A stretch of 64,000 nt of DNA, taken from IMG/VR virus record IMGVR_UViG_3300034062_000589; one strand, written 5' to 3'. Below are positions 1 to 64,000 of the stretch, piece by piece (positions within the stretch are counted from its first letter, which is position 1; the number at the start of each line of letters is the position of its first letter). Position numbers and translations under genes: made by a program. Origin of the DNA: an uncultured virus (IMG/VR IMGVR_UViG_3300034062_000589) (taxonomy: Duplodnaviria > Heunggongvirae > Uroviricota > Caudoviricetes). The notes below the pieces were generated by a model. That model made no database searches. It was given only the letters and a program-made list of their open reading frames with translations, and was not told the origin of the DNA.

Positions 1-415
1 CGTTATTGCCCACAACGACTTGAGACACGGCGCTGATAACCAGACCAGTGGTATTAATGGTGTTGCCAACCGAAACAGCTTTGTAAAGCTGGTCGGGATC
101 ATCCGCAACGTACGCATACGCATCTGTTACACCAGACGCAAAACCGGGCCAAAACTGGCTGAAGGTCTTTTGCTTGGTCACAGGGTTAGTATAAGTACAG
201 CCGAGGAATACACCAACGACGCCAGCAACCGGAGTTGCGTCCGTATCCAGCGTCGAGATGATGATTGTGCTGTTTGCTTGACTCAGTTGAACTACGTCAC
301 CGTAATAAATAGGGGTGTTGTAGTTAATAAAGCCATTACCGTTACCGGGGGTAGCAGTGATAGGCAACTGACGTGTCGCACCAGCGAAGACCTGACCACC
401 GATCAAATTGATCGG
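1..415. repeat. Terminal overlap (circular permutation), copy 1; matches 63586-64000
   Basis: First 127 nt identical, then 29 mismatches over the next 288 nt by manual alignment. Confidence 0.95.
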
Positions 416-454
416 CTTTAGCCCGTAAGGGGCGTCAATCGTAGGATAAGCCAT
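1..454 (-). CDS. Conserved virion protein (minor capsid/decoration-like), 5' part; the same gene is seen again at 63386-64000
   Basis: Not in the ORF track. ATG at 454 with GGAG RBS reads MAYPTIDAPYGLKPINLIGGQVFAGATRQLPITATPG and runs off the window edge. Lies just upstream of the capsid gene in the circular order. Confidence 0.8.
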   Translation of the reverse strand, partial: MAYPTIDAPYGLKPINLIGGQVFAGATRQLPITATPGNGNGFINYNTPIYYGDVVQLSQANSTIIISTLDTDATPVAGVVGVFLGCTYTNPVTKQKTFSQFWPGFASGVTDAYAYVADDPDQLYKAVSVGNTINTTGLVISAVSQVVVGNN

Positions 455-471
455 GATTAAACTCCAAAAAA

Positions 472-924
472 TTATTTTCCAGAGCCAAAGGACGTTGACG
501 ACTTCTTCTCACTGAAGATAGGCATACGCGGATCGCTTTGGCGCATGAGGTTGTTGTCTACAGCAGTCATCTGGTCGTTTGCTTGTTTCTGGTAATGCGC
601 ATTGCGCTGTTCCACAAACTCAGCCGGAGTCTTGCACAACATCAACCCACCAATCACAACGGTGTCTTTACTAGCGCCGTCGGAGTCTAAATGCAAATGC
701 AGTTCAGGATGATCGGATGCCTTTACGGGCTCCCAACCCTCACGTCGTTTAGCAGAGAGATTAATAGGGTCTGGCGAGTTCAGTGTTGCAACACGAACCC
801 AACGAAACGCAAAACCCGGTTCAGGATTTGGCGTAGGCAAAAGTTCGGGGGGTGCCCACGATGCCTTACGTTGACCTTTAGCGCGGTTTTCGAGCTCACG
901 GCTCAAACGTGTTTCAGTAACCAT
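472..924 (-). CDS. Conserved head-module protein
   Basis: 150 aa ORF coupled to the scaffold-like gene; WAPP...FRWVR...REGWEPV motif typical of this phage group. Confidence 0.75.
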   Translation of the reverse strand: MVTETRLSRELENRAKGQRKASWAPPELLPTPNPEPGFAFRWVRVATLNSPDPINLSAKRREGWEPVKASDHPELHLHLDSDGASKDTVVIGGLMLCKTPAEFVEQRNAHYQKQANDQMTAVDNNLMRQSDPRMPIFSEKKSSTSFGSGK

Positions 925-1925
925 TATCTATTCTCCTGTTGTTCAGCAACCTTTTTGGCGTAAAGTTCCAGAGGTACACCTAAACGTTTCGCTATTGCTA
1001 CTTGCGAAGCACTTAACTTTACCTTCTTGGGCGACGTGCTACGTGTAGCTGGTGCTACAACGGTAGACGGTTTGGCACGGGGTGCAGCCTGCTGAGCGGG
1101 CTCTTCCTCGGGATCGTCCTGATCTTCTTGGCTCCTGAAATAATCAGGGAAGGTGTTACGCAGACGGCTATCAAGCTTCTGATAATACTCATCTGTTCCT
1201 GCATAATTTTGCCCGTACTGTTTAACAAGGGCGGAGTGCACGCCAAGGGCGGTCGCGCTCATTACAGTATGGTCTTCATTACTTTCGTCCCCGTACCAAG
1301 GATTTGCAGACATCCACTGCTGGAGTCGGTCGTTGGCAGGTTGGGTCCTTTGTTGCGGACTATACTCGGGTTTTTCCTGTACTTCAATAGGTCTAAGGTT
1401 TTCGGCCTTGTCAAGCTTTAGCGTTGCTGAAGCAATCTTAGCCTGAGCGTCTGCCACGGCATCAACATCACCCTGCTCGTAAGCATCTTTATAGTGCTTC
1501 TTGGCCTGTTCCAGCTCAAGCTGCGCAGCCGATTTACCCTGCTCAATAAATATCTTGGAGCCTTCAGCCAACCGCTGTTGCAGCAGTTTGTTCTCTTCAA
1601 AGACCTGCCGGGCGAAGTCTTCAGCAGCCTGACGCTCACGCAATGCCTCTTCTTTAGCACGGCGCTCGTCGTGATAGCCCTTTGTAAACTTTTTCAGCCG
1701 CTTCTGGACTTTTTCGTCATACGTTTTAAGCTCGTCGTCCGTAACTTCTTCGGGCGGCTCGTCCATTGGCTTGCGGCCACGGTCCTGTACTGGGGTGTCG
1801 TCTACGATCTCAAGGTCAAACTCTGAGTCGTCTGCCGCTGCTTTGTTAACTTTTTCCTCGGGTGGGGTCTTAGTACCTACCTCATCCGGGAACTCAAATT
1901 CCGTCAGTTCCATCTTGTTAGCCAT
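924..1925 (-). CDS. Putative capsid scaffolding protein
   Basis: Acidic coiled-coil 333 aa protein ending KLSASQVAIAKRLGVPLELYAK; lies between portal and capsid; AAGGAG RBS. Confidence 0.65.
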   Translation of the reverse strand: MANKMELTEFEFPDEVGTKTPPEEKVNKAAADDSEFDLEIVDDTPVQDRGRKPMDEPPEEVTDDELKTYDEKVQKRLKKFTKGYHDERRAKEEALRERQAAEDFARQVFEENKLLQQRLAEGSKIFIEQGKSAAQLELEQAKKHYKDAYEQGDVDAVADAQAKIASATLKLDKAENLRPIEVQEKPEYSPQQRTQPANDRLQQWMSANPWYGDESNEDHTVMSATALGVHSALVKQYGQNYAGTDEYYQKLDSRLRNTFPDYFRSQEDQDDPEEEPAQQAAPRAKPSTVVAPATRSTSPKKVKLSASQVAIAKRLGVPLELYAKKVAEQQENR

Positions 1926-1935
1926 TGACTACTCC

Positions 1936-2340
1936 TTAAGCACGTGTGATACCACGGGGGTCTTGGACAACTGCCTCAACCGTATCGTCGTTAATCAGTC
2001 GGAACTCCCGACCGTGAATCTTCAAACGGGTGCCTGAATTGGGGCGGGCCAGAACGAAGTCGCCTTCTTTACACCAAGGACCGGTAGGAAACTTCTCCGA
2101 ATCCTTATAGCAATCTGGACCCAGCTTAACCACAAAGAATACTGTTGCCAGTACTTCCTCAAACCGACGGGTCTCGTCAGCCTTAATCAGGCCGCTGTCA
2201 TACGTTTCTTCTGCTTCAGGAAGGGCCACAAGGATGTGGTATCCCGAGGGTTCAGGCAGTTGCTTCGCTTTCTCCTCTGCGGTTTTGTCCATGATTGCGG
2301 ACAGGTCTACAGCTTGAGATAAGTCAACAGCACTATTCAT
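1936..2340 (-). CDS. groES: Co-chaperonin GroES (Cpn10)
   Basis: HILV..EAEETYDSGLI, VVKLGPDCY, GDFVL and FRLINDDTVEAVV match the Cpn10 pattern. Confidence 0.85.
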   Translation of the reverse strand: MNSAVDLSQAVDLSAIMDKTAEEKAKQLPEPSGYHILVALPEAEETYDSGLIKADETRRFEEVLATVFFVVKLGPDCYKDSEKFPTGPWCKEGDFVLARPNSGTRLKIHGREFRLINDDTVEAVVQDPRGITRA

Positions 2341-2530
2341 CAGATTTCTCCAGTCTATGCACGAGGTCTTCTAAGATTTCCGTAGCCAGTGCTAGACCCC
2401 GGATGACTCCGGCTACGTTTTTATACTCTTCCATGCTGTTTGCTTTGCCTTCGGCAAGAAACTCAATGCGTGACTTTTGCTCTTCGGTGAACTTAGTTTT
2501 TAAGTACCCAAGGACGGTTTCCTCTTTCAT
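2333..2530 (-). CDS. Small conserved protein between portal and GroES
   Basis: 65 aa, coupled ORF with EEYKNVAGVIRGL motif. Confidence 0.75.
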   Translation of the reverse strand: MKEETVLGYLKTKFTEEQKSRIEFLAEGKANSMEEYKNVAGVIRGLALATEILEDLVHRLEKSDE

Positions 2531-5014
2531 TTACTTTTTCTCCTTTGGCCTTTGCGCCGCTGGTTGTTGTGCACGACGATCATCCCGTCGGTCTTTAGCT
2601 GCTTGCATTCCAATCTTCACACCTTCTGCTTGCATGCGGGCGTTCAACTCATTTCTAGAGTGCGTAGCCTTTGCACCTACCTGCATGCCAGCGATCTTCT
2701 CTTGTGTTGCGATGCGGGCCTGCTCCACTTGTAACTGCTGCTGTTTAAGCTGTGCATCAACCATGTCTTTCTGCATCTTGCGCTGAATCTCCTGCTGTTT
2801 AAGCTGAAGCTCTTGCATCTGCATCTGAACGACTGGGTCTTGCGCGGCTTCCTGTGCTTGCTGCTGTGCTGCTTCCTGCTGGTGTTGCATGAGGAGGCGT
2901 TGTGCTGCTTGGGCTGACATCTGTGCAACTTGTGCTGCGATCTCCGGAGGCATAGTTTTGTTCTGCTCTTCGGTTGGCAACGTAACACCCAGAGCCTTCT
3001 CGATGTCTTTGCGGTATTGGAAGCCCAAGTGCTCACTAATATGTGCCATACCTGCGGCCATCATTGCTTCTGCCATCGGGTTACCCTGCATCATCTGTTG
3101 CAACTTAGGGTCCTGAATAGCTGCCATGTGTACAGCGATGTGAGCCTCGTGGTCCTGTTCGATAAACGCTTTGACGGGTTTACCCTTCAGGATGTTTTGG
3201 TTCTCTGTGATGGGGTCAACCGGTGATTGGTCATCTTCTGTCGGCACGAGCTTAGCTGCGTTCTTCACACCCAACACCTCAATCATCTGGCGGTGCAGTA
3301 GTGGTAAGTCATACAGTTGTGGTGCTTGTTGAGCCAGTTGAATCACCGCTTGGTACTGCACAATCTTCTGCGCCATAGTGGCCGCGTTTGGATCGGATAC
3401 AGGGATGATGTCTACTTGGTCGTAGTCGCTACGCTTAACTGCACGAGAGCCGTCCATCGGTTGATAGTCGTACTCTGCTGGTGTGTAGTCAGCAATGATG
3501 GACTTCAACAACTTAAACTCGATACGCATTGCGTAGTGCAGTCGTGCTTGCACCGCTGTGCTGATCTTCAACGTACGCTCAAGAATAGCAAGTGTAGTAC
3601 CCACTGGAGCTTGGGTGCTCATGTCGCTGACGTTAATATCACCAGCGGAGGCGAAGCTACGGCCTTCTTGGATGATCATCTGCAACAAGCTATAGAGAGT
3701 CTGGCTTGGCTCTTTATATGGCAGCGGAAGGATGTTGTCGCGTATGGTGCCTGACGCCACATCCACATCACGGAACTCGCCCGGAGCAATAGGTGTATCG
3801 TCGCCCTTAATACGCAAGCCTTTGGACTTCATACCGCCCGGCAGGTTAGACAGTGTGCCCGCATCCACCAGTTGACGCATGATGGACGTAGCAGCTTTCG
3901 CGTAGCCACCGATCAGATGGATAAAGCCGAATCCATAAAATCCAAATCCGGGGACGTAGACATAGTGGACAAAGTGGTTGCGCTTTAACTTCAGCACGTC
4001 ATCCTCGTACCAGTTCCGACGGATAGCCAGAATAGTACCGGTGCCCTTCTCTATAGTGACGACGTATGGCAGAGCGATGCCTGTAGGTTCACCGTCTTTA
4101 TCTGTGTCCTCAAAGCCTTCCAAGTCCAACTCGACGTGCATCTCCAAGAGACGGAACCGGTCATCTATGTTGCCTGTGTAGCCCTGCTCGCGTTCTTTCT
4201 CTTTCTCAATGTCGTCCAGCGTGTTCTGTGGCTCACCCAACTCCACGTCACGATAGAAGCCAGCGACTTGCAACTTTCTTACCTCGTTGGGAGTCTTGCG
4301 CATCACATGGGTCACGCGCCCTGCTGTCTCCAGACTTGCCGCACCGTAAGGCACAACCATGTCTTCAGCCGGAATAAACATTGCGACTTGGCGTCCCAGT
4401 GCTGGGTCGTAGTACACCTTCTTAAACGCAGAACCCGCCAACGGCAGAGAGAACAGCATCTTCTCGTGCTCAGGGCGATACTCCACCATCTCTTCAGTTA
4501 GCTTGTAGTTCATGTCTTCACGAACCCGCGCCGCTGCCTCTTCCTTCATCTTGTCGATTGCGCCGACGATCTGAGTCTTAACAGGACCCATGGCTGGGAA
4601 CGTCTCAACGATAGCCTCGGACTGGAACCGCACCACTGCTTCAGTTAGCATCGGGTGGAACACACCACATGCGCCAGACCACGGCTCGCTACGCTCTTCT
4701 GTTTTTAGACCCAGCAGCTTCAAGCCTTTGACGTAGGAGTCAACCCAGTCTTTGCGGGAGTCTTGGTCAGAAGTGAAGTCGGCAATAAGCTCGTCGCCCA
4801 AGCCTTGCAGCACTCCGTCATCCATAAACTCAGCGAGGTTGGCATCGAACGCATCTGCGCCTTCCTCTTCTTTCTCAATATCTATCTCCATGCCATCGGC
4901 ACGGATGCGGACCGCTTCAGGGTCTTCAATCTCAATTTCCAAGTCAGGTTCTGCCGCCGCTGCTTCAGCTATGCCGAGAGGCGCTGCGTACAGCCCTTTA
5001 TCTATGTCTGCCAT
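2531..5014 (-). CDS. Portal protein
   Basis: 827 aa, downstream of terminase; HPMLTEAVVRFQ, GSAFKKVYYD, GFYGFG; Gln-rich C-terminal coil as in P22-like portals. Confidence 0.85.
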   Translation of the reverse strand: MADIDKGLYAAPLGIAEAAAAEPDLEIEIEDPEAVRIRADGMEIDIEKEEEGADAFDANLAEFMDDGVLQGLGDELIADFTSDQDSRKDWVDSYVKGLKLLGLKTEERSEPWSGACGVFHPMLTEAVVRFQSEAIVETFPAMGPVKTQIVGAIDKMKEEAAARVREDMNYKLTEEMVEYRPEHEKMLFSLPLAGSAFKKVYYDPALGRQVAMFIPAEDMVVPYGAASLETAGRVTHVMRKTPNEVRKLQVAGFYRDVELGEPQNTLDDIEKEKEREQGYTGNIDDRFRLLEMHVELDLEGFEDTDKDGEPTGIALPYVVTIEKGTGTILAIRRNWYEDDVLKLKRNHFVHYVYVPGFGFYGFGFIHLIGGYAKAATSIMRQLVDAGTLSNLPGGMKSKGLRIKGDDTPIAPGEFRDVDVASGTIRDNILPLPYKEPSQTLYSLLQMIIQEGRSFASAGDINVSDMSTQAPVGTTLAILERTLKISTAVQARLHYAMRIEFKLLKSIIADYTPAEYDYQPMDGSRAVKRSDYDQVDIIPVSDPNAATMAQKIVQYQAVIQLAQQAPQLYDLPLLHRQMIEVLGVKNAAKLVPTEDDQSPVDPITENQNILKGKPVKAFIEQDHEAHIAVHMAAIQDPKLQQMMQGNPMAEAMMAAGMAHISEHLGFQYRKDIEKALGVTLPTEEQNKTMPPEIAAQVAQMSAQAAQRLLMQHQQEAAQQQAQEAAQDPVVQMQMQELQLKQQEIQRKMQKDMVDAQLKQQQLQVEQARIATQEKIAGMQVGAKATHSRNELNARMQAEGVKIGMQAAKDRRDDRRAQQPAAQRPKEKK

Positions 5015-5016
5015 GA

Positions 5017-5466
5017 TTATTCCTTAATTAAATTAGCTGTACCAACATCATTGTTGGCAGCGTCATGCCAGTCGTGCCCTACTGAAGTAGGAAGCACACC
5101 GTTCAACCATTTCTGTACCGATAGGAAGCATCCGCCACGCTCCCCAAACTTACCGCCATGCCAACTATCGGGAAGCACGCGAATACTCGCCCCTAAAACA
5201 TTTTGAGCATACTCCTCGCCGTTACAACGAAAAGCAATATCGCCCCCTACAAATACTTCAAAGCTATCCACGTTTGGGTGGATGTGGTCCTCGATAAAAG
5301 AGTCGGGCGGCATTATGAATAACTGCACTTGATACGGTGCCTGACGATACAACACAACACCATAGATAGCTCCGGCTTGTGTCACCGGGTCCTCTACGGG
5401 CGGGCTAAACGGGCGGGTGTTTTCCCACCACTGTTTAAACGCCAGCAAATCGTCATACGTATTCAT
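5017..5466 (-). CDS. Cupin-fold protein
   Basis: HIHPNVDSFE...WHG metal-binding cupin motifs. Confidence 0.65.
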   Translation of the reverse strand: MNTYDDLLAFKQWWENTRPFSPPVEDPVTQAGAIYGVVLYRQAPYQVQLFIMPPDSFIEDHIHPNVDSFEVFVGGDIAFRCNGEEYAQNVLGASIRVLPDSWHGGKFGERGGCFLSVQKWLNGVLPTSVGHDWHDAANNDVGTANLIKE

Positions 5467-6995
5467 ACGTTGTAGTAACCCGCGTTCTTATGTGACTTGA
5501 ACCACTTAATTTCTTCCGGCTCATCCGATGGTAGCCGTATGAAGCCCCCTGCACGGAACCTCATTAACGCAAGTGTCGTCGCATCAACTAAGTCATCATG
5601 CTCGCCGGAGGGGAAACTTGCTATCTCATCGACTAACTCCTCAGCCCAGCGAGTCTCTGGCACCCATACCTTGCCTGATGCTATTAAGTCCGACACCGAG
5701 TTCAACCTCGTTATCTTGTCATTGCCTTTGCTGGGTGTGTACTCCTGCACCGGTATACCCATCGCCCGGAACTCATATATAAGAGGCGCACCCGACGCCT
5801 TCTTCTCTATTAATACTCCATCCGGCTCCCACTCTTGGTAGTGCCGAAACGCCGTCTCCTTCAGCTCGATCCACTCCATGCGCTCTTTGAACGCATTTAA
5901 CAGAATGATGTTGGCCTGTCCGTGGTCCTCGTCGTTATAGAAGACGCCCCACGTAGTACACGCACTAAAGTCAGCCCGGCTGTTCTTCTCGAACGCAGTA
6001 TCCCACGTCTGAAGTATGTAGTCGCACTGCGGTGGGCGCTCATGAGGCCACGTTTTCCACCATTCCCGCTTCACAATTGCTGAGCTGTCCGATGTCGGCT
6101 GCTGCTGGTACTGCGCCATCCACTTACCGTTTGGCAGTTCCGTATGCAGAGCTTCAAGCTCGTCTTTACTCCAAAACTCAGGCCAGAGGGGATTTCCAGA
6201 CGGGAGAATCGCGGGAAACTCAATGACTTCCCATTCATCACCACCCCGTGAGGCACTGGATTTGATCACTTGACCTGTTAAGTCACGCAACGACCATCGG
6301 GTCATCACGATTACGATAGCCCCACCCGGCTGCAAACGCTGCCTCGGACCGGATGTATACCACTCGTAGACCTTATCGTAGATGTCTGGGTTTACTTGCG
6401 CAAGTGCAGCTTCCTGTTCTGAGTGCGGGTCGTCAATAATAAGCACGTCAGCGCCCTTACCGGTTACCGCACCGCCCACACCGATAGCGAAGTAGTCACC
6501 ACCCTTGCTGGTATTCCACCGTCCGGCTGCTTTTGAGTCCGCAGACAAGGTTAAGTTGGGGAAAATGTTCCGGTAAACCTCAGAATCCACCAAATTTCGC
6601 ACTTTTCGACCAAAACCCACGGCCAATTCCGCTGTGTGCGACGCCTGAATCACTTTTTTGTGAGGAAACTTGCCCAAAAACCATGCTGGCAGCAGGTATG
6701 AGGCGAATTCTGACTTGGTATGCCGTGGTGGCATGTTGATGATGAGTCGTTTGCACTCTCCCCGAGCCACTCTTTCAAACGCTTCAGCCATGCGAGCATG
6801 ATGTCTCCCTGCAATAAAGGTAGGCCAGACCCCTTCGACGAACTTAAGGAACCTATCTTGCTGCAACTCCTTAACCTTCATCGACTCCAAAGTGTCCAAC
6901 TCAAACAACACCTGCCGCATCTCCTGTTCAGTCAGGGTAGGCAGCACCTTTAAGAGGTCAGTTAGGGCAACAGCGTTAGTTTGGCTCGTCGTCAT
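5463..6995 (-). CDS. terL: Terminase large subunit
   Basis: Walker A PPRHTKS, Walker B LIIDD, MTRW motif, C-terminal nuclease HDDLVDA; start could be 6995 or 7013. Confidence 0.95.
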   Translation of the reverse strand: MTTSQTNAVALTDLLKVLPTLTEQEMRQVLFELDTLESMKVKELQQDRFLKFVEGVWPTFIAGRHHARMAEAFERVARGECKRLIINMPPRHTKSEFASYLLPAWFLGKFPHKKVIQASHTAELAVGFGRKVRNLVDSEVYRNIFPNLTLSADSKAAGRWNTSKGGDYFAIGVGGAVTGKGADVLIIDDPHSEQEAALAQVNPDIYDKVYEWYTSGPRQRLQPGGAIVIVMTRWSLRDLTGQVIKSSASRGGDEWEVIEFPAILPSGNPLWPEFWSKDELEALHTELPNGKWMAQYQQQPTSDSSAIVKREWWKTWPHERPPQCDYILQTWDTAFEKNSRADFSACTTWGVFYNDEDHGQANIILLNAFKERMEWIELKETAFRHYQEWEPDGVLIEKKASGAPLIYEFRAMGIPVQEYTPSKGNDKITRLNSVSDLIASGKVWVPETRWAEELVDEIASFPSGEHDDLVDATTLALMRFRAGGFIRLPSDEPEEIKWFKSHKNAGYYNV

Positions 6996-7602
6996 CCTCT
7001 TCCTTGTCCTCAAAGAAGGTGTCTAACAGCGGGGTCTCGCTTGGTTCTGGCTCAGCAATACCTAGCTCTACGTCTAAGCTATCTGTAATGGGGGTCACGT
7101 CGATGACGTTGGAGTTCAGCAGGCGTTTGATGCGCTCTTTAATAGCATCTTCCAGCGAGTCCGAGGTCTTGTGGTTAATAGTGATCTCGCTGCGCTCAGT
7201 AAAGATACCCACATCACTGTGTTTACCCAGCAATTCCAAGGCTTTTAGCTCGTAGCGGGGGTCGCCGCAGTTGGCGATTTCCATCAGTTTGGCCGTAATA
7301 GCGCTTCGCACCTCGTTGGCATCGGCTGCAACTTGGTTGGCATACGACTTCAAGAACATAGCGGCGGCGCTTGCCGTACTGGGATTTTTTAGCGCACGCG
7401 ATGCGGTGCTGCGGCTGTGATGCTCTGTTAGGTTTTTGAAGGCGTCGATGTCGTCTGGACTTACTTCAATAGTCGCACCCAGTTGGGAGAGTAGGTCTGC
7501 GGTGTTGGCAGCGACGGTTACCTCGTCCTTGAAAGTAGCAGGACGTTCTGGGCTCGTGTCGTAAGGGACCGGGAAGTCCTTAGTGGGTTCCAGATTAATC
7601 AT
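6976..7602 (-). CDS. Putative terminase small subunit
   Basis: Directly upstream of terL; LKALELLGK motif typical of TerS. Confidence 0.65.
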   Translation of the reverse strand: MINLEPTKDFPVPYDTSPERPATFKDEVTVAANTADLLSQLGATIEVSPDDIDAFKNLTEHHSRSTASRALKNPSTASAAAMFLKSYANQVAADANEVRSAITAKLMEIANCGDPRYELKALELLGKHSDVGIFTERSEITINHKTSDSLEDAIKERIKRLLNSNVIDVTPITDSLDVELGIAEPEPSETPLLDTFFEDKEEDDDEPN

Positions 7603-7630
7603 TTTGCACCGTGAGACGGGGATGGGCGCA

Positions 7631-7659
7631 GTTATATCAGAGGGGTGCCGTTATGTAAA
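7631..7659 (-). promoter_or_regulatory. Sigma70-like promoter for the packaging/structural arm
   Basis: Minus strand TTTACA-17 bp-TATAAC with TG extension, about 30 nt upstream of the TerS start. Confidence 0.5.
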
Positions 7660-8011
7660 GAAAAAATATACCCCCCGTGGGGTCGCGAAATAAAAAGTGA
7701 CGTGGGGGGTCTCGCAGATGAAGTAAAAATAAACGTAGTCTAGAAAGCGAAGGGGGTGGGGGTAATGTTGCTAATTTAGTAATAGAGTTGTGAAGTGAAG
7801 TATCGGTTGTGCAAACTAGTGTGTATGTAGCTGGTAGGAGTCTCAAGCTGTACAGTCGGGTGGTGGGGGTGTCGTTGCCAGTTTGATACTAACAATGTTA
7901 GGCTTATTTTCGCTTACAAAAAACAATGCGAATTTAATCTAATCGTGTTACATTTAAATCACTGAAACGGCGCAACATTGTTTCGGTACTCTTAACTACT
8001 TAACTCTAAGG

Positions 8012-8578
8012 ATGATCAAAATGGAAAACGTCAAGAATGTAAGCACCGCCCCCGCCCCTGTCGCAGTAGCAATTCCGCTGAGCGTGATCGAAGCACGCAA
8101 CGCTCTCGTCAAGGCTGAGACTAAATCGTACGGCGCGCGCATCACTTACGCTGTCGAGTTGAATAGCATGGCCGGTTCCGCTTGGTATCGTGACGGCGCG
8201 GAAAAGGTTGTCAGCATCGAGGCGGAGAAAGCTAACCTGTACGCGGCATTGAAGAAAGTTGGGCATAGTAACCCGTCGAAGGTATGGGGCGACATTAAGA
8301 AATACGCATTGATTGATGCGCAGGAAAAGGGTTTATTCGGCGAGACTAAGCCCGTCGATGGCGAAGGCGAAGGCGAAGGCGAATCAACCGGCGGAGCAAA
8401 TGCAAATGCACCGCGCCCGCTGCAGCTTCGCTTAGTCGAGGAATTGACTGCTCTTTATAAAGTGTGTGACAAGGAAAAAGCGTTTCTTACTGATCAGCAA
8501 AAGGCAGCATCGCTCTGCATCACGAAAGCGCTGGAATCGTTGGGCGTTAATCTCGGCCTGATCAAAACCGGCAAATAA
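8012..8578 (+). CDS. First gene of the early arm, unknown function
   Basis: 188 aa ORF with TAAGGA RBS, followed by a GAAA-loop hairpin. Confidence 0.8.
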   Translation: MIKMENVKNVSTAPAPVAVAIPLSVIEARNALVKAETKSYGARITYAVELNSMAGSAWYRDGAEKVVSIEAEKANLYAALKKVGHSNPSKVWGDIKKYALIDAQEKGLFGETKPVDGEGEGEGESTGGANANAPRPLQLRLVEELTALYKVCDKEKAFLTDQQKAASLCITKALESLGVNLGLIKTGK

Positions 8579-8585
8579 TCAACGA

Positions 8586-8603
8586 GCGGGGCGAAAGCCC
8601 CGC
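8586..8603 (+). other. GC-rich hairpin GCGGGGC-GAAA-GCCCCGC
   Basis: 7-bp stem with GNRA loop and no U-tract; abuts the palindrome copy at 8604. Confidence 0.6.
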
Positions 8604-8624
8604 CTAACAATGTTAGGTTATCAA

Positions 8625-8708
8625 ATGAAAAACTACGGATTTGAAATTCTCGCCACAATCTACTGCGCCGTGATGCTGTACTGCGCCGTCCTGATGATGA
8701 TTATTTAA
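8625..8708 (+). CDS. 27-aa hydrophobic peptide
   Basis: MKNYGFEILATIYCAVMLYCAVLMMII; below the ORF-track cutoff. Confidence 0.5.
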   Translation: MKNYGFEILATIYCAVMLYCAVLMMII

Positions 8709-8726
8709 CCCAGCCCCGCTTAACCC

Positions 8727-8750
8727 AGCCCCGCTTCGGCGGGGTTTTTT
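8727..8750 (+). terminator. Rho-independent terminator
   Basis: AGCCCCGC-TTCG-GCGGGGTT followed by TTTT; overlaps a 15-bp tandem duplication TTAACCCAGCCCCGC (8705-8734). Confidence 0.85.
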
Positions 8751-8754
8751 GCGT

Positions 8755-9111
8755 TTAGTCGCCCCAATCTTCCGCAGCTTTTTGCATATCCACTTTGATC
8801 GACGGTTTTATTGGTGATAGTTCTCGGGGTCGCTCGGTGGTCTGGTTTTTATCACGTAGCCAAGATTCGCGGGCCTCACGGTCTACCTCGGCATCAAGTG
8901 CAGCTTGCTCAGCAGGTGATAGTTTTCGGGGTCGCTCGGTGGTGCTAACAATGTTAGGCGTGGGCTTCGCAGCGGGTATGTTGTTGCGTTCTGCGTAGTC
9001 AAGCAGCGCTAAGCGTACAATCGCGGACACTGAAATTTCCCTGCTTTTTGCGTAGTCGGCGATTCGCTGGTGTAACGATGCGGAAAGCTCAATAGTTACC
9101 TTAGTTTTCAT
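8755..9111 (-). CDS. Ribbon-helix-helix (CopG/Arc-like) DNA-binding protein
   Basis: N-terminal KTKVTIELSASLHQRIADYAKSREISVSAIVRLALLDY has the beta-alpha-alpha RHH pattern; GAGG RBS. Confidence 0.75.
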   Translation of the reverse strand: MKTKVTIELSASLHQRIADYAKSREISVSAIVRLALLDYAERNNIPAAKPTPNIVSTTERPRKLSPAEQAALDAEVDREARESWLRDKNQTTERPRELSPIKPSIKVDMQKAAEDWGD

Positions 9112-9132
9112 GGTGAACCTCTTAGTGAGTGA

Positions 9133-9149
9133 GCTGGTATTATACCAGC
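9133..9149. promoter_or_regulatory. Inverted repeat overlapping a minus-strand TATAAT upstream of the RHH gene
   Basis: GCTGGTA-TTA-TACCAGC; ATTATA at 9139-9144. Confidence 0.5.
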
Positions 9150-9542
9150 GAAGTTAAGAAGAACGCTAGTTTTTTTCAGTGGGGTGTTAACGAATTAAGG
9201 CCGATTCTGTTAAGGAATTTGGCGTTTTTTAACGTTGTTCTTACAATAACATCCCTTTAAAATCAATGACTTACGTTGCAATGTTAAGTGTTAAGCTTTT
9301 TTTCGGAAGTATATGCAGAGGTGAGAGCGGAGAAGCACTCTCGCAAGTGCAAAAAATAAATTTGGGTGGCCGTATATATATTATTTTTCCTAAACAAATT
9401 AACATTACAAGCGCATTTTCTTTGAGATGCCGCACCCACACTGCGTTTTGCGTGTTAAGTTTTCTGTTAGGTTTGCAAAATAATCCACAACATTGCCCCA
9501 CATTTCCTAAACACGCTCGTGCGCACTCACCCCGCCAAAAGC

Positions 9543-9571
9543 TTGACTTGCCCACTTATTTGTGTTATAAT
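9543..9571 (+). promoter_or_regulatory. Sigma70 early promoter
   Basis: TTGACT-17 bp-TATAAT with extended -10 TG. Confidence 0.8.
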
Positions 9572-9627
9572 TAAAAGAAAACAGTGTGATAAACCAAAAC
9601 CTAACAATGTTAGACACGGAGCGAACG

Positions 9628-9798
9628 ATGGCTAAACTTAAAACCTACCTGATGGAGCAACAGATGAGCGAAGCAGAGATCGAGGAGTACTTGGACTTCC
9701 TGTATGCCGAGCACCTTATGAAGCAGGAAGCTTACCGTTACGAAGATAACCACAATCCGAACAACATGGAAAAGGCTCGTGGAGATAAAAATGGCTAA
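9628..9798 (+). CDS. Hypothetical protein
   Basis: GGAG RBS before ATG 9628. Confidence 0.6.
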   Translation: MAKLKTYLMEQQMSEAEIEEYLDFLYAEHLMKQEAYRYEDNHNPNNMEKARGDKNG

Positions 9799-10039
9799 GT
9801 ACTGGAGTGTGTCTGACGAGGATGCCGAGTTCACTAAACACCTTATACGCCACTTCATACTTGCAAAAAAGCTAGGCATAGCACCACACACATCCAAAGC
9901 CGACCTAGCCAAGCTCAACGGTATATGGCATGGCCGAGACGACGATGATGTGGCGCAAGCCGAGTACAAGCGGATATGGATGCGAGTAGAGGACGAGATC
10001 AAGGAGACTAACAATGTTAGGGAGGTATCAAATGACTAA
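9791..10039 (+). CDS. Hypothetical protein
   Basis: GGAG RBS, coupled ORF. Confidence 0.65.
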   Translation: MAKYWSVSDEDAEFTKHLIRHFILAKKLGIAPHTSKADLAKLNGIWHGRDDDDVAQAEYKRIWMRVEDEIKETNNVREVSND

Positions 10040-10259
10040 CGAAGATGCAAGATACTTGTGCGTGGTCTGTGGTGGCTTTATTGCTCACGCTAGGTACAAA
10101 CTAGGCTATAAAACGTGCTTGCAGTGCGGTGAAGCGGCGGCGGGAGCCGAGAAAAAAAGGAAGGCTAGTATGGTGCAAATCCCATACAGCAAGGGCGCGT
10201 ACCAGTACATCTACAACCCCGCAGACCTGTTCCACACCAACCCAAAGAGGACGACATGA
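10032..10259 (+). CDS. C4 zinc-finger protein (DksA/TraR-like finger)
   Basis: CVVCGGFIAHAR...TCLQC; GGAGG RBS. Confidence 0.65.
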   Translation: MTNEDARYLCVVCGGFIAHARYKLGYKTCLQCGEAAAGAEKKRKASMVQIPYSKGAYQYIYNPADLFHTNPKRTT

Positions 10260-10423
10260 AGCTATTTGAAGTGGAGTTAAAGCGCACGTCCTACGTAGTT
10301 ATCCGGATTGAAGCGGGGAATAAAGAGCAAGCCGAGGAGCTTGCGTGGGCTGAGCTTGCATCAGACGGGTCATACGGCGAGAGCTATGCTGACTGGGAAC
10401 TTGAATCAATCGAGGAGACCTAA
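10256..10423 (+). CDS. 55-aa acidic protein
   Basis: MKLFEVELKRTSYVVIRIEAGNKEQAEELAW...; ATGA overlap with the previous gene; stop codon lies inside a palindrome copy. Confidence 0.7.
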   Translation: MKLFEVELKRTSYVVIRIEAGNKEQAEELAWAELASDGSYGESYADWELESIEET

Positions 10424-10425
10424 CA

Positions 10426-10779
10426 ATGTTAGTTTGGAAAGAGGTGTACGGATGGAACGACTGGGCATGGGAGCCGCGCATAACCAATGAGACCAGCACA
10501 TCACTAAACTTTGTTGTGGCTTACCGGCAGAGTACTGAGAACGACGTGGCTGAGTGCACACATGAGGATAACGTGCCGGATAACTACGACATCCACTACC
10601 CACTCTATTGGCGCGTGGTCTACATAGCCCAACCGCAGCCCGACGACTTCTTCTTAATAATGGAGTACGACGAGCAGGAACTACGTGAGATGCTGGAGAT
10701 GAAGGTCAAGGTGCTTGGGCTTGAGGAGCTAGGCATCGAACGACTGAGAAGTATGGACGCCTTAAAAAGGGAGACCTAA
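10426..10779 (+). CDS. Hypothetical protein
   Basis: Starts inside one palindrome copy and stops inside the next; GAGGAG RBS. Confidence 0.7.
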   Translation: MLVWKEVYGWNDWAWEPRITNETSTSLNFVVAYRQSTENDVAECTHEDNVPDNYDIHYPLYWRVVYIAQPQPDDFFLIMEYDEQELREMLEMKVKVLGLEELGIERLRSMDALKRET

Positions 10780-10781
10780 CA

Positions 10782-11027
10782 ATGTTAGAACACAGACCGA
10801 GAACCAAACATGCCGTAACCAAGGACGGCTACAAGATCAGACGTGCGGCGTACAGCGCGGCGGCGGAGCATAGCCACAAGCTTCAATGCAGCCTGTTCGG
10901 CAAGAAGTACGAGCCAGTGCCGGAGATACGCAAGCGGCTGGATGCGCACTTAACTACGCACACAGTAAACAAAATGAAACACGAGATAGACGAGCTAAAC
11001 AAAGAGGAGAAGGAGGGTGGCGCATGA
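10782..11027 (+). CDS. Hypothetical protein
   Basis: Start inside a palindrome copy; GGAG RBS. Confidence 0.65.
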   Translation: MLEHRPRTKHAVTKDGYKIRRAAYSAAAEHSHKLQCSLFGKKYEPVPEIRKRLDAHLTTHTVNKMKHEIDELNKEEKEGGA

Positions 11028-11269
11028 CCGACGAGGACGAGGCCAGAGTGCGGAAGATCATAGACCGCGAGGTGCAAGCACTGATGCTGAAGGTGGAGTT
11101 CGAGCATGACGAGTCTGATATGTCGTTCGCTGGGGATATGCACTGGCACTACCCAAGAGCATACAAGCGCATCAGCGACGAGGTGTTGGCTAAGTACAAC
11201 CTAACCCGGAAGCGGCGAGACGAGCTGATACAACAGAGAGAGGGTGGAAAATGGACATGGACGATGTGA
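11024..11269 (+). CDS. Hypothetical protein
   Basis: AAGGAGG RBS and ATGA overlap give the start MTDEDEAR. Confidence 0.65.
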   Translation: MTDEDEARVRKIIDREVQALMLKVEFEHDESDMSFAGDMHWHYPRAYKRISDEVLAKYNLTRKRRDELIQQREGGKWTWTM

Positions 11270-11334
11270 CAGGGATCATCTGCGGTGTCACGCTGGTGGT
11301 GGTATTGGTACTTACTTATTTGGAGGTGGTATGA
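11251..11334 (+). CDS. 27-aa membrane peptide
   Basis: MDMDDVTGIICGVTLVVVLVLTYLEVV; ATGA overlap with the next gene. Confidence 0.5.
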   Translation: MDMDDVTGIICGVTLVVVLVLTYLEVV

Positions 11335-11552
11335 GCGACATAACATTGTTAGGTGCATTGGCTGCGGGGCTAGGGATGTATTGCCTGTACTTGCAGATAC
11401 GCGTGAAGATGCTAAACGACGCGGGGAAGTTCATGACCGAGCTACTTATCAAAACGGTGCAGGAGCATACCAACAAGTCCGAGCGTGAGGCGGCAGAAGA
11501 AGTACGGCGCATGACAATAGCCCATGCTAAACAATACGTAGCAAAACATTAA
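11331..11552 (+). CDS. Small protein with N-terminal TM helix
   Basis: GGAGG RBS; ITLLGALAAGLGMYCLYL. Confidence 0.65.
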   Translation: MSDITLLGALAAGLGMYCLYLQIRVKMLNDAGKFMTELLIKTVQEHTNKSEREAAEEVRRMTIAHAKQYVAKH

Positions 11553-11566
11553 CTAAGGAGAACGAC

Positions 11567-11779
11567 ATGCCATACGTTGAAGTAAATCTGGACGAGTTTG
11601 ATATTGAGGACGTAGTGGAGCACGTGGAGGCTAGAGGCTTCAAGGTAATCGAAGGCAGTGCAACTGAGGACAATGCCGAGCTTGAGCGCATCTGGGCGGC
11701 GATGAGACTGGGTCAGAACGAGCAAGCGATGGAGCTGATGCAGCTTTATGTGTGTGACAAGTTAGGGAGAGTGCTATGA
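11567..11779 (+). CDS. Hypothetical protein
   Basis: TAAGGAG RBS; acidic 70 aa. Confidence 0.7.
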   Translation: MPYVEVNLDEFDIEDVVEHVEARGFKVIEGSATEDNAELERIWAAMRLGQNEQAMELMQLYVCDKLGRVL

Positions 11780-12126
11780 AAACAAGCGAGCTAAGGGGAA
11801 CAGCACTGGACTGGGCGGTGGCTAAGTGTGAGGGGTTGAATACGTATATCGAGGTGGTAGAGGGGTTCAAACCATCAACCGACTGGGCACTGGGCGGGCC
11901 GATCATTGAGCGGGAGAGGCTTCAACTTTCGCCGGGGTTAGCGCATGACGAGCATAGGTGGAGTGCAGTGCGGTATGACTACCTGTTCGACGACGACCTT
12001 GATTGTTTTATGGGCGGAGCAACCCCACTCATCGCAGCCATGCGTTGCTACGTGGCAAGCAAACTAGGCAATGAAGTGCAGATACCGGAGGAACTAAGTG
12101 CGCACGCTACCCCGCCAGAGGGTTGA
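11776..12126 (+). CDS. NinX/DUF2591-family protein
   Basis: ELRGTALDWAVAK...PSTDWALGGPIIERE...PLIAAMRCYV. Confidence 0.8.
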   Translation: MKTSELRGTALDWAVAKCEGLNTYIEVVEGFKPSTDWALGGPIIERERLQLSPGLAHDEHRWSAVRYDYLFDDDLDCFMGGATPLIAAMRCYVASKLGNEVQIPEELSAHATPPEG

Positions 12127-12151
12127 CTTAACTAGTATTTTGTGTTATACT
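12123..12151 (+). promoter_or_regulatory. Sigma70 early promoter
   Basis: TTGACT-17 bp-TATACT; shares TTTGTGTTATA with the promoter at 9543. Confidence 0.8.
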
Positions 12152-12170
12152 ATGTATAAATGGAGGAAGT

Positions 12171-12434
12171 ATGACTAATGACGAGGCCGATACGTTCATG
12201 CAGCAGTGCATGGCGTTGGACGACGCGATGAACGAAATGATGGAGGGTCAGGACTTAACCGTGTGCATCGCTGTCCTAACAAAGTTAGTCGGTGAGGTTA
12301 TATACGACGTGCAAGACGGCCAGACCAGCAAGGAAGAAGCCACGGACTTGATACGCAAGGCCATGACATCCATCACTATGGCGTACGAGGTGTGCCGTGG
12401 CGTGGGTTCCGACGATGGAGAATTCCTTCACTAA
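12171..12434 (+). CDS. Hypothetical acidic protein
   Basis: GGAGG RBS directly after the promoter. Confidence 0.7.
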   Translation: MTNDEADTFMQQCMALDDAMNEMMEGQDLTVCIAVLTKLVGEVIYDVQDGQTSKEEATDLIRKAMTSITMAYEVCRGVGSDDGEFLH

Positions 12435-12513
12435 ACGAAGGCTTATATGTAGCAAAGCAGTAGCAGTGTAGTTAATGTATCACCAACATCTTTATTAAAT
12501 GAGGAGCAATGTA

Positions 12514-13578
12514 ATGTCAGAGATCAACTTTGGTAAGACAGTCACGCTGGCACAAGCTGCCAACATCATCACGCGCACACCGATGAACCGCTACCTGCTT
12601 GAAGGTGAGCCCGGCATCGGCAAGTCAACACTTATCCAAGCAATCGCAGCCAAGCTGCCCACACATGAGGTGGCGTACATCGACGTGCCGAACATGGACT
12701 TGGGCGACATCGCCATGCCTGTCATTGACCACGAGACCCGCACCACTAAGTACTACCCGAATGCCCGCTTCAAGTTCCAGACCGGCAAGCCAGTCATCGT
12801 GATGCTCGACGAGTACACCAAGGGTGCGCAGCCAGTTAAGAACATGCTACATCCACTGCTTGAGGTTACTAACCCACGACTAGGCGACATGCCCATCCAC
12901 CCTGACTCTATTATCTTTTTGACAGGTAATCTCAGCACGGACGGCGTAGGCGACCAGCTACCAGCACACAGCCGCAACCGCATCATCCCATTACAAGTGC
13001 GCAAGCCAGACGCTGACGAGTGGATCAGTTGGGCTATCGACAACGAGGTATCAGCAGAGGTCATTGCTTGGGCTAAGGCATACCCACATGCGTTCGCGTC
13101 GTACACCGACGGCGGTCAGGCTGAGAACCCGTACGTCTTCAACCCACGCAAGCAACAGAAGGGCTTCGTCTCAGGCCGTTCGCTGGAACGTGTATCTAAC
13201 ATTGTTAGGATTCGCAAAGAATTGGATAGCGACACACTGATCGCAGCCATGAGCGGTGCGGTGGGCGAGGCGGCAGCGCGTGACATCCAAGCGTATATCG
13301 ACTTCGCAGACCAGCTACCTACGTGGGAGCAGACAATCAAACAGCCGATGACGGCACCCATCCCTAACTCTGCGGGTGCTTGCGCAATCATTGTGTACGG
13401 CGCTATCGCTAAGGTGGATAAGACAACCATCGCGCCATTCATGGAGTACCTGTCCCGCTTCGACCCAGAGTGGCAAGCCGTGTTCGCTATCAACATCGCA
13501 CGTAGTAACAAGCAGAGCGTGGCGTTCAGCGCGAAGGCATTCAGCGACTGGGTGAGTCGTAACGAGGACTTGCTGTAA
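12514..13578 (+). CDS. AAA+ ATPase (MoxR/dynein-related)
   Basis: Walker A GEPGIGKS, Walker B VMLDE, LTGN sensor, SRNR, SGRS; start 12499 or 12514. Confidence 0.9.
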   Translation: MSEINFGKTVTLAQAANIITRTPMNRYLLEGEPGIGKSTLIQAIAAKLPTHEVAYIDVPNMDLGDIAMPVIDHETRTTKYYPNARFKFQTGKPVIVMLDEYTKGAQPVKNMLHPLLEVTNPRLGDMPIHPDSIIFLTGNLSTDGVGDQLPAHSRNRIIPLQVRKPDADEWISWAIDNEVSAEVIAWAKAYPHAFASYTDGGQAENPYVFNPRKQQKGFVSGRSLERVSNIVRIRKELDSDTLIAAMSGAVGEAAARDIQAYIDFADQLPTWEQTIKQPMTAPIPNSAGACAIIVYGAIAKVDKTTIAPFMEYLSRFDPEWQAVFAINIARSNKQSVAFSAKAFSDWVSRNEDLL

Positions 13579-13590
13579 GGGAGACTAACA

Positions 13591-13797
13591 ATGTTAGATG
13601 AGCATGTGTACTACTTTGCGTGGGCTGAGGAGGATAACACCGGTCATAGTTATTTCGACGGTCGGCATGCTAAGTGGTACCGAGTGTTTAAGGCAGAAGG
13701 GAGAGGTATACCCGTAACCGAACCGATGAGCAGAGACGAGGCTATTGCGTACTGCAAACGCATAGTCAAACTAACAGGAGGGAGAGAGCTAACATGA
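13591..13797 (+). CDS. Hypothetical protein
   Basis: Start inside a palindrome copy; sits between the AAA and VWA genes. Confidence 0.65.
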   Translation: MLDEHVYYFAWAEEDNTGHSYFDGRHAKWYRVFKAEGRGIPVTEPMSRDEAIAYCKRIVKLTGGRELT

Positions 13798-14972
13798 GCG
13801 AACCAAAAGACAAGGAAGAGCGCAAGCTTAAGAAGGTCAAGATCGCACTGATGCGTAACCCGCTATTTGCGCTGTATCAAGGCGTGATGATGGTGGGCAA
13901 GACGACACTGCGCGATGACATACCGACAGCCGCAACCAATGGGCGTGATGAGATATACGGGCGGCAGTTCATCAAGGAGCTAAGCGAGAAGGAGCTTGCC
14001 TTCGTGGTGATGCACGAGTGTATGCACAAAACATACAGGCACTTAACTACGTGGACGAAGCTACATGCAGAGCATCCGATGCTAACCAATGCAGCGTGTG
14101 ACTACGTGATTAACCTAAAACTTCGAGACATCGACCCGGAGGGTAAGTACATCGCGATGCCAATGAAGGACGGTAAGCCATTCGGTTTGATCGACGAGAA
14201 GTATCGCGGCATGAATACCAAGCAAGTCTTCGATGCGCTAAAGCAGGACGGTATGGGTGGTGGTGAAGGGTTCGACGAGCATGACTGGGATGGTGCGGAG
14301 GAGATGACCGACGAGCAGAAGGAGGAGCTAGTCAAGGAGATCGACCGCGCTATACGTCAAGGCCAGATCGCAGCCAAGAAGGTAGGTAAGGGTGCGGGTG
14401 GGCGTGACCTTGAGCTTGAAGGACTAATGGAACCCAAGGTGGACTGGCGCGAGGTGCTGCGTGAGTTCGTCAAATCAATATGTAATGCAAAGGATGCTTC
14501 ATCATGGAGACGAGTAAATCGCCGGTTCGTCGGCAGCGACATCTACTTACCAACACTTATCGGGGAACGGGTAGGGCACATAGTGATCGGCATCGACACA
14601 AGTGGGTCCATCGGGGGCAAGGAGTTAAGCGACTTCCTATCTGAGGTGAAGGGTATCGCTGATGAGGTGCGACCAGAGAAGGTGGACTTGTTGTACTGGG
14701 ACTGTGAGGTGGCAGCGCATGAAGAATACGATGAGTACAGCGTGGCTAACATTGTTAGCAGTACGAAGCCACGTGGCGGTGGTGGTACGAGCCCTTCATG
14801 TGTCACTGCTTATCTTAAGGATAAAAATATCAAGCCCGAGTGTGTGGTGGTCCTCACAGACGGTTACGTCGGTGATGATTGGGGTGGAGACTGGCCGTGT
14901 CCGGTTCTCTGGACTATCGTGGATGGGAACAGTGACGTTGCACCAGTTGGCAAAACTATTCACATTAACTAA
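13794..14972 (+). CDS. Metallopeptidase plus VWA domain protein (DUF2201-like)
   Basis: TAATNG, HECMH (HExxH), N.ACDYVIN; MIDAS DTSGS, GGGT, TDGY. Confidence 0.9.
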   Translation: MSEPKDKEERKLKKVKIALMRNPLFALYQGVMMVGKTTLRDDIPTAATNGRDEIYGRQFIKELSEKELAFVVMHECMHKTYRHLTTWTKLHAEHPMLTNAACDYVINLKLRDIDPEGKYIAMPMKDGKPFGLIDEKYRGMNTKQVFDALKQDGMGGGEGFDEHDWDGAEEMTDEQKEELVKEIDRAIRQGQIAAKKVGKGAGGRDLELEGLMEPKVDWREVLREFVKSICNAKDASSWRRVNRRFVGSDIYLPTLIGERVGHIVIGIDTSGSIGGKELSDFLSEVKGIADEVRPEKVDLLYWDCEVAAHEEYDEYSVANIVSSTKPRGGGGTSPSCVTAYLKDKNIKPECVVVLTDGYVGDDWGGDWPCPVLWTIVDGNSDVAPVGKTIHIN

Positions 14973-14982
14973 GGAGACAAGC

Positions 14983-15234
14983 ATGAGCAAGGTAATCGTA
15001 AACATGGGCTACAGAAGTATCGTGGTTGACGTGGAGGCCGCCATTGAGATCGCTCGGTTGATGGCAGGTGCTGAGGTGTACAAGTCCAAGTATCGCAGTG
15101 CACAGGATGGCAGATCGTCATACAACACGCATCACATATACCCGATGGAGCAAGACTACGCATTCACTATGCAGATGGTGACTAACGAGGCGTACAACTT
15201 GTACAAGCTGGCAGGTAAGCCGGAGGAGCGATGA
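14983..15234 (+). CDS. Hypothetical protein
   Basis: TAAGGAG RBS, start MSKVIVNMG. Confidence 0.7.
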   Translation: MSKVIVNMGYRSIVVDVEAAIEIARLMAGAEVYKSKYRSAQDGRSSYNTHHIYPMEQDYAFTMQMVTNEAYNLYKLAGKPEER

Positions 15235-15443
15235 GCGAACCAAGGCCAACACTAACAACGGCGGACATAACACGCGAGGCGCTGAAGATACTGGAGGACA
15301 GCATGCGACCGCACTACTACAAAATAATGATGGTGGACGGCGAGTATGCAATAGCCACGAGCCTGAAGCTATGTGACGTGGTGAAGATGGGACTTACCGA
15401 AGCAGAAGCAGACGCATATCTAAAACTTTTAAAGGAGCAATAA
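15231..15443 (+). CDS. Hypothetical protein
   Basis: GGAGG RBS, coupled; ends AEAD.YLKLLKE. Confidence 0.65.
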   Translation: MSEPRPTLTTADITREALKILEDSMRPHYYKIMMVDGEYAIATSLKLCDVVKMGLTEAEADAYLKLLKEQ

Positions 15444-15444
15444 C

Positions 15445-16305
15445 ATGGGTATCTCATCAAGCGCAGTACTGGTAGAGCTGAACGTATCGGTCTGGGGTGC
15501 AAGCAAGGTTGACCGCGATGCAACGGACGACGTGAACATCCGCAACAACGCAACACGTGACGCATCCAAGGTCTACAAGAACCTGACCGCAGGTACACAT
15601 CTGCGTAAGGACATCAGCGACTACGCTGCGAAGATTCGCCAGTTTCACAACCGACAGACTTTACCGTGGACGCACAAGGGCGCACGACTTTTGCCTACTT
15701 CCCACGTACTAGAGTACAAGCAACAAATGAATGCGATGGAGCAGCAGTTCAATGCACTGTTGCATAAGTTTTACTATGAGTACCCTAACATTGTTAGCCA
15801 AGCGCAGACTAACTTGCGCAGTATGTTCAAGGCTGATGACTACCCTACGCTTGAGGAAGTGCGTGAGAAGTTTGGATACAAGCTGGTGTTCTCTCCCCTA
15901 CCCGAAGCGGGGGACTTCCGTCTGGACGTAGCTAACGAAGAGCTGCGGGAACTATCACTCTCTTACGAAGCGGACTTCAATGAGCGTCTGGGCAAAGCTA
16001 TGCGTGAGCCATGGGAACGACTGCATGAAACGTTGACGCACCTGAGCACTAAGCTGACCGATGCGCAGGATGGCAGTGAGGAAGTTAAGCGCCGTTACCA
16101 CGACAGTCTGGTGACCAACGCGCAAGGGCTGTGTGAGCTGCTGACTAAGTTGAACATTACGAAAGACCCTAAGCTTGAGGAAGCACGTCGCAGTCTTGAG
16201 CTAACAATGTTAGGTGTGGATATTGACTCCATCAAAGAGTCACCCGAGGTGCGACATAGCGTCAAGTCTAAGGTGGATGAGATTCTTGGCAAGTTTGACT
16301 GGTGA
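15445..16305 (+). CDS. DUF3150-like coiled-coil protein
   Basis: TLPW..GARLLP and DYPTLEEVREKF motifs of the family that accompanies AAA/VWA clusters. Confidence 0.6.
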   Translation: MGISSSAVLVELNVSVWGASKVDRDATDDVNIRNNATRDASKVYKNLTAGTHLRKDISDYAAKIRQFHNRQTLPWTHKGARLLPTSHVLEYKQQMNAMEQQFNALLHKFYYEYPNIVSQAQTNLRSMFKADDYPTLEEVREKFGYKLVFSPLPEAGDFRLDVANEELRELSLSYEADFNERLGKAMREPWERLHETLTHLSTKLTDAQDGSEEVKRRYHDSLVTNAQGLCELLTKLNITKDPKLEEARRSLELTMLGVDIDSIKESPEVRHSVKSKVDEILGKFDW

Positions 16306-16315
16306 GGAGAACGAT

Positions 16316-16690
16316 ATGGGATACCGAAGCGATGTGGTCGCTGTGTTCTACGTAAGTAAGGAGGAGCACTACCCTGTGCTAAAGCTATGGCTGGACGAGA
16401 ACTTCCCTATAAATGAGTGGGACGAAAACATACGCTGGTTCGATAGGGGCATGGTGTTTGAGTGCCCTGACGTGAAGTGGTACGACAGCTACCCAGATGT
16501 GCAGGGCTTTGAGAAAGCGGCGAGTAAGTTTGTAGACCTGTGCAACGACGAGGTGAGTGAGGGTACGCCTACGTTTAACTATGAGTTAGTACGTATCGGT
16601 GAGGACTATGACGATGTGGAGGTGGTTAGGGAAGGTATTGCATGTGAGTACCTATTGGAAGTGAGTCGAGGTGTAGTGGTGGAGGTGTGA
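16316..16690 (+). CDS. Hypothetical protein
   Basis: GAGGAG RBS; MGYRSDV...VKWY...RIGEDYDD. Confidence 0.75.
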   Translation: MGYRSDVVAVFYVSKEEHYPVLKLWLDENFPINEWDENIRWFDRGMVFECPDVKWYDSYPDVQGFEKAASKFVDLCNDEVSEGTPTFNYELVRIGEDYDDVEVVREGIACEYLLEVSRGVVVEV

Positions 16691-16691
16691 G

Positions 16692-17006
16692 ATGAGTATC
16701 GAAGAGCAAGCAGAGGCTGCGTGTAACGAGTGGTGTGCGTGGGTACGGGCGGAGGGCGATGGCTTCTGGAAGTTTGGGGACATCCCTGACGAGGCTGTGG
16801 CTGAGTGGATACCCGGCTACCTGCGTGGTGTGCAGGATAGGGTAACTGGTGTGCACGAGGGAGGCACAGACTACGACTATTTATGGGGGTACGGCGAGGA
16901 CTTGTCACTGTTTAAACAATCCGGACCGCCCAACGAGATGATAGCTAAGTGTCACGCAGCGGGGTACGCAGCGGGTTACAACTCAATAGGAGGCAATGAT
17001 GGATGA
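16692..17006 (+). CDS. Hypothetical protein
   Basis: GGAGG RBS. Confidence 0.65.
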   Translation: MSIEEQAEAACNEWCAWVRAEGDGFWKFGDIPDEAVAEWIPGYLRGVQDRVTGVHEGGTDYDYLWGYGEDLSLFKQSGPPNEMIAKCHAAGYAAGYNSIGGNDG

Positions 17007-17100
17007 AGATATGTTGCTGATGATTCTCAAAGCTGTTTTGTTTGTCGTTACTTGCGTAACCGCAGGTATGGTACTGGCTCATTGGATTATATGGGGGTGA
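16996..17100 (+). CDS. 34-aa membrane peptide
   Basis: AGGAGG RBS; MMDEDMLLMILKAVLFVVTCVTAGMVLAHWIIWG. Confidence 0.55.
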   Translation: MMDEDMLLMILKAVLFVVTCVTAGMVLAHWIIWG

Positions 17101-17101
17101 T

Positions 17102-18079
17102 ATGTACGGAGGACTGAGGAATACGGGTATCTACCCGATACGTGACTACGCTGCTGCTGTGGATAAGTGGGATAACACAGTGCCTATCCGTGGACGCAAA
17201 GATGACGAGCGACCATTGGGTAAGCGGAGCAAGTCTTACATGCAGATACGCAAGCACTCTAATGGGGACGTGGCGTGTGTGCTGTACAAGACCGAGGTGG
17301 TTACGTTCCATCCCGACAACACGATAACACTGCACGTGCCAGAACAGTGGCAGACCAACACAACCGCTACATTTATTACAGCAGTGCTAGGTTGGAACCG
17401 CGTGTCGTCGGGTGTTAAAGATGGCAACGTGATCTTAGCTTTGCGTGGGGACAATAACTATGCGCGACTTAGTACTAATACTAAGCTGGGTATAAAGGAA
17501 GCAGGGAATCTAACTTTGTTAGGTGGCAATCTGGTGAACATTGTCTATACTATTAACCGCAAAAAGATGAACGCTGCACGGGCTAAGGTATCTAAGCTCC
17601 GTAAGTATCTGGCCGGTGTGCTAAAGCTACGCGACGGTGTGTTCGACTCGGATGAATCGGTTGAGCTAGACGCGTTCTTTGCGCGGCATGGGATGGGTTA
17701 TGTGGCATCTGGGGATTTGAATGCGTGGCGCGGTAAGTTGCAGTGGTCGCTTGAGTTGCCTAAAAACATGTGGTACTTCAAAGATGTGAACCGCAAGGTG
17801 TGGCTTGAGCAAGCTAAGAAGTTCGTAGAGATAGCTGAGAAGTGCGATGACGAGGATGTGTACGGCTTGACGCTGTGGCTTGTACTGTCTGGTATTAACT
17901 TTGGTAGCCGCACAAGCATACGTGCAACAGAGGAAGCACTGAACATTAAGCTTACTGACTTACTTATCATGACGCACCCTGATGTGCTGGAAGGTACACC
18001 CGAGCCGCGAGGTGAGATCAAGGTAAACCGATACAAGCACTATGTGAACTTACTGAGTGCTTTGGAAGGGGGAGAATGA
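17102..18079 (+). CDS. Hypothetical protein
   Basis: 325 aa ORF filling the operon. Confidence 0.8.
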   Translation: MYGGLRNTGIYPIRDYAAAVDKWDNTVPIRGRKDDERPLGKRSKSYMQIRKHSNGDVACVLYKTEVVTFHPDNTITLHVPEQWQTNTTATFITAVLGWNRVSSGVKDGNVILALRGDNNYARLSTNTKLGIKEAGNLTLLGGNLVNIVYTINRKKMNAARAKVSKLRKYLAGVLKLRDGVFDSDESVELDAFFARHGMGYVASGDLNAWRGKLQWSLELPKNMWYFKDVNRKVWLEQAKKFVEIAEKCDDEDVYGLTLWLVLSGINFGSRTSIRATEEALNIKLTDLLIMTHPDVLEGTPEPRGEIKVNRYKHYVNLLSALEGGE

Positions 18080-18369
18080 ACAAGGTCAATCAGGATACGT
18101 ACGCTAGAGCGTTGAAGCTGTTACTTACCCGACCAGTCTCGGCACATGAGCTAGTCAAAGAAACAGGGTTGCACATAGTCACAGCACAGCGGTTGATGCG
18201 TACGTTTAAGGAGCACGAGATCATACACATATGCAACTGGCGACAAGACTCAAAAGGCCGTGACGCTATACCTGTATATGAGCTTGGGTTTCGCAAAGAT
18301 AAACCACGCAGGGCTATGACTCAAGCGCAACGACAACAGTTGTGTAGAGCAAGGAAGGAGAAAGCATGA
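18076..18369 (+). CDS. Winged-HTH protein
   Basis: SAHELVKETGLHIVTAQRLMRTF followed by a beta wing. Confidence 0.65.
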   Translation: MNKVNQDTYARALKLLLTRPVSAHELVKETGLHIVTAQRLMRTFKEHEIIHICNWRQDSKGRDAIPVYELGFRKDKPRRAMTQAQRQQLCRARKEKA

Positions 18370-18833
18370 TCACACTAACCCGCGAGGAAGCGCAGCAGGT
18401 GCTGGATGCGTTGGAAGGTTCGATAGACGCACAGGAATGGGAGATTAATGACCATATAACAAAGTATGGGGAGTGGTATAGGCCGAAGCGTGTTGAGTAC
18501 ATGAAGCAGCAACTAGCAAATACGAACAGCACAATCGAAACTCTCCGCGCCCGACTTAGCGCACCTGAACCGGAGCCGGTGGCGTGGTTAAAGAAAGACC
18601 GCAGCAGCATTGAAGTCAGCATCATGAGTGCGGAGTACATGAAAAACGCGGGGTTTGAGCCACTCTACACCGCCCCACCACAGCGCGAATGGCAGAGTCT
18701 GACGCATGAGGAAATTGCTGAGGAATCTGGCGCGGCAAAAGCACAAAACCACATGGTTCTTACGTTGGCAGAAGGCTTTTTCTGTGGGGCGAGATGGGCA
18801 GAAGCCAAACTAAAGGAGAAGAACGGTGGATAA
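18366..18833 (+). CDS. Modular phage protein
   Basis: EPVAW...PLYTAPPQREWQSLT...EAKLKEKN motifs. Confidence 0.75.
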   Translation: MITLTREEAQQVLDALEGSIDAQEWEINDHITKYGEWYRPKRVEYMKQQLANTNSTIETLRARLSAPEPEPVAWLKKDRSSIEVSIMSAEYMKNAGFEPLYTAPPQREWQSLTHEEIAEESGAAKAQNHMVLTLAEGFFCGARWAEAKLKEKNGG

Positions 18834-19065
18834 AACATTTGCAGCAATCGAAAAACTTAAAGAAGTCGAACTGGAGTTGCACCGGCTGAAGAACTACGCA
18901 GAGATGATGAACCGCTCAGTCGAAGCAAAACTCGAATGGCAAGGGCTGACGGATGAAGAAGTAGAGAATGAGGTTGCGCGGATACTTGTGACGCTGACAG
19001 AAGACATATGGCCTATTGCACTTAGCCGCGCCATCGAAGCCAAGCTAAAGGAGAAGAACGCATGA
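18826..19065 (+). CDS. Modular phage protein sharing the C-terminal module with the upstream gene
   Basis: EWQGLTDEE...IEAKLKEKN. Confidence 0.7.
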   Translation: MDKTFAAIEKLKEVELELHRLKNYAEMMNRSVEAKLEWQGLTDEEVENEVARILVTLTEDIWPIALSRAIEAKLKEKNA

Positions 19066-19967
19066 CACAAGTATGTTTCACTGATGCGGGGTTTCCCCCT
19101 AACATTGTTATATCGGTCGGGATAGACCAATGGCGCACCAATGTATTTACAGCAGACGATGTGGTGTTTGGTGAATTGTCCTCGCAAGTAATACCAGTGG
19201 TGGCAAGGATGTTCCCGGCGTGGCAGTTTGTTGTAACCACTGTCCACATGGAAGGGCCGGGTGTTAAACGCAAGGTCTACCCAACATGGATAACGGTATC
19301 GGAGAAAGGTGTTAGTCGGGGCAAGATAAACATCAGGCACCCATGGCGGTATAGCGAGGACTTGGTGTTCGAGAACCCGCGTATCCACAGAGCTATGCAG
19401 CGGAAAGGGCGCAAGACCACAACCAAACCGAGCGTAGCGATACAGATTGTTAAGCAGTACTTTACAGACCCGCCCATTACAGAAACTATAGAGGTTGTAA
19501 CTAGGCAGATGAGGGTAAACGCAAACCAACATAAGGTTACGTTTGGTGCGATGAGAGACCTAGAGTACATGAAGCTTGTAGGGCTAGTGCAATCTTACGT
19601 TGAGGAAAACTTACTAGAGATTGCAAAGCAAGTGCCCGCAGTGAACACTAACTTCGACTTGCCCGCGTATTTAAATCTTGTTGAGGATACAAAAATATCG
19701 GTGTCTGTGATGGACGTTCCGACCAATTCTGCGTTGACAGTCATGCTGCACGGTGATAAATATGTGTTACAGAGAAGTAATATGCCGATCTTTGCGCTGA
19801 CCTCAGAGCACTTACCGGAGCAGGTTCGTATGGCGGTAGGGTTACTCAAGCTAATAGAGGACGGTCAGTTCGTGCGTGACGTAGGGTACAGGCACAAGGC
19901 AGATCAATTCTTAGTTGTTTACGGTGGGCCATTTGACGAGGAGATAGCATGCAAAACTTTAAATTAA
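19062..19967 (+). CDS. Hypothetical protein
   Basis: 301 aa, coupled. Confidence 0.8.
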   Translation: MTQVCFTDAGFPPNIVISVGIDQWRTNVFTADDVVFGELSSQVIPVVARMFPAWQFVVTTVHMEGPGVKRKVYPTWITVSEKGVSRGKINIRHPWRYSEDLVFENPRIHRAMQRKGRKTTTKPSVAIQIVKQYFTDPPITETIEVVTRQMRVNANQHKVTFGAMRDLEYMKLVGLVQSYVEENLLEIAKQVPAVNTNFDLPAYLNLVEDTKISVSVMDVPTNSALTVMLHGDKYVLQRSNMPIFALTSEHLPEQVRMAVGLLKLIEDGQFVRDVGYRHKADQFLVVYGGPFDEEIACKTLN

Positions 19968-20140
19968 AACTTATTGACCAGAAAGAGCTGCCGAAGAAAG
20001 AAGAACCCAAGCTGGATAAAGCCACGACGATTCTTGATGATCGGTTTGACTACACACCCGCAGTGTCAACCGATTTAGCTGCACGGTTCAAGGCTATGGG
20101 GTTCAAGGCCAAGCCCAAGAAGCCCCGGTTTGGAAAATGA
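19949..20140 (+). CDS. Hypothetical basic protein
   Basis: GAGGAG RBS; FDYTPAVSTDL motif. Confidence 0.65.
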   Translation: MQNFKLKLIDQKELPKKEEPKLDKATTILDDRFDYTPAVSTDLAARFKAMGFKAKPKKPRFGK

Positions 20141-20397
20141 AGGGGGAAAACTTAGGCAACCAGCACTCGCGTACCCTTAAAGAGGGTCAGCTAACCCCGA
20201 GGCAAGACTTGGTGATGCGGCTCTTAGCGCAAGGGCTGCGCAGTAGGGAGGTTGCGGCGCGGTTAAAAGTTACACCCAATACCATAGCAAGCGTCATATC
20301 AAGTGTCTGTCTAAACATGGGTACGAATACATTGGCGCAGTCTATGGCTGTGTGGGCAGTTGCAGATTATTTAGAAGCTAACGAGGAAGAGGAATGA
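20137..20397 (+). CDS. LuxR/GerE-type HTH protein
   Basis: LTPRQDLVMRLLAQGLRSREVAARLKVTPNTI. Confidence 0.8.
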   Translation: MKGENLGNQHSRTLKEGQLTPRQDLVMRLLAQGLRSREVAARLKVTPNTIASVISSVCLNMGTNTLAQSMAVWAVADYLEANEEEE

Positions 20398-20600
20398 GCA
20401 TCAGACGACGGGCTATCCGCCTAGCTAACGCATTAGAAGAAGCACCACGCACAGAGAACGACCTTGAGACAGCGGCAATACTACGCCAGCTCGTACGAGT
20501 GCATGAGGTAGCGCATGAGGTGGTACTGGCAAAGACACACGAGGCAAGCAAAGCAGCTTATTGTGAGCTTGTAGACTTAGTAAAGGGGAAAGCAGAATGA
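20394..20600 (+). CDS. Hypothetical protein
   Basis: Coupled ORF. Confidence 0.65.
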   Translation: MSIRRRAIRLANALEEAPRTENDLETAAILRQLVRVHEVAHEVVLAKTHEASKAAYCELVDLVKGKAE

Positions 20601-20770
20601 AAGCGTTTCCAAACATGGCGGGTCAGCAGGGCATGGACTTGCGCGATTACTTTGCGGCGAAGGCGATGCAAGCTTACTTAACTGGCGATTACGATCTGTA
20701 CCCAAACGAAGTAGCGGAAAAAGCGTATCAGGTGGCTGATTGGATGATAAAGACGAGGAAAGCCAAATGA
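20597..20770 (+). CDS. Small phage protein of the GMxLRDYFAAKAMQ family
   Basis: MKAFPNMAGQQGMDLRDYFAAKAMQ...AYQVADWMI; not in the ORF track. Confidence 0.7.
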   Translation: MKAFPNMAGQQGMDLRDYFAAKAMQAYLTGDYDLYPNEVAEKAYQVADWMIKTRKAK

Positions 20771-20925
20771 AAGATTATTCAAACTACGAAACACAACGAA
20801 GCATTTTGATTGAGTACCTGCAAGTAATGATTGCGCGATGCGATTGGCATGGAGTAGCTGACGTAGCCATGGACTTGCGCGAAATGGAAGCCGAACGCCG
20901 CACGATGAAGGAGAAAAACACATGA
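20767..20925 (+). CDS. Hypothetical protein
   Basis: MKDYSNYET...DWHGVADVAMDLRE. Confidence 0.65.
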   Translation: MKDYSNYETQRSILIEYLQVMIARCDWHGVADVAMDLREMEAERRTMKEKNT

Positions 20926-21125
20926 GCGAAATACGTACAGCACGACAAAGCATTATCGACTTCCTTGAGAAGAACAAAGAACTGATGGGCGGCATCGAAG
21001 TGGTGCAGACAATAGACGGTCGAACCATAAATCTGAGCGATATGACTGACGAAGAAGCAGCAGAAGCGGCTGACATTCTTATGGTTGCAGGTACGCCAAC
21101 ACGTCTAGGCTCGTTAGCAAAATGA
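20922..21125 (+). CDS. Hypothetical protein
   Basis: AAGGAG RBS, coupled. Confidence 0.65.
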   Translation: MSEIRTARQSIIDFLEKNKELMGGIEVVQTIDGRTINLSDMTDEEAAEAADILMVAGTPTRLGSLAK

Positions 21126-21313
21126 AGGCGGCTGAAGCTATGGCTGTGGCTTTCGCTATGTGCGTGGCGTTGTTCTCCATTTACTTTGGTACGAAGGCTG
21201 TGACGATGGAGCCGGGAGCACGAAGGCCGCTATGTGGCGTGGCTGAGATTAGCCCTGACATTACGCCGGAAGAACGTAAGAATTGCAGAGAGATGAGGAG
21301 ACGTTCTCTATGA
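21122..21313 (+). CDS. Small membrane/secreted protein
   Basis: N-terminal TM helix; C..AEISPD.......C. Confidence 0.6.
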   Translation: MKAAEAMAVAFAMCVALFSIYFGTKAVTMEPGARRPLCGVAEISPDITPEERKNCREMRRRSL

Positions 21314-21519
21314 CAGAACAGAAAGTAAGACGGGGGCGTGGACCCGGCAAGCAACCACGACAAGGCATCACGAGCGTGCGCATACCAGTGTACGTTCTTG
21401 ATTATTACCGTCAGAACTTCGACAACAGCACAGCAAAGATGCGCGAGGTTCTGGTTAACTATGCAGTAGATAAAGGAGCTAACAATGGTAAAGAAAGTGA
21501 AGAAGGTATTGAGTCCTGA
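21310..21519 (+). CDS. BrnA-like ribbon-helix-helix protein
   Basis: RGRGPGK...TSVRIPVYVLDYYR...MREVL. Confidence 0.55.
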   Translation: MTEQKVRRGRGPGKQPRQGITSVRIPVYVLDYYRQNFDNSTAKMREVLVNYAVDKGANNGKESEEGIES

Positions 21520-21979
21520 AGCGTTGGAAACTTTACGACGCACCGCAGCATACGCACGACAGGTTCGTCAGGAGAAACGCAAAGAGCGAGAGCTACGGGG
21601 TGAGGCGCATCCATACACACCGCCTAAGCGTAGAAAGAAGAGAACACCTACGACTAAGCAACAAGTCTTGAAGTGGGATGAGATCAAGATGCCGATACAG
21701 CAAACTATGAAGATGGTGCAAGCGGTTACAAGCGGTAAGTCTGTTCTGTACGCGGACATCCCTCAAGTTACACACTACGCTGCGGCTGACATGGTTAACA
21801 ACCCTGCGCATTACAAAGTAGGCGGTATCGAGACTATCGACTTCATCGAGGCTAAAGGTCTGTCGTATAACTTGGGCAATGTGGTTAAGTACGTGACTCG
21901 TGCCGGGCACAAAGGCAACCGTAAGGAAGACCTTGAGAAAGCACGTTGGTATCTAACCCGAGAGATCGAAGCATCGTAA
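21485..21979 (+). CDS. DUF3310 (T7 gp1.7/SaV-like) domain protein
   Basis: DMVNNPAHY..GGIETIDFI...GNVVKYVTRAGHKG...EDLEKARWYL. Confidence 0.9.
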   Translation: MVKKVKKVLSPEALETLRRTAAYARQVRQEKRKERELRGEAHPYTPPKRRKKRTPTTKQQVLKWDEIKMPIQQTMKMVQAVTSGKSVLYADIPQVTHYAAADMVNNPAHYKVGGIETIDFIEAKGLSYNLGNVVKYVTRAGHKGNRKEDLEKARWYLTREIEAS

Positions 21980-21988
21980 GGAGATGGT

Positions 21989-22285
21989 ATGTCTGGTACG
22001 CCTGAGAGTAAGGTCAAGTTGGCTGTCGTTAAATTGCTTAAGCAATACGGCGTGTATTTCTTTTTCCCCGCAACTCACGGGTACGGACGCTCAGGTGTGC
22101 CAGACATCATCTGTTGTATCGACGGTAAGTTTTTAGCTATCGAGTGTAAGGCTGGAAAGAACGAGCCCACCGCACTGCAACTACGAGAAATAAATCAAAT
22201 ACAAGCAGCGGGTGGTATGGCAATGGTAGTCAGAGAAGACCTAACATTGTTAGAATTTTTATTGAAGGAGCTAACGCATGAGTGA
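21989..22285 (+). CDS. VRR-NUC domain nuclease
   Basis: PE..VK, GVPDII, AIECK, PTALQ. Confidence 0.9.
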   Translation: MSGTPESKVKLAVVKLLKQYGVYFFFPATHGYGRSGVPDIICCIDGKFLAIECKAGKNEPTALQLREINQIQAAGGMAMVVREDLTLLEFLLKELTHE

Positions 22286-22742
22286 AGAATTAAGTGAAGG
22301 GGTGCAGCTATTACTGCAACGGATGGAGTCACACCCAGATGAGTTTGACTTAGATCGTGGTAAGTGGGCATCAGAGTTAAACGTCGTCTACGCACGAGTA
22401 TCAGGAAAAACACCGCCGCAACGTGCTGAGCCTTGGCTGTCTACTGCGGAAGTGGAAGCACTATGGAATAAGTACGTAGAGATAAAGCAGAGAGACTTTC
22501 ACGGCCACGTGATGAAAAAGCTGTTTGATGACGAGGAAGAACGTCCGTTGGATGCGTATGGATTGTCGTTAGGTAAGCAAAGGTTGCAAGGCACCGTAAA
22601 ACCCGGCACGTGGGTGAACGTAGCGAATCAAACTTCAAGTACGCCAATAACGCTACAAGGCAACACCACAGTGCAAGGCACATTCGACGCTGAACCTTCA
22701 CCTTCGTTCGTACAGAAAATTAAAAAAGAACTGGGCCTATGA
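22278..22742 (+). CDS. Hypothetical protein
   Basis: GVQLLLQRMESHPDEF motif; AAGGAG RBS. Confidence 0.75.
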   Translation: MSEELSEGVQLLLQRMESHPDEFDLDRGKWASELNVVYARVSGKTPPQRAEPWLSTAEVEALWNKYVEIKQRDFHGHVMKKLFDDEEERPLDAYGLSLGKQRLQGTVKPGTWVNVANQTSSTPITLQGNTTVQGTFDAEPSPSFVQKIKKELGL

Positions 22743-24565
22743 AAATAATTGCACTCGACTTCGAGACGTACTACGACAAAGAGTACAGCCTCAGCAAGAT
22801 GACTACTGAGGAGTACATACGAGATGAACGATTTGAAACTATAGGGGTGGGGGTAAAAGAAGATGGAAAAGATGCCGTGTGGGTGGCAGGTACACGAGAC
22901 AAGATCAAGGCGTTTCTGGATTCGCTCAACTTATCTGAGCATCTGGTACTCGCTCATAACGCTATGTTTGATGCCGCTATTCTTAATTGGCGTTTTGACA
23001 TTCGCCCTCGGGGTTGGCTTGACACGCTTAGCATGGCGCGTGCTGTGGTGGGCACCCACACCCCCCTCCGTCTTGCGGCACTTGCGGAATATTTCGGTAT
23101 TGGAGAAAAAGGGGAAGAGGTAAAGCGCGCCGAAGGTAAACGCCGCACGGACTTTACGACGGTAGACTTAGCTGCGTATGGCGAGTACTGCAAGAACGAC
23201 TGCACCCTGACGCTGGAGTTATTTAAGGTGCTGTCACAAGGGTTCAACAAGGATGAGCTAAAGCTGATTGACCTGACCATCCGGATGTTCTCGGAACCGG
23301 TGCTGGAGTTGTCGCCAACTAATTTGTACGCACACCTGAAATACATACAGAAAGAGAAACAGGCTTTGCTTGATGCGGTAACTATGGTGGATAAAGATCA
23401 GCTGATGTCTAACGACAAACTGGCTGCAACACTAAAGCTACTCCACGTGATACCGCCCACCAAGATAAGCCCGGCTACAGGTAAGGAGACCTACGCGTTT
23501 GCAAAGAGTGACGAGGCGTTCAAGGCACTGCTGGAACACGAGGACCCAAAGGTGCAAGCTATTGTGGCTGCTAGGCTAGGTGTTAAGTCTACGTTGGAAG
23601 AGACTCGCACTCAGCGGTTTATTGAGATTGCTGGGCGTGGCACGTTGCCTATTCCCTTGCGGTACTACGCTGCACATACCGGGCGTTGGGGTGGGGATGA
23701 CAAAGTAAACATGCAGAACCTGCCGCGCAGTTCCCCGCTGAAGCATACTATCTACGCCCCAGACGGCTACATGATGATTGACGCAGACTCGTCGCAGATT
23801 GAAGCGCGGACACTGGCGTGGCTGGCGGAGCAGGATGACTTGGTCGATGCGTTCGAGCGAGGTGAAGATGTGTACAAAAAGATGGCGTCAGCTATCTACA
23901 GCAAGCCCGAGAGCGACATTACCAAAGAGGAAAGGTTTGTTGGAAAGACAACAATCCTCGGGGCGGGGTATGGGATGGGCGCGGCTAAGTTCCAGACTCA
24001 GCTAAAGAACTTCGGCGTTGCGCTCCCGCTGGAGGAATGTCAGCGCATCATCAGCGTGTATCGGGAGACCTACCCTATGATTCCGGCATTCTGGAAAAAG
24101 GCTGGCGATGCCCTTGGAACTATCATGAGCAATCAGGCGGGGGAGCTGGGTAGGGATGGCATCTTAAAAATTGACGGGTTGCAAGGCATTCTTTTGCCCA
24201 ACGGCATGCGAGTTAAATATCCGCACCTGCGCAAGATCATAAATGATGACGGTAAGACGGAGATGGTGTACGATACAAAGAGGGGGAAAGCAACCATACC
24301 GAATAGGATATACGGCGGCAAGGTGACAGAGAACGTTTGCCAAGCCCTAGCCCGCATAGCAATCGGTAAGCAGATGCTGATGATCGCCAAGAAATACAAG
24401 GTTGTAATGACGGTGCATGACGCCGTTGCTTGTATCGTGCCAGAAGCTGTAGTTGAGACGGCGCAAGAGTTTGTTGAGATATGTATGAAGTTACGGCCAG
24501 AGTGGGCACCAGACCTACCTCTTAATTGTGAATCAGGATACGGAAGAAGTTATGGAGAGTGTTAA
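22739..24565 (+). CDS. polA: DNA polymerase family A with 3'-5' exonuclease
   Basis: Exo DFET and HNAMFD; TGRW, NMQNLP, motif A DSSQIEAR, motif B KTTILGAGYG, motif C TVHD. Confidence 0.95.
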   Translation: MKIIALDFETYYDKEYSLSKMTTEEYIRDERFETIGVGVKEDGKDAVWVAGTRDKIKAFLDSLNLSEHLVLAHNAMFDAAILNWRFDIRPRGWLDTLSMARAVVGTHTPLRLAALAEYFGIGEKGEEVKRAEGKRRTDFTTVDLAAYGEYCKNDCTLTLELFKVLSQGFNKDELKLIDLTIRMFSEPVLELSPTNLYAHLKYIQKEKQALLDAVTMVDKDQLMSNDKLAATLKLLHVIPPTKISPATGKETYAFAKSDEAFKALLEHEDPKVQAIVAARLGVKSTLEETRTQRFIEIAGRGTLPIPLRYYAAHTGRWGGDDKVNMQNLPRSSPLKHTIYAPDGYMMIDADSSQIEARTLAWLAEQDDLVDAFERGEDVYKKMASAIYSKPESDITKEERFVGKTTILGAGYGMGAAKFQTQLKNFGVALPLEECQRIISVYRETYPMIPAFWKKAGDALGTIMSNQAGELGRDGILKIDGLQGILLPNGMRVKYPHLRKIINDDGKTEMVYDTKRGKATIPNRIYGGKVTENVCQALARIAIGKQMLMIAKKYKVVMTVHDAVACIVPEAVVETAQEFVEICMKLRPEWAPDLPLNCESGYGRSYGEC

Positions 24566-24567
24566 GT

Positions 24568-25240
24568 GATCCCAGCATGGTCCTACAGCAGCATCAAAAC
24601 CTTCGACCAATGCCCGAAGAAGTACCATCATCTGCGCATACTAAAGGACTTCAAAGATGAGGATTCGACTGCAACGATCTACGGCAAGGAGCTTCACAAA
24701 GCGGCGGAAGACTTTATCGCCTTGGGCACGCCTATACCCCCTCGTTTCTCTTTCATTAGCGAAACGCTTGCGGCACTTAAAAAGATTGAGGGTGAGAAAC
24801 ACTGCGAAATTAAACTTGGTATCGCCAAGAGGGATGGTAAGTTCGCGCCTTGTGACTTCTTTGCAAAGGACGTGTGGTGGCGGGGCATTGCCGACCTTCT
24901 TATCATTAACGAAGAGAAGCAAACCGCGTATCTGGTGGACTACAAGACCAGTAAGAATGCAAAGTACGCCGACACCAAACAGCTAGACCTACTGGCAGGT
25001 GCAGTCTTTACGCACTACCCAAAGATCATGGAGATCAAGTCTGCGTTGTTGTTTGTAGTTAGCAACGAGATGGTAAAGAAGAAGCACGAGTTCATGATGC
25101 AGACTTCGTACTTGAACTCTATGCAGCCGGAGCTGTCCCGATTAGAAGCAGCAATAAAGACGAACGTGTGGAACCCAGTGTCTAGCCCACTGTGTAAGTT
25201 CTGCCCCGTCTCAAGTTGCGCACACAATAGGAGAAGTTGA
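24568..25240 (+). CDS. PD-(D/E)XK (Cas4/RecB-like) nuclease
   Basis: WSYSS...CP, G..LH, GIAD, DYKT, QL, C..CP...C; exact start uncertain (near 24566-24568). Confidence 0.85.
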
Positions 25241-25620
25241 TGACTGAAGCTGAAGCACAAAAGTGTATCGACCTAGTACTTAAAGAATACCCCGGCTTAA
25301 CTGCAAACGGGTTTGAGTATGAGAGTAGATACCGCTACCCAGATGACTATGTACATGGGCCTATTTCACCCGAGGGGTTTATTACTGTAGTCGAGTGGCT
25401 ACTGAACTACGATGCGCTTGACCGTAGGAAAACCATCAACACCAGCAGAGGTAGCTACGGGTGGAAGCACGTAGTGGAGCGAGACACTAAGCAGTACATA
25501 AGTAACGGGGACTTTATCTGCGGCGCTTTATATCTGAAATACAATATGAAACGTATGCACCGTTCACCCAATGCTTATTTTAATTTAAGGAAGGAAACAT
25601 CCCATGCCATACGTAAATAA
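25237..25620 (+). CDS. Hypothetical protein (SYGxKH motif)
   Basis: SYGWKHVVER...YISNGDFI. Confidence 0.7.
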   Translation: MMTEAEAQKCIDLVLKEYPGLTANGFEYESRYRYPDDYVHGPISPEGFITVVEWLLNYDALDRRKTINTSRGSYGWKHVVERDTKQYISNGDFICGALYLKYNMKRMHRSPNAYFNLRKETSHAIRK

Positions 25621-25897
25621 GCCGCGCCCATACAAAAAAGAATACGAAGAGTATCAGGGCACACCAGAGCAGATTAAGAAACGCGCTACGCGCAATGCAG
25701 CCCGCGCCAAGCTGATGAAGGAAGGCAAAGTCAGCAAGGGCGATGGTAAAGACGTTGCACACACTAAGGCGTTGTCTAAGGGTGGCAGCAACTCAACAGG
25801 ACTCAAGGTAGAGAGTGCTGGCGCTAACCGGTCTTTCTTGCGTGGGTCTGATCGTGGTCTGAAGTCTGAGGTTAGTAAGCGTGAGCGGAAGAAGTGA
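25604..25897 (+). CDS. HNH-like small basic protein
   Basis: RNAAR...GDGKDVAH.KALSKGGSN...NRS. Confidence 0.7.
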   Translation: MPYVNKPRPYKKEYEEYQGTPEQIKKRATRNAARAKLMKEGKVSKGDGKDVAHTKALSKGGSNSTGLKVESAGANRSFLRGSDRGLKSEVSKRERKK

Positions 25898-26130
25898 AAA
25901 TAAAGCATTACCCTGCGGGTGGAGGAGAGCCTGTAGATATTGAGATGTCTACGGAGGAGGCCCGCATGATCTGGCTAACAATGTTAGGTTCTGATTGGGT
26001 GGATGAAGATGTGATTATGGATGCGCCTTCTGGTTCTCCGCTTGATACGGCTTCGATGATTTTAGACTACGAAGCTTTAATTGACTTCGACTACTACCAA
26101 AACAAAATAAAACTCAGATGCAAATCGTAG
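25894..26130 (+). CDS. Hypothetical protein
   Basis: GTGA overlap; contains a palindrome copy. Confidence 0.6.
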   Translation: MKIKHYPAGGGEPVDIEMSTEEARMIWLTMLGSDWVDEDVIMDAPSGSPLDTASMILDYEALIDFDYYQNKIKLRCKS

Positions 26131-27677
26131 ATAACAAAGTCATCGTCGTTAGAACGAGACGCCCGCACCTAGTGACGGAGAGTATCAAAAAGAGCAAAGT
26201 CGTCGGATGGCTACCGGACGGCTTACATGATGTTGCTGTGCACTACGGACTTGAGGAAGTGCAAGCGCTGGCTAAACTAAATATAAAGAACGTGCCTTCT
26301 ACCATTACCCGAGATTACGACTGGCCGGGCCAGTTCAAACCGTTTGAGCACCAGAAGCAAACCGCGTCATTCCTGACGTTGCGCAAGCGTGCGTTTTGTT
26401 TTAACGAGCAAGGTACAGGTAAGACCGCTGCGGTTATCTGGGCGGCTGACTACCTGATGAAACTGGGTCTGGTGCGCCGAGTGCTTATTATCTGCCCGCT
26501 ATCTATTATGAAGTCGGCATGGCAGAACGACTTGTTCCGGTTTGCTGTGCACCGTAGCTGCGACATTGCGTACGGTAAGCGTGAGCAGCGTAAGGCAATT
26601 ATTAACGGTGAAGCAGAGTTCGTCATCATTAACTTTGACGGGTTGGATATTGTCAAAGAGGAAGTAGCCAACGGTGGGTTTGATCTGATCGTAGCGGATG
26701 AGGCATCGGCTTACAAGAACATGCAGACAGCGCGGTGGAAAACACTGAAGTCAGTGCTCACTCCTGATACTTGGTTGTGGATGCTGACCGGCACTCCCGC
26801 TGCGCAGTCGCCTGTGGATGCTTACGGTATTGCAAAGCTAGTCAACCCTGATGGTGTGCCTAAGTTCTTCGGCCAGTTCCGCGACAAGGTGATGGAAAAG
26901 GTAGGCCAGTTCCGCTGGGTGCCCCGCCCTAACGCTGAGATCACTGTGCATAACGCATTACAACCGGCAATAAGGTTTGAGAAAGCGCAGTGTCTGGACC
27001 TACCGGAGGTAACATATACCGAGCGTGACGCACCACTCACCCCGCAACAGGACAAGTTCTATAAGTTGCTGAAGCAGCAAATGATGATTAACGCCGGAGG
27101 TGAGGAGGTCACGTCTGTCAACGCGGCGGTCAACCTGAACAAACTCCTGCAAATTTCTGGGGGCGCAGTCTACGCAGATAACAAAGAGGTTGTGGAGTTC
27201 GACGTGTCCAACCGGCTAAAGGTAGTACAGGAGGTCATCGAGGAGTCAAGCAATAAGGTGCTGGTCTTCGTGCCGTTCACACATACAATTGAGCTACTCA
27301 TGAGCCACCTTAAAGGTGCTGGTATTACTTGTGATGTCATAAGCGGGCAAGTTACGGTTAACCGACGAAACGATGTGATCCAAAGATTCCAAAATGAGAA
27401 GGAACCGCGAGTACTCATCATCCAACCACAAGCAGCATCGCACGGTTTGACGTTGACAGCAGCGGATACGATTATCTGGTACGCCCCTGTGACGAGTGTA
27501 GAAACTTACCTACAAGCAAACGCACGTATCAATAGGCCGGGGCAGAAGAACGCGATGACTATTGTGCATATCAAAGGCAGCGAAGTGGAGTCAAGGCTTT
27601 ACCGGATGCTGCGTAGCAACATAGCCAACCACACAAAAATAATTGATTTATACAAACAAGAGCTTGGCGGCGCTTGA
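26118..27677 (+). CDS. SNF2-family helicase
   Basis: EQGTGKT, VADEAS, LTGTP, HGLTL, QANARINRPGQ. Confidence 0.92.
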   Translation: MQIVDNKVIVVRTRRPHLVTESIKKSKVVGWLPDGLHDVAVHYGLEEVQALAKLNIKNVPSTITRDYDWPGQFKPFEHQKQTASFLTLRKRAFCFNEQGTGKTAAVIWAADYLMKLGLVRRVLIICPLSIMKSAWQNDLFRFAVHRSCDIAYGKREQRKAIINGEAEFVIINFDGLDIVKEEVANGGFDLIVADEASAYKNMQTARWKTLKSVLTPDTWLWMLTGTPAAQSPVDAYGIAKLVNPDGVPKFFGQFRDKVMEKVGQFRWVPRPNAEITVHNALQPAIRFEKAQCLDLPEVTYTERDAPLTPQQDKFYKLLKQQMMINAGGEEVTSVNAAVNLNKLLQISGGAVYADNKEVVEFDVSNRLKVVQEVIEESSNKVLVFVPFTHTIELLMSHLKGAGITCDVISGQVTVNRRNDVIQRFQNEKEPRVLIIQPQAASHGLTLTAADTIIWYAPVTSVETYLQANARINRPGQKNAMTIVHIKGSEVESRLYRMLRSNIANHTKIIDLYKQELGGA

Positions 27678-27701
27678 CAATGTCAAAAGTTAGTGTATAG
27701 T
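27674..27701 (+). promoter_or_regulatory. Sigma70 promoter with a palindromic -35 region
   Basis: TTGACA-16 bp-TATAGT; TTGACAATGTCAA is a 13-bp palindrome. Confidence 0.65.
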
Positions 27702-27705
27702 TCAG

Positions 27706-27970
27706 TTGTGCGTGGTAGCACGCATGACCATTGTTGGACGTGAAAACGTAAAGCGGACTAACCCAGAACCGGAAAGCCAAAGAACACGCGGTCGCTTTGG
27801 TAGGAAGACGGGGAAATAGCAGTGGTCAGTCGTGCTAGTGCGCAAGTGCTGGTGGTAGTGGGAGTGATGTTGGAGAACGACGACCCAAGCTGTGGGTGGG
27901 GCTAATAACTACAGCAGCGGGGGCTGGGCAATCCTTTCGTAGTACCGTCTCACTGCTCAGTGACCCCGCA
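27706..27970 (+). ncRNA. Candidate structured leader/ncRNA
   Basis: Unusually long gap in a tightly packed arm; hairpins TGCGTG-GTAG-CACGCA, ACGT-GAAA-ACGT and GCGGGG..TGGGCA/TGCTCA..CCCCGC. Confidence 0.35.
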
Positions 27971-27991
27971 ATCTTATTGAAGGAGCTAAGT

Positions 27992-28393
27992 ATGGATGTA
28001 AAAGATTATCCCGCCGATCAGTTGGCGGACATATACATAAAAATACGCGATAGAAGAGACGCACTGAAGCGAGAGTTTGAAGAAGCGCATAGCAAGTTGG
28101 AATATCAACTTGAACTGATAAGCGCAGAGATGCTGGAGTTGTGTAAGGAGAACAATGCTGATAGCATCAAGACCCCCGCCGGAACCATAATGCGTAGAGT
28201 CGATACCCGGTTTTGGACTAGCGACTGGGAATCTATGTACGAGTTTGTTAAGCAGCATGATGCGTATGCTTTATTCGAGAAGCGTATTCACCAAGGCAAC
28301 ATGAAGCAGTACCTCGAAGAAAACCCAGACCTGCTGCCCAAAGGTCTTATGTCAGATAGCAAATATAAAATTACTGTAAGGAGAAGCAAATGA
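27992..28393 (+). CDS. Conserved replication-module coiled-coil protein
   Basis: AAGGAG RBS; YIKIRD...SIKTPAGT...DWE...EKRIHQ. Confidence 0.8.
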   Translation: MDVKDYPADQLADIYIKIRDRRDALKREFEEAHSKLEYQLELISAEMLELCKENNADSIKTPAGTIMRRVDTRFWTSDWESMYEFVKQHDAYALFEKRIHQGNMKQYLEENPDLLPKGLMSDSKYKITVRRSK

Positions 28394-29310
28394 GCAACGA
28401 AGTTTCTATTTTTAAATCTGGTGATGTAGCACTCTCAGCAAAGAAAACCCCATCGGCACTGACACAGTCGCTGATGAAGAAGAAAGCGCTAAAGCGTATC
28501 GTTGCTAAGAACGGTATCCTGCGCCGACTGGCTAACGGTGATGAAGTAGGTAAGTTGAAGGCACCCTTGCGTGTTGTCATTGTCAACGCATCGACAGAAA
28601 TCTCCCGCACTTTCTACGCTAAGACCTACGACCCAAACGCAGAAGCTGCGCCGCCTGACTGCTGGTCACCTGACGGTCGCAAGCCAGATGCAAGTGTGAA
28701 GCAACCGCAAGGTAAAACATGCGAGAACTGCCCTAAGAACATCGCGGGTTCGGGTCAAGGCAATACCAAGGCATGCCGCTATGGCCGTCGTGTTGCATTA
28801 GTACTGCCGGATGATCTGGATACCAACGTGGCAGGTGACGTGTACCAGATGCAGTTGTCGGCTAAGTCTATCTTTGGCAAAGGCAGTGGGCACACTTTCC
28901 CGTTCAACGCGTACATGGACTACATCTTTGCCAACGGCAGCGACCTTGAGTCTGTGGTTACTGAGATTAGCTTTAACGAGGACAACGACAACCAGACCGT
29001 GCTGTTTAAAGCAGTGGACTTCGTTGCTAAGTATCCGCAGTTGGAAGCTATTGTCGCTGAAGCCGCTACCTCTGAGACTGCACAGAAAGCAGTTGTGATG
29101 TCCGTGTACCAGACCGATACGGAAGGTAAGACAAACAATGAGGAGTTTGAGCAATCGCCTGTACCAAAACCCGAGAAAGCCAAGGCAGAAGCAGTCGAAG
29201 CGGAAGAGGTGGCAGAACCTACGAAGCGCACTTCTAAACCAAAGGCCGAGGTTTCGGATACGCCTAAGAAATCTCTTGCGGATGTGGTCAGTGACTGGAG
29301 CGACGATTAA
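28390..29310 (+). CDS. Putative single-stranded DNA-binding protein
   Basis: PDCWS.DG..PD...C..CPKN..GSG....AC motif; acidic tail ending WSDD; lies between helicase and primase. Confidence 0.6.
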   Translation: MSNEVSIFKSGDVALSAKKTPSALTQSLMKKKALKRIVAKNGILRRLANGDEVGKLKAPLRVVIVNASTEISRTFYAKTYDPNAEAAPPDCWSPDGRKPDASVKQPQGKTCENCPKNIAGSGQGNTKACRYGRRVALVLPDDLDTNVAGDVYQMQLSAKSIFGKGSGHTFPFNAYMDYIFANGSDLESVVTEISFNEDNDNQTVLFKAVDFVAKYPQLEAIVAEAATSETAQKAVVMSVYQTDTEGKTNNEEFEQSPVPKPEKAKAEAVEAEEVAEPTKRTSKPKAEVSDTPKKSLADVVSDWSDD

Positions 29311-29540
29311 TGAGCTACGGATACAGCCAACGACTTGTTGACCTGAACAAACGGGCTGACAGGAAGCTGCTTGGCGTTATCTTGGGCAAGGCATGTATCG
29401 AGGCTGAGTCTTCGGTGCGTGCCATCGCTGACCATCTGGGAGTAAGCCGCACTACGGTCTACAACTGGTTTACTGGTTTATGCGACCCGCACCCAAAACA
29501 CCACGCAGCAATCAGCAAACTGCTTAAGCGTTTGAAGTAA
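29310..29540 (+). CDS. Cro/XRE-like HTH protein
   Basis: VRAIADHLGVSRTTVYNWFTG. Confidence 0.85.
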   Translation: MSYGYSQRLVDLNKRADRKLLGVILGKACIEAESSVRAIADHLGVSRTTVYNWFTGLCDPHPKHHAAISKLLKRLK

Positions 29541-29564
29541 AGAGTAGGGCACCTAGTGCTTTTT

Positions 29565-29588
29565 GGGGGGAGCGATCCCCCCTTTTTT
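29565..29588 (+). terminator. Rho-independent terminator/attenuator before the primase
   Basis: GGGGGGA-GCGA-TCCCCCC followed by TTTTTT. Confidence 0.75.
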
Positions 29589-29607
29589 ACCCTCATACAA
29601 TAATTAA

Positions 29608-32505
29608 ATGGCTAACTTCGACTTAATGAATGCTGTGCTGCCCGATCAGGGCTGGTATTGCATTGTGGGGATTAAGGACGACGTAGCGTGGCAGGAGCTT
29701 GTACAGACTAGAGAAGAGGCAGATGAGTTTATCAAGCGGTATCTGAAGGGTGGGCGCGACGTTTATTTTGGTTGCGCCAAGTTTGAAACTAACGCGAATC
29801 GTAAGCAGGAGAACGCTGCGTACTTCCGTGCCCTTTGGATGGATATTGACTGCGGCGAAGATAAAGCAAAGCCAAACCCTAAAAAGAATAACCGGATCGA
29901 AGGCTACGTAGATCAAGCCACCGGGATGCAAGCACTACGAGAGTTCTGTTCCACAATAGGACTGCCCAAACCTACAGTCGTTAACTCAGGACGTGGCTGG
30001 CATTTGTACTGGCTACTTACTGAAACTATAGATAGAGCACGCTGGCAACCACTTACTAAGCGGCTATCCAAACTTTGCAACACCCACGGACTGATTGTGG
30101 ACCCTTCCGTCTTCGAGGCGGCTCGGATACTGCGCGTACCGGGGACGTTAAACTTTAAAGACGAACAGCCTAAGCCGGTTGAGGTGCTGTCCGTTGCACC
30201 GCCTATCGAGTACGAGAAGCTCAAGGAAATTCTGGGCGTAAGTGCCGAGGACGAGCAGTACATACCCAAGCGCAGAGGCCCCCCGTCCGCCCTGACCATG
30301 GCGCTGATGAAGAACCGCACGTCGTCGTTTAAGAAGATTATGATGTTGGGTGGTGACGGTTGTCTTCAGTTGACGCACTGCTATCAGAATCAAGAGTCCA
30401 TAGATTACAGCTTGTGGCGCTCAGCTATATCAATTGCGGCGTTTTGTGAGGACTCATATACAGCGGTCCACAAGCTATCTAATAAGTACCCGCACTATGA
30501 CCCGGCGGAAGTGGACGAGAAAGCGCACAACGTGCAGTCCACGGGGGCCCCACATCACTGCGAGACGTTTGAGCGGTGGAATCCGGGTGGTTGCGATGGC
30601 TGCAAGCACAAGGGCGCATTTAAATCTCCTATCGCTTTGGGCCGGACGATAGCTACTTCTGAAGCGACAGAAGAGGGTTACCTGATTGAGCCGGAAGACG
30701 AAGAAGAGGATGAAGGCAGCGTAGCGATTGCACCTACTTACATTCCGACTTATCCATTCCCATATACGCGGGGTAAAGGTGGCGGCGTGTACCGGGAGCC
30801 GATGAAGGATGAGGAAGAAGCAAAGCTGGTTTACGAGCACGACATTTACGTAATGCAGCGCATGATCGACCCGGAAGTAGGCGAGGTAATGCGAATACGT
30901 CTGCACTTACCCAAGGACGGCGTTAAGGATTTTACAATAGCAGCAAGCGCACTGACCGGTAAGGACGAACCGAAAAAGCTGTTAGGTGCTAAGGGCGTGT
31001 TGGCTCGGGGTACGCAGATGGACGAAGTAATTAACTTTTTGCTTAGGTGTGCAAAGGAAATACAGATAACCACGAAGGCAGATATTATGAGAACACAATT
31101 TGGTTGGGCTGATGGAGACAGTAAGTTTATTCTGGGTGACCGGGAGCTTACGGCGGATAGCATTTACTACAGCCCTCCTTCAACAGCGACGAAGCATCTG
31201 GCACCGTACGTCATAGAGTCAGGCACATTAGAGAAATGGAAAGAAGTCTTTAACCTTTACACCCGCCCCGGTCTGGAGCCGAACGCGTTTGCTGCGCTGT
31301 CAGCATTTGGTGCACCACTACTTAAGTTCACCGGGCAAAAGGGCGCGATCATTAACTTGGTCTTCCGGGGTTCAGGCTCAGGTAAGTCAACAACGCTGGC
31401 TGTATGTAACAGCGTGTGGGGGCACCCAGATAACCTGATGTGTATCCCGAAGGACACAGTCAACGCCAAGATGCTAAAGCTTGGTGTGATGAATAACCTG
31501 CCGTTCACGATGGACGAGATAACGAACATGGTGGCAGAAGAGTTCTCTGATATGTCCTATGGTATGTCTCAGGGTCGATGGAAAGACCGGTCCATGGCAG
31601 CGACTAACGAACTCCGACTTAATACGACATTCTGGCAGACCATTTCTCTGTGCTCAGCCAACGCACACTTCGCGCAAAAGCTGGCTTCTTTGAAGGCTAC
31701 GCCGGACGGGGAGATGATGCGCTTGATGGAATACCAGATTGGCTACTCAGATGCTATCGACGTGGCAGAAGGTAAGCAATACTTTGACCATCAGTTGCGC
31801 GAGAACTACGGTGTGGCTGGTGGGATTTACGCACAGTGGCTTGTCGGCAACAAAGAAGAAGCAGTTCAGACCATGCGGGCTATCCAAGCCAAGATCGACA
31901 AAGAGTTGAAGCTGACTCAGCGTGAGCGGTTCTGGTCTGCGGTTGTTGCATGTAACATCACTGGTGGTTTGATTGCCCGCAATCTTGGCTTGATCGACTA
32001 CGACATGAAGGCTATTTACAAGTGGGCAACAGACCTGATTAAGGAACTGCGCAAAGAAGGCAGTGCCCCAATGGATGACGCCTCGACTGTGTTGGGTGAC
32101 TTCCTCAACCGCCACGTGGACCAGTGCTTAGTAGTTAACGGAGAAGCCGACTCCCGCACTAACTTAAGTCCTGCACCGCTACGGGAACCCCGAGGTGCGT
32201 TGGTTGCACGGTATGAGCCAGATACCAAAAAGCTATACATCCAGTCCAGCGCATTTAAAGATGACTGCGTTAAGAAGCAAATTGGGTACAGCGATGTGCT
32301 ACGCGAGATGAAACTCAAGGGTGTGTTTATTGGGCGTGTGACTCGACGCCTTGGCACCGGGATGAAGATGGTGACCGCACCCGTGTATGTGTTGGAGTTT
32401 GACTGCACCAACCCTGAGTATTTGAACGTTGAGGCTTTTGTCCCAGTGGAGAAACCTGATGCAGGTGGAGAAGGTCAGTTACCAAATCAACTGGCAAGCG
32501 TTTAA
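29608..32505 (+). CDS. Primase-helicase (AEP/RepB-like primase + Cys-rich domain + DUF927 helicase)
   Basis: LWMDIDCG, VNSGRGWHLYW, RILRVPGTLN; C..F...C..C; QFGW, Walker A GSGSGKST, MDE. Confidence 0.88.
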   Translation: MANFDLMNAVLPDQGWYCIVGIKDDVAWQELVQTREEADEFIKRYLKGGRDVYFGCAKFETNANRKQENAAYFRALWMDIDCGEDKAKPNPKKNNRIEGYVDQATGMQALREFCSTIGLPKPTVVNSGRGWHLYWLLTETIDRARWQPLTKRLSKLCNTHGLIVDPSVFEAARILRVPGTLNFKDEQPKPVEVLSVAPPIEYEKLKEILGVSAEDEQYIPKRRGPPSALTMALMKNRTSSFKKIMMLGGDGCLQLTHCYQNQESIDYSLWRSAISIAAFCEDSYTAVHKLSNKYPHYDPAEVDEKAHNVQSTGAPHHCETFERWNPGGCDGCKHKGAFKSPIALGRTIATSEATEEGYLIEPEDEEEDEGSVAIAPTYIPTYPFPYTRGKGGGVYREPMKDEEEAKLVYEHDIYVMQRMIDPEVGEVMRIRLHLPKDGVKDFTIAASALTGKDEPKKLLGAKGVLARGTQMDEVINFLLRCAKEIQITTKADIMRTQFGWADGDSKFILGDRELTADSIYYSPPSTATKHLAPYVIESGTLEKWKEVFNLYTRPGLEPNAFAALSAFGAPLLKFTGQKGAIINLVFRGSGSGKSTTLAVCNSVWGHPDNLMCIPKDTVNAKMLKLGVMNNLPFTMDEITNMVAEEFSDMSYGMSQGRWKDRSMAATNELRLNTTFWQTISLCSANAHFAQKLASLKATPDGEMMRLMEYQIGYSDAIDVAEGKQYFDHQLRENYGVAGGIYAQWLVGNKEEAVQTMRAIQAKIDKELKLTQRERFWSAVVACNITGGLIARNLGLIDYDMKAIYKWATDLIKELRKEGSAPMDDASTVLGDFLNRHVDQCLVVNGEADSRTNLSPAPLREPRGALVARYEPDTKKLYIQSSAFKDDCVKKQIGYSDVLREMKLKGVFIGRVTRRLGTGMKMVTAPVYVLEFDCTNPEYLNVEAFVPVEKPDAGGEGQLPNQLASV

Positions 32506-32653
32506 GCCGGGGGCGTCGTTCTTTATCCCGTGCCTTAATCCAACTACGGCAGTGCAGGACATTTTGCGTGTTACGAAAAGGCTTAAGTTTAAAATCGTAA
32601 CACGCGTTGTTATACAGGAGGGGGTGCAGGGGGTGCGTGTGTGGAGAGTCTAG
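32459..32653 (+). CDS. Small conserved protein, last gene of the + arm
   Basis: GGAG RBS; W..FKPGASFFIPC...GVRVWRV. Confidence 0.75.
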   Translation: MQVEKVSYQINWQAFKPGASFFIPCLNPTTAVQDILRVTKRLKFKIVTRVVIQEGVQGVRVWRV

Positions 32654-32667
32654 GCTATACTCCGCCT

Positions 32668-32739
32668 GACGGCGTCTCCTGAAGTTAGCTCCTTCCGCCG
32701 TTGCTACTCCTTCGCCCCCGCTTAGTCGGGGGCTTTTTT
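32668..32739 (+). ncRNA. Candidate anti-Shine-Dalgarno sRNA
   Basis: Preceded by GTGCGT-17 bp-TATACT; stem GACGGCG/CGCCGTT; three CTCCT motifs; ends in a terminator. Confidence 0.5.
32714..32739 (+). terminator. Rho-independent terminator at the arm convergence
   Basis: GCCCCCG-CTTAGT-CGGGGGC followed by TTTTT. Confidence 0.85.
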
Positions 32740-35700
32740 ATTCCTTGTACGGACTGCGCGGGAGTAGACGCTCTAATGCAGGACGGAGTTTTTCAGACAC
32801 TCGGATGCCGCGCACAGACATCGCACTTGCTTCAACTTCACCGTCAACGGCTTTGATGATGGTATCCATGTCCAACCCAACCATCGGGTTCATACGATTA
32901 AACTTTTTAAGCGAACGGACTGCTTCATCACGGCGCGATGGAGTAAATTTCTTGTTGAGGTCTTTAAACAAGTCCAATACGCGAGTGCGATCTGCTTGAA
33001 TTTTATCTAGCTGCTCCCGCGCCTGCGCTGCATCTTCCTGAGTAGCTGCAACTTTAACTGGTGCAAATCCCGTAGCGGCGATAGCAATTTCTTTATCGCT
33101 TAGCTTATCCCGAGGAATAATCTTGTCATCCTTGAGGTTGCGTACACCTTCTTCGTTCATGCGCATGGCAACTGCAAACCCACGCAGTCCAGCAGGTAGC
33201 AGCATCTCTACACCACGCTGTACATCACCGTCGTTTATACGGCGCATAGCTTCCGCAGTATTTATACCCAATCCCACGCTTGGGCCCAACATGTTGATGA
33301 TGAACTCTCGCAACGCTTCGGGCTCAGACTTACCGGTCTTTAACTCGCGGAACCACAACTGATCCAGCTTAACCCGGCTGTGGAAGTCAACGTCCGTTGC
33401 CCATGAGACAGGCCCACGTTCAAGGGCTAACCCTAAGTCTTCGCCAAACTCCTCACGGAGAAACTTACGGAACCGCAGCTTGGGGTTGCGCTTCTCTGGG
33501 TCTTTATCATCCTCACTTGCCAGAGACATGGCGTAGGCTATTACAGACACCAACGGAAGACCCATAGCACCTGCAAACATGCCAGTCATACCCAAGGTGC
33601 CAACAAACTTAGTAATAGCAGTACTTCGCACTCCGGGTGGTTGCGACCCAAACATAGCCTTGAAGTTCTTAACCAGATAGAACGTGGTCTGCTGCGCAAA
33701 CGATTTGAACTGCAATATGACGCGAGCTACATTACCACGGAAGAACCGAGGCTTATTGAACTCAGAGTAATCAAACATCGCCTCGTCGGTCATGCGGGAG
33801 GCGTCGTTCAGTGCTTCTTCCTGCGCGGTCTTTGCATCACGCCCAGCCTTAGTAGCACGCTCGTAGGCCAAGTCGTAGGCCGTCATGAACATGACTTCGC
33901 GGTTGATCTTTTCGCTGTGGTGGAACAGATACCCTACTGCGTTCATCACGCTCATAGTAGACCCACTGTACTGCTCAGAAGGGGTGCGTGAAAGTTGCAG
34001 CGTGTCGTAGGTCAACGTGGTGTCGATCTTACCCCTACGCAGTGCTTCCATATACGCATCACGACGGTGCCCAGTCAGTCTTGAAAGCAACGTGGGGAAC
34101 GTAAACTTACCGTCTTTATCAGTTACACCAACGGTCTTAAAAATGTTCATGTTCTTGGCAAGTGCCAAGTTTGCGCGAGGGCCGAACTCACCGTTGAGCA
34201 CAGGCATACCAAACACAAACAGACCTGACAAGTTAGTAATTGCCGACGCGGGTGCGCTCATGTAGTACACAAAGCTGGCGCTACCAAGGAAGTTAGCAAA
34301 CTTAGTTGCCGCTGCGTCTGATCGGTCTGGAGAGAGTATGTTCTCTACACGATCTTTCATTTCCTCAATCAGCGGCTTATACAGCATATCCCGTTGAGGC
34401 ATATCCTTTGTTGCGTCCCAAGCTCGTGTCACAGCACCGCGCAGTTTCTGGCCGTACTCAATCTTAGCTAACTGCACCGAGGTATGGAAACTGGACTTAG
34501 CAAAGTTGCGTAGTGCGTCCGAACGGAAACCCGCTGTGCCCTTACGATGAATAAAGTGCTTGCGGAAGTTCTGCTCTGGCAGTGTAGAAAAATACAACTG
34601 GTGTATCTCATCTTTGAGTGCTGGCTTGTCTATCATGTTGGCGTTATCCACCAACTCAAGAATGTCTTTTAACATCTTGGACGAGCGCATACCTTCATCG
34701 ACGGCTTCTTTGAAGTTGTCACCCATAGCGAAGATATTACTTTCGTCTTCTCTTAACGCTTCTACAGTGGTGCCAAGTTCTTTAGCTCGTTGACGCACAA
34801 AGAAGTTACGCTCGCGTGGGTCCTCAAACATGTAGTACTCCATGTTCGAGCTCTTTGGGTTGCCGATACGCACCCAGTACTTACCTTCACGAACCAACGG
34901 GAAGTATGGCTGTGGCAGATTCTCAAAGTCTTTTTCCAGCTTAGCAATGATCTGCGCTTTGGTAGTCTCGTCTGCTTCTGTCTGTGATATACGGTCAAGT
35001 AGAATCTGCTTGTACTTATCAAACCGTGCTTTATAAAAGTCGCGGATGTCGTTGTACAGTTTCTTACCATCAGCGCCCAACGCCTCGTACATCTGCGTGA
35101 GTGTGGCCGACCGTGTATCGACCGAAGGGTCAAGCTGGTTGATGGTAGACAAGTGGATAAGGCGGTTCAAAGTGCGGTACTTACCCGGATTAGCGCGTTG
35201 CCACTCATGCCACACTTTAGCCATGGCAGCGGTCTCGTCCAACATCTTAGACTTAGCACCGTTCATGTCTTCTGCGATGCGCAGCACGTTGTCCAACGTA
35301 GGTTTGCCGTCACCACCAATCATCTGCTTAGCGGCGTTAAGTTCAGTAATCTGGCGTGTGGTCAGTGACCCTAGTAACGGGCGGCGGAACTGAGACTCAG
35401 TGCCGTTGTATATATCAGACACCACATCCTTGGCATCATCCCAGCTACGCACTTTGAGGATTTGCCCAATAATCGTAAGCTGCTCTTCCGGACCCGCTTG
35501 CGGTTGCCTTAACTTTGCGTCAAAGTCTTCGACCTTCTTGCCGTTGTTCTTTACAGCAGCCAGCGTGTCTGGTGTAGTGGCAATCAAGCTCGCGTCACGT
35601 GGCAGGCGCTCACTTAGGAGTGCATCAGTAGTTACCACTAAGTCTTGGAATGCGGACTGGGAGTTAGCGTCAAACCCAAACAGCTTGCGGATAGCCTCGA

Positions 35701-38518
35701 CAAAGCGCGAGAACATCGACATCTTCATCCCCGGCACCTGATTAGCCAAGAACTGCTGCATCATATTATCTGTTAAACCATATGACACAAACTCACGCAC
35801 ATCGGTAAATGCACCCACTTTATTTAACGCGTCGAGGTAAGGCGTGGAACGCCCCTCTGCTTTAGCAACCCGATAGACAAGCGCAGCCCGCTCCATTGTC
35901 TTAGTCATCATCTGCGCAAACGCCTGCAATGCAGGTGCGGTGTCTAGCTCGCCTCGCTCAGCCAGAGCCAGTGCGTAATCCAAGCGCAGGGTGGTAGCAG
36001 CGTGCAGGGCCTCATGCAGAATGGTTGTGTTGTTTACGCCGTTGACATCGCCAAAGCTCTCATCCCGCACATAGATAGTCTTGCGAGACTCGGAGTACAC
36101 GCCTTGCGTAGTGTCTTTAAATGCTTTGCTTATCTCGGCAGGCAGCTTAGTGTCTGGGCGGATTACGACAAACTGTATGCCTTTGACCGCGTTCAGGAGG
36201 CGTTGGGCCAGCAGCTTCTCAAACGGCTTGCCGGTGTTCATTATCCGGCGCAGTGCCTGCTGTGCAGTTGTGGCTGTCCCAAACTTAGGGTCTGCCTCGT
36301 CCGACATGTAAATGCTTGTGGACTTGAGGGGTGCTCTGCCCTGCTCCGCTTTGTAGTCAGCATAAAGCTCTTTGTACTGCGCTTGCTCTTGTGGAGTGAA
36401 CTGCGCTACGGCTTCACGGGCGGCTTTACCAGCCTTGGTCTCGCGGCGTGTAGGGTCTACGCTGGCGATGTACAAGTACATCTTGTTGTTCCACAAGTCT
36501 TCCTTGCGGTTGTTCTCAGCTTCTTCGTAGGCTGTCTGCGCATCCTCGGCGCTAACTCCGCGCTTAGCGAACTGCTCGGGGGCAAAGCCTAATGATAGTT
36601 TCTGGACAGCTTTAACCCGCCCCTCGATGTCACGGGCATCTTGGATTAAGTCCGCAGCTTGCGTTTTGCGTTCTTCCGGCGTCTTTGCTATGTCAGATTT
36701 CTTGCGTCCACCACCCGGTGCACGTTTGCGTACGGGGGCTTCAGCTTGTCCGGCTATGGCTGCGACGGTGGCGGCAGTTTCTTGCGGTCTTTCTTCTTTT
36801 GTTTCGACGGTTTCAATGGCTTCAGCGACACTGGGTTCCTCCGTTATGACTGCTTCAGGGGTTACTTCAGGGGTTACTTCGGGGGCAGTTACAGGCTCAA
36901 CAGCTTCAGGAACAGGCGCTGCTTCCATCGCTTCGGCTGGGGCAACTTGTACAACAGGCTGTACAGCTTCCGGAGTAACTCCACCTGTTTCCACGGGGGC
37001 TGCTTCTCCCACCATTTCAGTAGGAGCAATAGGAGCCACAGCAGTAGGTTCGACCACAGGAGCACGTTGTGCAACGACAAAGCCGCCATCTGGTGTTCCT
37101 TGGATTTCTAGTTGTTCTTTGTTCTCAAGCGTATCCAGCACCGCCTGTGCTTGCTCAAGTGTTGGTAGTGGTGGGGTTAGTGCAGTTGGCTGTACTGCCG
37201 CTCCTGTGACAGGCTCTCCAGTAAGTTGCTCAGCAGTAGCCAGTCCAGATGCGAGAGGTGCTTCAATTCCTCCGGTAACGGCTTCAGTTCCTCCGACAGG
37301 CATAGCAGCGCTAGGCTCAACTGTTCCGTCGATAGCTGGTGAAGGTACGACATCGGCAACTCCTTCCGTAGGCGCAAACTGCTTTGTTTCTTCGTCAATC
37401 AGTGTTTGCAGGCGGTCCAGTTCTCTCTGCTCTTGCGTAGCCGCACGACGTTCCGTAGCAACTTCAGCCACCCCAGTAGTCGCACCAAGGCCAGCACCGG
37501 CTGCTGCTTCCAACGTACCCTGCGCCACAACACCACGCATCGTTGGTACATCAAAGCCTTCTTCTTGGAGTGCAAGGTTCTTAGCCAGTTGTTCTTGTGC
37601 GCCTTGGAGGAATTCAGGACCCGCTTCTTTTGCGGCGGATTTTGCCGCTGTGCCTAGATAACCTTTAGCCGCTTGCTCGGCTACGTCTTCTGCAATATCC
37701 GCTGCGCCTTTACGGGCGAGTTTATTAGCGATCAAGCGGGCAATAGCGGGTTGTGCACCCGTAATAGCTTCGAGCGTACCAAGGCCAGCACCCGTGGTAA
37801 TCATGCCCATGTTCTCGCCAAAGTACTCCTGTGCCTTTACGGCTCGCGCTTCGGCTGCGGCGGGTTTCAAACCGGCCTTGATAAGTTCTTCTGCAACAGT
37901 TTCGTAGATAGCACCCTTGATGGTGCCCGCACCCATGACGGAGCCAACCGCCGCCGTAGTGCCAAGAACAGCCGCCGTAGGTGCGCCCGCTAGAGTAGTA
38001 GCAAGACCCGCAACGATAGCTGGACCCGACGTACCCAACGCATTAACAATGGTGTCTACTGGAGCAACAGAAAGCGCTTTAACACCCGCTATGACCTGAT
38101 CTGCGATACCTTTGTCTTCGGCATCTTTCATGATCTGAGCCATCTCACGCGAGTCTTTCTTTGACTGCGCACTCATCAAACTTGCTAGATGGTCTTCTAC
38201 AGAGCGTAGATTTTTAGACACCGAAGAGTTTGCACCAAACGCGTCAGAGATAAGCCGAACGCCAGTAACTGTTCCCTTCTGTAACTGCAACGGAATATCC
38301 GCAACCTGCCGGAATACAGACTGGTCTTCAGGTGTCGGCTCGGCGGTCTTAGTGCGAGCGTCGATGAACTTGGTGGGCTGCAAATCCTCGGGGAGAAGAT
38401 TGGCAGGGACGGCTCTACTCGTTTGTAATTCGGCGGGTAGTAAATTGTCCGGCACCGCCCTACCAACTGCGGGGGCAATATCCGACGGTAGCAGGTCGAG
38501 AGGTACCGGTTGTCCCAT
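32738..38518 (-). CDS. Large internal virion/ejection protein (polyvalent-like) with HExxH and PLxRFG-like regions
   Basis: About 1926 aa from ATG 38518; TILHEALHAAT; YFPLVREG; acidic Pro/Ala-rich linker; last gene of the structural arm. Confidence 0.7.
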   Translation of the reverse strand: MGQPVPLDLLPSDIAPAVGRAVPDNLLPAELQTSRAVPANLLPEDLQPTKFIDARTKTAEPTPEDQSVFRQVADIPLQLQKGTVTGVRLISDAFGANSSVSKNLRSVEDHLASLMSAQSKKDSREMAQIMKDAEDKGIADQVIAGVKALSVAPVDTIVNALGTSGPAIVAGLATTLAGAPTAAVLGTTAAVGSVMGAGTIKGAIYETVAEELIKAGLKPAAAEARAVKAQEYFGENMGMITTGAGLGTLEAITGAQPAIARLIANKLARKGAADIAEDVAEQAAKGYLGTAAKSAAKEAGPEFLQGAQEQLAKNLALQEEGFDVPTMRGVVAQGTLEAAAGAGLGATTGVAEVATERRAATQEQRELDRLQTLIDEETKQFAPTEGVADVVPSPAIDGTVEPSAAMPVGGTEAVTGGIEAPLASGLATAEQLTGEPVTGAAVQPTALTPPLPTLEQAQAVLDTLENKEQLEIQGTPDGGFVVAQRAPVVEPTAVAPIAPTEMVGEAAPVETGGVTPEAVQPVVQVAPAEAMEAAPVPEAVEPVTAPEVTPEVTPEAVITEEPSVAEAIETVETKEERPQETAATVAAIAGQAEAPVRKRAPGGGRKKSDIAKTPEERKTQAADLIQDARDIEGRVKAVQKLSLGFAPEQFAKRGVSAEDAQTAYEEAENNRKEDLWNNKMYLYIASVDPTRRETKAGKAAREAVAQFTPQEQAQYKELYADYKAEQGRAPLKSTSIYMSDEADPKFGTATTAQQALRRIMNTGKPFEKLLAQRLLNAVKGIQFVVIRPDTKLPAEISKAFKDTTQGVYSESRKTIYVRDESFGDVNGVNNTTILHEALHAATTLRLDYALALAERGELDTAPALQAFAQMMTKTMERAALVYRVAKAEGRSTPYLDALNKVGAFTDVREFVSYGLTDNMMQQFLANQVPGMKMSMFSRFVEAIRKLFGFDANSQSAFQDLVVTTDALLSERLPRDASLIATTPDTLAAVKNNGKKVEDFDAKLRQPQAGPEEQLTIIGQILKVRSWDDAKDVVSDIYNGTESQFRRPLLGSLTTRQITELNAAKQMIGGDGKPTLDNVLRIAEDMNGAKSKMLDETAAMAKVWHEWQRANPGKYRTLNRLIHLSTINQLDPSVDTRSATLTQMYEALGADGKKLYNDIRDFYKARFDKYKQILLDRISQTEADETTKAQIIAKLEKDFENLPQPYFPLVREGKYWVRIGNPKSSNMEYYMFEDPRERNFFVRQRAKELGTTVEALREDESNIFAMGDNFKEAVDEGMRSSKMLKDILELVDNANMIDKPALKDEIHQLYFSTLPEQNFRKHFIHRKGTAGFRSDALRNFAKSSFHTSVQLAKIEYGQKLRGAVTRAWDATKDMPQRDMLYKPLIEEMKDRVENILSPDRSDAAATKFANFLGSASFVYYMSAPASAITNLSGLFVFGMPVLNGEFGPRANLALAKNMNIFKTVGVTDKDGKFTFPTLLSRLTGHRRDAYMEALRRGKIDTTLTYDTLQLSRTPSEQYSGSTMSVMNAVGYLFHHSEKINREVMFMTAYDLAYERATKAGRDAKTAQEEALNDASRMTDEAMFDYSEFNKPRFFRGNVARVILQFKSFAQQTTFYLVKNFKAMFGSQPPGVRSTAITKFVGTLGMTGMFAGAMGLPLVSVIAYAMSLASEDDKDPEKRNPKLRFRKFLREEFGEDLGLALERGPVSWATDVDFHSRVKLDQLWFRELKTGKSEPEALREFIINMLGPSVGLGINTAEAMRRINDGDVQRGVEMLLPAGLRGFAVAMRMNEEGVRNLKDDKIIPRDKLSDKEIAIAATGFAPVKVAATQEDAAQAREQLDKIQADRTRVLDLFKDLNKKFTPSRRDEAVRSLKKFNRMNPMVGLDMDTIIKAVDGEVEASAMSVRGIRVSEKLRPALERLLPRSPYKE

Positions 38519-38520
38519 AA

Positions 38521-40932
38521 TTACTGATACTCCCACTGACCATTTCTAAACACAATAGGTTTCCCGTTTTTATCTTTAGCGGTAGCACCCTCCGTGTATT
38601 TTGTTGTAGCTGGAGGTGGTGTAGTAGTCGTAGTAGTCGTAGTAGGAACACCGGGTCGCTGCACACGTGATTGGACGGTACGTGCAACTTCATCCAAACG
38701 GGCTTGTATTTCTGCCTGAATAGCAGGTTTATCTTTATCGTCTGCCATCAAATACTTAGCCCGTAAATTTTTAATACCCTCGTCGTATCTTTGCGCTTCG
38801 GTAATTTCACTTTGCAGGCGAATATCAACGTTTGAAGCGCCGTATGGGTTATAACGCTTCATCTCCGCTACTTTGGTTGCCGCTTCTGAACGGATGTTTG
38901 CCAGTTCCTGCCCAACAGGGTCTTTGCCGTTATTTCTAGCGCGGTAATCTTCGATACCCCTCTGCGTCTCTGCGCTAAGGAACTCACGATCCAGATTAAA
39001 TTGACCGGCACGAGTAGCAGCAACCCCCGCCATACCCACTCTCTCTGAGGATGCAGTTGCTTCCCGCTTAACCTGAACGTCGGCCAAGGTCTTTTTAATA
39101 TCAGCATCAAGCGTAAACAGCTTAGTTTTGCGATCTTCAATCCGGTCCGCAATTTTATTAGCCTCACCATACCGCTGCATTTTCTCGGCCCGCTCGTAAC
39201 GCGCTGTGTCCAGACGTAGCTTGTTGGCTTCCTTCTCAGACTCCCGCTTGAGCTTCTCGAACTCTTTCATGTTGCGTCCAGCCGCAGCACCAGCTTTACC
39301 CAGTGCAGTAGCAAACGGTACCGCCTCACCAAACGCCGCCATCATCTCAAATGCCGCAGCAGCCTTAGCATTAGACTCAGCCTGTGGGCCCAGCTCAGAC
39401 GCTTTAGCAACTTTTTCAGCCAGCTCAACTGACCGGTCAGGACCGAGAAACTTCTCCAACCGAGCCAAACCTTTTTCTTCTGCACCAACGCGCTCTTCAT
39501 CCGTCATTACAGCTTTAGAAGGGTCTATCGCACGGAATGCAGACACATCGTCTGGTGGAGCTTTAACTTCTCTACCCTTAGCGAATGCAACGATACCGCC
39601 GCCACGCATAGCCGGTGCTTCTTCTGGGGCTTCGCCAACTGCCGTATCTGCAAACATAGCCGCAGGCATAGGAGCCGCAGCGATACCCGAGTCAGCGGTG
39701 TCATCCGCCGCAATCATCTCTTCTTTAATAGTGGTCTGGGGGGTGGACTCAGCCAAAATACCCGAGTTGCGTATGCGGGCGTTCAGGTTCTTCTGTTCCT
39801 GCACGAGTGCCAGTGTTGTAGCGTCACCCGCACCTTGGGCTACCTGATCCAACTGCTCTTCCGACATATCGCCCAACACAGAGCGCAGTTTGTCGATTGG
39901 CATAGTGTTAGGCACACTACCTTGCGGTGCAGCACCAGCGATACCACCTTCAGCCATCTTAATGATGCCGCCATCCTTTTTGAACATCTGATACGCACCA
40001 TAACCACCAAGCCCCAACTGAGCAAGTTGCGATGTCAGCGGAGGCGGTGCCTGATACTGCACTTGTGTTTGCTGGCCGAGCGGAACACCGCGCAAGATGT
40101 CCGACATAAACGCCAACTGCTGCTGTGGGTGACCGCGCTGAGACAGGAAGTCTTGGTAGGCTTGGCTCATTCTCTGCTGTTCCAGACCCTGCTGCTGAGC
40201 ACCTGCCGCTGCCTGCGCTTGCATTGCACCTTGTTGCTGGCCGAACTGAGTCTGACCCAACTGCCCCAAAGTACCTGCCATCTGCCCAGCCATACCGTAG
40301 CCGCGAAGCCCTAAGTCAGCACCAAACTGCTGAGCCTGTCTAGCCTGCTCAAACGCCGTCTGCATGCCGCGACCGTAAATATCACCTTGTTGCTGCGCAA
40401 GATTGCGCTGGCGCTCTGCTTCAACTATGGCCGAACGGGAACCACCAAAGGCACCTTGCTGGACGGCTTGAGCTTGGTTTTGCTGGCCTTGCATTAATGA
40501 CGCACGCTGTGCTTCTCTAAGCTGCGGAGCCATAGCGCCTTCAATATACGGCGACATGTATGCTTGCATACTGCCGGGAGATGTAGCTTGTTGTGCGTAC
40601 TGCTGACCTGCACCAAGACCGCCAAGACCTGCGATGCCCGCCAGTTGCGTGCCTTGCCCTATTTGTTGCGCTGGACCTAAGTTAGCCGCGCCTTGAAATG
40701 ATTGCTGCTGTAGTGGAGTAAAGCCAGCTACACGCTCCCCCTTATATGCTTGGTATGGAGAATCCGAAAAAGCCTCGGCCTTACCCAGCATGCGTTCTAC
40801 ATAGGGGCGGGCGTACTCAGGAATCGTAGTCGTAGTTTGTGTCGTGTTAGTGGGCTGGCTTCCACCACCACCGCCGGGGTAGAGCCTGTTATTACCGTTG
40901 ACGTAGCCGTTGAACTTATTGCGGATAATCAT
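38521..40932 (-). CDS. Internal virion/ejection protein
   Basis: Gln/Gly/Ala-rich; AYMSPY, GAFGGSR, QQQLAFMSDILRG motifs. Confidence 0.7.
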   Translation of the reverse strand: MIIRNKFNGYVNGNNRLYPGGGGGSQPTNTTQTTTTIPEYARPYVERMLGKAEAFSDSPYQAYKGERVAGFTPLQQQSFQGAANLGPAQQIGQGTQLAGIAGLGGLGAGQQYAQQATSPGSMQAYMSPYIEGAMAPQLREAQRASLMQGQQNQAQAVQQGAFGGSRSAIVEAERQRNLAQQQGDIYGRGMQTAFEQARQAQQFGADLGLRGYGMAGQMAGTLGQLGQTQFGQQQGAMQAQAAAGAQQQGLEQQRMSQAYQDFLSQRGHPQQQLAFMSDILRGVPLGQQTQVQYQAPPPLTSQLAQLGLGGYGAYQMFKKDGGIIKMAEGGIAGAAPQGSVPNTMPIDKLRSVLGDMSEEQLDQVAQGAGDATTLALVQEQKNLNARIRNSGILAESTPQTTIKEEMIAADDTADSGIAAAPMPAAMFADTAVGEAPEEAPAMRGGGIVAFAKGREVKAPPDDVSAFRAIDPSKAVMTDEERVGAEEKGLARLEKFLGPDRSVELAEKVAKASELGPQAESNAKAAAAFEMMAAFGEAVPFATALGKAGAAAGRNMKEFEKLKRESEKEANKLRLDTARYERAEKMQRYGEANKIADRIEDRKTKLFTLDADIKKTLADVQVKREATASSERVGMAGVAATRAGQFNLDREFLSAETQRGIEDYRARNNGKDPVGQELANIRSEAATKVAEMKRYNPYGASNVDIRLQSEITEAQRYDEGIKNLRAKYLMADDKDKPAIQAEIQARLDEVARTVQSRVQRPGVPTTTTTTTTPPPATTKYTEGATAKDKNGKPIVFRNGQWEYQ

Positions 40933-41333
40933 AATTTTGCTCCTACGATCCTATACTTTTCTTCGAACCCGTATCGCTTCCACAAGCGGGCTATGGATTC
41001 TCTGGCAGCACCTTCAATAGCGGTTGCGCCGAACGCTTTGAGCAAGTCAGAAAACTGTTGATACGTTTCCTTGTTAGTTATTAACTTGCCACCCATAGAC
41101 ACAACAAACGCAACCCGGTCATTCGGGCGGTTAAAGAACTGTATTGCCGACGCGCCTTTGATTTCTCCAGCTTCGTCTACAGCAACTACCAATGTCCAAG
41201 CACCAGTAACAATAAACGTCTTTACGTGTTCTATCGTGTAGTCAGTCTGGTAATCCAACGCCCATTTAATGTAGTCCTCGACCTTGGGCCAAACTTGATT
41301 TACGTACTCTAGGTTTACGTGCTGTATCTTCAT
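40929..41333 (-). CDS. GNAT-like small protein
   Basis: IEGAARESIARLWKRYGFEEKY resembles the acetyltransferase C-terminal motif. Confidence 0.5.
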   Translation of the reverse strand: MKIQHVNLEYVNQVWPKVEDYIKWALDYQTDYTIEHVKTFIVTGAWTLVVAVDEAGEIKGASAIQFFNRPNDRVAFVVSMGGKLITNKETYQQFSDLLKAFGATAIEGAARESIARLWKRYGFEEKYRIVGAKL

Positions 41334-42802
41334 GCGGGCAAGTGCTTAGACGCTTTACTGTCCACTGCCACCTTGCCTTTACCTACGCTTTTCTTGCGGG
41401 ACTTTTGCACACGATCCATCATCGCGTAAAGCTTTCGCGCACCAGCCTCCGTGCTTCCGTTACCAAGCTCCGAAACAATTCGGGCAGGCACGACAAATTC
41501 TCCATCAGCAAGACGGGCAGGCTGGCGATTACCAATAGAAGCAGGAATAGAATCAGAAACACCATCGCCCGGACCTTTCAACAACCGCCCACCATCAGAA
41601 TAACCACCTAAAGTAGATATACCACCCGCAGCAAACCTTGGCTCTCCGCTAAAAGCACTAACACCGGCATCGGCGCTTGGCGCTATAACATTAGTGGCTT
41701 CGGGGCGTTGCATCATTGGATTGGCGTACATCGGCGAGTTTATGTTTGCCATCGGGTAGCCAGTATTGGCCCCCACTGCATTTTGTGCCGCCATCTGCTC
41801 AACAGGGCCACCCATTGCATACGCAGAAGCAATACCCCCCTCGGCCTTCTCGTCTGCTTTGTACGGCTCACCAGCAGTATAGGTAGGGTTAAAGTAAAGC
41901 TGCTCACTGGTCGATCCGCCCGGCTGATATTCCGCACCTGTTGCGCCATAGTCAAAACCGTACGGGCGAATCATTGCGTTTGACTCAGGCTCTCTTACAC
42001 CCTTCTGTTTCATAGCATTTGTTAGGCCCATCGTGCCAAGACCAACTGCTGCACTGGTAGCGTAGGGATGCTCCTCAGCGTAATCTTTCGCGCCTTGTAC
42101 GCTAGGGTTTTGCATCAGGCTACCGAGGTTCTGCATGAAGTTTTGGCCGGGTTGTACAACTGACGGAGTAGCCATCGCATTTGGGGCTATACCTTGCGCG
42201 CCTTGAGCGTAAGAAATGGGTGCGTTACCCCGCATTGCCGTGTTGGCATTACGGATAGTCTCCGCCAGATTTGATGTTTGTGGAGTCAGCGAAGACGCAG
42301 TTGCATCACCGGCTAACTTAGGCCCCAGTTGAGTCAGGTTTTGCCCTAAGTTAGGCTGAGAAAATGCTTGTAGAAGCTGTTCACGCCCCGCCAAATTGGG
42401 AGCTACTTGGGCAAACTGCGATCCCGCTGCACCCGGCATTTGTGCGAGACCACCTTGTAGTGCTTGCGACTTAAGAGTATTTAACCCCATAGTTTGTGCG
42501 GCAGAGCCAGTTAAACCCGGAGTAACCCCCGGAGCCAGTGCACCCATACCACCTTGTAGACCGGGAAGAACGGTACCCGCAAGTTGAGATGCCGCTGCTG
42601 GAGCAATGTTAGCTGCAACCCCCGGAGCAAGGCCCCCTAACCCCGTGCCAATCGGACTAAGGCCCAGACTGCCAAGCAGTCCCCCGCTGCCAGCTAAGGA
42701 AGCACCAGCAGCTAACCCAGTTCCTAAAGCACCCAACCCCCCTGCTATAACGGGGGCAGTTAAAGCGGTACTGGCTATCCCAGCGGCAACGGCAGCAGGC
42801 AT
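41330..42802 (-). CDS. Internal virion protein
   Basis: Gly/Ala-rich; C-terminal GPGDGVSDSIPA...LADGEFVVPA domain. Confidence 0.7.
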   Translation of the reverse strand: MPAAVAAGIASTALTAPVIAGGLGALGTGLAAGASLAGSGGLLGSLGLSPIGTGLGGLAPGVAANIAPAAASQLAGTVLPGLQGGMGALAPGVTPGLTGSAAQTMGLNTLKSQALQGGLAQMPGAAGSQFAQVAPNLAGREQLLQAFSQPNLGQNLTQLGPKLAGDATASSLTPQTSNLAETIRNANTAMRGNAPISYAQGAQGIAPNAMATPSVVQPGQNFMQNLGSLMQNPSVQGAKDYAEEHPYATSAAVGLGTMGLTNAMKQKGVREPESNAMIRPYGFDYGATGAEYQPGGSTSEQLYFNPTYTAGEPYKADEKAEGGIASAYAMGGPVEQMAAQNAVGANTGYPMANINSPMYANPMMQRPEATNVIAPSADAGVSAFSGEPRFAAGGISTLGGYSDGGRLLKGPGDGVSDSIPASIGNRQPARLADGEFVVPARIVSELGNGSTEAGARKLYAMMDRVQKSRKKSVGKGKVAVDSKASKHLPA

Positions 42803-42803
42803 G

Positions 42804-43115
42804 TTAAATCTCCTTCTTCATCAGTACGAGGCCCATGTTTTGCCCATACTCGTGTAATCCGAACATTGCGATAAGTTTACGCGCTTTTACGTCATTCTCA
42901 AAAGGGGTTGCGTATACTTCATTGTATCCTGCCGCTTTTAACCCCGGCGCAACCACGTTAACAAAAATACTACGGTACCTCTTAAACTTTGACGGTGACC
43001 ACGCCCCCGGCGTTATGTTCAAGTGCAGCGCCACCTTACCAATCTCCCGCAAGTAATCGCAGAGGAAGCACACGTCTTCATCTTGGTACAGGGTTTCGCG
43101 CACGTCTTCCATCAC
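42804..43115 (-). CDS. GNAT-like small protein
   Basis: VYATPFENDVKARKLIAMFGL resembles GNAT motif B. Confidence 0.45.
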   Translation of the reverse strand: MMEDVRETLYQDEDVCFLCDYLREIGKVALHLNITPGAWSPSKFKRYRSIFVNVVAPGLKAAGYNEVYATPFENDVKARKLIAMFGLHEYGQNMGLVLMKKEI

Positions 43116-43780
43116 ACCACACCGCTTACAAACACAATCGACCCAATAGCCGACGGTATGCTGGGCAGGGCAAAGGGGGATGTCTGTGCTGGAGAAGCAT
43201 GTAAATACACCCCGTTACCGCCGCCTGAAGTCGCAGCTAAGTCTGTTGCCCAATACAAGGCCACCTCATCCCCGCCAGTTACCGTAAAAGTAACACTGGA
43301 ATAGGCAACAACTGCGCCGTCTACCCCGCCGTGCCTGTTGGGGATAGAAAATACGCTGGCAGAACCAGCCACATTTACGCCATTAATTTGTAGCCAAACG
43401 TACGCTTCATGAATCTGCGAAGCTGTGTTAAAAACTTGCAAACTATAGTCGATCTTGTACACCCCGGTATTGTCTGGGGTGGCCGTGCTGTTTGGGTTGA
43501 GCGTAAATCCGAGGCCAGAGTCCAGTGTGTTCCATAGCACCTTGGTGGCCGTGTTTGTGCCCGTTGCATACTGGTCAGTGCTGTCCTGCGCGGCAATATG
43601 GGGGAAAGACAGGAACCGCCCACCACCGTTGGATAGCAACTGCCCCGTGACGTTATCAAGCGTGTTGAAGTACTGGCGCAGGATGTTGTGTGTCGTATCC
43701 GAATACCCCCGGTCGTACTGAACCGGCGCAAAGGGGAGCGCGGGTGCTTTGGTAGAGTCTAATCGGTCTTTGCCAGCCAT
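43112..43780 (-). CDS. Virion (tail) protein
   Basis: APALPFAPVQY...LRQYFN N-terminus with a beta-rich C-terminal domain. Confidence 0.65.
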   Translation of the reverse strand: MAGKDRLDSTKAPALPFAPVQYDRGYSDTTHNILRQYFNTLDNVTGQLLSNGGGRFLSFPHIAAQDSTDQYATGTNTATKVLWNTLDSGLGFTLNPNSTATPDNTGVYKIDYSLQVFNTASQIHEAYVWLQINGVNVAGSASVFSIPNRHGGVDGAVVAYSSVTFTVTGGDEVALYWATDLAATSGGGNGVYLHASPAQTSPFALPSIPSAIGSIVFVSGVV

Positions 43781-46320
43781 CAGTTTCTACCGTCAGGACG
43801 CACATCAATACGGGGCACACCAAGCTGCCACTGCGTACCCAGAGTATCAGACTCAATTTTGAACGCCATCTGCCGCCCACGAACTCGGCTATAAATAATC
43901 TCAGTAAACTCTTGCACGGTGTAAGTGCTTTGCCCAGCGTAATTCTGCGGTGTTGTAACCGTTGGGGATAGCGCAGTACCGTAGCTTGAGCCGGGGTTTT
44001 GTCGTGGGCGCATCGTCATACGCACAGAGGGTTTTAATGGGTTCGGCGTTGAAGACCCATCGAACGTAATATCAGGCAGCATACGCCACACGAACCCGTA
44101 GTTGTGCCCATCCCCGATGTCAAAGTCAGAAGATTGGATGTAGGCGCTAATCGGGCTAGGGGGGTTAGTAGTCCCATCGTTTACGCCAAGCTCATGGAAC
44201 ACAAGCTGGTCATCAAATGTTGCCGCCATAGGATATTCCCGCAGGGGGGAGTCTATCCAAGCAGAGCGCTCTAGTGAGCCGTAATACCAGACCCGGTCAA
44301 GGTAATTAAAGATGACGTAGCGGTCGATAATGTCAGAATTGGCAGAGCAATAGAACCACCATATCTCACTGTATCCCTCGTTGGTGCCTGCAAAACATTG
44401 TGCAAACTGATCGCGGTTAATATCTTGGTACACGTACGTCCGCACGGCGCAAGGCAAAGTCTCAACCCGGCCTGAGTAAATATAGAATTTATCTACGCCC
44501 ATCCAGTAAACCACACCAGCCGCCGTAGCCATGGCGTTTTGTGAGACGATAGAAATATTATCCGCAAGTAACGTAAAGCCCCATACAAGCGGTGGGCCGA
44601 TGTACTGCATCGAGTAAATAGCCGCATCCGTCCAGACAAGAATTTCTTGGCGAGTTTGTAGCGCACCTACAATAGACGACCCGTGGGATAACCTGAAACT
44701 GCCCGCCTGATTAGTGATTGACGGCGTCCAGTCGGTGTAGCTTTCCTGCGCAGACCAGCGAATAAGTAGCGGGTCTTGAGTAAACGGGTCTGGCGAAACT
44801 AGCAAATCGTTACAGCCAAACGCAATCACAATACGTGACGCATCAGCCACCAGCACTTCGTTTATAGCAAACGGGCAGTCAGACGTACCGATAACCGTAA
44901 TGCCAGCGGTCGTAGCCGTAGCCGACTGATCCATGATGTAAGTACCCGCACCGCCAGTACCTGTACCGAACCCCGAAATTGTAGTCCCCGAAGGGATTCC
45001 AGCACCCGCAACGGTCATGCCAATAATAATGGTTCCAGACGTTACAAAATTTACAGTAAGCGTGGCGGTGGAATTAATATCTGCAATGCCGTTAAACGCA
45101 CCTACAAGCACTCCGCGTGTAGCTATGTCGGGTGCGGTGCTCGTGCCGGGGGACCAGTAATACAAACCACCACCACGGGGGTTGAACAGCAAGTCCTGCC
45201 CAAAATTGCTTTGGCTCCACAAACGTAACTGTGTGTTTGACGTAACTGATGCAGACTGACCCCAACCGTAATAGTTAGTAGCGTTTTGCACAATCGTATT
45301 ATCTGCATGGGGAGCTACAGTCGTACCCGACGCACCACGAGAACATCCAGTAAACGTAGTGCCTGTAAGGCCGGTGTAAGAAATAAGCTCTGCGCCGATA
45401 ATTAGCGTACCCGCTGGCGGGAAGTTGGTTGTGGAGTCAACGGTAATGGTGACGTTGTTCGCTGCTACAGGCTTACCTATTGGGTAATAAATCTGAGCGT
45501 TGGCTCCGCGAGTGATGCCGGTAAACGACGTAGCGGTAGTGCCGGTGTACGCAATTACTTCTGACCCAATTACAATATTGCCCGTCGCAGAAAAACCCGC
45601 CGTAGTTATAACGTCAATATCAGCAGTTGACGAAGGCGAAGTAATAGCCGTAGTAAGCGTGGTATCAAGGGTACCTGTTGCCATATTAAGTTGCGTCAAC
45701 GCAGGGCCAGTAATAACGCCACCCCACAGACCTGCACCCCAGCCTACCTGCGCGGTTCCTACGTTAGTACCATTATTAAGCTGGTACCTTGCCGTTACTG
45801 TGCCGCCGCCAGTTGCCGCAGAGGTTGCGTCAATAAGAGAAGTAATCGTGTAGGTGTTGGTGTCAACGTACGTGACTACAAATTCCCCGTTGAGATTCAA
45901 CCCGCCGACGACTGTAGCCCCAGAAAAAGTAACAAAGTCGCCAGTGATCGCACCATGATCGGGGTCGTTAACAACCACAATCTTCTCGGTGCCCGGAGTT
46001 ACGTTAGTCGTGAAGGGGTTACTTACAACTACGCTGTAGCGAATAGGGGTGATGTCATAGTAGACACCGCCGTACTCAATGTAAAACTTGCGCTCAGTGC
46101 CCACGCCCATCAAGTTAAAAAACTTCAGCGTGACCCAATTCCATAACGAACGGCATGTACCGATAAACGTTGACGCAGAAAGTAGTGTCCACCCGCCAAT
46201 CTTCTCTGGGTAGCCTGAACGAAACCGCACCTTGTCGCAGTCATACCAGCCACCTTCATTGGCGAGTGTTGTGCCTTCGCGGTTTACACCCGGACGGAAC
46301 TGAAGTTTTTGTAACGGCAT
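43780..46320 (-). CDS. Tail nozzle/DNA-stabilisation protein (P22 gp10-like)
   Basis: 846 aa beta-rich; [37 protein letters not shown]. Confidence 0.7.
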
Positions 46321-46329
46321 TGCTATTCC

Positions 46330-46815
46330 TTACTTTTGCCTTACGGCGTTGTATTGGTCGTAGCACTGCTTGAGGAGGGTGCGGGCTTCGTCGGCTCTGG
46401 CAGCTTCCCCCGCAAGAAATTCTCCATCCTCTCTAGAAAGCTCTGCTCCAGTACAGGTGAGGGTGGGGCAGCTAAGGCCGGTGGAACTGGACACGGTACT
46501 GGCAACGGTGGTGGTGCGACTCGGACGGTCCCGCAAGCTGTTAGAAAGAGCAGTGGCACGAGCGTTAAGATTCCTGATCTCATTGTCTTTTTCCTCACGT
46601 AGCCGGTCAGCCTGCGTCTGAAGGCTTTGTTCTTTTGCACGGGCATCACTCAGTGCTTGAATGTGCTCACCCTGCTGCTGCAACCGTTCCTGATCCCACT
46701 GCTGCTGCACTTTTGCCATGCCCGCAGAATTACCTTTATAATACCCGCCCACGAACGACCCGGCAATCGCCAAAACGAAGGACAAGATCACCCACGGGTT
46801 CATGAAGGCCGTCAT
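46330..46815 (-). CDS. Rz: Inner-membrane spanin (Rz-like)
   Basis: N-terminal TM helix plus coiled coil, C-terminal Cys, in the lysis cassette. Confidence 0.75.
   Translation of the reverse strand: MTAFMNPWVILSFVLAIAGSFVGGYYKGNSAGMAKVQQQWDQERLQQQGEHIQALSDARAKEQSLQTQADRLREEKDNEIRNLNARATALSNSLRDRPSRTTTVASTVSSSTGLSCPTLTCTGAELSREDGEFLAGEAARADEARTLLKQCYDQYNAVRQK
46341..46583 (-). CDS. Rz1: Outer-membrane spanin lipoprotein (Rz1-like), nested in Rz
   Basis: MRSGILTLVPLLFLTAC lipobox, Pro-rich mature part, GAGGA RBS, alternate frame inside Rz. Confidence 0.75.
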   Translation of the reverse strand: MRSGILTLVPLLFLTACGTVRVAPPPLPVPCPVPPALAAPPSPVLEQSFLERMENFLRGKLPEPTKPAPSSSSATTNTTP

Positions 46816-46976
46816 TTTTGCCCCGGCACTTTTTTACCTTCGAGCTTTTTGTGGACCTTAATGGTCTTGCAGACTTCTTTCTTGGTCTTGGGGTCTTCCC
46901 GGCAGACCTTCTTCATCTCACCACCAGCAAACGCAATAAGTGGAACAAACGCAATAAGTGCAATTAGCTTTTTCAT
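46812..46976 (-). CDS. 54-aa secreted basic peptide
   Basis: MKKLIALIAFVPLIAFA signal peptide plus Lys-rich part with two Cys; GGAG RBS; not in the ORF track. Confidence 0.7.
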   Translation of the reverse strand: MKKLIALIAFVPLIAFAGGEMKKVCREDPKTKKEVCKTIKVHKKLEGKKVPGQK

Positions 46977-46978
46977 AA

Positions 46979-47398
46979 TTAAATCTCCGGTTCATGAGCA
47001 GGTGGAGGTGCTTTCTTACCATTAACGGATACCACGGGTTCGGCTACAACTTGTACCTGACGGGGGGTTACCGATGCTGTGGGGGCCACAGGGATTTCCG
47101 GGACGTTGTTGCTGGCCGTGCCGTTAAGTTTCTCCTGAGTCCTGCCCCAAGCAGCCAGACCAAGCACCGCGCCCATAGCCATATGGAACAAGCCAGCACC
47201 TTGCAGCGTCATGGGTTGCCACTGACGAAAAGCGTCGTTAGCCGCCTGAGTTTCCCAAAACTGGATTACCGCCCAGAGGATCGGAGCCAGCACGAAATCA
47301 AACACACATACACCCATGTACATCCAGCCCATAGCGGGACGCCACTTCGTGTTCATCCAGTCGTCTTTAGCCTGTTCGCTCTTTGATTTCTTTTCCAT
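46979..47398 (-). CDS. Putative holin (3TM/GTA-like)
   Basis: KWRPAMGWMY..., hydrophobic helices, GRTQEK; next to the endolysin. Confidence 0.7.
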   Translation of the reverse strand: MEKKSKSEQAKDDWMNTKWRPAMGWMYMGVCVFDFVLAPILWAVIQFWETQAANDAFRQWQPMTLQGAGLFHMAMGAVLGLAAWGRTQEKLNGTASNNVPEIPVAPTASVTPRQVQVVAEPVVSVNGKKAPPPAHEPEI

Positions 47399-47399
47399 A

Positions 47400-48026
47400 T
47401 CAGCCTCCCATTACGTGCAGCGCGTGGTTGTAGTGCTTGATCCGATCCTCCAGACCAATGTAACCACCGTTAATTCTGCGAGTCAGTTCTTTGATGTCCC
47501 CAGCGTCTGCCCACTTGTTTAGATTGTTCGTCTCCCAGAACCAGCAAGCAGACTGAGCGGCCCCCTCGAATGTACCCAGATACTCAGGCACATCGTTAAT
47601 GTCCATCTCCAGACTGTCAGCAAAGGCTTGATAATTATTTTTGCCCGTCAACTGAATCAACCCGCGCCCGCAAAATTTCCAGCCCTCACCACTAGACTCA
47701 TCACCATTACCCATACGATTGGCATAGGCTCGGTTTGCAATGGCTGCTTGTTTGTTGAGCCTTGTTGCGTAGTCATTAGCGATTGCGTCGGTGGGGAAAT
47801 ACTTAGGGAATATCTTGCGCAGTGTGGCGGCTCTGTAGTTCAGGTTCTCTTTAAGCACCATGAAGTTACCGGACTCGTGGGCACATTGAGCGACGAACGC
47901 TGCGATGCGTTGTGGGGTGTTAATGTCGTAGTCGGGGAGCAGTTGCGACAAGGCTTCGTGCCAGTCAGCCACGTACGGATTCTTTGGAAGCATTTGCTTT
48001 AGTTGCCCAAGTGTCAGCACACTCAT
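47400..48026 (-). CDS. Endolysin, glycoside hydrolase family 19
   Basis: AQCAHES, ENLNY, GRGLIQLTGKNNY, SACWFW, TRRINGG. Confidence 0.92.
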   Translation of the reverse strand: MSVLTLGQLKQMLPKNPYVADWHEALSQLLPDYDINTPQRIAAFVAQCAHESGNFMVLKENLNYRAATLRKIFPKYFPTDAIANDYATRLNKQAAIANRAYANRMGNGDESSGEGWKFCGRGLIQLTGKNNYQAFADSLEMDINDVPEYLGTFEGAAQSACWFWETNNLNKWADAGDIKELTRRINGGYIGLEDRIKHYNHALHVMGG

Positions 48027-48274
48027 TCGTTACCCCTTAGTTCCAGTAATATTTTTACCCGTAGCTCTTTCATCTTGCGGGTCTCTTCCGCCGCACGGTA
48101 CATCGCGTTGTTCATGTCCATGTACATCACACCCATAACAGGCAGAGCAATGACTAACACAAAACACAAGACCACCACGGCGACGAGTAAAGCCCACGGT
48201 ACGTCTGGCTCATTCGAAGCATTACTAGAAGCCCTGCGTACCACGCCACGACGAAAAGGATTGCTCCAACCCAT
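48023..48274 (-). CDS. Small membrane protein overlapping the upstream gene
   Basis: TM helix plus basic tail; ATGA coupling to the endolysin; start uncertain. Confidence 0.55.
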   Translation of the reverse strand: MGWSNPFRRGVVRRASSNASNEPDVPWALLVAVVVLCFVLVIALPVMGVMYMDMNNAMYRAAEETRKMKELRVKILLELRGNE

Positions 48275-48864
48275 ACCGCTTCTTCTTTCCTCTTTCTAGC
48301 CAGTCTGCGCTGCCTTGCCGCTTCGATCTGTATCTTAGCTGTCTCACGCTTATGCGCCTCGTCCTGCTCAATGATGATCTGCTTCCACATCTTTTCGTAC
48401 TTTGTCCACAGGTCGCCCAACTCGGGCGGTGCCTTGTAGACCATCATCTCGCGCAATTCTGCAACCATCGCATCCAGCCTTGACCGGATAATGACGCGCA
48501 TCAATGCACGTTTGCCTATGCTTTCTGTGCCCGTGTAGACCTGCTGCGCTTCTGCTTCCTGCTGGATAAAGACCTTACCGATCTTGTCGTACTCATCCAT
48601 TAACGCACCCAGATCATTACCAATCTGGACAAACACGTTGTTCGGGTCAGCCTTGCCAATCTCTTGGACCCGCTGCACTTCTTCGTTGTACTGAACCTTC
48701 TGCGCGTTCGTTGGGTTCTTAATCTTGCCGAACTGCGACTTCAGATCATCCAGTACTTCTTTGACTTCACCCGCTGCACCCTTGATGTCCTTGTATAGCT
48801 GGCATCCTTTTTTTACTGCCGCAACGGCAGCGTTAGCCGCAGCTAGTAGGGTGAGCGGGTCCAC
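48154..48864 (-). CDS. Coiled-coil membrane protein
   Basis: MDPLTLLAAA N-terminus, C-terminal TM helix. Confidence 0.75.
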   Translation of the reverse strand: MDPLTLLAAANAAVAAVKKGCQLYKDIKGAAGEVKEVLDDLKSQFGKIKNPTNAQKVQYNEEVQRVQEIGKADPNNVFVQIGNDLGALMDEYDKIGKVFIQQEAEAQQVYTGTESIGKRALMRVIIRSRLDAMVAELREMMVYKAPPELGDLWTKYEKMWKQIIIEQDEAHKRETAKIQIEAARQRRLARKRKEEAVWVGAILFVVAWYAGLLVMLRMSQTYRGLYSSPWWSCVLC

Positions 48865-48870
48865 ATTGGA

Positions 48871-49407
48871 TTATTCGTAAATGATATTAATTGTGCCAGA
48901 GTCGAAGGTGTCTGTACCTGTGCGCGTGACGCTGACTTGAGTTAATACGTCGCCTAATATAATAGCTCCAGCAGCATTGCCAACGCGGTCAACATTTCGA
49001 GCGTGATACACCCCAGAACAAACCCAAGTGTTACCGGTCATGTTTGTAATGACTACGTGTCCGTATAGAAGTGCCGATGCGGTGCTGGTGTACCCGCCAA
49101 GCACAAACCCCGATGTAACTTCAGTGCCGTTTGTGGTGTTAGTGGTTGTGGTAGATACTGTTGTTGCTGCGGCTACATAGCCGCTAGAAACTACGCCAGA
49201 AGACGGGCCTATTCTTACGATAACGTTATTGGTTCCAGACAACGAAAGGGCGGAAAATATTACTGTAATCCGTTTAACCCACGGCGGTATGCCCGTAAAA
49301 TCAGCAGATGTTGTAAAGTCGGTAACCGCTACTTTAGCCGTATCTCGCACAATAGCGCCAGAGTTATCTTGAACTCCATCTGTACCACTAAGAATTAACG
49401 ACATCAT
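48871..49407 (-). CDS. Tail fibre-associated protein
   Basis: FTGIPPWVKRITV...DTFDSGTINIIYE beta-sandwich. Confidence 0.7.
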   Translation of the reverse strand: MMSLILSGTDGVQDNSGAIVRDTAKVAVTDFTTSADFTGIPPWVKRITVIFSALSLSGTNNVIVRIGPSSGVVSSGYVAAATTVSTTTTNTTNGTEVTSGFVLGGYTSTASALLYGHVVITNMTGNTWVCSGVYHARNVDRVGNAAGAIILGDVLTQVSVTRTGTDTFDSGTINIIYE

Positions 49408-49412
49408 TCACC

Positions 49413-50540
49413 TCATTTAAAGAACGGGCCTACTAGCCAACACACGGCGGAGTAGCGTGTACCCTTGGTTATATCTTCAACCCCATGCAGCAAGAACGAT
49501 GGGAACACTATTACCGTGCCCTTAGCTTGCGGTGGGTAATACTTCTCGTGACCGTCCTGAATAAAGAACTTACCGCCTTCGAAGTCGTCGTTCAAAAAGG
49601 TCAGCACGGTAAGTTTTCTGCACTCTTCGTTAGGATTCAAGAACGTATCCACATGCGCCGTATAGCGCCCACCCGCCGGGTACTTCAAGAACTCGCCTTG
49701 GTTGGCATGAGTGACGTTGAACTTCCACGCACGGTTATTTGCAGCAAAGCCAGCAGCAGCCAAGCGACCACCAATGTCTTTATAGACCGGCAGCATCACG
49801 CGCTCGACATTGCGTATAGCAAGGTTTATATTTTCTGTAGCGCCCCCACCAATGAATGGCGGCAGCGTCTCGATCATTTCCTGCGTGTAGGTCTTAACGA
49901 TAATGTCGCAAGCTTCGGGCGTGAAGATGTCGGTGTAAATCCAGTGACGGAAGTTCTCAGGCTCAGGCTTAGGCAGGTTCAACTTACCGCGCTTGTCGTA
50001 GATGTGGTCTTTGTGCGGGCCGTCAGCATCGACATAGTGCAGAAACACCTGTGCTTGCCACTTCCCTTCGGTATAGACCTCGCGCCAATGATGCTTATCC
50101 ATACCCCGGTAGAGAACCGCATCGCCCACACCCATCTTGATCTCAGAGGCGTTATCCTTCTCAATGCTGTCGCCCATGTAAATAGGCCAGACATCGCCTT
50201 CAAAACCAAGTGTGACTGTTGCACTGATCTCGCAAGACTCGCGGTCAGTGTGGTTCTTCAGTTCATCGCCCGGTGCATATAGCCGAGCATAGGAATAAGT
50301 TGGGAGAAGCCGCTTGCCTGATGCTAATTCAAAGTTTGGCAGTAACTGCACCAGTAGAGAATCAAACACCTGAGCGCCATGGATGGCTTCGGACTTCGGG
50401 CACTGTACGTCTTGTGTCGTTTGCTTGGCTGCTACGAGCTTCTTCAACTCCGCCGTTAATTGGGCGCAGTTTTCCTTGTCCAGAAAGTCTGGCAAGTGGA
50501 CGTACTTTTGTACCGCGAATTGCGATAGCACATCACACAT
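49413..50540 (-). CDS. Tandem two-domain 2OG-Fe(II) oxygenase (prolyl-hydroxylase-like)
   Basis: Domain 1 HTDRESCE...HWRE; domain 2 HVD...HGV...GTRYS. Confidence 0.85.
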   Translation of the reverse strand: MCDVLSQFAVQKYVHLPDFLDKENCAQLTAELKKLVAAKQTTQDVQCPKSEAIHGAQVFDSLLVQLLPNFELASGKRLLPTYSYARLYAPGDELKNHTDRESCEISATVTLGFEGDVWPIYMGDSIEKDNASEIKMGVGDAVLYRGMDKHHWREVYTEGKWQAQVFLHYVDADGPHKDHIYDKRGKLNLPKPEPENFRHWIYTDIFTPEACDIIVKTYTQEMIETLPPFIGGGATENINLAIRNVERVMLPVYKDIGGRLAAAGFAANNRAWKFNVTHANQGEFLKYPAGGRYTAHVDTFLNPNEECRKLTVLTFLNDDFEGGKFFIQDGHEKYYPPQAKGTVIVFPSFLLHGVEDITKGTRYSAVCWLVGPFFK

Positions 50541-50557
50541 AGGGCTTCTCCTAGTTA

Positions 50558-50776
50558 TTATTCAGCTTCGGGTTCTGGCTCAGGTGGTGTTGGCATAACT
50601 TCGCAAGTGCCATTGTAGTACCACCAGACATCAGCAACGCAGTCATCCGGGCAATCAACCCAGAACAGCGGAGCCGCTACTTCAAATGCAGTTTGCTCGA
50701 CCTGAGCGATACGCTCACCAACATTGCCCTGATAATCAGTGCGCTTTTCGTTGGGAGAAATAAGTGCTTTTTTCAT
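50558..50776 (-). CDS. Small fibre-associated (chaperone-like) protein
   Basis: FEVAAPLFWVDCPDD; follows the fibre genes. Confidence 0.6.
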   Translation of the reverse strand: MKKALISPNEKRTDYQGNVGERIAQVEQTAFEVAAPLFWVDCPDDCVADVWWYYNGTCEVMPTPPEPEPEAE

Positions 50777-50789
50777 TTACGCCTCCTGA

Positions 50790-51632
50790 TTAATAAAATT
50801 CTTCAACTATGACGATGCCGGGTGTGCCATTACCCCCCGTAGCCACTGGGGCTGGCGCAGGAGGGGTCCCTGCTGTAGAAGGGGCGCCTGCCCCCGCTGC
50901 CCCTAACCCTGCGCCGGGACTAGAAGTATAAGGAACTCCTGCAACTGCGTTGGTCGCATCAAACCCATACCCTTGAGCAAAGGCTACATTTAACGCATTG
51001 ATAATCGGTCCGTTACCGGGCGTTACAGGTGTAGGAGGGTTAACATAGACTAGCTGCTGACTTGCAGGTACTGGGGATGTAAAAGCGCCTCTTGCGCCCC
51101 TTGCAGAAGTGCCCCCCTGCCCTCCAGTTACTGATACAAAAGAACTGAATGAACTTGTTCCACCCGAAGCGCCGTTAGTTCTTGTACCGAATGATGCAGG
51201 TCCTACCCCTCCTGCCCCTCCTGCTCCGGCTTCAATGGTAAATGGTGAGGTAGGTATAGACGCTGCGGGGATGTACGCAAATCCCACCTCACTGGGGCCC
51301 CCAGCACCGTTTATTGTGGCCGTACCGGGCCCACCCGGCGTTGATTGAGTCCCTCTACCGCCCGCTCCGCCGCCACCGCCGCCAATAATTGTAACTTTTA
51401 CGGCTTTTAAACCCGCAGTTTTTTTAGCCGCCGCGTCCCAAGGTGCGGGGGATGTGTACTCGTTAAGGATATAGTTACCCCCAACAGGAACCCCATTAAC
51501 CGTAGCCGTACCAGTAACCGTCAAATTCCCCGGTATCGTAACCGGCCCAGTGGATGCGATCTCAATATAGTCAGACCCGCCAACTTGTATCGCTGCGGAG
51601 CCGTCATTGTTTGCTTTGATTCCTGCGCTCAT
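50790..51632 (-). CDS. Glycine-rich tail fibre protein
   Basis: KVTIIGGGGGG...PGIVIVEEFY. Confidence 0.7.
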   Translation of the reverse strand: MSAGIKANNDGSAAIQVGGSDYIEIASTGPVTIPGNLTVTGTATVNGVPVGGNYILNEYTSPAPWDAAAKKTAGLKAVKVTIIGGGGGGAGGRGTQSTPGGPGTATINGAGGPSEVGFAYIPAASIPTSPFTIEAGAGGAGGVGPASFGTRTNGASGGTSSFSSFVSVTGGQGGTSARGARGAFTSPVPASQQLVYVNPPTPVTPGNGPIINALNVAFAQGYGFDATNAVAGVPYTSSPGAGLGAAGAGAPSTAGTPPAPAPVATGGNGTPGIVIVEEFY

Positions 51633-52411
51633 TAGTAGAACTCCTCAACGATAACAATACCGGGCGCTCCTGTGCCGCCTGCGCGAGTACCGGGTGATGC
51701 TGTGCTACGACCTGCTCCTGATCCACCCCCTCCAATGATTGTTGCGGGGTTTCCAGCAGCGTCTGTTGCACCACTACTAGGAATCGATGTAAACACCGCC
51801 GAAGAACCGCCAGCTCCACCAGCAACAGTGAAACCGGTGGGGCTGGGACTTGTGCCACTATTCCCAACAAAATTAATCTGTCCACCGCTACCTGTACCAC
51901 CTGCACCGCCTGCGGCACCACCGGGAGCAGCGTTTGAACCATTGCTACCTCCAGTAGCGGAACAAAACGGGCCAAACGAGTTAGTACCGGCACCCGCCGT
52001 AATAGCTACCGTAACAGGTCCGGGAGTAGGTGAAGTAATAGAAGGCGCTGGTATGTAATCTATAGTCGCACCGCCGCCACCTCCACCACCGGCCCCTCCG
52101 GTAACTGGTGTCGTGGCCGAACCACCATTCCCACCGCCACCCACTACGGTGACCTTAATAGCTTTTAGGTTAGCGGGTTTAGTCCATGTTGCGGGAGCTA
52201 CGTATTGCTCAAGGTTATAAACGACGCCGCCACCGGCAGTTAGATTACCCGTAACTGTAAGGTTTCCGGCCAGTGTCGCATTCTGCGAAGCATCAATACT
52301 GATCGCCGTTGTGCCTGCGCCTGTGCCGGTTTTTATATCAAGTGCGCCGGTTGCGTCTGACGAGACTTGTACCCCGTCTGTGGCGTTACCTGCTTTAATA
52401 ATAGAAGCCAT
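51632..52411 (-). CDS. Glycine-rich tail fibre protein (paralogue)
   Basis: KVTVVGGGG...PGIVIVEEFY. Confidence 0.7.
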   Translation of the reverse strand: MASIIKAGNATDGVQVSSDATGALDIKTGTGAGTTAISIDASQNATLAGNLTVTGNLTAGGGVVYNLEQYVAPATWTKPANLKAIKVTVVGGGGNGGSATTPVTGGAGGGGGGGATIDYIPAPSITSPTPGPVTVAITAGAGTNSFGPFCSATGGSNGSNAAPGGAAGGAGGTGSGGQINFVGNSGTSPSPTGFTVAGGAGGSSAVFTSIPSSGATDAAGNPATIIGGGGSGAGRSTASPGTRAGGTGAPGIVIVEEFY

Positions 52412-52420
52412 GTGTACCTC

Positions 52421-53629
52421 TTAGAGAACAACCAGCCTTGAGCCGGAGGAAACTGTTACCGCAACTGCGGAGCTAATTATTGCAGACGGCGTTAACTGTG
52501 ATGCACTTACCGTATAAGTCCCCGCGCCACCATTGCCTGTGCCAAACGCCGTAACCGTAGTACCCACAGTTACACCCACACCGGACAGAACTGTACCTAT
52601 ATAGATAATGCCAGAAGTTATGGTGGTGATTGTTGTCGAAGTCACCGTTTGCGCAATATTGACCTCGTACGTACCTGTGTCACCGGGGGTTCCCGTTAAC
52701 TGTGAAATTATCTTCGTGCTTGGCTGCACGTTAGCGCCGTTAATATACTGCCCAATCCCGATGGTGCCTGACCCTAGTACGGTGACCGTCATAACATTGC
52801 CGGAGATAGAAGCCGTAAACGAAGACTCCGGGTCTACCGTTAAAACAGTACCCGCTAAGATACCGCCATTGTTAATAGCACCAACAAAGCTAACCGAGTC
52901 AATCGTCATCGGCCCTGTCGTGCTCGCATACTTATTTGTGGGGATGGTGTAGCTGGCGGTTACCGATTGGTCGTTCTCGTAAAAAACCTGATTGCCCGAG
53001 CTACCTGTTGCACCGCCACCAATCGAACTCCACGAAGACGTATTAGTGTCGAAGCCTTCGTATTGACCAAAAGTCGTGTTGTAGCGAATACCTACACCCG
53101 CACGTTGACCGGTATTTCCAGAAGGTACCTTCAGACTGCCAGTGCCGTTAAACTCACCATTACCGCCAAACGCTGCATTGCCAGTTACAGACAAACTGTT
53201 GTTAATTCGATTAACGCCGTCCGCGATGTTGTTGCCGTCGCTGTAGAGGAACGCCGTAAAACCTGTCGGGATTGTGACTGTCGTGCCGCCGGTTGGTGTT
53301 GTGCCATTAGCCAGCGTAGATACAGAAATTGTCGCTGTCTGGCCCGTATTATTCCTGATGATGTAAAGCTTGTCCGTTGGCGGTACAAACAGGGTAAACG
53401 CACCTACCGGGGTACCACCCAAAATTAATGCCGCCTGCCTAGCCTGATCGGTTACGCCATCTAATGCAAGAAGGGCTTGATTACCAGCAACCGTTACCGA
53501 CGTGACGCCCGTAATTGCTTCAGTAAGCAACGTCGCCAAGTTGTAGTTAGTGGTGTTACCCCACACGCCCGCCTGATCGCCTGTGCCGATCTCTGCAATT
53601 CGCAGGTTATTGTTGTACGTGGTTGCCAT
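52421..53629 (-). CDS. Tail fibre protein
   Basis: [12 protein letters not shown]-terminus, IRYNTT..QYEG, Thr/Gly-rich beta domains. Confidence 0.7.
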
Positions 53630-53638
53630 GTTTTTTCC

Positions 53639-54133
53639 TTAAACAACTACCCAGCGAGAGCCATCCGCCACTGTTACCGTTATACCATCGGCTACAGTTA
53701 TTATCCCAGCACTCATACCGTTGTACCCAGAAGCTACTGTTGTATTAACCGTAATATTCTTTGAGTTCAAATAAATACCCGCCGTACCAGCACCCGCATA
53801 AACTGCCTGCCCCTCATCCTCATACACGGACTTACTGGCTGGGTAGGTGACAAATACGTCTTTCGTACCGGCAGAAAAGGTAGTCTTGGTTGGGGCGCCT
53901 GCACTTGACGCCAGCACTATGTCTCTAGATAAGAGCGTACCTGATGCTGTGTACGTCCCAATCCCAACTTCCCACTGGCTAGTTCCTTGCCCAGCAATAG
54001 TGTAGTAGGTAGTATTGCCATTGCCAATAGCAGCAAAAGTCTGAAACCCCGTTACTGCCCCGGCGAGCGTAATCGTCCCTGTGCCAACGGTTGTGGTGGT
54101 TTCTCTTACCCTGTCTGCGACTACAAGTGGCAT
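53639..54133 (-). CDS. Tail/fibre structural protein
   Basis: ADRVRETTTTVGTG...WEVGIGTY...KDVFVTYPA. Confidence 0.7.
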   Translation of the reverse strand: MPLVVADRVRETTTTVGTGTITLAGAVTGFQTFAAIGNGNTTYYTIAGQGTSQWEVGIGTYTASGTLLSRDIVLASSAGAPTKTTFSAGTKDVFVTYPASKSVYEDEGQAVYAGAGTAGIYLNSKNITVNTTVASGYNGMSAGIITVADGITVTVADGSRWVVV

Positions 54134-54136
54134 CGT

Positions 54137-55099
54137 TTACACCGTATTAATTTTGTTCCAATTGGTTCCGGGGTCGGTATCAATGTCATCCCACCCAGTA
54201 CTACCTGAAGTACTCATATTTTGCCAAGTACCGGTAGCGTTGCCACTAATAGCGGTCCAACTAACCGGAGTGTTACTGTTAATATTTTGCCAATTAGCAT
54301 CTTCGTCATTATAGATAGTGAACCAACCTCGAACGACGTTGCTATCCAACACTACAAAATTCTCACTTAACCGCACAGCAAACTGTGCCGCTACCGCTCG
54401 TACATCATTTACCGTTACATTCTCTGACATATCAAAGAACAAATTTAGCACCGCAGTTCGAGTGTCGTCTACTGTTACCGCTTCTGTGACGTTGTCAAAA
54501 AACGCCAGCCCGATAATATCTTCATCATCAATTATTGAGTCTTCTATAATCGATACCGCAAACTGCGCTGCTATGCTTCTCGCATCATCAGCAGTCAAAC
54601 TCTCCGCAATACTTACCAAAAACTGAGCGGTTACGACCCTAACGTCGTCTAAATTGCTGTTCTCTACAATTGACTGCAAAAACGTAGACGCCTGAGTACT
54701 TGTATCTGCCAGCGTTGAGTTTTCTGTCTGGCTTGCGGCAAAGTCCGCCACTACCGCTCTTACGTCATTTAACGTACTGCTTTCCGTACGGCTTACTGTA
54801 AACCCTGCGCTTCCTACCAACACATCATTCAACGTAGAATTTTCTGCGAGGCTCTGTAAAAACGCTGAAGTCTGCGTACTGCTATCGCCTAACGTACTAT
54901 TCTCAGACAATGACTGCAAAAACGCCGATGTCTGAGTACTTGCATCTGCTAACGTCAGAGGCTCTGCCCTACTAACTGCAAACTGTGCTGCTATTACCTG
55001 CGTATCTGCGACGCCTACATTTTCAGTAACCGAGTCTGCAAAAAACGCCCCCGCTGTAGAAGAGAAGGGCGCTCCTGAGAACGTCGTTAAACCAAACAT
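54137..55099 (-). CDS. Repeat-rich virion fibre-like protein
   Basis: MFG...FSGAPFS start; ~19-aa repeats S..ENS.L.D; C-terminal W..I repeats. Confidence 0.65.
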   Translation of the reverse strand: MFGLTTFSGAPFSSTAGAFFADSVTENVGVADTQVIAAQFAVSRAEPLTLADASTQTSAFLQSLSENSTLGDSSTQTSAFLQSLAENSTLNDVLVGSAGFTVSRTESSTLNDVRAVVADFAASQTENSTLADTSTQASTFLQSIVENSNLDDVRVVTAQFLVSIAESLTADDARSIAAQFAVSIIEDSIIDDEDIIGLAFFDNVTEAVTVDDTRTAVLNLFFDMSENVTVNDVRAVAAQFAVRLSENFVVLDSNVVRGWFTIYNDEDANWQNINSNTPVSWTAISGNATGTWQNMSTSGSTGWDDIDTDPGTNWNKINTV

Positions 55100-55704
55100 T
55101 ACGAAGTTGCTGTTGTGCTGTAAGTCACGCTAACGGTATCTCCTGATGTTGTTGTCTTGGCCGTAGCGAAGTTGCCCGCAGAGTACAAAGTACCCGCTGT
55201 GCTCAATTGTGTACTTACTGCGCCTGTACCGGTCGCTATGAAACAACCTGCAACCACGCCACCTGCACCGGTAATGGTGTAGATAATCGACGAAGCAGCC
55301 GCTGTGGTAACGTTAGACGGGGTAGAACCAGTAGATGACGCAGCAGAAAACACGGCTGTACCCCGCACCGCTAAACCACCTACTGTATAGTTAGTGAACT
55401 CGTTTGCGGTCGTGAACGACATCGTATCTGTAGCCGCAGCGGTATAGCCCGACTTTATCAACCCAAGAAACGGCCCCACGGTTGTGTAAGTGCCAGATGT
55501 GCGTAGTAGCGTATCAAACATCAACTGCTTACCCACCGCCATGACCAGATTGGGGAACTCATCTTCCCACTTAATATTGCCATCTTTATCGCGGCAGACT
55601 ACGTGATACCAACCCTCAACGCCTACGCCTTCAGGGATAACATGGCCTTTTGCTTGCATCGTGACTACGGCGCTATCCCCGCAGCTTCCAAGTTCTTTGT
55701 GCAT
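55099..55704 (-). CDS. Virion structural protein
   Basis: Thr/Gly-rich; KWEDEFPNLV...GTLYSAG.F. Confidence 0.65.
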   Translation of the reverse strand: MHKELGSCGDSAVVTMQAKGHVIPEGVGVEGWYHVVCRDKDGNIKWEDEFPNLVMAVGKQLMFDTLLRTSGTYTTVGPFLGLIKSGYTAAATDTMSFTTANEFTNYTVGGLAVRGTAVFSAASSTGSTPSNVTTAAASSIIYTITGAGGVVAGCFIATGTGAVSTQLSTAGTLYSAGNFATAKTTTSGDTVSVTYSTTATS

Positions 55705-55713
55705 ATTAACCTC

Positions 55714-56148
55714 TTAAGGAAAACGAATTAGTGCCGTCGTAGCGGAATTAACCGGCATAACAACGGTGTTACTTACTGATGAAAATGTTTTGTCTGAACC
55801 AAAGTCCAGCACGGCTACCGACTTGTTACTACGAGTGACGTTGTAGATCAATGCGCCACGCGCCGTAAAGTTAGCACCGGGCCATGACACGTCGTTAAAG
55901 TCCACATACACCGTTCCGGCGTTTGGCCCCGTGGTTTCTGTGCTGATAGTCGCGCCGGTTACTGCCACTCCACCCGCTACATAGCCTGTACCCACCACTT
56001 CGTTCGCCGTTGTGTACACCGTGGTAAGTGAACCAATATCAGAGAGAGCCGTGTACAACGCCATCCGCAACGTGTCGGTTGCCAAGTTTTGCCCCGCTTG
56101 GAGCATCTCTTGTTTGAAGCTGTTTGTGAGTCCTTGTTGGATTGGCAT
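55714..56148 (-). CDS. Virion structural protein
   Basis: SFKQEML...TARGALIYN...VLDFGSDK. Confidence 0.7.
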   Translation of the reverse strand: MPIQQGLTNSFKQEMLQAGQNLATDTLRMALYTALSDIGSLTTVYTTANEVVGTGYVAGGVAVTGATISTETTGPNAGTVYVDFNDVSWPGANFTARGALIYNVTRSNKSVAVLDFGSDKTFSSVSNTVVMPVNSATTALIRFP

Positions 56149-56867
56149 TACGGATTCACCTTAATCTTAGCCTGCCCATCGCGGTAAGCATCGCCACGCT
56201 CAAGACCTGTACCCAGACGATTCAGTTGACCCAGTGCTTCCTGATACTTCTTATCGTACTGTGCGATCAAATCAACTTCACCCTTTAAGAAGGTGTAAGC
56301 CTCAACCAAAGCACCGTACAGCAAGACAGGTGAGTAGTTATCGCTAAGCCATGTACGCCCATCTGCCGCCACCGTGATTGACTCTGGGTAATAAAAATAA
56401 TGTAACTCTACGTCGTAGTCATCATCCGGCGTTGGGCCAAGAATAAAACTCAGTTCATCAGAAACAACACCAGATGCGACTGTCGGGCCAAACAAGGCGT
56501 AGTACTGTGGCAGTCCAGTGCTCGATGGGTTGGGGTATGCCGCCCGGATGAAGTTCACATCTTTGTTCAATAGATACTCAAAATTGCCATTGCCATCAAT
56601 AACTGCAATTGAAAAAACCGACAAGAAGTCAGCCGGGCAAGACAGATACTTGTTTCCTGATGTGGTCAAACCTGTAACGTTTTTGCGAAGTGCAGGAATC
56701 TGCACCGTGTTGTATATGCGCTCTTCAGCTTGCGCAATAAAAAAGTTGATCTGTTCGGTGCCGCCAGACGTAGTTACGCCTGTACCTGCTACGTCCGTCC
56801 ACGTGTTTGCGGGGAAGTCGTTTTGCAGGTAGTTCTTAACAGCAATGAACAGTTCGTTGTACGTCAT
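56148..56867 (-). CDS. Head-tail adaptor-like protein
   Basis: FIAQAEERI, G.PQYYA, GPTPD, LLYGALVEAY. Confidence 0.65.
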   Translation of the reverse strand: MTYNELFIAVKNYLQNDFPANTWTDVAGTGVTTSGGTEQINFFIAQAEERIYNTVQIPALRKNVTGLTTSGNKYLSCPADFLSVFSIAVIDGNGNFEYLLNKDVNFIRAAYPNPSSTGLPQYYALFGPTVASGVVSDELSFILGPTPDDDYDVELHYFYYPESITVAADGRTWLSDNYSPVLLYGALVEAYTFLKGEVDLIAQYDKKYQEALGQLNRLGTGLERGDAYRDGQAKIKVNP

Positions 56868-57121
56868 GCCATCGGACCCCTAGCCATCAAGCCTTTAGTT
56901 GCAGCGCCGGTACCACGAATCTTAATGCCGGTAGTCTTGGTTTCTTTGTAGTTACCCTTGGACAAGCCCGCAACTGACGGGTTCATCTCGTTTATTACTT
57001 TAGCGCCTGCTGTGTAAGGCAGCTCGCCTTTAACTTTTTTACCGTCCATGGTGTGTGGCTCCGCGTAAACAGCAGCTTGGCCTACTTCTTTGCCACCCTG
57101 CTTTTGTGAAAATTTAGCCAT
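56864..57121 (-). CDS. Small basic protein
   Basis: GIKIRGTGAATKG motif. Confidence 0.7.
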   Translation of the reverse strand: MAKFSQKQGGKEVGQAAVYAEPHTMDGKKVKGELPYTAGAKVINEMNPSVAGLSKGNYKETKTTGIKIRGTGAATKGLMARGPMA

Positions 57122-57123
57122 GA

Positions 57124-57306
57124 TTAGCCCGATTTTTGATTGGCGACCCGAGCCAGATTGCGACCCATGGACTTCATCTGTTCTGAAGTCACGCCGCCCT
57201 TAGCCATTTTCTTGGCACCGTGCATACGCTGCTCATGGCCCTTGACTGCTTTCTTAGCAATCTTCTCCATGACCGGCTTATCTTTTTTAATGTCGCTGTG
57301 TTTCAT
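57124..57306 (-). CDS. Small basic protein
   Basis: Lys-rich; MAKGG motif. Confidence 0.7.
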   Translation of the reverse strand: MKHSDIKKDKPVMEKIAKKAVKGHEQRMHGAKKMAKGGVTSEQMKSMGRNLARVANQKSG

Positions 57307-57314
57307 GTTAACTC

Positions 57315-57722
57315 CTATGCAATGGTTACACTACCTATTACGCCTCTAGAGGTCAAAGCATTTGGCGTTAACGCCGCATCATTCGCACTTGACCCACCTA
57401 CCGGTGCCCAACCCCACTGGAACACTCGGCTACCACCTGACGGGTCACCAAAGTCTGTGTTCAACGTCAACTGTAATCCCGTATAACCCGCCTGTCTGTA
57501 ACTCACATCTGGGCGTGGTTCCCGTACGGCTTGGGGGTCTTGCACTGGGTACATACCTAACTGCAACTGCGGCTGATCGGGTTCCCAGCACGACGGGCAT
57601 ACTTTAATACTGACCTGCTTTGTCTTGATGATAAGCTTCTTCAGGACCTTCAGCTTGAACCGAAATCCACACCGATCACATTCCGAGATCGAATTCTTAC
57701 CTGAACTGAACCTGTTGCCCAT
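57315..57722 (-). CDS. Zinc-ribbon virion-associated protein
   Basis: CDRCGF...VCPSCWEPDQPQL...DPQAVREPRPD. Confidence 0.7.
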   Translation of the reverse strand: MGNRFSSGKNSISECDRCGFRFKLKVLKKLIIKTKQVSIKVCPSCWEPDQPQLQLGMYPVQDPQAVREPRPDVSYRQAGYTGLQLTLNTDFGDPSGGSRVFQWGWAPVGGSSANDAALTPNALTSRGVIGSVTIA

Positions 57723-57724
57723 CG

Positions 57725-58468
57725 TTACGAGATGAAATACTCACGTGGTACAAACCGATCCGCAGCTTTCTCACGGTCCTCAGACGACGCCAAGTCCCAA
57801 GCCTCGTCATACATCATCTTTAAACCCGCCAAGCGATCTGGTGCCACCTCGGGCTTCTTCACCGCAATCATATACGCCAGACCTGCCACTAAGCAATTCT
57901 GAAAACGGAACGGGATGTCTGGCACATTTACGCCATCACCCGCGTCAAAAATACGCTTCAAGCGCCAGTAGTAAAACACGTAGTAAGGGTTAAGCTGCGT
58001 GCCCTGATCCGGCGCGGGCCACACATTAATCTGTGGGTTAGCCGAAGTTGCACCAATTAAGTCGGTCGTCTGTCCACTCTGGCGGTTAATCCACACCTGA
58101 ATCGGACGGCCTTGCGCCAGCTTGTTAGGGATAGTCGAGTAGGTCGAGACGGAAATCCGGGTGATGTTCAGGTCAGTCTGGTTAGGGCCTTGGTTGGAAT
58201 CCGTACGAATAACGTGCTCAATCAAGTCCACGGTGTCGTTAGGCAAGTTGTAGGTCGTCTGGCCCTGCACCAAGTTGATCGAGCCTTCCTCGATGGTCCA
58301 GAGGTTTATACCCCGGTTGGCCCACTCACCCAACAGGAAGTTAAGGCTACGCCGCGCTGTGCGGAAGTCGTAGCCCGTGCGCAACTCCAAGCCGCAACGC
58401 TCAAACGCCTCTTCGAATATCTCGTTGAGGGTCGGGTTAAACGTCGATACTGAGGTTGTGACGGCCAT
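57725..58468 (-). CDS. Head-tail adaptor/tail tubular A-like protein
   Basis: EEAFERCG, ARRSLN, EWANRGINLWT, WPAPD, PFRF..CLVAGLAY. Confidence 0.65.
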   Translation of the reverse strand: MAVTTSVSTFNPTLNEIFEEAFERCGLELRTGYDFRTARRSLNFLLGEWANRGINLWTIEEGSINLVQGQTTYNLPNDTVDLIEHVIRTDSNQGPNQTDLNITRISVSTYSTIPNKLAQGRPIQVWINRQSGQTTDLIGATSANPQINVWPAPDQGTQLNPYYVFYYWRLKRIFDAGDGVNVPDIPFRFQNCLVAGLAYMIAVKKPEVAPDRLAGLKMMYDEAWDLASSEDREKAADRFVPREYFIS

Positions 58469-58648
58469 TTACTTCTTTCCCATTTTCTTCAAGGTTTGGG
58501 CAAGTCGCGCTCGTTGGCCCAATTTTCCGGGTTTCTGAGCAGCGGCAGCGAGCTTCTTTGCCGGGATAGGCTTTCCCTCTTTTGCGCCAAGCTGAGCACG
58601 CAGGGCACCGGGCTTTTTGATTGCCTTTTGTATCCATTTCTCAGCCAT
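58469..58648 (-). CDS. 59-aa Lys-rich protein
   Basis: MAEKWIQKAIKKPGALRAQLG...RARLAQTLKKMGKK; coupled on both sides; not in the ORF track. Confidence 0.75.
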   Translation of the reverse strand: MAEKWIQKAIKKPGALRAQLGAKEGKPIPAKKLAAAAQKPGKLGQRARLAQTLKKMGKK

Positions 58649-58881
58649 TACCTAAACCCCGCTGTTTTCTTCGCAACGTCCTTGGGCTGTGCAACGAACT
58701 GCTTACCCTTTGCTTTCCCTGCCCGCTTTGCCTTCGTCGTGGCGGCATACTCGGCTGGGCTTAGTGCCTTGATTGCCTTTTCCGGGAGGTAACGCTCCCC
58801 GGTCTTTGACGACGGCTTTCCGCTTTTGGTTCGCCATTTCTGGTCTCCCCAGTCTTTCAGCGACTTTTGCGGGGCTTTCAA
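58648..58881 (-). CDS. Small Lys-rich protein
   Basis: SLKDW..QKWRTKSGKPS..TGERYLP. Confidence 0.75.
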   Translation of the reverse strand: MKAPQKSLKDWGDQKWRTKSGKPSSKTGERYLPEKAIKALSPAEYAATTKAKRAGKAKGKQFVAQPKDVAKKTAGFR

Positions 58882-59153
58882 TCTCTGTACCCACCGCCAG
58901 CGGCTTTGTACTTCTTAGCCACCAGCTGCGCTTTGCGGGCTGACCACTGACCTGCACCCGTGCCATGAGTTGCTGCGGACTTCACTTGGCTTACGATCTT
59001 CTTGCGAAGCTCCGGCTTGGTGTAGTTACCAGCAGCGTTAACCTTCCCACCTTCTTTGTACTGAGTAAAGTCGGTGTCATCCCGCCGCGCTTTCTTCTTC
59101 GCTTTGGGCATCTTGGAAGGGTTAATGTCACCCATACCACGCGAGGCCATCAT
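58878..59153 (-). CDS. Small Lys-rich protein
   Basis: YKEGG, NYTKPELRK, GQWSARKAQL. Confidence 0.75.
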   Translation of the reverse strand: MMASRGMGDINPSKMPKAKKKARRDDTDFTQYKEGGKVNAAGNYTKPELRKKIVSQVKSAATHGTGAGQWSARKAQLVAKKYKAAGGGYRD

Positions 59154-59154
59154 C

Positions 59155-59361
59155 TCAGCACTTACCGCCGGACTTCATGCCCTTGTTACCAGCCATGACA
59201 ACCATCTTGCCCTTAGTCTTGCCTTTGACAGCCAGACCATCACGGCTAGGAGCAGCAGTCTTAACTTTGCCCATCGCTGTTGCGCCACCACCGGCCATTT
59301 TCTTAGCTGGGGCTTTTTTCTTCATCATTGCCATAAAACCTGCGTTCATCTTCGATGCCAT
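59155..59361 (-). CDS. Small Lys/Met-rich protein
   Basis: AAGGAG RBS before MASKMNAG; MAGGG and MKSGG. Confidence 0.7.
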   Translation of the reverse strand: MASKMNAGFMAMMKKKAPAKKMAGGGATAMGKVKTAAPSRDGLAVKGKTKGKMVVMAGNKGMKSGGKC

Positions 59362-59380
59362 GTGAATCTCCTTGAATGGG

Positions 59381-60292
59381 TTAGTACATCTTGCCTCTGG
59401 TTTTACCACGCATAGCGATACCGTCAGCACGCTTGGATGGAGTCATGCCGCCGCTTTTAAACATACTACCTTGCTCTTTCAAGCGGGTTTTCTCGCCCTT
59501 CTGATACGTGTCCTGCTCTTTCTTGACCTTCTGGTCGCGTTCACGATTTTCCTTCGCTTCACGGGCAAAGGCTGGCATCGGGGCTTTCTTAGGCTCAGGC
59601 TTGCTCGAAGTCATACCGCCGTCAGCGTACTTTTTGACCACGCCGCCATTTTTGTAACGTGACTTCATTTCCTCTTCGCGTCGTCTTTGCACTTCGCGTG
59701 CGCGTTCTGACATCGTCTGCGCTGGTGTACGCGCCATACTCTTACCCGAGCTTTCGAAAGTACCCGCGATAGGATTTGCCGAACGACCCTTGGCTGTCGT
59801 TGCTTTTTTAATTGCGGCTGCTTTATCCGCAGCTTTCTTAGCCGCCGCTTCTTTCTCAGGGTAAGGCTTCGACGGACGCTCTTCGTTAGGTTTTGCTTTA
59901 TTTCCCGCCGCAATACCAGCATCAAGACCAGTAGTCGAAACCGAGCCTTGCTTACTTGTTGACGTAGTCTTAGCAGAAGGCGCAGTTTTCTTAACCGCAG
60001 GCGTCGTAGTTTTCTTAGTTGTGATGTCGTCGTTCGTAGCATCGCCCATCTCAGGACGCCCCTTCGACGCAGCCATCGCACGTTGCTTAGCAGCATCGTC
60101 TTCCGTGTCCATCATCGACTTAATAACGGGTTTTGCCGTGGACTCGCCACTACCCTCGTTACCAGTAGCAGCGTCTTTTTTCTTACGCGATAGCAGATAG
60201 GCCAATGTGCCCAAGCCAGCCAGAGCACCGACAGTGCCGCCAACATCGAAGCGTTTAGTGCGGGCCGAGCCCTTAACAGGCTTAGTCTTCAT
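59381..60292 (-). CDS. Lys/Ala-rich protein with several xxxGG motifs
   Basis: FDVGG, YKNGG, YADGG, FKSGG. Confidence 0.75.
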   Translation of the reverse strand: MKTKPVKGSARTKRFDVGGTVGALAGLGTLAYLLSRKKKDAATGNEGSGESTAKPVIKSMMDTEDDAAKQRAMAASKGRPEMGDATNDDITTKKTTTPAVKKTAPSAKTTSTSKQGSVSTTGLDAGIAAGNKAKPNEERPSKPYPEKEAAAKKAADKAAAIKKATTAKGRSANPIAGTFESSGKSMARTPAQTMSERAREVQRRREEEMKSRYKNGGVVKKYADGGMTSSKPEPKKAPMPAFAREAKENRERDQKVKKEQDTYQKGEKTRLKEQGSMFKSGGMTPSKRADGIAMRGKTRGKMY

Positions 60293-60467
60293 CTTTTTTC
60301 CCCTTGCGCAGGAGGCCCTGCACGGTTTTGGTTTCGTAAATACGTAGCGCCGTCCAGACTATCGTGAACAACGCGGCTACCGCAGGTAACACTTCCATGA
60401 GCGTACCGACCACAGTCACAATCGAAAGCGCATCTGCGGCAGTCTTCGCCGTTTCGTGATGTTCCAT
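60282..60467 (-). CDS. Small membrane protein (holin-like)
   Basis: Two hydrophobic stretches and a basic C-terminus. Confidence 0.6.
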   Translation of the reverse strand: MEHHETAKTAADALSIVTVVGTLMEVLPAVAALFTIVWTALRIYETKTVQGLLRKGKKDED

Positions 60468-60722
60468 TTAGCACTTCCATCTTTTTAGTGACGCTGCTTT
60501 GCGTGTAGGCTTGCCGTTCTCGTCCTTCATAGGGCCGGGCATACCTGACATACGCGCACAGAACGACTTCTTACGTGGGCCACCCTCTGGCTGTGGAGCC
60601 TTCAGGTTTGACCCGGTTGCCTTGTTGTACTTAGCACGGCCTTTAGCAGTCAAACCCGCCCCCTGCTTGACCGGAAGCTTTTCGCCACGACCGACTGCAA
60701 GGGATGGAGTTTTCTTAGCCAT
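60468..60722 (-). CDS. Small basic protein
   Basis: GAGLTAKGRAKYN...RKKSFCARM...LKRWKC; start MAKKTPS. Confidence 0.75.
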   Translation of the reverse strand: MAKKTPSLAVGRGEKLPVKQGAGLTAKGRAKYNKATGSNLKAPQPEGGPRKKSFCARMSGMPGPMKDENGKPTRKAASLKRWKC

Positions 60723-60987
60723 AGAACACCACAATAGTTGCGTTTGCCAGCGTAGCGTGTACATCAGTGTTGAACTTGATGCCTTCGCCGGGGAACAGAA
60801 TATGCTCTGACCCTGCTGCTGCCGGAGCAGTAAACGAGAACCGTGTGGTGCCGCCTGAACCGCCATCTTTAAGCACAACCGTACCACCCGTGGCGTAGCT
60901 GACTGTCACCGCTTTTACACGGGTCGGGCCACCATAGGCGGAGTTGGTCGATGTTACCTGTGCGGCCTTAACGTCTGTTTGCATCAT
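60715..60987 (-). CDS. Small beta-rich virion protein
   Basis: PGEGIKF...VFYG; GGAGG RBS. Confidence 0.7.
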   Translation of the reverse strand: MMQTDVKAAQVTSTNSAYGGPTRVKAVTVSYATGGTVVLKDGGSGGTTRFSFTAPAAAGSEHILFPGEGIKFNTDVHATLANATIVVFYG

Positions 60988-61003
60988 GGTGATGCCTCCT
61001 TAA

Positions 61004-61453
61004 TTAGACGTTTTGCTGACCAGCCAGCGGATCGACAACGAAGTAAGTGATGAAGCCACCAACAGTACCGCTGCCCGAAGTGTCGTCACGCGAAGTAACG
61101 AAAGCCGTTTCAGTCGATGCAGTCAGGGTCAGGCCAGATGTAATCACACCAGCAGCCGCAACAGACAGGTTATTAGCGATTGCCGCAGGAGCAGCAGTGC
61201 CGGAAGTCACGCCCGTTGTACCGATGTCGATAGAACCTGCACCTGCGTCGTTAATAACAACAGACAGGACAACTGCACCAGCGGGCAGAATCAGGTTAGG
61301 AGCGCCAGAAACGGAAGAGACTTTAACGTTGCCAGCAGCAGATGCGTCAGCAATGTAGAACTGAGCAGCCATGACGCCGGAGCCACAATAAGCGGTACGA
61401 GTTTGATCGCCGCCGCCCGAACGCCAGATGCTTTGGGTAGTAGAAAGTGCCAT
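61004..61453 (-). CDS. Virion (decoration-like) protein
   Basis: ILPAGAVVLSV beta-rich, 149 aa. Confidence 0.65.
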   Translation of the reverse strand: MALSTTQSIWRSGGGDQTRTAYCGSGVMAAQFYIADASAAGNVKVSSVSGAPNLILPAGAVVLSVVINDAGAGSIDIGTTGVTSGTAAPAAIANNLSVAAAGVITSGLTLTASTETAFVTSRDDTSGSGTVGGFITYFVVDPLAGQQNV

Positions 61454-61461
61454 TTGAGTTT

Positions 61462-61537
61462 TCCCTCATGCGGTTAAGCGCGACGATCTGCATGAAGTCA
61501 GCCGGGACTGTTCGTTCGCGCCGGGTACACCCGGTTT
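61462..61537 (-). ncRNA. Structured leader RNA with potential pseudoknot (Mu-gpT-DE-like position)
   Basis: CCGGG/CCCGG hairpin; GCGCGA-CGA/TCG-TCGCGC stem; internal TTCATGC can pair with GCATGAG at the RBS. Confidence 0.5.
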
Positions 61538-61543
61538 GCTCTC

Positions 61544-61572
61544 TTTATACTAGGTGGAATGGGGGGTGTCAA
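61544..61572 (-). promoter_or_regulatory. Sigma70 promoter in the 3' end of the endonuclease gene
   Basis: TTGACA-17 bp-TATAAA. Confidence 0.7.
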
Positions 61573-62410
61573 GGTGTTTTTCGATATACTCCGCAGCCTT
61601 CCGAAGCAAGTCTGGACGGTCACGAAATCCGCCTAAAGCCTTGTTGCAAGCCGAGCAAAGTAACGCACGAATTTTACCTGTCGCATGGCAATGGTCCACC
61701 GGCATTCGGCGTGGAATACCCTGTTTATCTACGCCTGTCTCAAGCTCCCCGCAGATATCGCACCGATGGTTTTGTGTCTCAGCCATGCGTTGGTAGTCTT
61801 GCAACGTTATGCCAAACATTTTTTTTAATTCCGCATTTTTTACTTTTTCTGGGTTGGCGTTTCGCCATGTTCTTTGCCATGCGGCAGTATCCTTACTTGG
61901 TATCGCTTCCTTCCAATGCCAATTATGGGGGCCCAGCGCCTGCTTAGGGTCAATCTTACGTAGCATATGCCCGTTAGGACGCTCACCAACGGCGTCTACA
62001 AACAACCAAAAATCATCAGCCCATTCTTTGCACATGCCGTTCGGTTTACGACGGTGCCAGTGGTATGACTGGTATAGCGGATGAGATTCTCGTGCACCCC
62101 AATCTGCGCGGCGTGGCTGTTCAACGGTTCCGTGGCGGCTAAACCTGAACAGGTGTTTTTGACAATACCCTGATTTTAGAGTTAGTTGCGGGTCAGTGCA
62201 GCCGGGAACGGTACACGTGGGGCGAGAGGATTTTTGCTTTGCTCTGTAATGTTCGGCGCAGAGATCGCCGCGAAACGATTTGTTTTGGCACCCAGAAAAA
62301 GAACAAGGAGCAGCCGTCGCCAGCCGCTCCTGTTCATAGTGCTTTCGGCAGATTCCCCGTGCGAACACGGGGTTTCCACAGTTGGTGTGACTACATTCGG
62401 TGTACTCCAT
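61550..62410 (-). CDS. Free-standing endonuclease VII-family (homing-type) nuclease with three N-terminal Zn-finger repeats
   Basis: C-x4-C...C..H three times; FGITLQDY...Q..RCDIC...VDHCHATGKIRALLCSACN. Confidence 0.9.
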   Translation of the reverse strand: MEYTECSHTNCGNPVFARGICRKHYEQERLATAAPCSFSGCQNKSFRGDLCAEHYRAKQKSSRPTCTVPGCTDPQLTLKSGYCQKHLFRFSRHGTVEQPRRADWGARESHPLYQSYHWHRRKPNGMCKEWADDFWLFVDAVGERPNGHMLRKIDPKQALGPHNWHWKEAIPSKDTAAWQRTWRNANPEKVKNAELKKMFGITLQDYQRMAETQNHRCDICGELETGVDKQGIPRRMPVDHCHATGKIRALLCSACNKALGGFRDRPDLLRKAAEYIEKHLDTPHST

Positions 62411-62439
62411 ACAACCTCCGATTTATTAGACCAGAGGTT

Positions 62440-62468
62440 ATTGTATGGAGCAGCCCTTGTGTTGTCAA
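62440..62468 (-). promoter_or_regulatory. Sigma70 promoter for the endonuclease, overlapping the capsid stop codon
   Basis: TTGACA-17 bp-TACAAT. Confidence 0.7.
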
Positions 62469-63373
62469 GCCCCTTGGCTACCGAACATGCCCAGTGGATC
62501 ACTGAAGCCGAAGCTGTATCGCTCACGTGATTTGTATCTCACGTTGCCCGTATCGAAGTCCCCATCCATGGAATTGGACATCGGCGTACGAACAAAGTGC
62601 TTCATGCCGTTTGGAACGTCAGTGGTCAGGAACCATGCGTTGTTATCGGTCAAGTAGTGATTGATCGTATAGCCTTCTGGGATCGAACCGTTGTTCTTGA
62701 TCGCGTTGATGTCGTTGTCGTTAGTACCGACACGCAGCGATGTCTCCAGCAGACGTGTTGCCACGAACTGCAATGCTGGAGGAACAACCAGCTTCTTCGG
62801 CTTAGCTGCAATCAGCAGGCCACGTTCATCAGTCCATGCAGCGATCTGAATAACGGCGGCTTCCAGAGAAGTCTCGTTCAAGTCAGCAGGGGTTGCTGCA
62901 ATGTTGCTGTTGACGCCACCAGAGACCAGAGGGTGATTAGCCGAGAACAGAGCTACGCCATCGCCACCGGGGTAGCTGTTGGAGAAGCCGTTGTTCAGGA
63001 CGTTTGCAGCCTTGACCTGCTTGGTGTAAGCCATGGCACGAGCCAGCGACTTGGTGTAACGAGCAGACAGGCTGTCGTACAGGTTGTCCTCGATGGCCTC
63101 TTCGGTCAGCGAGAAACCAAGAGCGATGGTTTCGTGGTTGTATCGAGCGGTCCAAGCTTCCTGCGCATTGTCATAAGCAATTGCAGAGCCTTCGTTCTTG
63201 ACTGGAGCAGCCGAGAAGCCCGACAGTTTTGTTTCTTCTTCGAAGGAACGCTCGGAAGTCTCAGTTTCGTAGATTTCCTTGTGCTCTTCGCCGTAGCGAG
63301 CGTACTCCATACCGAACAATGCGTTCAGGCCGGGGAGCAGTTCTTTAAGTAGTTGTGCGCGTGAAATAGCCAT
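62465..63373 (-). CDS. Major capsid protein (Mu gpT-like, HK97 fold)
   Basis: MAISRAQLLKELLPGLNALFG, PVKNEG, PKKLVVPPAL, YKSRERYSFG; AAGGAG RBS. Confidence 0.9.
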   Translation of the reverse strand: MAISRAQLLKELLPGLNALFGMEYARYGEEHKEIYETETSERSFEEETKLSGFSAAPVKNEGSAIAYDNAQEAWTARYNHETIALGFSLTEEAIEDNLYDSLSARYTKSLARAMAYTKQVKAANVLNNGFSNSYPGGDGVALFSANHPLVSGGVNSNIAATPADLNETSLEAAVIQIAAWTDERGLLIAAKPKKLVVPPALQFVATRLLETSLRVGTNDNDINAIKNNGSIPEGYTINHYLTDNNAWFLTTDVPNGMKHFVRTPMSNSMDGDFDTGNVRYKSRERYSFGFSDPLGMFGSQGA

Positions 63374-63385
63374 GATTTATGCTCC

Positions 63386-64000
63386 TTAAGCCACGCCAAC
63401 GGCGTTGTTGTACGAATGGTAGCCAAAGTTAAATTTGACGATCAGTTCGGTATAGCCATTTACGGTTGCAGTGTCAGGAACACCATCAACTACTCGCAGC
63501 GGCAGGGAAGTGCTTACCGCATTGGCAAACACACCAGTTTTTGAATTACCAGCAGTGGTATTAGGCGAGTTCAGAATCAGAGTGGCGTTATTGCCCACAA
63601 CGACTTGAGACACGGCGCTGATAACCAGACCAGTGGTATTAATGGTGTTGCCAACCGAAACAGCTTTGTAAAGCTGGTCGGGATCATCCGCAACGTACGC
63701 ATACGCATCTGTCACGCCAGACGCAAAACCGGGCCAAAACTGGCTGAAGGTCTTTTGCTTAGTCACAGGGTTGGTATAAGTACAGCCGAGGAATACACCA
63801 ACGACACCAGCAACCGGAGTTGCGTCCGTATCTAGAGTCGAGATGATGATTGTGCTATTTGCTTGGCTCAACTGAACCACATCACCATAATAGATAGGGG
63901 TGTTGTAGTTAATCGAACCACCACCGTTACCGGGGGTAGCAGTAATAGGCAACTGACGAGTTGCGCCTGCGAAGACCTGACCACCAATCAGATTAATTGG
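63386..64000 (-). CDS. Conserved virion protein; 5' end is off the window edge; alternative allele of 1-454
   Basis: Open frame PINLIGGQVFAG...VGVFLGCTYT...VADDPD...VKFN. Confidence 0.85.
   Translation of the reverse strand, partial: PINLIGGQVFAGATRQLPITATPGNGGGSINYNTPIYYGDVVQLSQANSTIIISTLDTDATPVAGVVGVFLGCTYTNPVTKQKTFSQFWPGFASGVTDAYAYVADDPDQLYKAVSVGNTINTTGLVISAVSQVVVGNNATLILNSPNTTAGNSKTGVFANAVSTSLPLRVVDGVPDTATVNGYTELIVKFNFGYHSYNNAVGVA
63586..64000. repeat. Terminal overlap, copy 2; matches 1-415
   Basis: 127 nt identical, then about 10% divergent. Confidence 0.95.

What the first reader, a model, noticed from the sequence alone, without database searches (positions are those of the whole stretch)
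7889..25987. A 13-bp palindrome (CTAACAWTGTTAG) marks only the early arm: candidate DNA-domain marking system
Seen: 14 perfect copies (7889, 8604, 8945, 9601, 10008, 10420, 10776, 13196, 13585, 14746, 15785, 16201, 22241, 25975) and 4 single-mismatch copies (11340, 12276, 17510, 19099). A uniform-base estimate gives about 0.002 copies per 64 kb. Twelve perfect copies lie in 7.9-16.2 kb and then thin out; I saw none in the structural arm. Many are deep inside genes and in different frames (LTMLG, xNIVS/R, TNNVR, LTLLE), so selection acts on the DNA. Most are not at promoters, unlike classical operators. Established analogues: mycobacteriophage L5 stoperators, and MatP/matS (GTGACRNYGTCAC, also a 13-bp palindrome, 9/13 positions compatible). 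Inference: a dimeric protein coats this arm to silence, organise, protect or help internalise it. Candidates are the RHH at 8755-9111, the BrnA-like RHH at 21310, gene 8012, an ejected virion protein, or a host factor.
Basis: partly seen in the sequence, partly recalled or inferred. Interest (0 to 1): 0.88.

Follow-up and report, generated by a model that had tools for sequence, protein, structure and literature searches.

The report
Palindrome array marks phage early arm
A 13-base palindrome is kept at roughly 10 to 25 fairly evenly spread places across only the early-gene arm of a large family of lake phages, even inside genes, and it travels with two phage proteins (one a small DNA-binding type), so it is probably the control sites for switching that whole arm.

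Summary
The window holds 14 perfect, 4 one-mismatch and 1 two-mismatch copies of CTAACAWTGTTAG, all in 7889-25987, against 0 expected. It is a conserved trait: 82 of 92 related phage contigs carry such arrays, and in 5 of 5 complete relatives every perfect copy lies in one 9-11 kb block at the head of the early arm. In-gene copies sit at orthologous codons and are held at the nucleotide level. The mismatch spectrum is strand-symmetric with no wobble changes, and the flanks show no compensatory pairing. This favours two-fold reading of duplex DNA over a stem-loop.

The BrnA-like RHH at 21310 does: it was found in 64 of 64 array-bearing contigs covering its region, and is armless, degenerate or absent in 4 of 4 motif-less contigs. 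The gene-8012 family shows the same pattern (38 of 38 against 0 of 6). Both patterns rest on essentially one evolutionary contrast.

Best reading (about 0.4): an operator array for the RHH, encoded near the distal end of the array, that shuts the early arm. Binding and function are untested. It is a new variant of phage multi-operator arrays.

The parts
7889..7901 (.). perfect copy; divergent intergenic region, 123 nt upstream of ORF 8012
   Evidence: It lies in the spacer of a weak promoter-like site, TTGATA-16-TATTTT at 7883-7910. The equivalent copy in relatives lies just upstream of the -35 of a strong sigma70-type promoter.
8012..8578 (+). gene-8012 family protein; first gene of the arm; two helical modules joined by an acidic Gly/Glu linker; function unknown
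   Evidence: Found in 38 of 38 array-bearing contigs that cover the head of the arm and in 0 of 6 motif-less ones. AF2 model has mean pLDDT 81 and is all-helical. No fold or family match.
8604..8616 (.). perfect copy; intergenic, abutting the terminator-like hairpin after gene 8012
   Evidence: hairpin 8585-8604.
8945..8957 (.). perfect copy inside the minus-strand RHH-like ORF 8755-9111
9543..9571 (+). strong sigma70-type promoter (TTGACT-17-TATAAT, TG before the -10)
   Evidence: 11 of 12 matches, the best in the region.
9601..9613 (.). perfect copy in the 5' leader, about +23 to +35 from the promoter at 9543-9571 and 15 nt before the ATG at 9628
10008..10020 (.). perfect copy; SD (AAGGAGA) then the central ATG, which starts ORF 10014-10259 (CxxC..CxxC zinc-finger protein)
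10420..10432 (.). perfect copy; its TAA is the stop of ORF 10256-10423 and its ATG is the start of ORF 10426-10779
10776..10788 (.). perfect copy; its TAA is the stop of ORF 10426-10779 and its ATG is the start of ORF 10782-11027
11340..11352 (.). one-mismatch copy (outer position A instead of C)
12276..12288 (.). one-mismatch copy (position 8)
13196..13208 (.). perfect copy inside the AAA ATPase gene (codons for S-N-I-V-R, aa 233)
   Evidence: The same position is occupied in 61 of 80 orthologues; codons are fixed while flanking synonymous sites vary.
13585..13597 (.). perfect copy; SD (AAGGGAGA) then the central ATG, which starts ORF 13591-13797
14746..14758 (.). perfect copy inside the DUF2201 (VWA/metallopeptidase-like) gene
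15785..15797 (.). perfect copy inside ORF 15445-16305
16201..16213 (.). perfect copy inside ORF 15445-16305 (aa 253); about 55 of 69 orthologues carry a site at aa 249-255
17510..17522 (.). one-mismatch copy inside ORF 17102-18079
19099..19111 (.). one-mismatch copy (outer position) inside ORF 19062-19967
21310..21519 (+). BrnA-like ribbon-helix-helix protein with a conserved basic N-terminal arm (K-[KR]-G-R-G-x-G-K-K-P-A); best candidate reader of the palindrome
   Evidence: Profile hit in 64 of 64 array-bearing contigs covering the region; armless, degenerate or absent in 4 of 4 motif-less ones. 7 of 23 family members match Pfam BrnA_antitoxin, best E 3.7e-07. The model shows an unstructured N-terminus followed by two helices. 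Median position is 0.90 of the way along the array.
21479..21491 (.). two-mismatch copy overlapping the 3' end of the RHH gene; its central ATG starts the DUF3310 gene (21485-21979)
22241..22253 (.). perfect copy in the 3' end of the Hjc-like nuclease ORF, 24 nt before the start of ORF 22278; conserved distal end of the array in relatives
25975..25987 (.). perfect copy inside ORF 25894-26130; outlier beyond the usual block

Best explanation
The palindromes are a dispersed set of duplex-DNA operators read with two-fold symmetry by a phage-encoded dimer, most likely the BrnA-like ribbon-helix-helix protein at 21310-21519. That gene lies about nine-tenths of the way along the array, so it is transcribed only after host RNA polymerase has crossed most of the early arm. 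The proposal is that its product then returns to occupy all copies: the one just upstream of the first early promoter, those in leaders and over start codons, and those inside long genes. It would shut the pre-replicative arm, by promoter looping and roadblock, while leaving the replication and late regions, which have no sites, untouched. The gene-8012 family protein, the first gene of the arm and bracketed by copies, is either the most tightly controlled target or a partner.

Shown: the sites exist; they are confined to the arm; they are conserved and held at the nucleotide level; their sequence constraints are symmetric; and they co-occur with the two proteins.

Inferred: who binds the sites, that binding represses, and the timing logic.
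For: (1) Reality and confinement. 14 perfect copies against 0 expected. In 5 of 5 CheckV-complete relatives all perfect copies lie in one 9-11 kb block of a 63-67 kb genome. G001 is the same.

(2) Conservation. 66 of 80 related loci have 2-22 perfect copies and 11 more carry systematic variants. In total, 82 of 92 distinct contigs have arrays.

(3) Selection on nucleotides. The ATPase aa-233 site is occupied in 61 of 80 orthologues and a Walker-B site in 47 of 80. Motif-bearing orthologues use fixed codons (TCT AAC ATT GTT AGG), while flanking codons of identical residues vary (third-position entropy 1.0-1.9 bits). Motif-free orthologues encode the same peptide with other codons.

(4) Duplex, two-fold reading. 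The one-mismatch spectrum is strand-symmetric (C1>A 57 against G13>T 45). Inner positions have 0-4 variants each, and wobble-compatible changes are absent or rare. Flanking pairs -1/+1 and -2/+2 show no compensatory covariation (z 1.6 and 1.65; 531 sites). The centre base is A in 374 and T in 246 of 620 sites, and the excess of A is explained by copies that use ATG as a start. The first copy lies upstream of the -35 of the first early promoter, so it is not on the rightward transcript.

(5) The RHH. It was found in 64 of 64 array-bearing contigs that cover its region. Of the 4 motif-less contigs covering it, 2 have no RHH (G413, G414), 1 has an armless RHH (L080) and 1 has a degenerate arm (L115). 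Its family is BrnA/RHH. It sits at a conserved place at 0.90 of the array (IQR 0.85-0.95, n=62), often with a copy 7-250 bp upstream.

(6) Precedent. In passages read from PMC11826091, a small dimeric antitoxin-type protein (MtvA) binds the identical 11-bp core TAACATTGTTA in EMSA.

(7) Geometry. In 8 loci two copies flank the first promoter, 112-131 bp apart, five of them at 112-116 bp. Spacing in the array is more even than random in 4 of 6 genomes (CV 0.40-0.59 against about 0.92, P<=0.012).
Against: No binding was tested.

The co-occurrence of the RHH and g8012 with the array amounts to essentially one evolutionary contrast. All 9 motif-less contigs fall on one side of one branch of the ATPase tree (quick tree, root unknown), plus the partial L069/L073 contrast.

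The RHH beta-strand, which usually reads the bases, varies widely among phages with an identical motif (for example MVYFPLRVS, LVHLSLRIP, QGITSVRIP). I found no residue that tracks the motif variants (outer C/A/G, centre of 1-3 nt).

The centre length varies by 1-2 bp, even within one genome (L004, L005, L033, L072). That is awkward for a rigid dimer and natural for a loop.

The window's own RHH does not reach any Pfam family by itself, and Foldseek gave no significant match.

Spacing is not more even than random in the window or in G003.

A motif-less clade exists, so the system is dispensable. Repression, as opposed to activation, protection or organisation, is inferred only from site positions.
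Confidence: 0.4

Rival explanations
1. The gene-8012 family protein, alone or together with the RHH, is the reader of the palindrome. It is made first and marks or opens the arm early (for example by recruiting or protecting), and the RHH only modulates it.
For: g8012-family genes are present in 38 of 38 array-bearing contigs covering the head of the arm and in 0 of 6 motif-less ones. Motif-poor L073 has replaced the segment holding this gene, and 2 of the 4 L069 sites that map into shared sequence carry point changes in L073. The gene is bracketed by copies upstream of its promoter, in its leader and after its terminator. Two modules on a flexible acidic linker could tolerate a 1-3 nt change in half-site spacing.
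Against: No DNA-binding fold or family was recognised. Foldseek gave E>1 for every row. The best VIA Z was 6.6, within noise for helical bundles. Pfam gave nothing consistent in 14 members. Atlas leads scored below 0.9. The phyletic evidence is the same single contrast as for the RHH.
Confidence: 0.15
2. The same duplex sites bind a protein whose purpose is not transcriptional: compaction or organisation of the first-entering DNA, protection from host nucleases, or help with internalisation.
For: Copies are fairly evenly spaced regardless of gene structure. They are confined to a block at the head of the arm. More than half lie inside ORFs, where classical operators are rare.
Against: The physical genome ends and the entry order are unknown; the direct-repeat ends reported for two relatives fall at arbitrary places relative to the block. 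The conserved positions around the first early promoter and in leaders point to transcription. No candidate virion protein with a DNA-binding domain was found.
Confidence: 0.1
3. A host protein reads the sites. The phage either uses a host regulator or titrates it, acting as a decoy.
For: The TAACA core is invariant across phages whose proteins are only 62-86% identical, which would suit a conserved host reader. No phage protein was shown to bind. Neither the small HTH nor the sigma4-like proteins track the motif.
Against: The core is not enriched in the 401 bacterial genomes of one class that were sampled (0-12 per genome against 0-9 for the reversed control), though the host is unknown. Relatives change the outer base and the spacing in concert, and the array co-occurs with two phage genes. 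This is easier to explain with a phage-borne reader.
Confidence: 0.1
4. The element acts as a stem-loop in RNA or single-stranded DNA (5-7 bp stem, 3-4 nt loop): an mRNA stabiliser, a translational operator, a processing site, or an antitermination or recruitment signal for early transcripts.
For: The centre can be 1, 2 or 3 nt (1030, 51 and 9 copies), with mixtures inside one genome, as loops tolerate. 71 of 644 sites have an ORF start at the central ATG and 168 have one 0-40 nt downstream (mechanical ORF starts), so many copies sit at ribosome-binding regions. The whole arm is transcribed in one direction.
Against: Flanks do not covary as pairs. The stem letters are invariant rather than covarying among copies, and no G-U type variants occur. 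The 5-bp stem is weak. The conserved first copy lies upstream of the first early promoter. The array co-occurs with a DNA-binding fold. The virion-RNA-polymerase promoter version has no support: the 1932-aa protein has no PDB sequence match to such an enzyme and only a partial PHROG hit.
Confidence: 0.1
5. The copies are recombination boundaries that promote cassette exchange among co-infecting relatives, like the promoter-stem-loop cassettes of T4-type phages (recalled).
For: Small early ORFs between copies are almost never shared between relatives, while the copies at their junctions are. Copies often supply the stop and the start of adjacent cassettes.
Against: This does not explain nucleotide-level maintenance of copies inside conserved core genes at orthologous positions, the even spacing, or the link to two proteins. 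A 13-bp identity is short for homologous exchange.
Confidence: 0.05

Closest known systems
Cluster O mycobacteriophage 17-bp dyad repeats (TGTTCGGNNNCCGAACA; PMC4351075, passages read)
   Same: More than 30 copies of an invariant short palindrome; no orientation bias of the centre; a mixture of intergenic, start-proximal and in-ORF copies (about one third in coding regions); denser toward one genome end; phages not obviously temperate; no known binder.
   Different: Different sequence and host phylum. Those repeats occur throughout the genome, whereas here they are strictly confined to one 9-18 kb block. Here there is codon-level evidence, family-wide variants of outer base and spacing, and two co-occurring candidate proteins. 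That paper states the function of the Cluster O repeats as unknown.
Cluster A mycobacteriophage stoperators (as described in PMC4351075, plus recall)
   Same: A 13-bp site repeated some tens of times, many away from promoters, proposed to stop transcription and silence a genome region through one repressor.
   Different: Stoperators are asymmetric and co-oriented with transcription, lie in both arms, and serve the immunity repressor of temperate phages. Here the site is a palindrome without orientation, lies in one arm only, and no integrase or prophage relatives were found.
MtvA antitoxin operator on Pseudomonas plasmid pPAD8 (PMC11826091, passages read)
   Same: The identical 11-bp palindromic core TAACATTGTTA is bound by a small dimeric antitoxin-type DNA-binding protein in EMSA, and mutating one half-site abolishes binding.
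   Different: It is a single autoregulatory operator, not an array. MtvA is described there as MazE-like, not RHH.
BrnA antitoxin family (Pfam PF14384), RHH autorepressors of type II toxin-antitoxin operons
   Same: 7 of 23 members of the phage RHH family match this Pfam family (best E 3.7e-07). They share a basic N-terminal segment, then strand-helix-helix.
   Different: No BrnT-like toxin neighbour was found. The presumed regulon is 10-25 dispersed sites rather than one operator.
Global multi-operator repressors of plasmids and Streptomyces phages (KorB with its 13-bp palindromic operators on IncP plasmids; the phiC31 c repressor with its dispersed conserved inverted repeats). Recalled, not read here.
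   Same: One protein and about a dozen or more copies of a short palindrome spread over a replicon or an early region, acting both near and far from promoters.
   Different: No ParB/KorB-type or phiC31-c-type protein was detected. The atlas hint to the phiC31 repressor domain for g8012 scored 0.81 and was not confirmed.
MatP/matS
   Same: A 13-bp palindrome that marks one chromosomal domain only and is often intragenic. By recall, the MatP DNA-binding region includes an RHH.
   Different: Different letters; no MatP-like protein seen; no chromosomal enrichment of the core in the 401 genomes sampled. The resemblance is formal.

Membership tests
Cluster A stoperators | Asymmetric site, co-oriented with transcription | tested here: not met
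   Perfect palindrome. Centre is A in 374 and T in 246 of 620 sites, with the A excess explained by start-codon copies. The mismatch spectrum is strand-symmetric.
Cluster A stoperators | Sites in both arms or throughout the genome | tested here: not met
   All perfect copies lie in one block in the window, in G001 and in 5 of 5 complete relatives.
Cluster A stoperators | Read by the immunity repressor of a temperate phage | tested here: inconclusive
   No integrase or CI-type family among the 89 ORFs scanned against PHROGs. No related prophage in the genome collection. Absence of lysogeny is not proven.
RHH (BrnA-type) repressor with palindromic operator | A ribbon-helix-helix protein of that family is encoded | tested here: met
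   7 of 23 family members hit PF14384 (best E 3.7e-07) and 1 hits RHH_1. The window's own copy scores nothing alone. The model shows an N-terminal segment plus two helices. The best PDB profile match has E=0.025 over helices 1-2.
RHH (BrnA-type) repressor with palindromic operator | Protein and site co-occur across genomes | tested here: met
   64 of 64 array-bearing contigs have the RHH. Of 4 motif-less contigs covering the region, none has an armed RHH. This is one contrast on the tree.
RHH (BrnA-type) repressor with palindromic operator | Protein binds the site | not testable with these tools
   Needs EMSA or DAP-seq, or a protein-DNA co-fold.
RHH (BrnA-type) repressor with palindromic operator | Cognate BrnT-type toxin gene adjacent | tested here: not met
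   The neighbours 21122-21313 and 21485-21979 have no such Pfam hit. It is an orphan antitoxin-like regulator.
The invariant core here is TAACA-W-TGTTA.
MatP/matS | MatP-type protein and a host chromosomal domain carrying the site | tested here: inconclusive
   No such Pfam hit in the 60 window proteins scanned. The core is not enriched in 401 sampled genomes of one class. The host is unknown.
ParB/parS or KorB/operator systems | ParB-family protein encoded | tested here: inconclusive
   None among the 60 proteins scanned with Pfam or the 89 scanned with PHROGs. Small or divergent ORFs could be missed.
N4-type virion RNA polymerase hairpin promoters | A virion RNA polymerase is encoded | tested here: inconclusive
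   The 1932-aa virion protein has only a partial PHROG hit (residues 734-991, E 3e-17) and no PDB sequence match at E<=1 other than an unrelated hydrolase.
N4-type virion RNA polymerase hairpin promoters | The element works as an extruded stem-loop | tested here: not met
   No compensatory covariation at flanking pairs. No orientation relative to transcription.
Cluster O-type dyad repeat arrays | Tens of invariant short palindromes; no orientation; mixed intergenic and coding placement; denser toward one end | tested here: met
   Searches compared with the passages. The sequences are unrelated, so this is likeness of kind, not homology.

The most novel reading that the evidence does not exclude
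A lytic-type phage family closes an entire chromosomal domain with a distance timer. A toxin-less BrnA-type RHH, encoded at the far end of a 10-18 kb early transcription unit, returns to occupy 10-25 evenly spaced palindromic operators. Many of these are written into coding sequence at the cost of codon and even residue choice (for example the Walker-B ITML). The first early protein (g8012 family) acts as its partner. This would be a self-contained, phage-borne equivalent of bacterial domain-marking or plasmid global-silencing systems. It might also explain the unexplained dyad-repeat arrays of other phages, such as Cluster O.
Probability: 0.25. Interest if true: 0.75.

Novelty: new variant of a known kind. 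Interest (0 to 1): 0.62.

Why it matters
Phages that depend on host RNA polymerase throughout infection must still turn off their early genes, and how most uncultured phages do so is unknown. This family is abundant in lake metagenomes: 283 relatives in IMG/VR, and DNA runs from 22 studies hold part or all of the stretch. It keeps a dense, evenly spaced operator-like array confined to the pre-replicative arm. The array is strong enough to fix codons and one residue inside conserved enzymes. If the RHH binds, this would be a clear case of an antitoxin-type RHH acting as a domain-wide regulator, and a model for similar unexplained repeat arrays in other phages.

Tried and rejected
- The RHH at 8755-9111, the GerE-type HTH at 20137-20397 and the winged HTH at 18076-18369 as binders: homologues in only 1, 2 and 2 of 80 loci. 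Rejected.
- The small HTH at 29310-29540: conserved in 5 of 5 complete relatives, but present with the same recognition helix in motif-less G009/L080 and unchanged across motif variants, and absent from motif-less G414. It does not track the motif.
- Sigma70-region-4.2-like mini-proteins (label from recall): found in 39 of 81 sequences (80 loci plus the window) and missing from many array-bearing loci. Rejected as a universal binder.
- ORF 10014: the CxxC..CxxC pattern looks like a DksA/TraR-type zinc finger by recall. No Pfam hit. Not pursued.
- Virion RNA polymerase promoter idea: see rivals.
- Host enrichment: 401 genomes of one class show no enrichment. The single genome-collection scan found only a Spiribacter ATPase-DUF2201 pair with no motif.
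- L063 against L066 as a paired comparison: too divergent to use.
- g8012 fold: Foldseek gave nothing at E<=0.001; VIA wide gave a best Z of 6.6; atlas leads to DUF3102 and to a Streptomyces-phage repressor domain scored 0.84 and 0.81 and were not confirmed by Pfam.
- RHH model against the PDB with Foldseek: no significant row.
- Complex prediction of an RHH dimer with g8012: no verdict. It counts neither for nor against.
- RNA evidence: no RNA holder listed among the public runs, so RNA ends could not be examined and no reads were laid.
- Megablast of both arms against 50,697 phage records: no match. The nearest named phage by TerL, DSL-LC04 (60% identity), has no copies in the 50 kb of its 61.5 kb record that I examined.
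- Literature: a full-text search for the 11- and 13-mers found no phage paper. A search on the nearest named phages listed 14 papers, which I did not open for repeats. A search for the phiC31 inverted repeats found no readable source.
- RHH residues that track motif variants: none found by eye.
- My regular expression for the arm flagged only 52 of 64. For 11 of the other 12 (L012, L023, L028, L029, L031, L041, L043, L048, L049, L056, L074) the arm is visible in the alignment; their ORFs have N-terminal extensions, so my search window missed it. The 12th, L050, is not shown as a separate row in that de-duplicated listing, so I did not see its arm.

Full report
**1. The observation**

In 100 dinucleotide-preserving shuffles it occurred 0 times. 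All 19 lie between 7889 and 25987.

The window has three parts:
- A minus-strand packaging block at 472-7846, holding the portal and the large terminase.
- A plus-strand arm at 8012-32505, holding small early ORFs, an AAA ATPase, a DUF2201 protein, several conserved unknowns, then PolA, an exonuclease, a helicase and a primase.
- A minus-strand structural and lysis arm at 32738-63952.

The motif therefore marks only the first part of the plus arm. Twelve of the 14 perfect copies lie in its first 8.3 kb.

**2. Placement in the window**

Three perfect copies are intergenic or next to promoters:
- 7889 is in the divergent region.
- 8604 follows the terminator-like hairpin after gene 8012.
- 9601 is at about +23 of the strongest sigma70-type promoter in the region, TTGACT-17-TATAAT at 9543-9571.

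Four copies overlap start codons, with a GGAG-type Shine-Dalgarno just upstream and the central ATG as the ORF start (10008, 10420, 10776, 13585). At 10420 and 10776 the motif's TAA also ends the upstream ORF. Seven copies are inside ORFs.

**3. A family trait**

Megablast found no close phage record. By large terminase the nearest named phages are only 48-60% identical: DSL-LC04, 023Pt_psg01, and the Pelagibacter phages HTVC027P and HTVC023P.

The ATPase in the middle of the block has 283 relatives in IMG/VR, and the best 80 loci were fetched with up to 10 kb on each side.
- 66 of the 80 loci carry 2-22 perfect copies.
- 11 of the other 14 carry systematic variants: GTAACAWTGTTAC, ATAACAWTGTTAT, 14-mers with an AA/TT or AATT centre, and in L063 a 3-nt centre.
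- One locus (L073) has three sites, and two (L066, L080) have none.

Over 1.17 Mb, TAACA-N-TGTTA occurs 1030 times with a 1-nt centre, 51 times with 2 nt and 9 times with 3 nt. Other spacings occur 0-4 times, and everted or direct arrangements are at background.

In 5 of 5 CheckV-complete relatives (63-67 kb), every perfect copy lies in one block of 9.0-11.2 kb. The nearest record to the window repeats the window's own pattern. In typical relatives the block runs from just after the divergent small-terminase-like gene to the gene before PolA.

**4. Selection on nucleotides**

In-gene copies sit at orthologous positions:
- ATPase residue 232-236 in 61 of 80 orthologues.
- A second ATPase site at the Walker-B stretch in 47 of 80. 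The window lacks this one.
- Residue 249-255 of ORF 15445 in about 55 of 69 orthologues.

At the ATPase site, motif-bearing orthologues all use TCT AAC ATT GTT AGG. Flanking codons for identical residues vary freely, with third-position entropy of 1.0-1.9 bits. The zero entropy within the motif is by construction, because I selected on the motif. Orthologues without the motif encode S-N-I-V-K with other codons.

At the Walker-B site the motif imposes ATA ACA ATG TTA (I-T-M-L) where motif-free orthologues have I-I-M-L or V-I-M-L. So the DNA requirement has shaped both codon choice and one residue.

**5. Duplex or stem-loop?**

Four results favour symmetric reading of duplex DNA:
- **Mismatch spectrum.** One-mismatch copies are almost confined to the outermost pair and are strand-symmetric (C1>A 57 against G13>T 45). 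The inner TAAC/GTTA letters have 0-4 variants each. Changes that would keep an RNA pair by wobble are absent or rare: A3>G, A4>G, A12>G and C5>T are all 0, and C1>T is 2.
- **Flanks.** The palindrome extends weakly outward, with C at -1 in 56% of copies, G at +1 in 62%, A at -2 in 46% and T at +2 in 41%. These are independent preferences. Complementary pairs are no more frequent than the marginals predict (z=1.6 and 1.65 in 531 sites; outer pairs at or below expectation).
- **Orientation.** The centre has no orientation once start-codon copies are set aside.
- **First copy.** Across relatives, the first copy lies just upstream of the -35 of a strong sigma70-type early promoter. In L034, for example, the motif is followed after 12 nt by TTGACA-17-TATAAT. 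That copy would not be on the rightward transcript.

One result points the other way. The centre can change by 1-2 nt, even within one genome (L004, L005, L033, L072).

**6. Geometry**

Within the blocks, spacing (mean 0.5-1.0 kb) is more even than random in 4 of 6 genomes: CV 0.40-0.59 against about 0.92, P<=0.012. It is not more even in G003 or in the window, whose block has a sparse tail.

In 8 loci two copies flank the first early promoter, 112-131 bp apart, and five of these are 112-116 bp apart. This would suit a repression loop, but that is an inference.

Across 644 distinct contexts, 71 copies have an ORF start at their central ATG and 168 have one 0-40 nt downstream. ORF starts here are mechanical calls.

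**7. Who reads it?**

Several candidates do not travel with the motif:
- The minus-strand RHH at 8755-9111, the GerE-type HTH and a winged HTH have homologues in 1, 2 and 2 of 80 loci.
- A conserved small HTH upstream of the primase is unchanged in motif-less L080 and across motif variants.
- Sigma4.2-like mini-proteins occur in only 39 of 81 sequences.
- No ParB, KorB, MatP or AbrB family was seen.
- The core is not enriched in the 401 bacterial genomes sampled from one class, and no related prophage was found.

Two proteins do travel with it.

- A profile HMM finds it in 63 of the first 81 sequences, and in 59 of the 59 that reach its region.
- In the final tally over 92 distinct contigs it is present in 64 of 64 array-bearing contigs that cover the region.
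- It has a conserved basic N-terminal arm, K-[KR]-G-R-G-x-G-K-K-P-A.
- 7 of 23 members match Pfam BrnA_antitoxin, best E 3.7e-07.
- The model shows the expected two helices after an unstructured N-terminus.

In the motif-less clade the RHH is in various states of decay:
- It is armless in L080, with an in-frame stop 8 codons upstream. The same holds in three further contigs of that lineage.
- It has a degenerate arm without G-R-G in L115.
- It is absent from G413 and G414. Both whole contigs (39 and 55.8 kb) have zero motif-like sites and no RHH profile hit even at E<=100, although Hjc, ORF 22278 and PolA are present.

**The gene-8012 family, the first gene of the arm.** With a profile built from a broad alignment, it is found in 38 of 38 array-bearing contigs that cover the head of the arm. 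It is found in 0 of 6 motif-less ones, and not in motif-poor L073.

**8. Weight of this evidence**

On an ATPase tree (the quick method, root unknown) all 9 motif-less contigs fall on one side of one branch with SH-aLRT 99. The co-occurrence is therefore essentially a single contrast.

Two things add a little weight:
- The different decay states of the RHH inside that clade.
- The pair L069/L073, which are 90-95% identical. L073 has replaced the segment with the 8012-like gene and three sites. Two of the four L069 sites that map into shared sequence carry point changes in L073, about the neutral expectation.

Against the RHH as reader: its beta-strand varies widely among phages with an identical motif, and I found no residue that tracks the motif variants. 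If the RHH reads the site, the invariant Arg and the conserved arm must do much of the work.

Against g8012 as reader: no DNA-binding fold or family was recognised. A complex prediction of the two proteins gave no verdict.

**9. Mechanism proposed**

The RHH gene lies at a median 0.90 of the way along the array (IQR 0.85-0.95, n=62: 61 loci plus the window). Typically 1-2 copies lie beyond it, and a copy often lies 7-250 bp upstream.

I therefore propose delayed negative feedback. Host polymerase starts at the early promoters and reaches the RHH gene only after crossing most of the arm. The RHH then occupies the copies around the first promoter, in leaders, over start codons and inside long genes, and closes the arm. 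The replication and late genes carry no sites.

This is inferred from anatomy. Activation, protection or organisation by the same binder is not excluded.

**10. Comparison with what is known**

- **Cluster O mycobacteriophages** are the closest published likeness. They have more than 30 invariant 17-bp dyad repeats with no orientation, about a third in coding regions, denser toward one end, in phages that are not obviously temperate, and with function unknown (passages read in PMC4351075).
- **Stoperators** differ in being asymmetric, co-oriented with transcription and tied to lysogeny.
- **MtvA.** A plasmid antitoxin-type protein binds the identical 11-bp core in vitro (passages read in PMC11826091).
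- **KorB operators, the phiC31 conserved inverted repeats and GalR-type loops** are cited from recall only.

I found no paper describing this motif or this array. The evidence for that is a full-text search of the 11- and 13-mers and a listing for the nearest named phages, whose papers I did not open for this point.

**Verdict**

This is a real, strongly selected feature conserved across the family. It is best filed as a new variant of phage multi-operator arrays, now with two concrete, testable candidate proteins.

Noticed in passing
window 7857-7872 and the same place in relatives (L021, L022, L023, L029, L031, L042, L045, L067): A conserved G-rich tract (GGGTGGTGGGGGT-like) lies immediately upstream of the first motif copy in the divergent region between the packaging genes and the early arm. 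Its role (terminus, late promoter or structure) is unknown.
   Followed up: no
L063 7388-7522: A tandem array of nine 15-bp units (GTATTGTAAGGTTTT), plus dispersed extra copies, lies in the early region of one relative. It looks like iterons and is separate from the palindrome.
   Followed up: no
window 10014-10259: A conserved 81-aa protein with a CxxC-x17-CxxC pattern, present in 5 of 5 complete relatives. By recall it resembles DksA/TraR-type zinc fingers that bind RNA polymerase. Its start codon is the centre of a motif copy.
   Followed up: partly
L006 5904-6074 and 38 other loci; window 20137-20397: Free-standing 57-aa proteins reading ...ISRERVRQIQ.RA.GKLR..., which by recall resembles sigma70 region 4.2, sit right after the ATPase gene in many relatives. 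The window instead has an 86-aa GerE-type HTH (Pfam E 3.8e-09).
   Followed up: partly
window 12499-16305; L106 (Spiribacter scaffold) 10001-12197: The AAA ATPase, the DUF2201 (VWA/metallopeptidase-like) protein and ORF 15445 form a conserved trio of unknown role that is kept even in motif-less relatives. The ATPase-DUF2201 pair also occurs in a bacterial chromosome at 43% identity.
   Followed up: no
window 32738-38536 (minus strand): A 1932-aa virion protein with a DarB-like C-terminal part (PHROG E 1.7e-87), an LPD39 domain and a partial hit to a virion-RNA-polymerase PHROG at residues 734-991. No PDB sequence match.
   Followed up: partly
window 8625-8708: A 27-aa hydrophobic ORF (MKNYGFEILATIYCAVMLYCAVLMMII) lies between gene 8012 and the minus-strand RHH-like gene. 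It is 93% conserved in one relative and flanked by terminator-like hairpins at 8585-8604 and 8727-8746.
   Followed up: no
G414 (fetched as L129), ORF immediately upstream of the Hjc-like gene: In a motif-less relative the place of the RHH is taken by ORFs that look like glycosyltransferases and methyltransferases by eye, plus a 122-aa ORF containing ...PRKRGRPAGSK..., which by recall is AT-hook-like.
   Followed up: no
window 28390-29310: A conserved 306-aa protein with a Cys-rich centre and an acidic C-terminal tail (…DWSDD), next to a Mu Gam-like gene. By recall this is typical of phage single-strand DNA-binding proteins.
   Followed up: no
window 12123-12151: A second good sigma70-type promoter-like site (TTGACT-17-TATACT with TG) lies inside the arm, about 125 nt upstream of the one-mismatch copy at 12276.
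   Followed up: no

Follow-up and report, generated by a model that had tools for sequence, protein, structure and literature searches.

Most of the known RNAs with which phages act by base-pairing on genes of their own come from a handful of temperate model phages. The CI RNA of phage P4 is a relative of the c4 RNA of phages P1 and P7, and Rfam includes a C4 family. According to the review PMC12197685, loops of the P1/P7 c4 RNA pair at the ant RBS, and the heteroimmunity of P1 and P7 is described. Related ways of masking an RBS are found in bacteria. In Staphylococcus aureus, a pyrimidine-rich motif in the 3' untranslated region of icaR pairs with the Shine-Dalgarno (SD) region, blocks initiation and makes an RNase III substrate (PMC3868564). 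The cuckoo/CcsR RNAs of Alphaproteobacteria are defined as a family by an anti-SD-like loop motif around which the stems vary freely, so covariance models are poor for them (PMC4615179). CU-rich double-hairpin sRNAs of Betaproteobacteria include the toxic small RNA RF02278, the anti-hemB RNA RF02837 and the NmsRs of Neisseria.

We analysed a 64 kb stretch of an uncultured phage genome (IMGVR_UViG_3300034062_000589; hereafter the window) in which the region at 32633-32740 lies at the convergent gap between a 64-aa ORF that follows a DUF927 primase and a 1932-aa gene on the minus strand. This region probably encodes a small regulatory RNA on the plus strand, or at the least a discrete 3'-end RNA module of the primase/small-ORF message. 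The predicted anti-RBS RNA most likely represses the Gam/Gp157-like gene 27992. The promoter-like pair, GACGGCG/CGCCGTT stem, three CTCCT motifs and terminator of the original prediction all lie where it placed them. The features are as follows:

32459-32653, plus strand: conserved small ORF of 64 aa, overlapping the primase end (phrog_7200 match, E 5.5e-4)
32633-32638, plus strand: -35-like hexamer GTGCGT, within coding sequence (TTGCGN in most relatives)
32656-32661, plus strand: -10-like hexamer TATACT, after a 17-nt spacer from GTGCGT and 5 nt past the small-ORF stop codon
32668-32740, plus strand: predicted RNA of ~70 nt, its start placed from the -10 position and its end from the terminator
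32668-32702, plus strand: hairpin 1, outer stem GACGGCG (32668-32674) with CGCCGTT (CGCCGUU in RNA; 32696-32702)
32676-32680, 32689-32693 and 32707-32711, plus strand: three CTCCT motifs, located by string check
32684-32695, plus strand: seed 1, GUUAGCUCCUUC, in the loop and 3' stem arm, co-varying with the RBS of the Gam/Gp157-like gene
32701-32712, plus strand: seed 2, UUGCUACUCCUU, in the single-stranded linker preceding the terminator
32714-32739, plus strand: intrinsic terminator, 7-bp GC stem GCCCCCG/CGGGGGC with a 6-nt loop (32714-32733), then T6 (U6 in RNA; 32734-32739)
32738-38536, minus strand: convergent gene of 1932 aa with an LPD39 domain and a DarB-like C-terminal part, its stop codon inside the terminator T-run

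The outer stem of hairpin 1 encloses UCUCCU together with a GAAG/CUUC inner stem, whose 7-nt loop is UUAGCUC. The -35-like hexamer falls in the final codons of the small ORF (G-V/L-R-V-W-R). Other promoter-like sites in the window use the same -10 type as the element (TAnACT pattern). The terminator is predicted to function in the plus-strand orientation only.

Judged from sequence, the unit is a member of a family in a large clade of uncultured phages with ~60 kb genomes. We identified 372 tblastn-confirmed relatives of the primase in IMG/VR and at least 592 confirmed relatives of polA, and a homologue of the small ORF was found in every relative inspected. The end of the small ORF could be located, followed by 130 nt or more of sequence, in 83 related loci. 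Of these, 81 carry after this ORF a unit ended by a Rho-independent terminator on the RNA strand, and these yield 62 distinct element sequences; the unit is missing entirely from the other two (L137 and L140). Element bodies are 50-90 nt long and cannot be aligned between classes. CUCC occurs in 60 of the 62 bodies, at 3.66 per 100 nt compared with 0.22 on the plus strand of the window (~16-fold denser), CTCCTT in 49 and the seed 1 string TTAGCTCC in 25. All terminators have their T-run on the plus strand. The 15-mer GAAGTTAGCTCCTTC alone is not diagnostic, because half of the 80 IMG/VR loci listed for it (40) are the element and the other 40 are unrelated coding sequence.

At the Rfam gathering threshold there was no match in the window or in 16 related loci. 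As Rfam does not include the family, it escapes annotation pipelines. A DNA search of the GenBank phage collection returned no match; the best result of a protein search was Pseudomonas phage Rollin, with a 29% identical primase followed by different genes and without the element. In a scan of bacterial genomes, one 8-kb MAG contig carries the element and one further partial hit is unrelated, from which no host can be deduced.

Promoter-like signals accompany most elements. The -10-like hexamer has the form TAnACT in 46 of the 62 (TATACT 16, TACACT 11, TAGACT 11, TAAACT 8) and stands at +5 from the stop codon in 48; the pair NT[GA]CGN-17-TAnACT is likewise present in 46. The promoter reading assumes sigma-70-type rules, which may not be those of the host, and conservation of the -35-like hexamer is confounded by coding constraint, as it overlaps conserved codons. 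The class of L027, L069 and L159 has a poor -10-like hexamer, and a free-standing promoter is therefore not common to all elements. This class fits a reading without a free sRNA, in which the element is the 3' untranslated tail of the primase/small-ORF message and pairs between or within transcripts in the manner of icaR. The element immediately follows a translated ORF, with which it shares its terminator; a crude pattern detects a terminator separating target operon and primase in no more than 10 of 51 loci; and the mechanism has a precedent in icaR (PMC3868564). However, we regard a mere tail as unlikely. TAnACT is kept 17 nt from a TTG-type hexamer in those 46 elements although the other non-coding sequence is unalignable. 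In the window, a strong terminator-like site (29565-29590) lies between the target operon and the primase message, and thus the intramolecular version probably fails there, although a tail could still act between molecules.

In four runs among the RNA libraries, assembled contigs contain 5-9% of the sampled words, but ends, strand and level are not readable from contigs; three of the runs cover parts of the primase/small-ORF region. One 157-nt contig spans 32635-32736 and continues on the other strand at 32606-32657, and its library is only presumed to be of RNA. These contigs carry no weight in the argument.

The plus strand of the element folds with -28.0 kcal/mol (z = -2.74), and none of 200 shuffles is as stable. 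Over the 62 distinct elements, the mean unpaired probability of CUCC is 0.79 compared with 0.53 in the rest of the body, and in 58 of them the best CUCC has a value of 0.5 or more. Among the 34 distinct elements with the seed type of the window, MFE folding places the seed in a hairpin loop in 29. Unpaired CUCC and placement in a loop together give an accessible seed, as in trans-acting base-pairing sRNAs. Stem sequences of hairpin 1 vary among relatives. For 12 elements, MAFFT with RNAalifold gave just the terminator plus 3 spurious pairs, as indels put the stem arms out of register, and each sequence was therefore folded individually.

The minus strand, too, has a stable fold (-31.9 kcal/mol, z = -3.39), and the original prediction had offered as an alternative that this strand is a GGA-rich CsrA/RsmA sponge. 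We did not identify the features of a CsrB/RsmZ-type sponge: the three GGA sites on this strand lie partly within stems, an A-run able to give a minus-strand U-tract is present in 0 of 61 distinct elements, and no Csr/Rsm family was hit at E up to 10.

Complementarity to RBSs of the phage itself had been proposed at several sites, and every match was found at the proposed place and length. GTTAGCTCCTTC (32684-32695) is complementary over 12/12 nt at 22264, over 11 nt at both 21473 and 27979, and over 8 nt at 13786. TTGCTACTCCTT (32701-32712) is complementary over 11/12 nt at 28378 and over 9 nt at the minus-strand RBS 1929-1937. AGGAGAC, the complement of GTCTCCT, is present at 10413 and 14972. 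The sites with the longest seed 1 matches, and the promoter-like site of the target operon, are:

21473-21483, plus strand: RBS of the DUF3310 gene 21485-21979, 11 nt complementary (sequence match)
22264-22275, plus strand: RBS of 22278-22742, a polA-coupled gene (154 aa, no family), complementary over 12/12 nt
27674-27701, plus strand: promoter-like site of the target operon, TTGACA-16-TATAGT, 11/12 to consensus, with the -35 inside the palindrome TTGACAATGTCAA
27979-27989, plus strand: RBS GAAGGAGCUAA of gene 27992-28393 (133-aa product), the conserved target

We compared the element with 73 RBS windows from a simple ORF-plus-SD caller, keeping the CTCCT cores fixed and shuffling the other bases 2000 times. 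The probability of three or more matches of at least 11 nt was 0.002, of three or more of at least 10 nt 0.018, and of a longest match of at least 12 nt 0.026. The three long matches are not independent because all fall on one recurrent RBS cassette; therefore, the window alone is only moderately significant and the comparative data carry the weight. An ordinary terminator region that resembles RBS complements by chance could be imagined, as SD-like cores abound and many RBSs give matches of 7-9 nt. Such a coincidence is nevertheless extremely improbable in view of the shuffle test, the enrichment of CUCC over 62 distinct elements and a cluster-level permutation test that gave 0 of 100,000 (below).

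The proposed targets differ in how far they recur. At the RBSs of gene 22278 and the DUF3310 gene the complementarity is real, but it recurs only in the closest relatives (L079 and L081). The RBS of the SSB-like gene at 28378, named as a second target, did not hold up: the longest match averages 5.76 nt in own pairs and 5.55 nt in cross pairs, and 9 nt or more is reached in 2 of 55 own pairs. Matches of 7-9 nt at 1929, 10413 and 14972 do not exceed what any SD-containing site would give.

Gene 27992 heads an operon that lies 4.6 kb upstream of the element. The gene product has sub-threshold Pfam similarity to Mu Gam/Sipho_Gp157 and matches phrog_13900. In 42 of 51 distinct loci the orthologous gene is preceded by a matching promoter-like site, behind which the target is the first RBS. 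A profile search with the 133-aa protein against PDB sequences gave nothing below E 0.2. Its structure model (pLDDT 88.7) gave nothing at E <=0.001 in Foldseek, and the long N-terminal helix was the sole part matched by VIA-align (Z <=5.9). For the 306-aa neighbour protein, phmmer found no match in PDB. The operon also encodes a 76-aa HTH protein.

The original prediction called for seed and target to co-vary among relatives, and they do so at the RBS of gene 27992. With gene starts in the relatives picked by a simple ORF-plus-SD rule, the seed/RBS pairs at the orthologous RBS are UUAGCUCC with GGAGCUAA, UUUGCUCC with GGAGCAAA, GUUGCUCC with GGAGCAAC, CUAUCUCC with GGAGAUAG, and CUCCAU with AUGGAG. 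The full pair of the window is GUUAGCUCCUUC with GAAGGAGCUAA. Its counterparts are GUUAGCUCCAU with AUGGAGCUAAC in L067, L073 and L074, where the 5' arm of the hairpin is also altered, from GGAAG to GGAUG, so that three positions changed together; GUUUGCUCCUU with AAGGAGCAAAC in L027, L028 and L069 (10 nt in L159); GGUUGCUCCU with AGGAGCAACC in L030 (9 nt in L023 and L025); CUAUCUCCUUG with CAAGGAGAUAG in L064; and UUUCUCCUUGG with CCAAGGAGAAA in L076. L027 has a second 11-nt block beside the first, with a 4-nt bulge between them and in the antiparallel order that pairing requires. In L009 and L012 a second CTCCTT motif pairs with the same Gam-like RBS in another register (in L009 as judged by eye).

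For 61 distinct element/RBS pairs, the mean duplex energy was -19.65 kcal/mol with the own RBS compared with -17.14 kcal/mol with the RBSs of others (0 of 10,000 permutations). When each of the 18 clusters was reduced to one representative, 9 had a stretch of at least 9 nt exactly complementary to the own RBS, compared with 10.1% of cross-pairs, a count reached in 0 of 100,000 permutations; for the mean in the same test, P = 0.00038. Compensatory change of seed and target is thus found in at least six variant pairs and in 9 of the 18 clusters. The other nine match their own Gam-like RBS over the 5-7 nt SD core only, and for this reason the assignment of a specific target is limited to half of the clusters.

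The clusters without an extended match would be expected of a general anti-SD RNA, whose CUCCUU acts broadly on host and phage messages or mimics the 16S 3' end, the long matches being secondary. The only near-universal feature of the bodies is indeed the CUCC(UU) core (CUCC in 60 and CTCCTT in 49 of 62). The element also has weak full-length similarity to the CU-rich RNAs RF02837 and RF02278, and according to PMC5688073 such sRNAs target RBS regions and slow growth if overexpressed. Nevertheless, a purely general action is improbable, as it leaves unexplained the 4-7 nt flanks beyond the core that track the own RBS in at least six variant pairs. It can coexist with specific repression of gene 27992.

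Outside the exact block, the flanks are random: of 451 positions, 92 are Watson-Crick, 58 G-U, 72 A-C and 229 other. Because of this, G-U tolerance offers no proof of RNA-RNA pairing as opposed to a DNA-level inverted repeat. The element could then be such a repeat, or a minus-strand copy of the RBS, with both copies recognised by a protein (e.g., the 76-aa HTH protein or a translational repressor), or with read-through of the late minus-strand message supplying RBS decoys or GGA sites to titrate a CsrA-like factor. Exact, sharply bounded blocks in flanks lacking G-U enrichment are what a protein-binding site would show. The minus-strand fold is stable, and late minus-strand transcripts could read into the element because the hairpin is no terminator for that strand. 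Several observations make this very improbable, however. In each of the 30 pairs listed, the two copies are reverse complements of one another along the same transcribed strand. The SD core is always kept in the element copy, and the blocks of L027 are interrupted by a bulge, both of which suit RNA pairing but find no explanation in a protein site. The plus strand is the one indicated by the conserved -10-like motif and by the T-run. The minus strand has three GGA sites in all, and the search for Csr/Rsm families gave no hit at E up to 10.

We return to repression of gene 27992 by a plus-strand RNA. The promoter motifs, with a -35 in small-ORF codons and TAnACT 5 nt past the stop, are present in the sequence, and a sigma-70-type promoter there would start an RNA of ~70 nt ending at the intrinsic terminator. 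By folding, this RNA would display CUCCUU motifs, one starting in the 7-nt loop UUAGCUC and another in the pre-terminator linker. CUCCUU is also the sequence at the anti-Shine-Dalgarno end of 16S rRNA. In the cell, the loop may contact GAGCUAA in the RBS of the 133-aa Gam/Gp157-like gene, and the duplex may then spread through the 3' stem arm into 9-13 contiguous pairs covering AAGGAG, a stretch over which complementarity and co-variation are observed. Such a duplex would block 30S binding and perhaps invite RNase cleavage, so that synthesis of the target protein would be capped or shut off. We infer this switching-off of translation because the exposed loop complements the RBS and changes in step with it. 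In the window, the seed also fits the RBSs of genes 22278 and 21485, which carry the same cassette.

Of the trans-acting translational switch of the original prediction, a conserved plus-strand unit with an exposed anti-SD, complementary to RBSs of its own phage and co-varying with that of gene 27992, is supported; the other targets and the maintenance of a quiescent state are not. No integrase or repressor family indicating a quiescent or lysogenic state was identified among 15 early ORFs (Pfam) and 16 large ORFs (PHROGs and Pfam).

The element resembles c4 of P1/P7 in being a phage-encoded structured RNA of ~70-80 nt with loops that would pair in trans with the RBS region of a phage gene, and in that seed and target differ jointly between related phages. 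Unlike c4, it has no lysogeny genes among the scanned ORFs of its phage. It has no sequence or structure relationship to c4, and Rfam C4 is absent among matches at E up to 10 (32550-32800). Rather than upstream of its target in a temperate immunity operon, the element of the window is at the 3' end of another operon, downstream of the primase, and its seed includes the generic CUCCUU anti-SD core.

With the betaproteobacterial RNAs there is functional resemblance and not membership: two hairpins with CU-rich unpaired stretches complementary to RBSs (PMC5688073). The full-length plus-strand alignments to the two models, at 32667-32741 and 32673-32740, are weak and far below the gathering thresholds (19.5 vs 50 bits for RF02278 and 20.5 vs 49.5 bits for RF02837), and 0 of 16 related loci reach any threshold. 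Unlike these RNAs, that of the window is encoded by a phage, and its seed varies in step with a phage RBS. The icaR tail acts between the ends of one short mRNA, whereas the target here is in a different operon, in the window with a terminator-like site between, and the element has promoter-like signals of its own. The heterogeneity of the phage family is of the same kind as in cuckoo/CcsR. However, the cuckoo/CcsR motif CCUCCUCCC is on 2-4 tandem hairpins of bacterial chromosomes, whereas the present family has CUCCUU plus a specific extension (UUAGCUCC and variants) and occurs in phages. None of the Rfam relatives of cuckoo/CcsR matches at threshold (best, suhB/mmgR with 13.1 bits).

The family spans dozens of distinct uncultured phage genomes, in a clade with hundreds of relatives, and exemplifies elements that are alike in position, motif and proposed function without an alignable structure. 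Its natural compensatory variants are a ready-made genetic test of RNA-RNA pairing, and the short orthogonal pairs (UUAGCUCC/GGAGCUAA, UUUGCUCC/GGAGCAAA, GUUGCUCC/GGAGCAAC and CUAUCUCC/GGAGAUAG) are candidate small orthogonal translational repressors. More speculatively, and by analogy with c4/ant, the pairs might be a diversifying specificity code in apparently lytic phages, the RNA silencing the first gene of the recombination module only in genomes with a matching RBS. We think this doubtful; if correct, such lineage-specific silencing would serve self-timing and the exclusion or taming of co-infecting relatives. The three-way change of 5' stem arm, seed and RBS in L067, L073 and L074 would then mark opening of the hairpin by strand exchange with the target.

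Comparative sequence evidence indicates that the element represents an anti-RBS RNA module of the plus strand, conserved and hitherto unannotated, and that its seed, a CUCC-containing anti-Shine-Dalgarno (anti-SD) stretch, co-evolves with one phage ribosome-binding site (RBS). It may act as a free sRNA or as a 3'UTR, with translational repression as its putative effect. The element occupies an 84-nt gap, bounded on one side by a small ORF and on the other by the stop codon of the gene that converges on it. The window represents a phage genome; its minus strand carries structural and packaging genes on both sides of the replication arm. The main features are:

~10.4 to 32.5 kb, plus strand, replication arm, including a DUF2201 peptidase/VWA gene, a DUF3310 gene, a SNF2 helicase and a PD-(D/E)XK nuclease
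22739-24565, plus strand, polA (replication arm)
29608-32505, plus strand, DUF927 primase/helicase (replication arm)
32459-32653, plus strand, 64-aa small ORF overlapping the primase end
32633-32740, plus strand, element
32738-38536, minus strand, convergent 1932-aa gene, the stop codon of which bounds the gap

Searches of the window for tRNA genes, and for Rfam families at the gathering threshold, were negative. The 1932-aa product is a polyvalent protein with an LPD39 domain and a DarB-like C-terminal region; its residues 734-991 match a virion RNA polymerase PHROG family (E 3e-17).

In the predicted plus-strand RNA, an outer stem (GACGGCG/CGCCGUU) surrounds UCUCCU together with an inner stem of 4 bp that carries a 7-nt loop, UUAGCUC. 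The hairpin leads into single-stranded GCUACUCCUUC and then into the terminator, which has a 7-bp GC stem and a U6 tract. The fold has an energy of -28.0 kcal/mol (z = -2.74).

We confirmed 372 primase relatives in IMG/VR, and at least 592 for polA; no close cultured phage is among them. Every relative inspected has the small ORF with a unit of this kind after it. Pattern-based extraction recovered the unit in 83 of 159 sources (158 loci and the window; many other loci stop short of the region), giving 62 distinct element sequences. Of the 83 loci that include the small-ORF end plus 130 nt or more of downstream sequence, 81 have it. Two loci lack the element (L137 and L140, polA ~57% identical), and there a convergent gene directly abuts the small-ORF stop.

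Across classes (primase 47-60% identical) the element bodies have diverged beyond alignment; three features are kept nonetheless. The first is promoter-like: a TAnACT hexamer lies 5 nt past the stop codon in 46 of the 62 elements, and the 17-nt spacing from NT[GA]CGN to TAnACT is found in 46/62. The upstream hexamer coincides with Leu/Val-Arg codons of the small protein, so coding constraint bears on it and leaves only the -10-like part unaffected. The best sigma-70-like sites of the window also use TATACT, TAAACT and TATAGT as -10. The second is the anti-SD motif, with CUCC in 60, CTCCT in 57 and CTCCTT in 49 of the 62 bodies. CUCC density is 3.66 per 100 nt in bodies versus 0.22 on the window plus strand, and mean unpaired probability is 0.79 at CUCC versus 0.53 at other body positions. 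The third is a GC hairpin with a T-run on the plus strand; an A-run able to give a minus-strand U-tract occurs in none of 61 distinct elements. Taken with the other kept features, this indicates that the plus strand is the functional one.

Among gene starts upstream of the primase in 21 diverse loci, the RBS of one orthologous gene mirrors the local seed. Its orthologue in the window is gene 27992-28393, and the products are ~131-147 aa long. The gene was found by tblastn in 81 of the 83 element-carrying sources, with a start codon assigned in 80, and lies 4.4-4.9 kb upstream of the element.

Matched seed and RBS pairs in the window and related phage loci (L-numbers)
Window: GUUAGCUCCUUC with GAAGGAGCUAA
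L009 and L012: 13 nt
L067, L073 and L074: GUUAGCUCCAU with AUGGAGCUAAC; hairpin 5' arm changed too, to GGAUG
L027, L028 and L069: GUUUGCUCCUU with AAGGAGCAAAC
L159 (metagenome-assembled-genome contig): 10 nt, at the position equivalent to the L027/L028/L069 pair
L030: GGUUGCUCCU with AGGAGCAACC
L023 and L025: 9 nt (L030-type)
L064: CUAUCUCCUUG with CAAGGAGAUAG
L076: UUUCUCCUUGG with CCAAGGAGAAA

These comprise six distinct matched states, which under any tree topology require five or more double changes. L009 and L012 have a second match, in which the linker motif plus CGUGGUU is complementary to AACCACGAAGGAG in the same RBS; it is exact over 13 nt in L012 and comprises 10 nt and a bulge, read by eye, in L009.

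For 61 distinct element/RBS pairs, duplexes of an element with the RBS of its own phage (own pairs) average -19.65 kcal/mol, versus -17.14 kcal/mol for cross-pairs, and none of 10,000 permutations reached the own value. The co-variation also holds with one representative per sequence cluster (n = 18): an exact complement of at least 9 nt is present in 9 of 18 own pairs versus 10.1% of cross-pairs (0/100,000 permutations for the count of such own matches; P = 0.00038 for the mean). In the remaining nine clusters, the match to the own RBS is limited to the SD core. One representative, L004, scores 0; there, a small extra gene before the target orthologue has a 13-nt match. In three long loci of SD-core-only classes (L098, L134 and L150), RBS matches nowhere reach 9 nt.

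A DNA-level repeat might also underlie the complementarity. Flanks outside the exact complementary blocks are random and without G-U excess, so that sequence alone leaves room for it. Speaking against such a repeat are the orientation, the plus-strand signals and a bulge in L027, which has an extra 11-nt block (ACUAGACACUC with GAGUGUCUAGU, 4-nt bulge). In the element this block follows the seed on its 3' side, and in the message its partner precedes the RBS, the order needed for antiparallel pairing.

The original prediction, an anti-SD sRNA acting in trans on several replication-arm RBSs, gave strings and coordinates that were all correct on re-checking the window. Its motifs and plus-strand assignment stand, and the seed co-varies with one RBS. 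Chance was assessed against 73 RBS windows from a simple ORF-plus-SD caller, by 2000 shuffles of the bases outside the three CTCCT cores: three matches of at least 11 nt have P = 0.002 and a 12-mer P = 0.026. These three matches are not independent, because all fall on one repeated 16-nt RBS cassette, TTATTGAAGGAGCTAA, identical at 22259-22274 and 27974-27989 before two unrelated genes. The proposed matches at 22264 and 21473 are present in the window, but kept only in the closest relatives. The RBS at 28378 does not behave as a second target (own mean 5.76 nt versus cross 5.55; at least 9 nt in 2 of 55 own pairs). A lysogeny-like quiescence role has no basis, as no integrase or repressor family occurs among the window ORFs scanned.

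As to the seed, 25 of the 62 elements contain TTAGCTCC, and others carry the close variants UUUGCUCC, GUUGCUCC or UCAGCUCC. The 5' part of the seed lies inside a hairpin loop of the MFE fold, usually the 7-nt UUAGCUC, in 29 of 34 distinct elements carrying such a seed. Closing arms are GAAG/CUUC (6), GGAAG/CUUCC (5), GGAUG/CAUCC (4), and GAGA/UCUC or longer. Because the 3' arm itself belongs to the anti-SD sequence, a natural pathway would be for the loop to touch the target first and the stem then to open by strand exchange.

The 133-aa target protein matches phrog_13900 (E 1e-19), with sub-threshold Pfam matches to Mu Gam/Sipho_Gp157 (E 4e-4 to 6e-4). Its predicted structure (pLDDT 88.7) has a long N-terminal helix and a small alpha/beta domain; a fold search with it gave no informative match. 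The gene is the first behind a promoter-like site and is followed by genes for a 306-aa protein of unknown family and an HTH protein:

27674-27701, near-consensus promoter-like site, TTGACA-16-TATAGT
29310-29540, 76-aa HTH protein (HTH_23, 28.2 bits)
29565-29590, terminator at the end of the target operon

Given this terminator, regulator and target are on separate transcripts in the window. Of 51 distinct loci, 42 have a promoter-like match (TTGACN, 16-18 nt, TANNNT) before the target orthologue; its distance from the start codon is often just 21-33 nt, so that the message would begin right at the targeted RBS. A perfect palindrome, TTGACAATGTCAA (27674-27686), contains the -35 of the window site, and most of the matches listed for relatives open with this palindrome or one close to it. 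The palindrome is a possible operator, to which the HTH protein of the operon might bind. A conserved structured leader (27889-27969) lies between the promoter-like site and the targeted RBS, with pairings P1 (27889-27893 with 27911-27915) and P2 (27917-27928 with 27956-27969). RNAalifold on 13 relatives predicted 19 pairs, 10 with compensatory changes. The leader has no Rfam match, and is missing from relatives with the promoter ~25 nt ahead of the start codon.

We found no description of the element in the literature searched. Closest in mechanism is the c4 RNA of P1/P7, whose loops base-pair in the RBS region of ant; the two phages have different seeds and targets (PMC12197685). The element does not match the Rfam family of c4, and the genomic logic differs. 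Closest in architecture are the CU-rich double-hairpin sRNAs of Betaproteobacteria (PMC5688073). Alignments to RF02837 (20.5 bits) and RF02278 (19.5 bits) span the full model length but are weak (thresholds near 50). The icaR 3'UTR/5'UTR interaction (PMC3868564) is a model for reading the element as a 3'UTR, and the cuckoo family (PMC4615179) is a precedent for a family whose members share a loop motif, not an alignable structure.

The RNA-library material comprises contigs of low depth. A 157-nt contig from run X4, a library of uncertain RNA nature, covers window 32606-32736 and ends in the terminator T-run; it switches strand at 32635/32606 and may be an assembly or cDNA artefact. GAGCTAA occurs 1-3 nt before ATG at five plus-arm sites (13786, 16198, 21476, 22268 and 27983). 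The primase start (29595-29622) is without a Shine-Dalgarno sequence (acaataattaaATG), and in the window, L079 and L081 the first primase codons, ATGGCTAACTTCG, show 9-10 nt of complementarity to the element 5' stem and loop, GAAGTTAGC.
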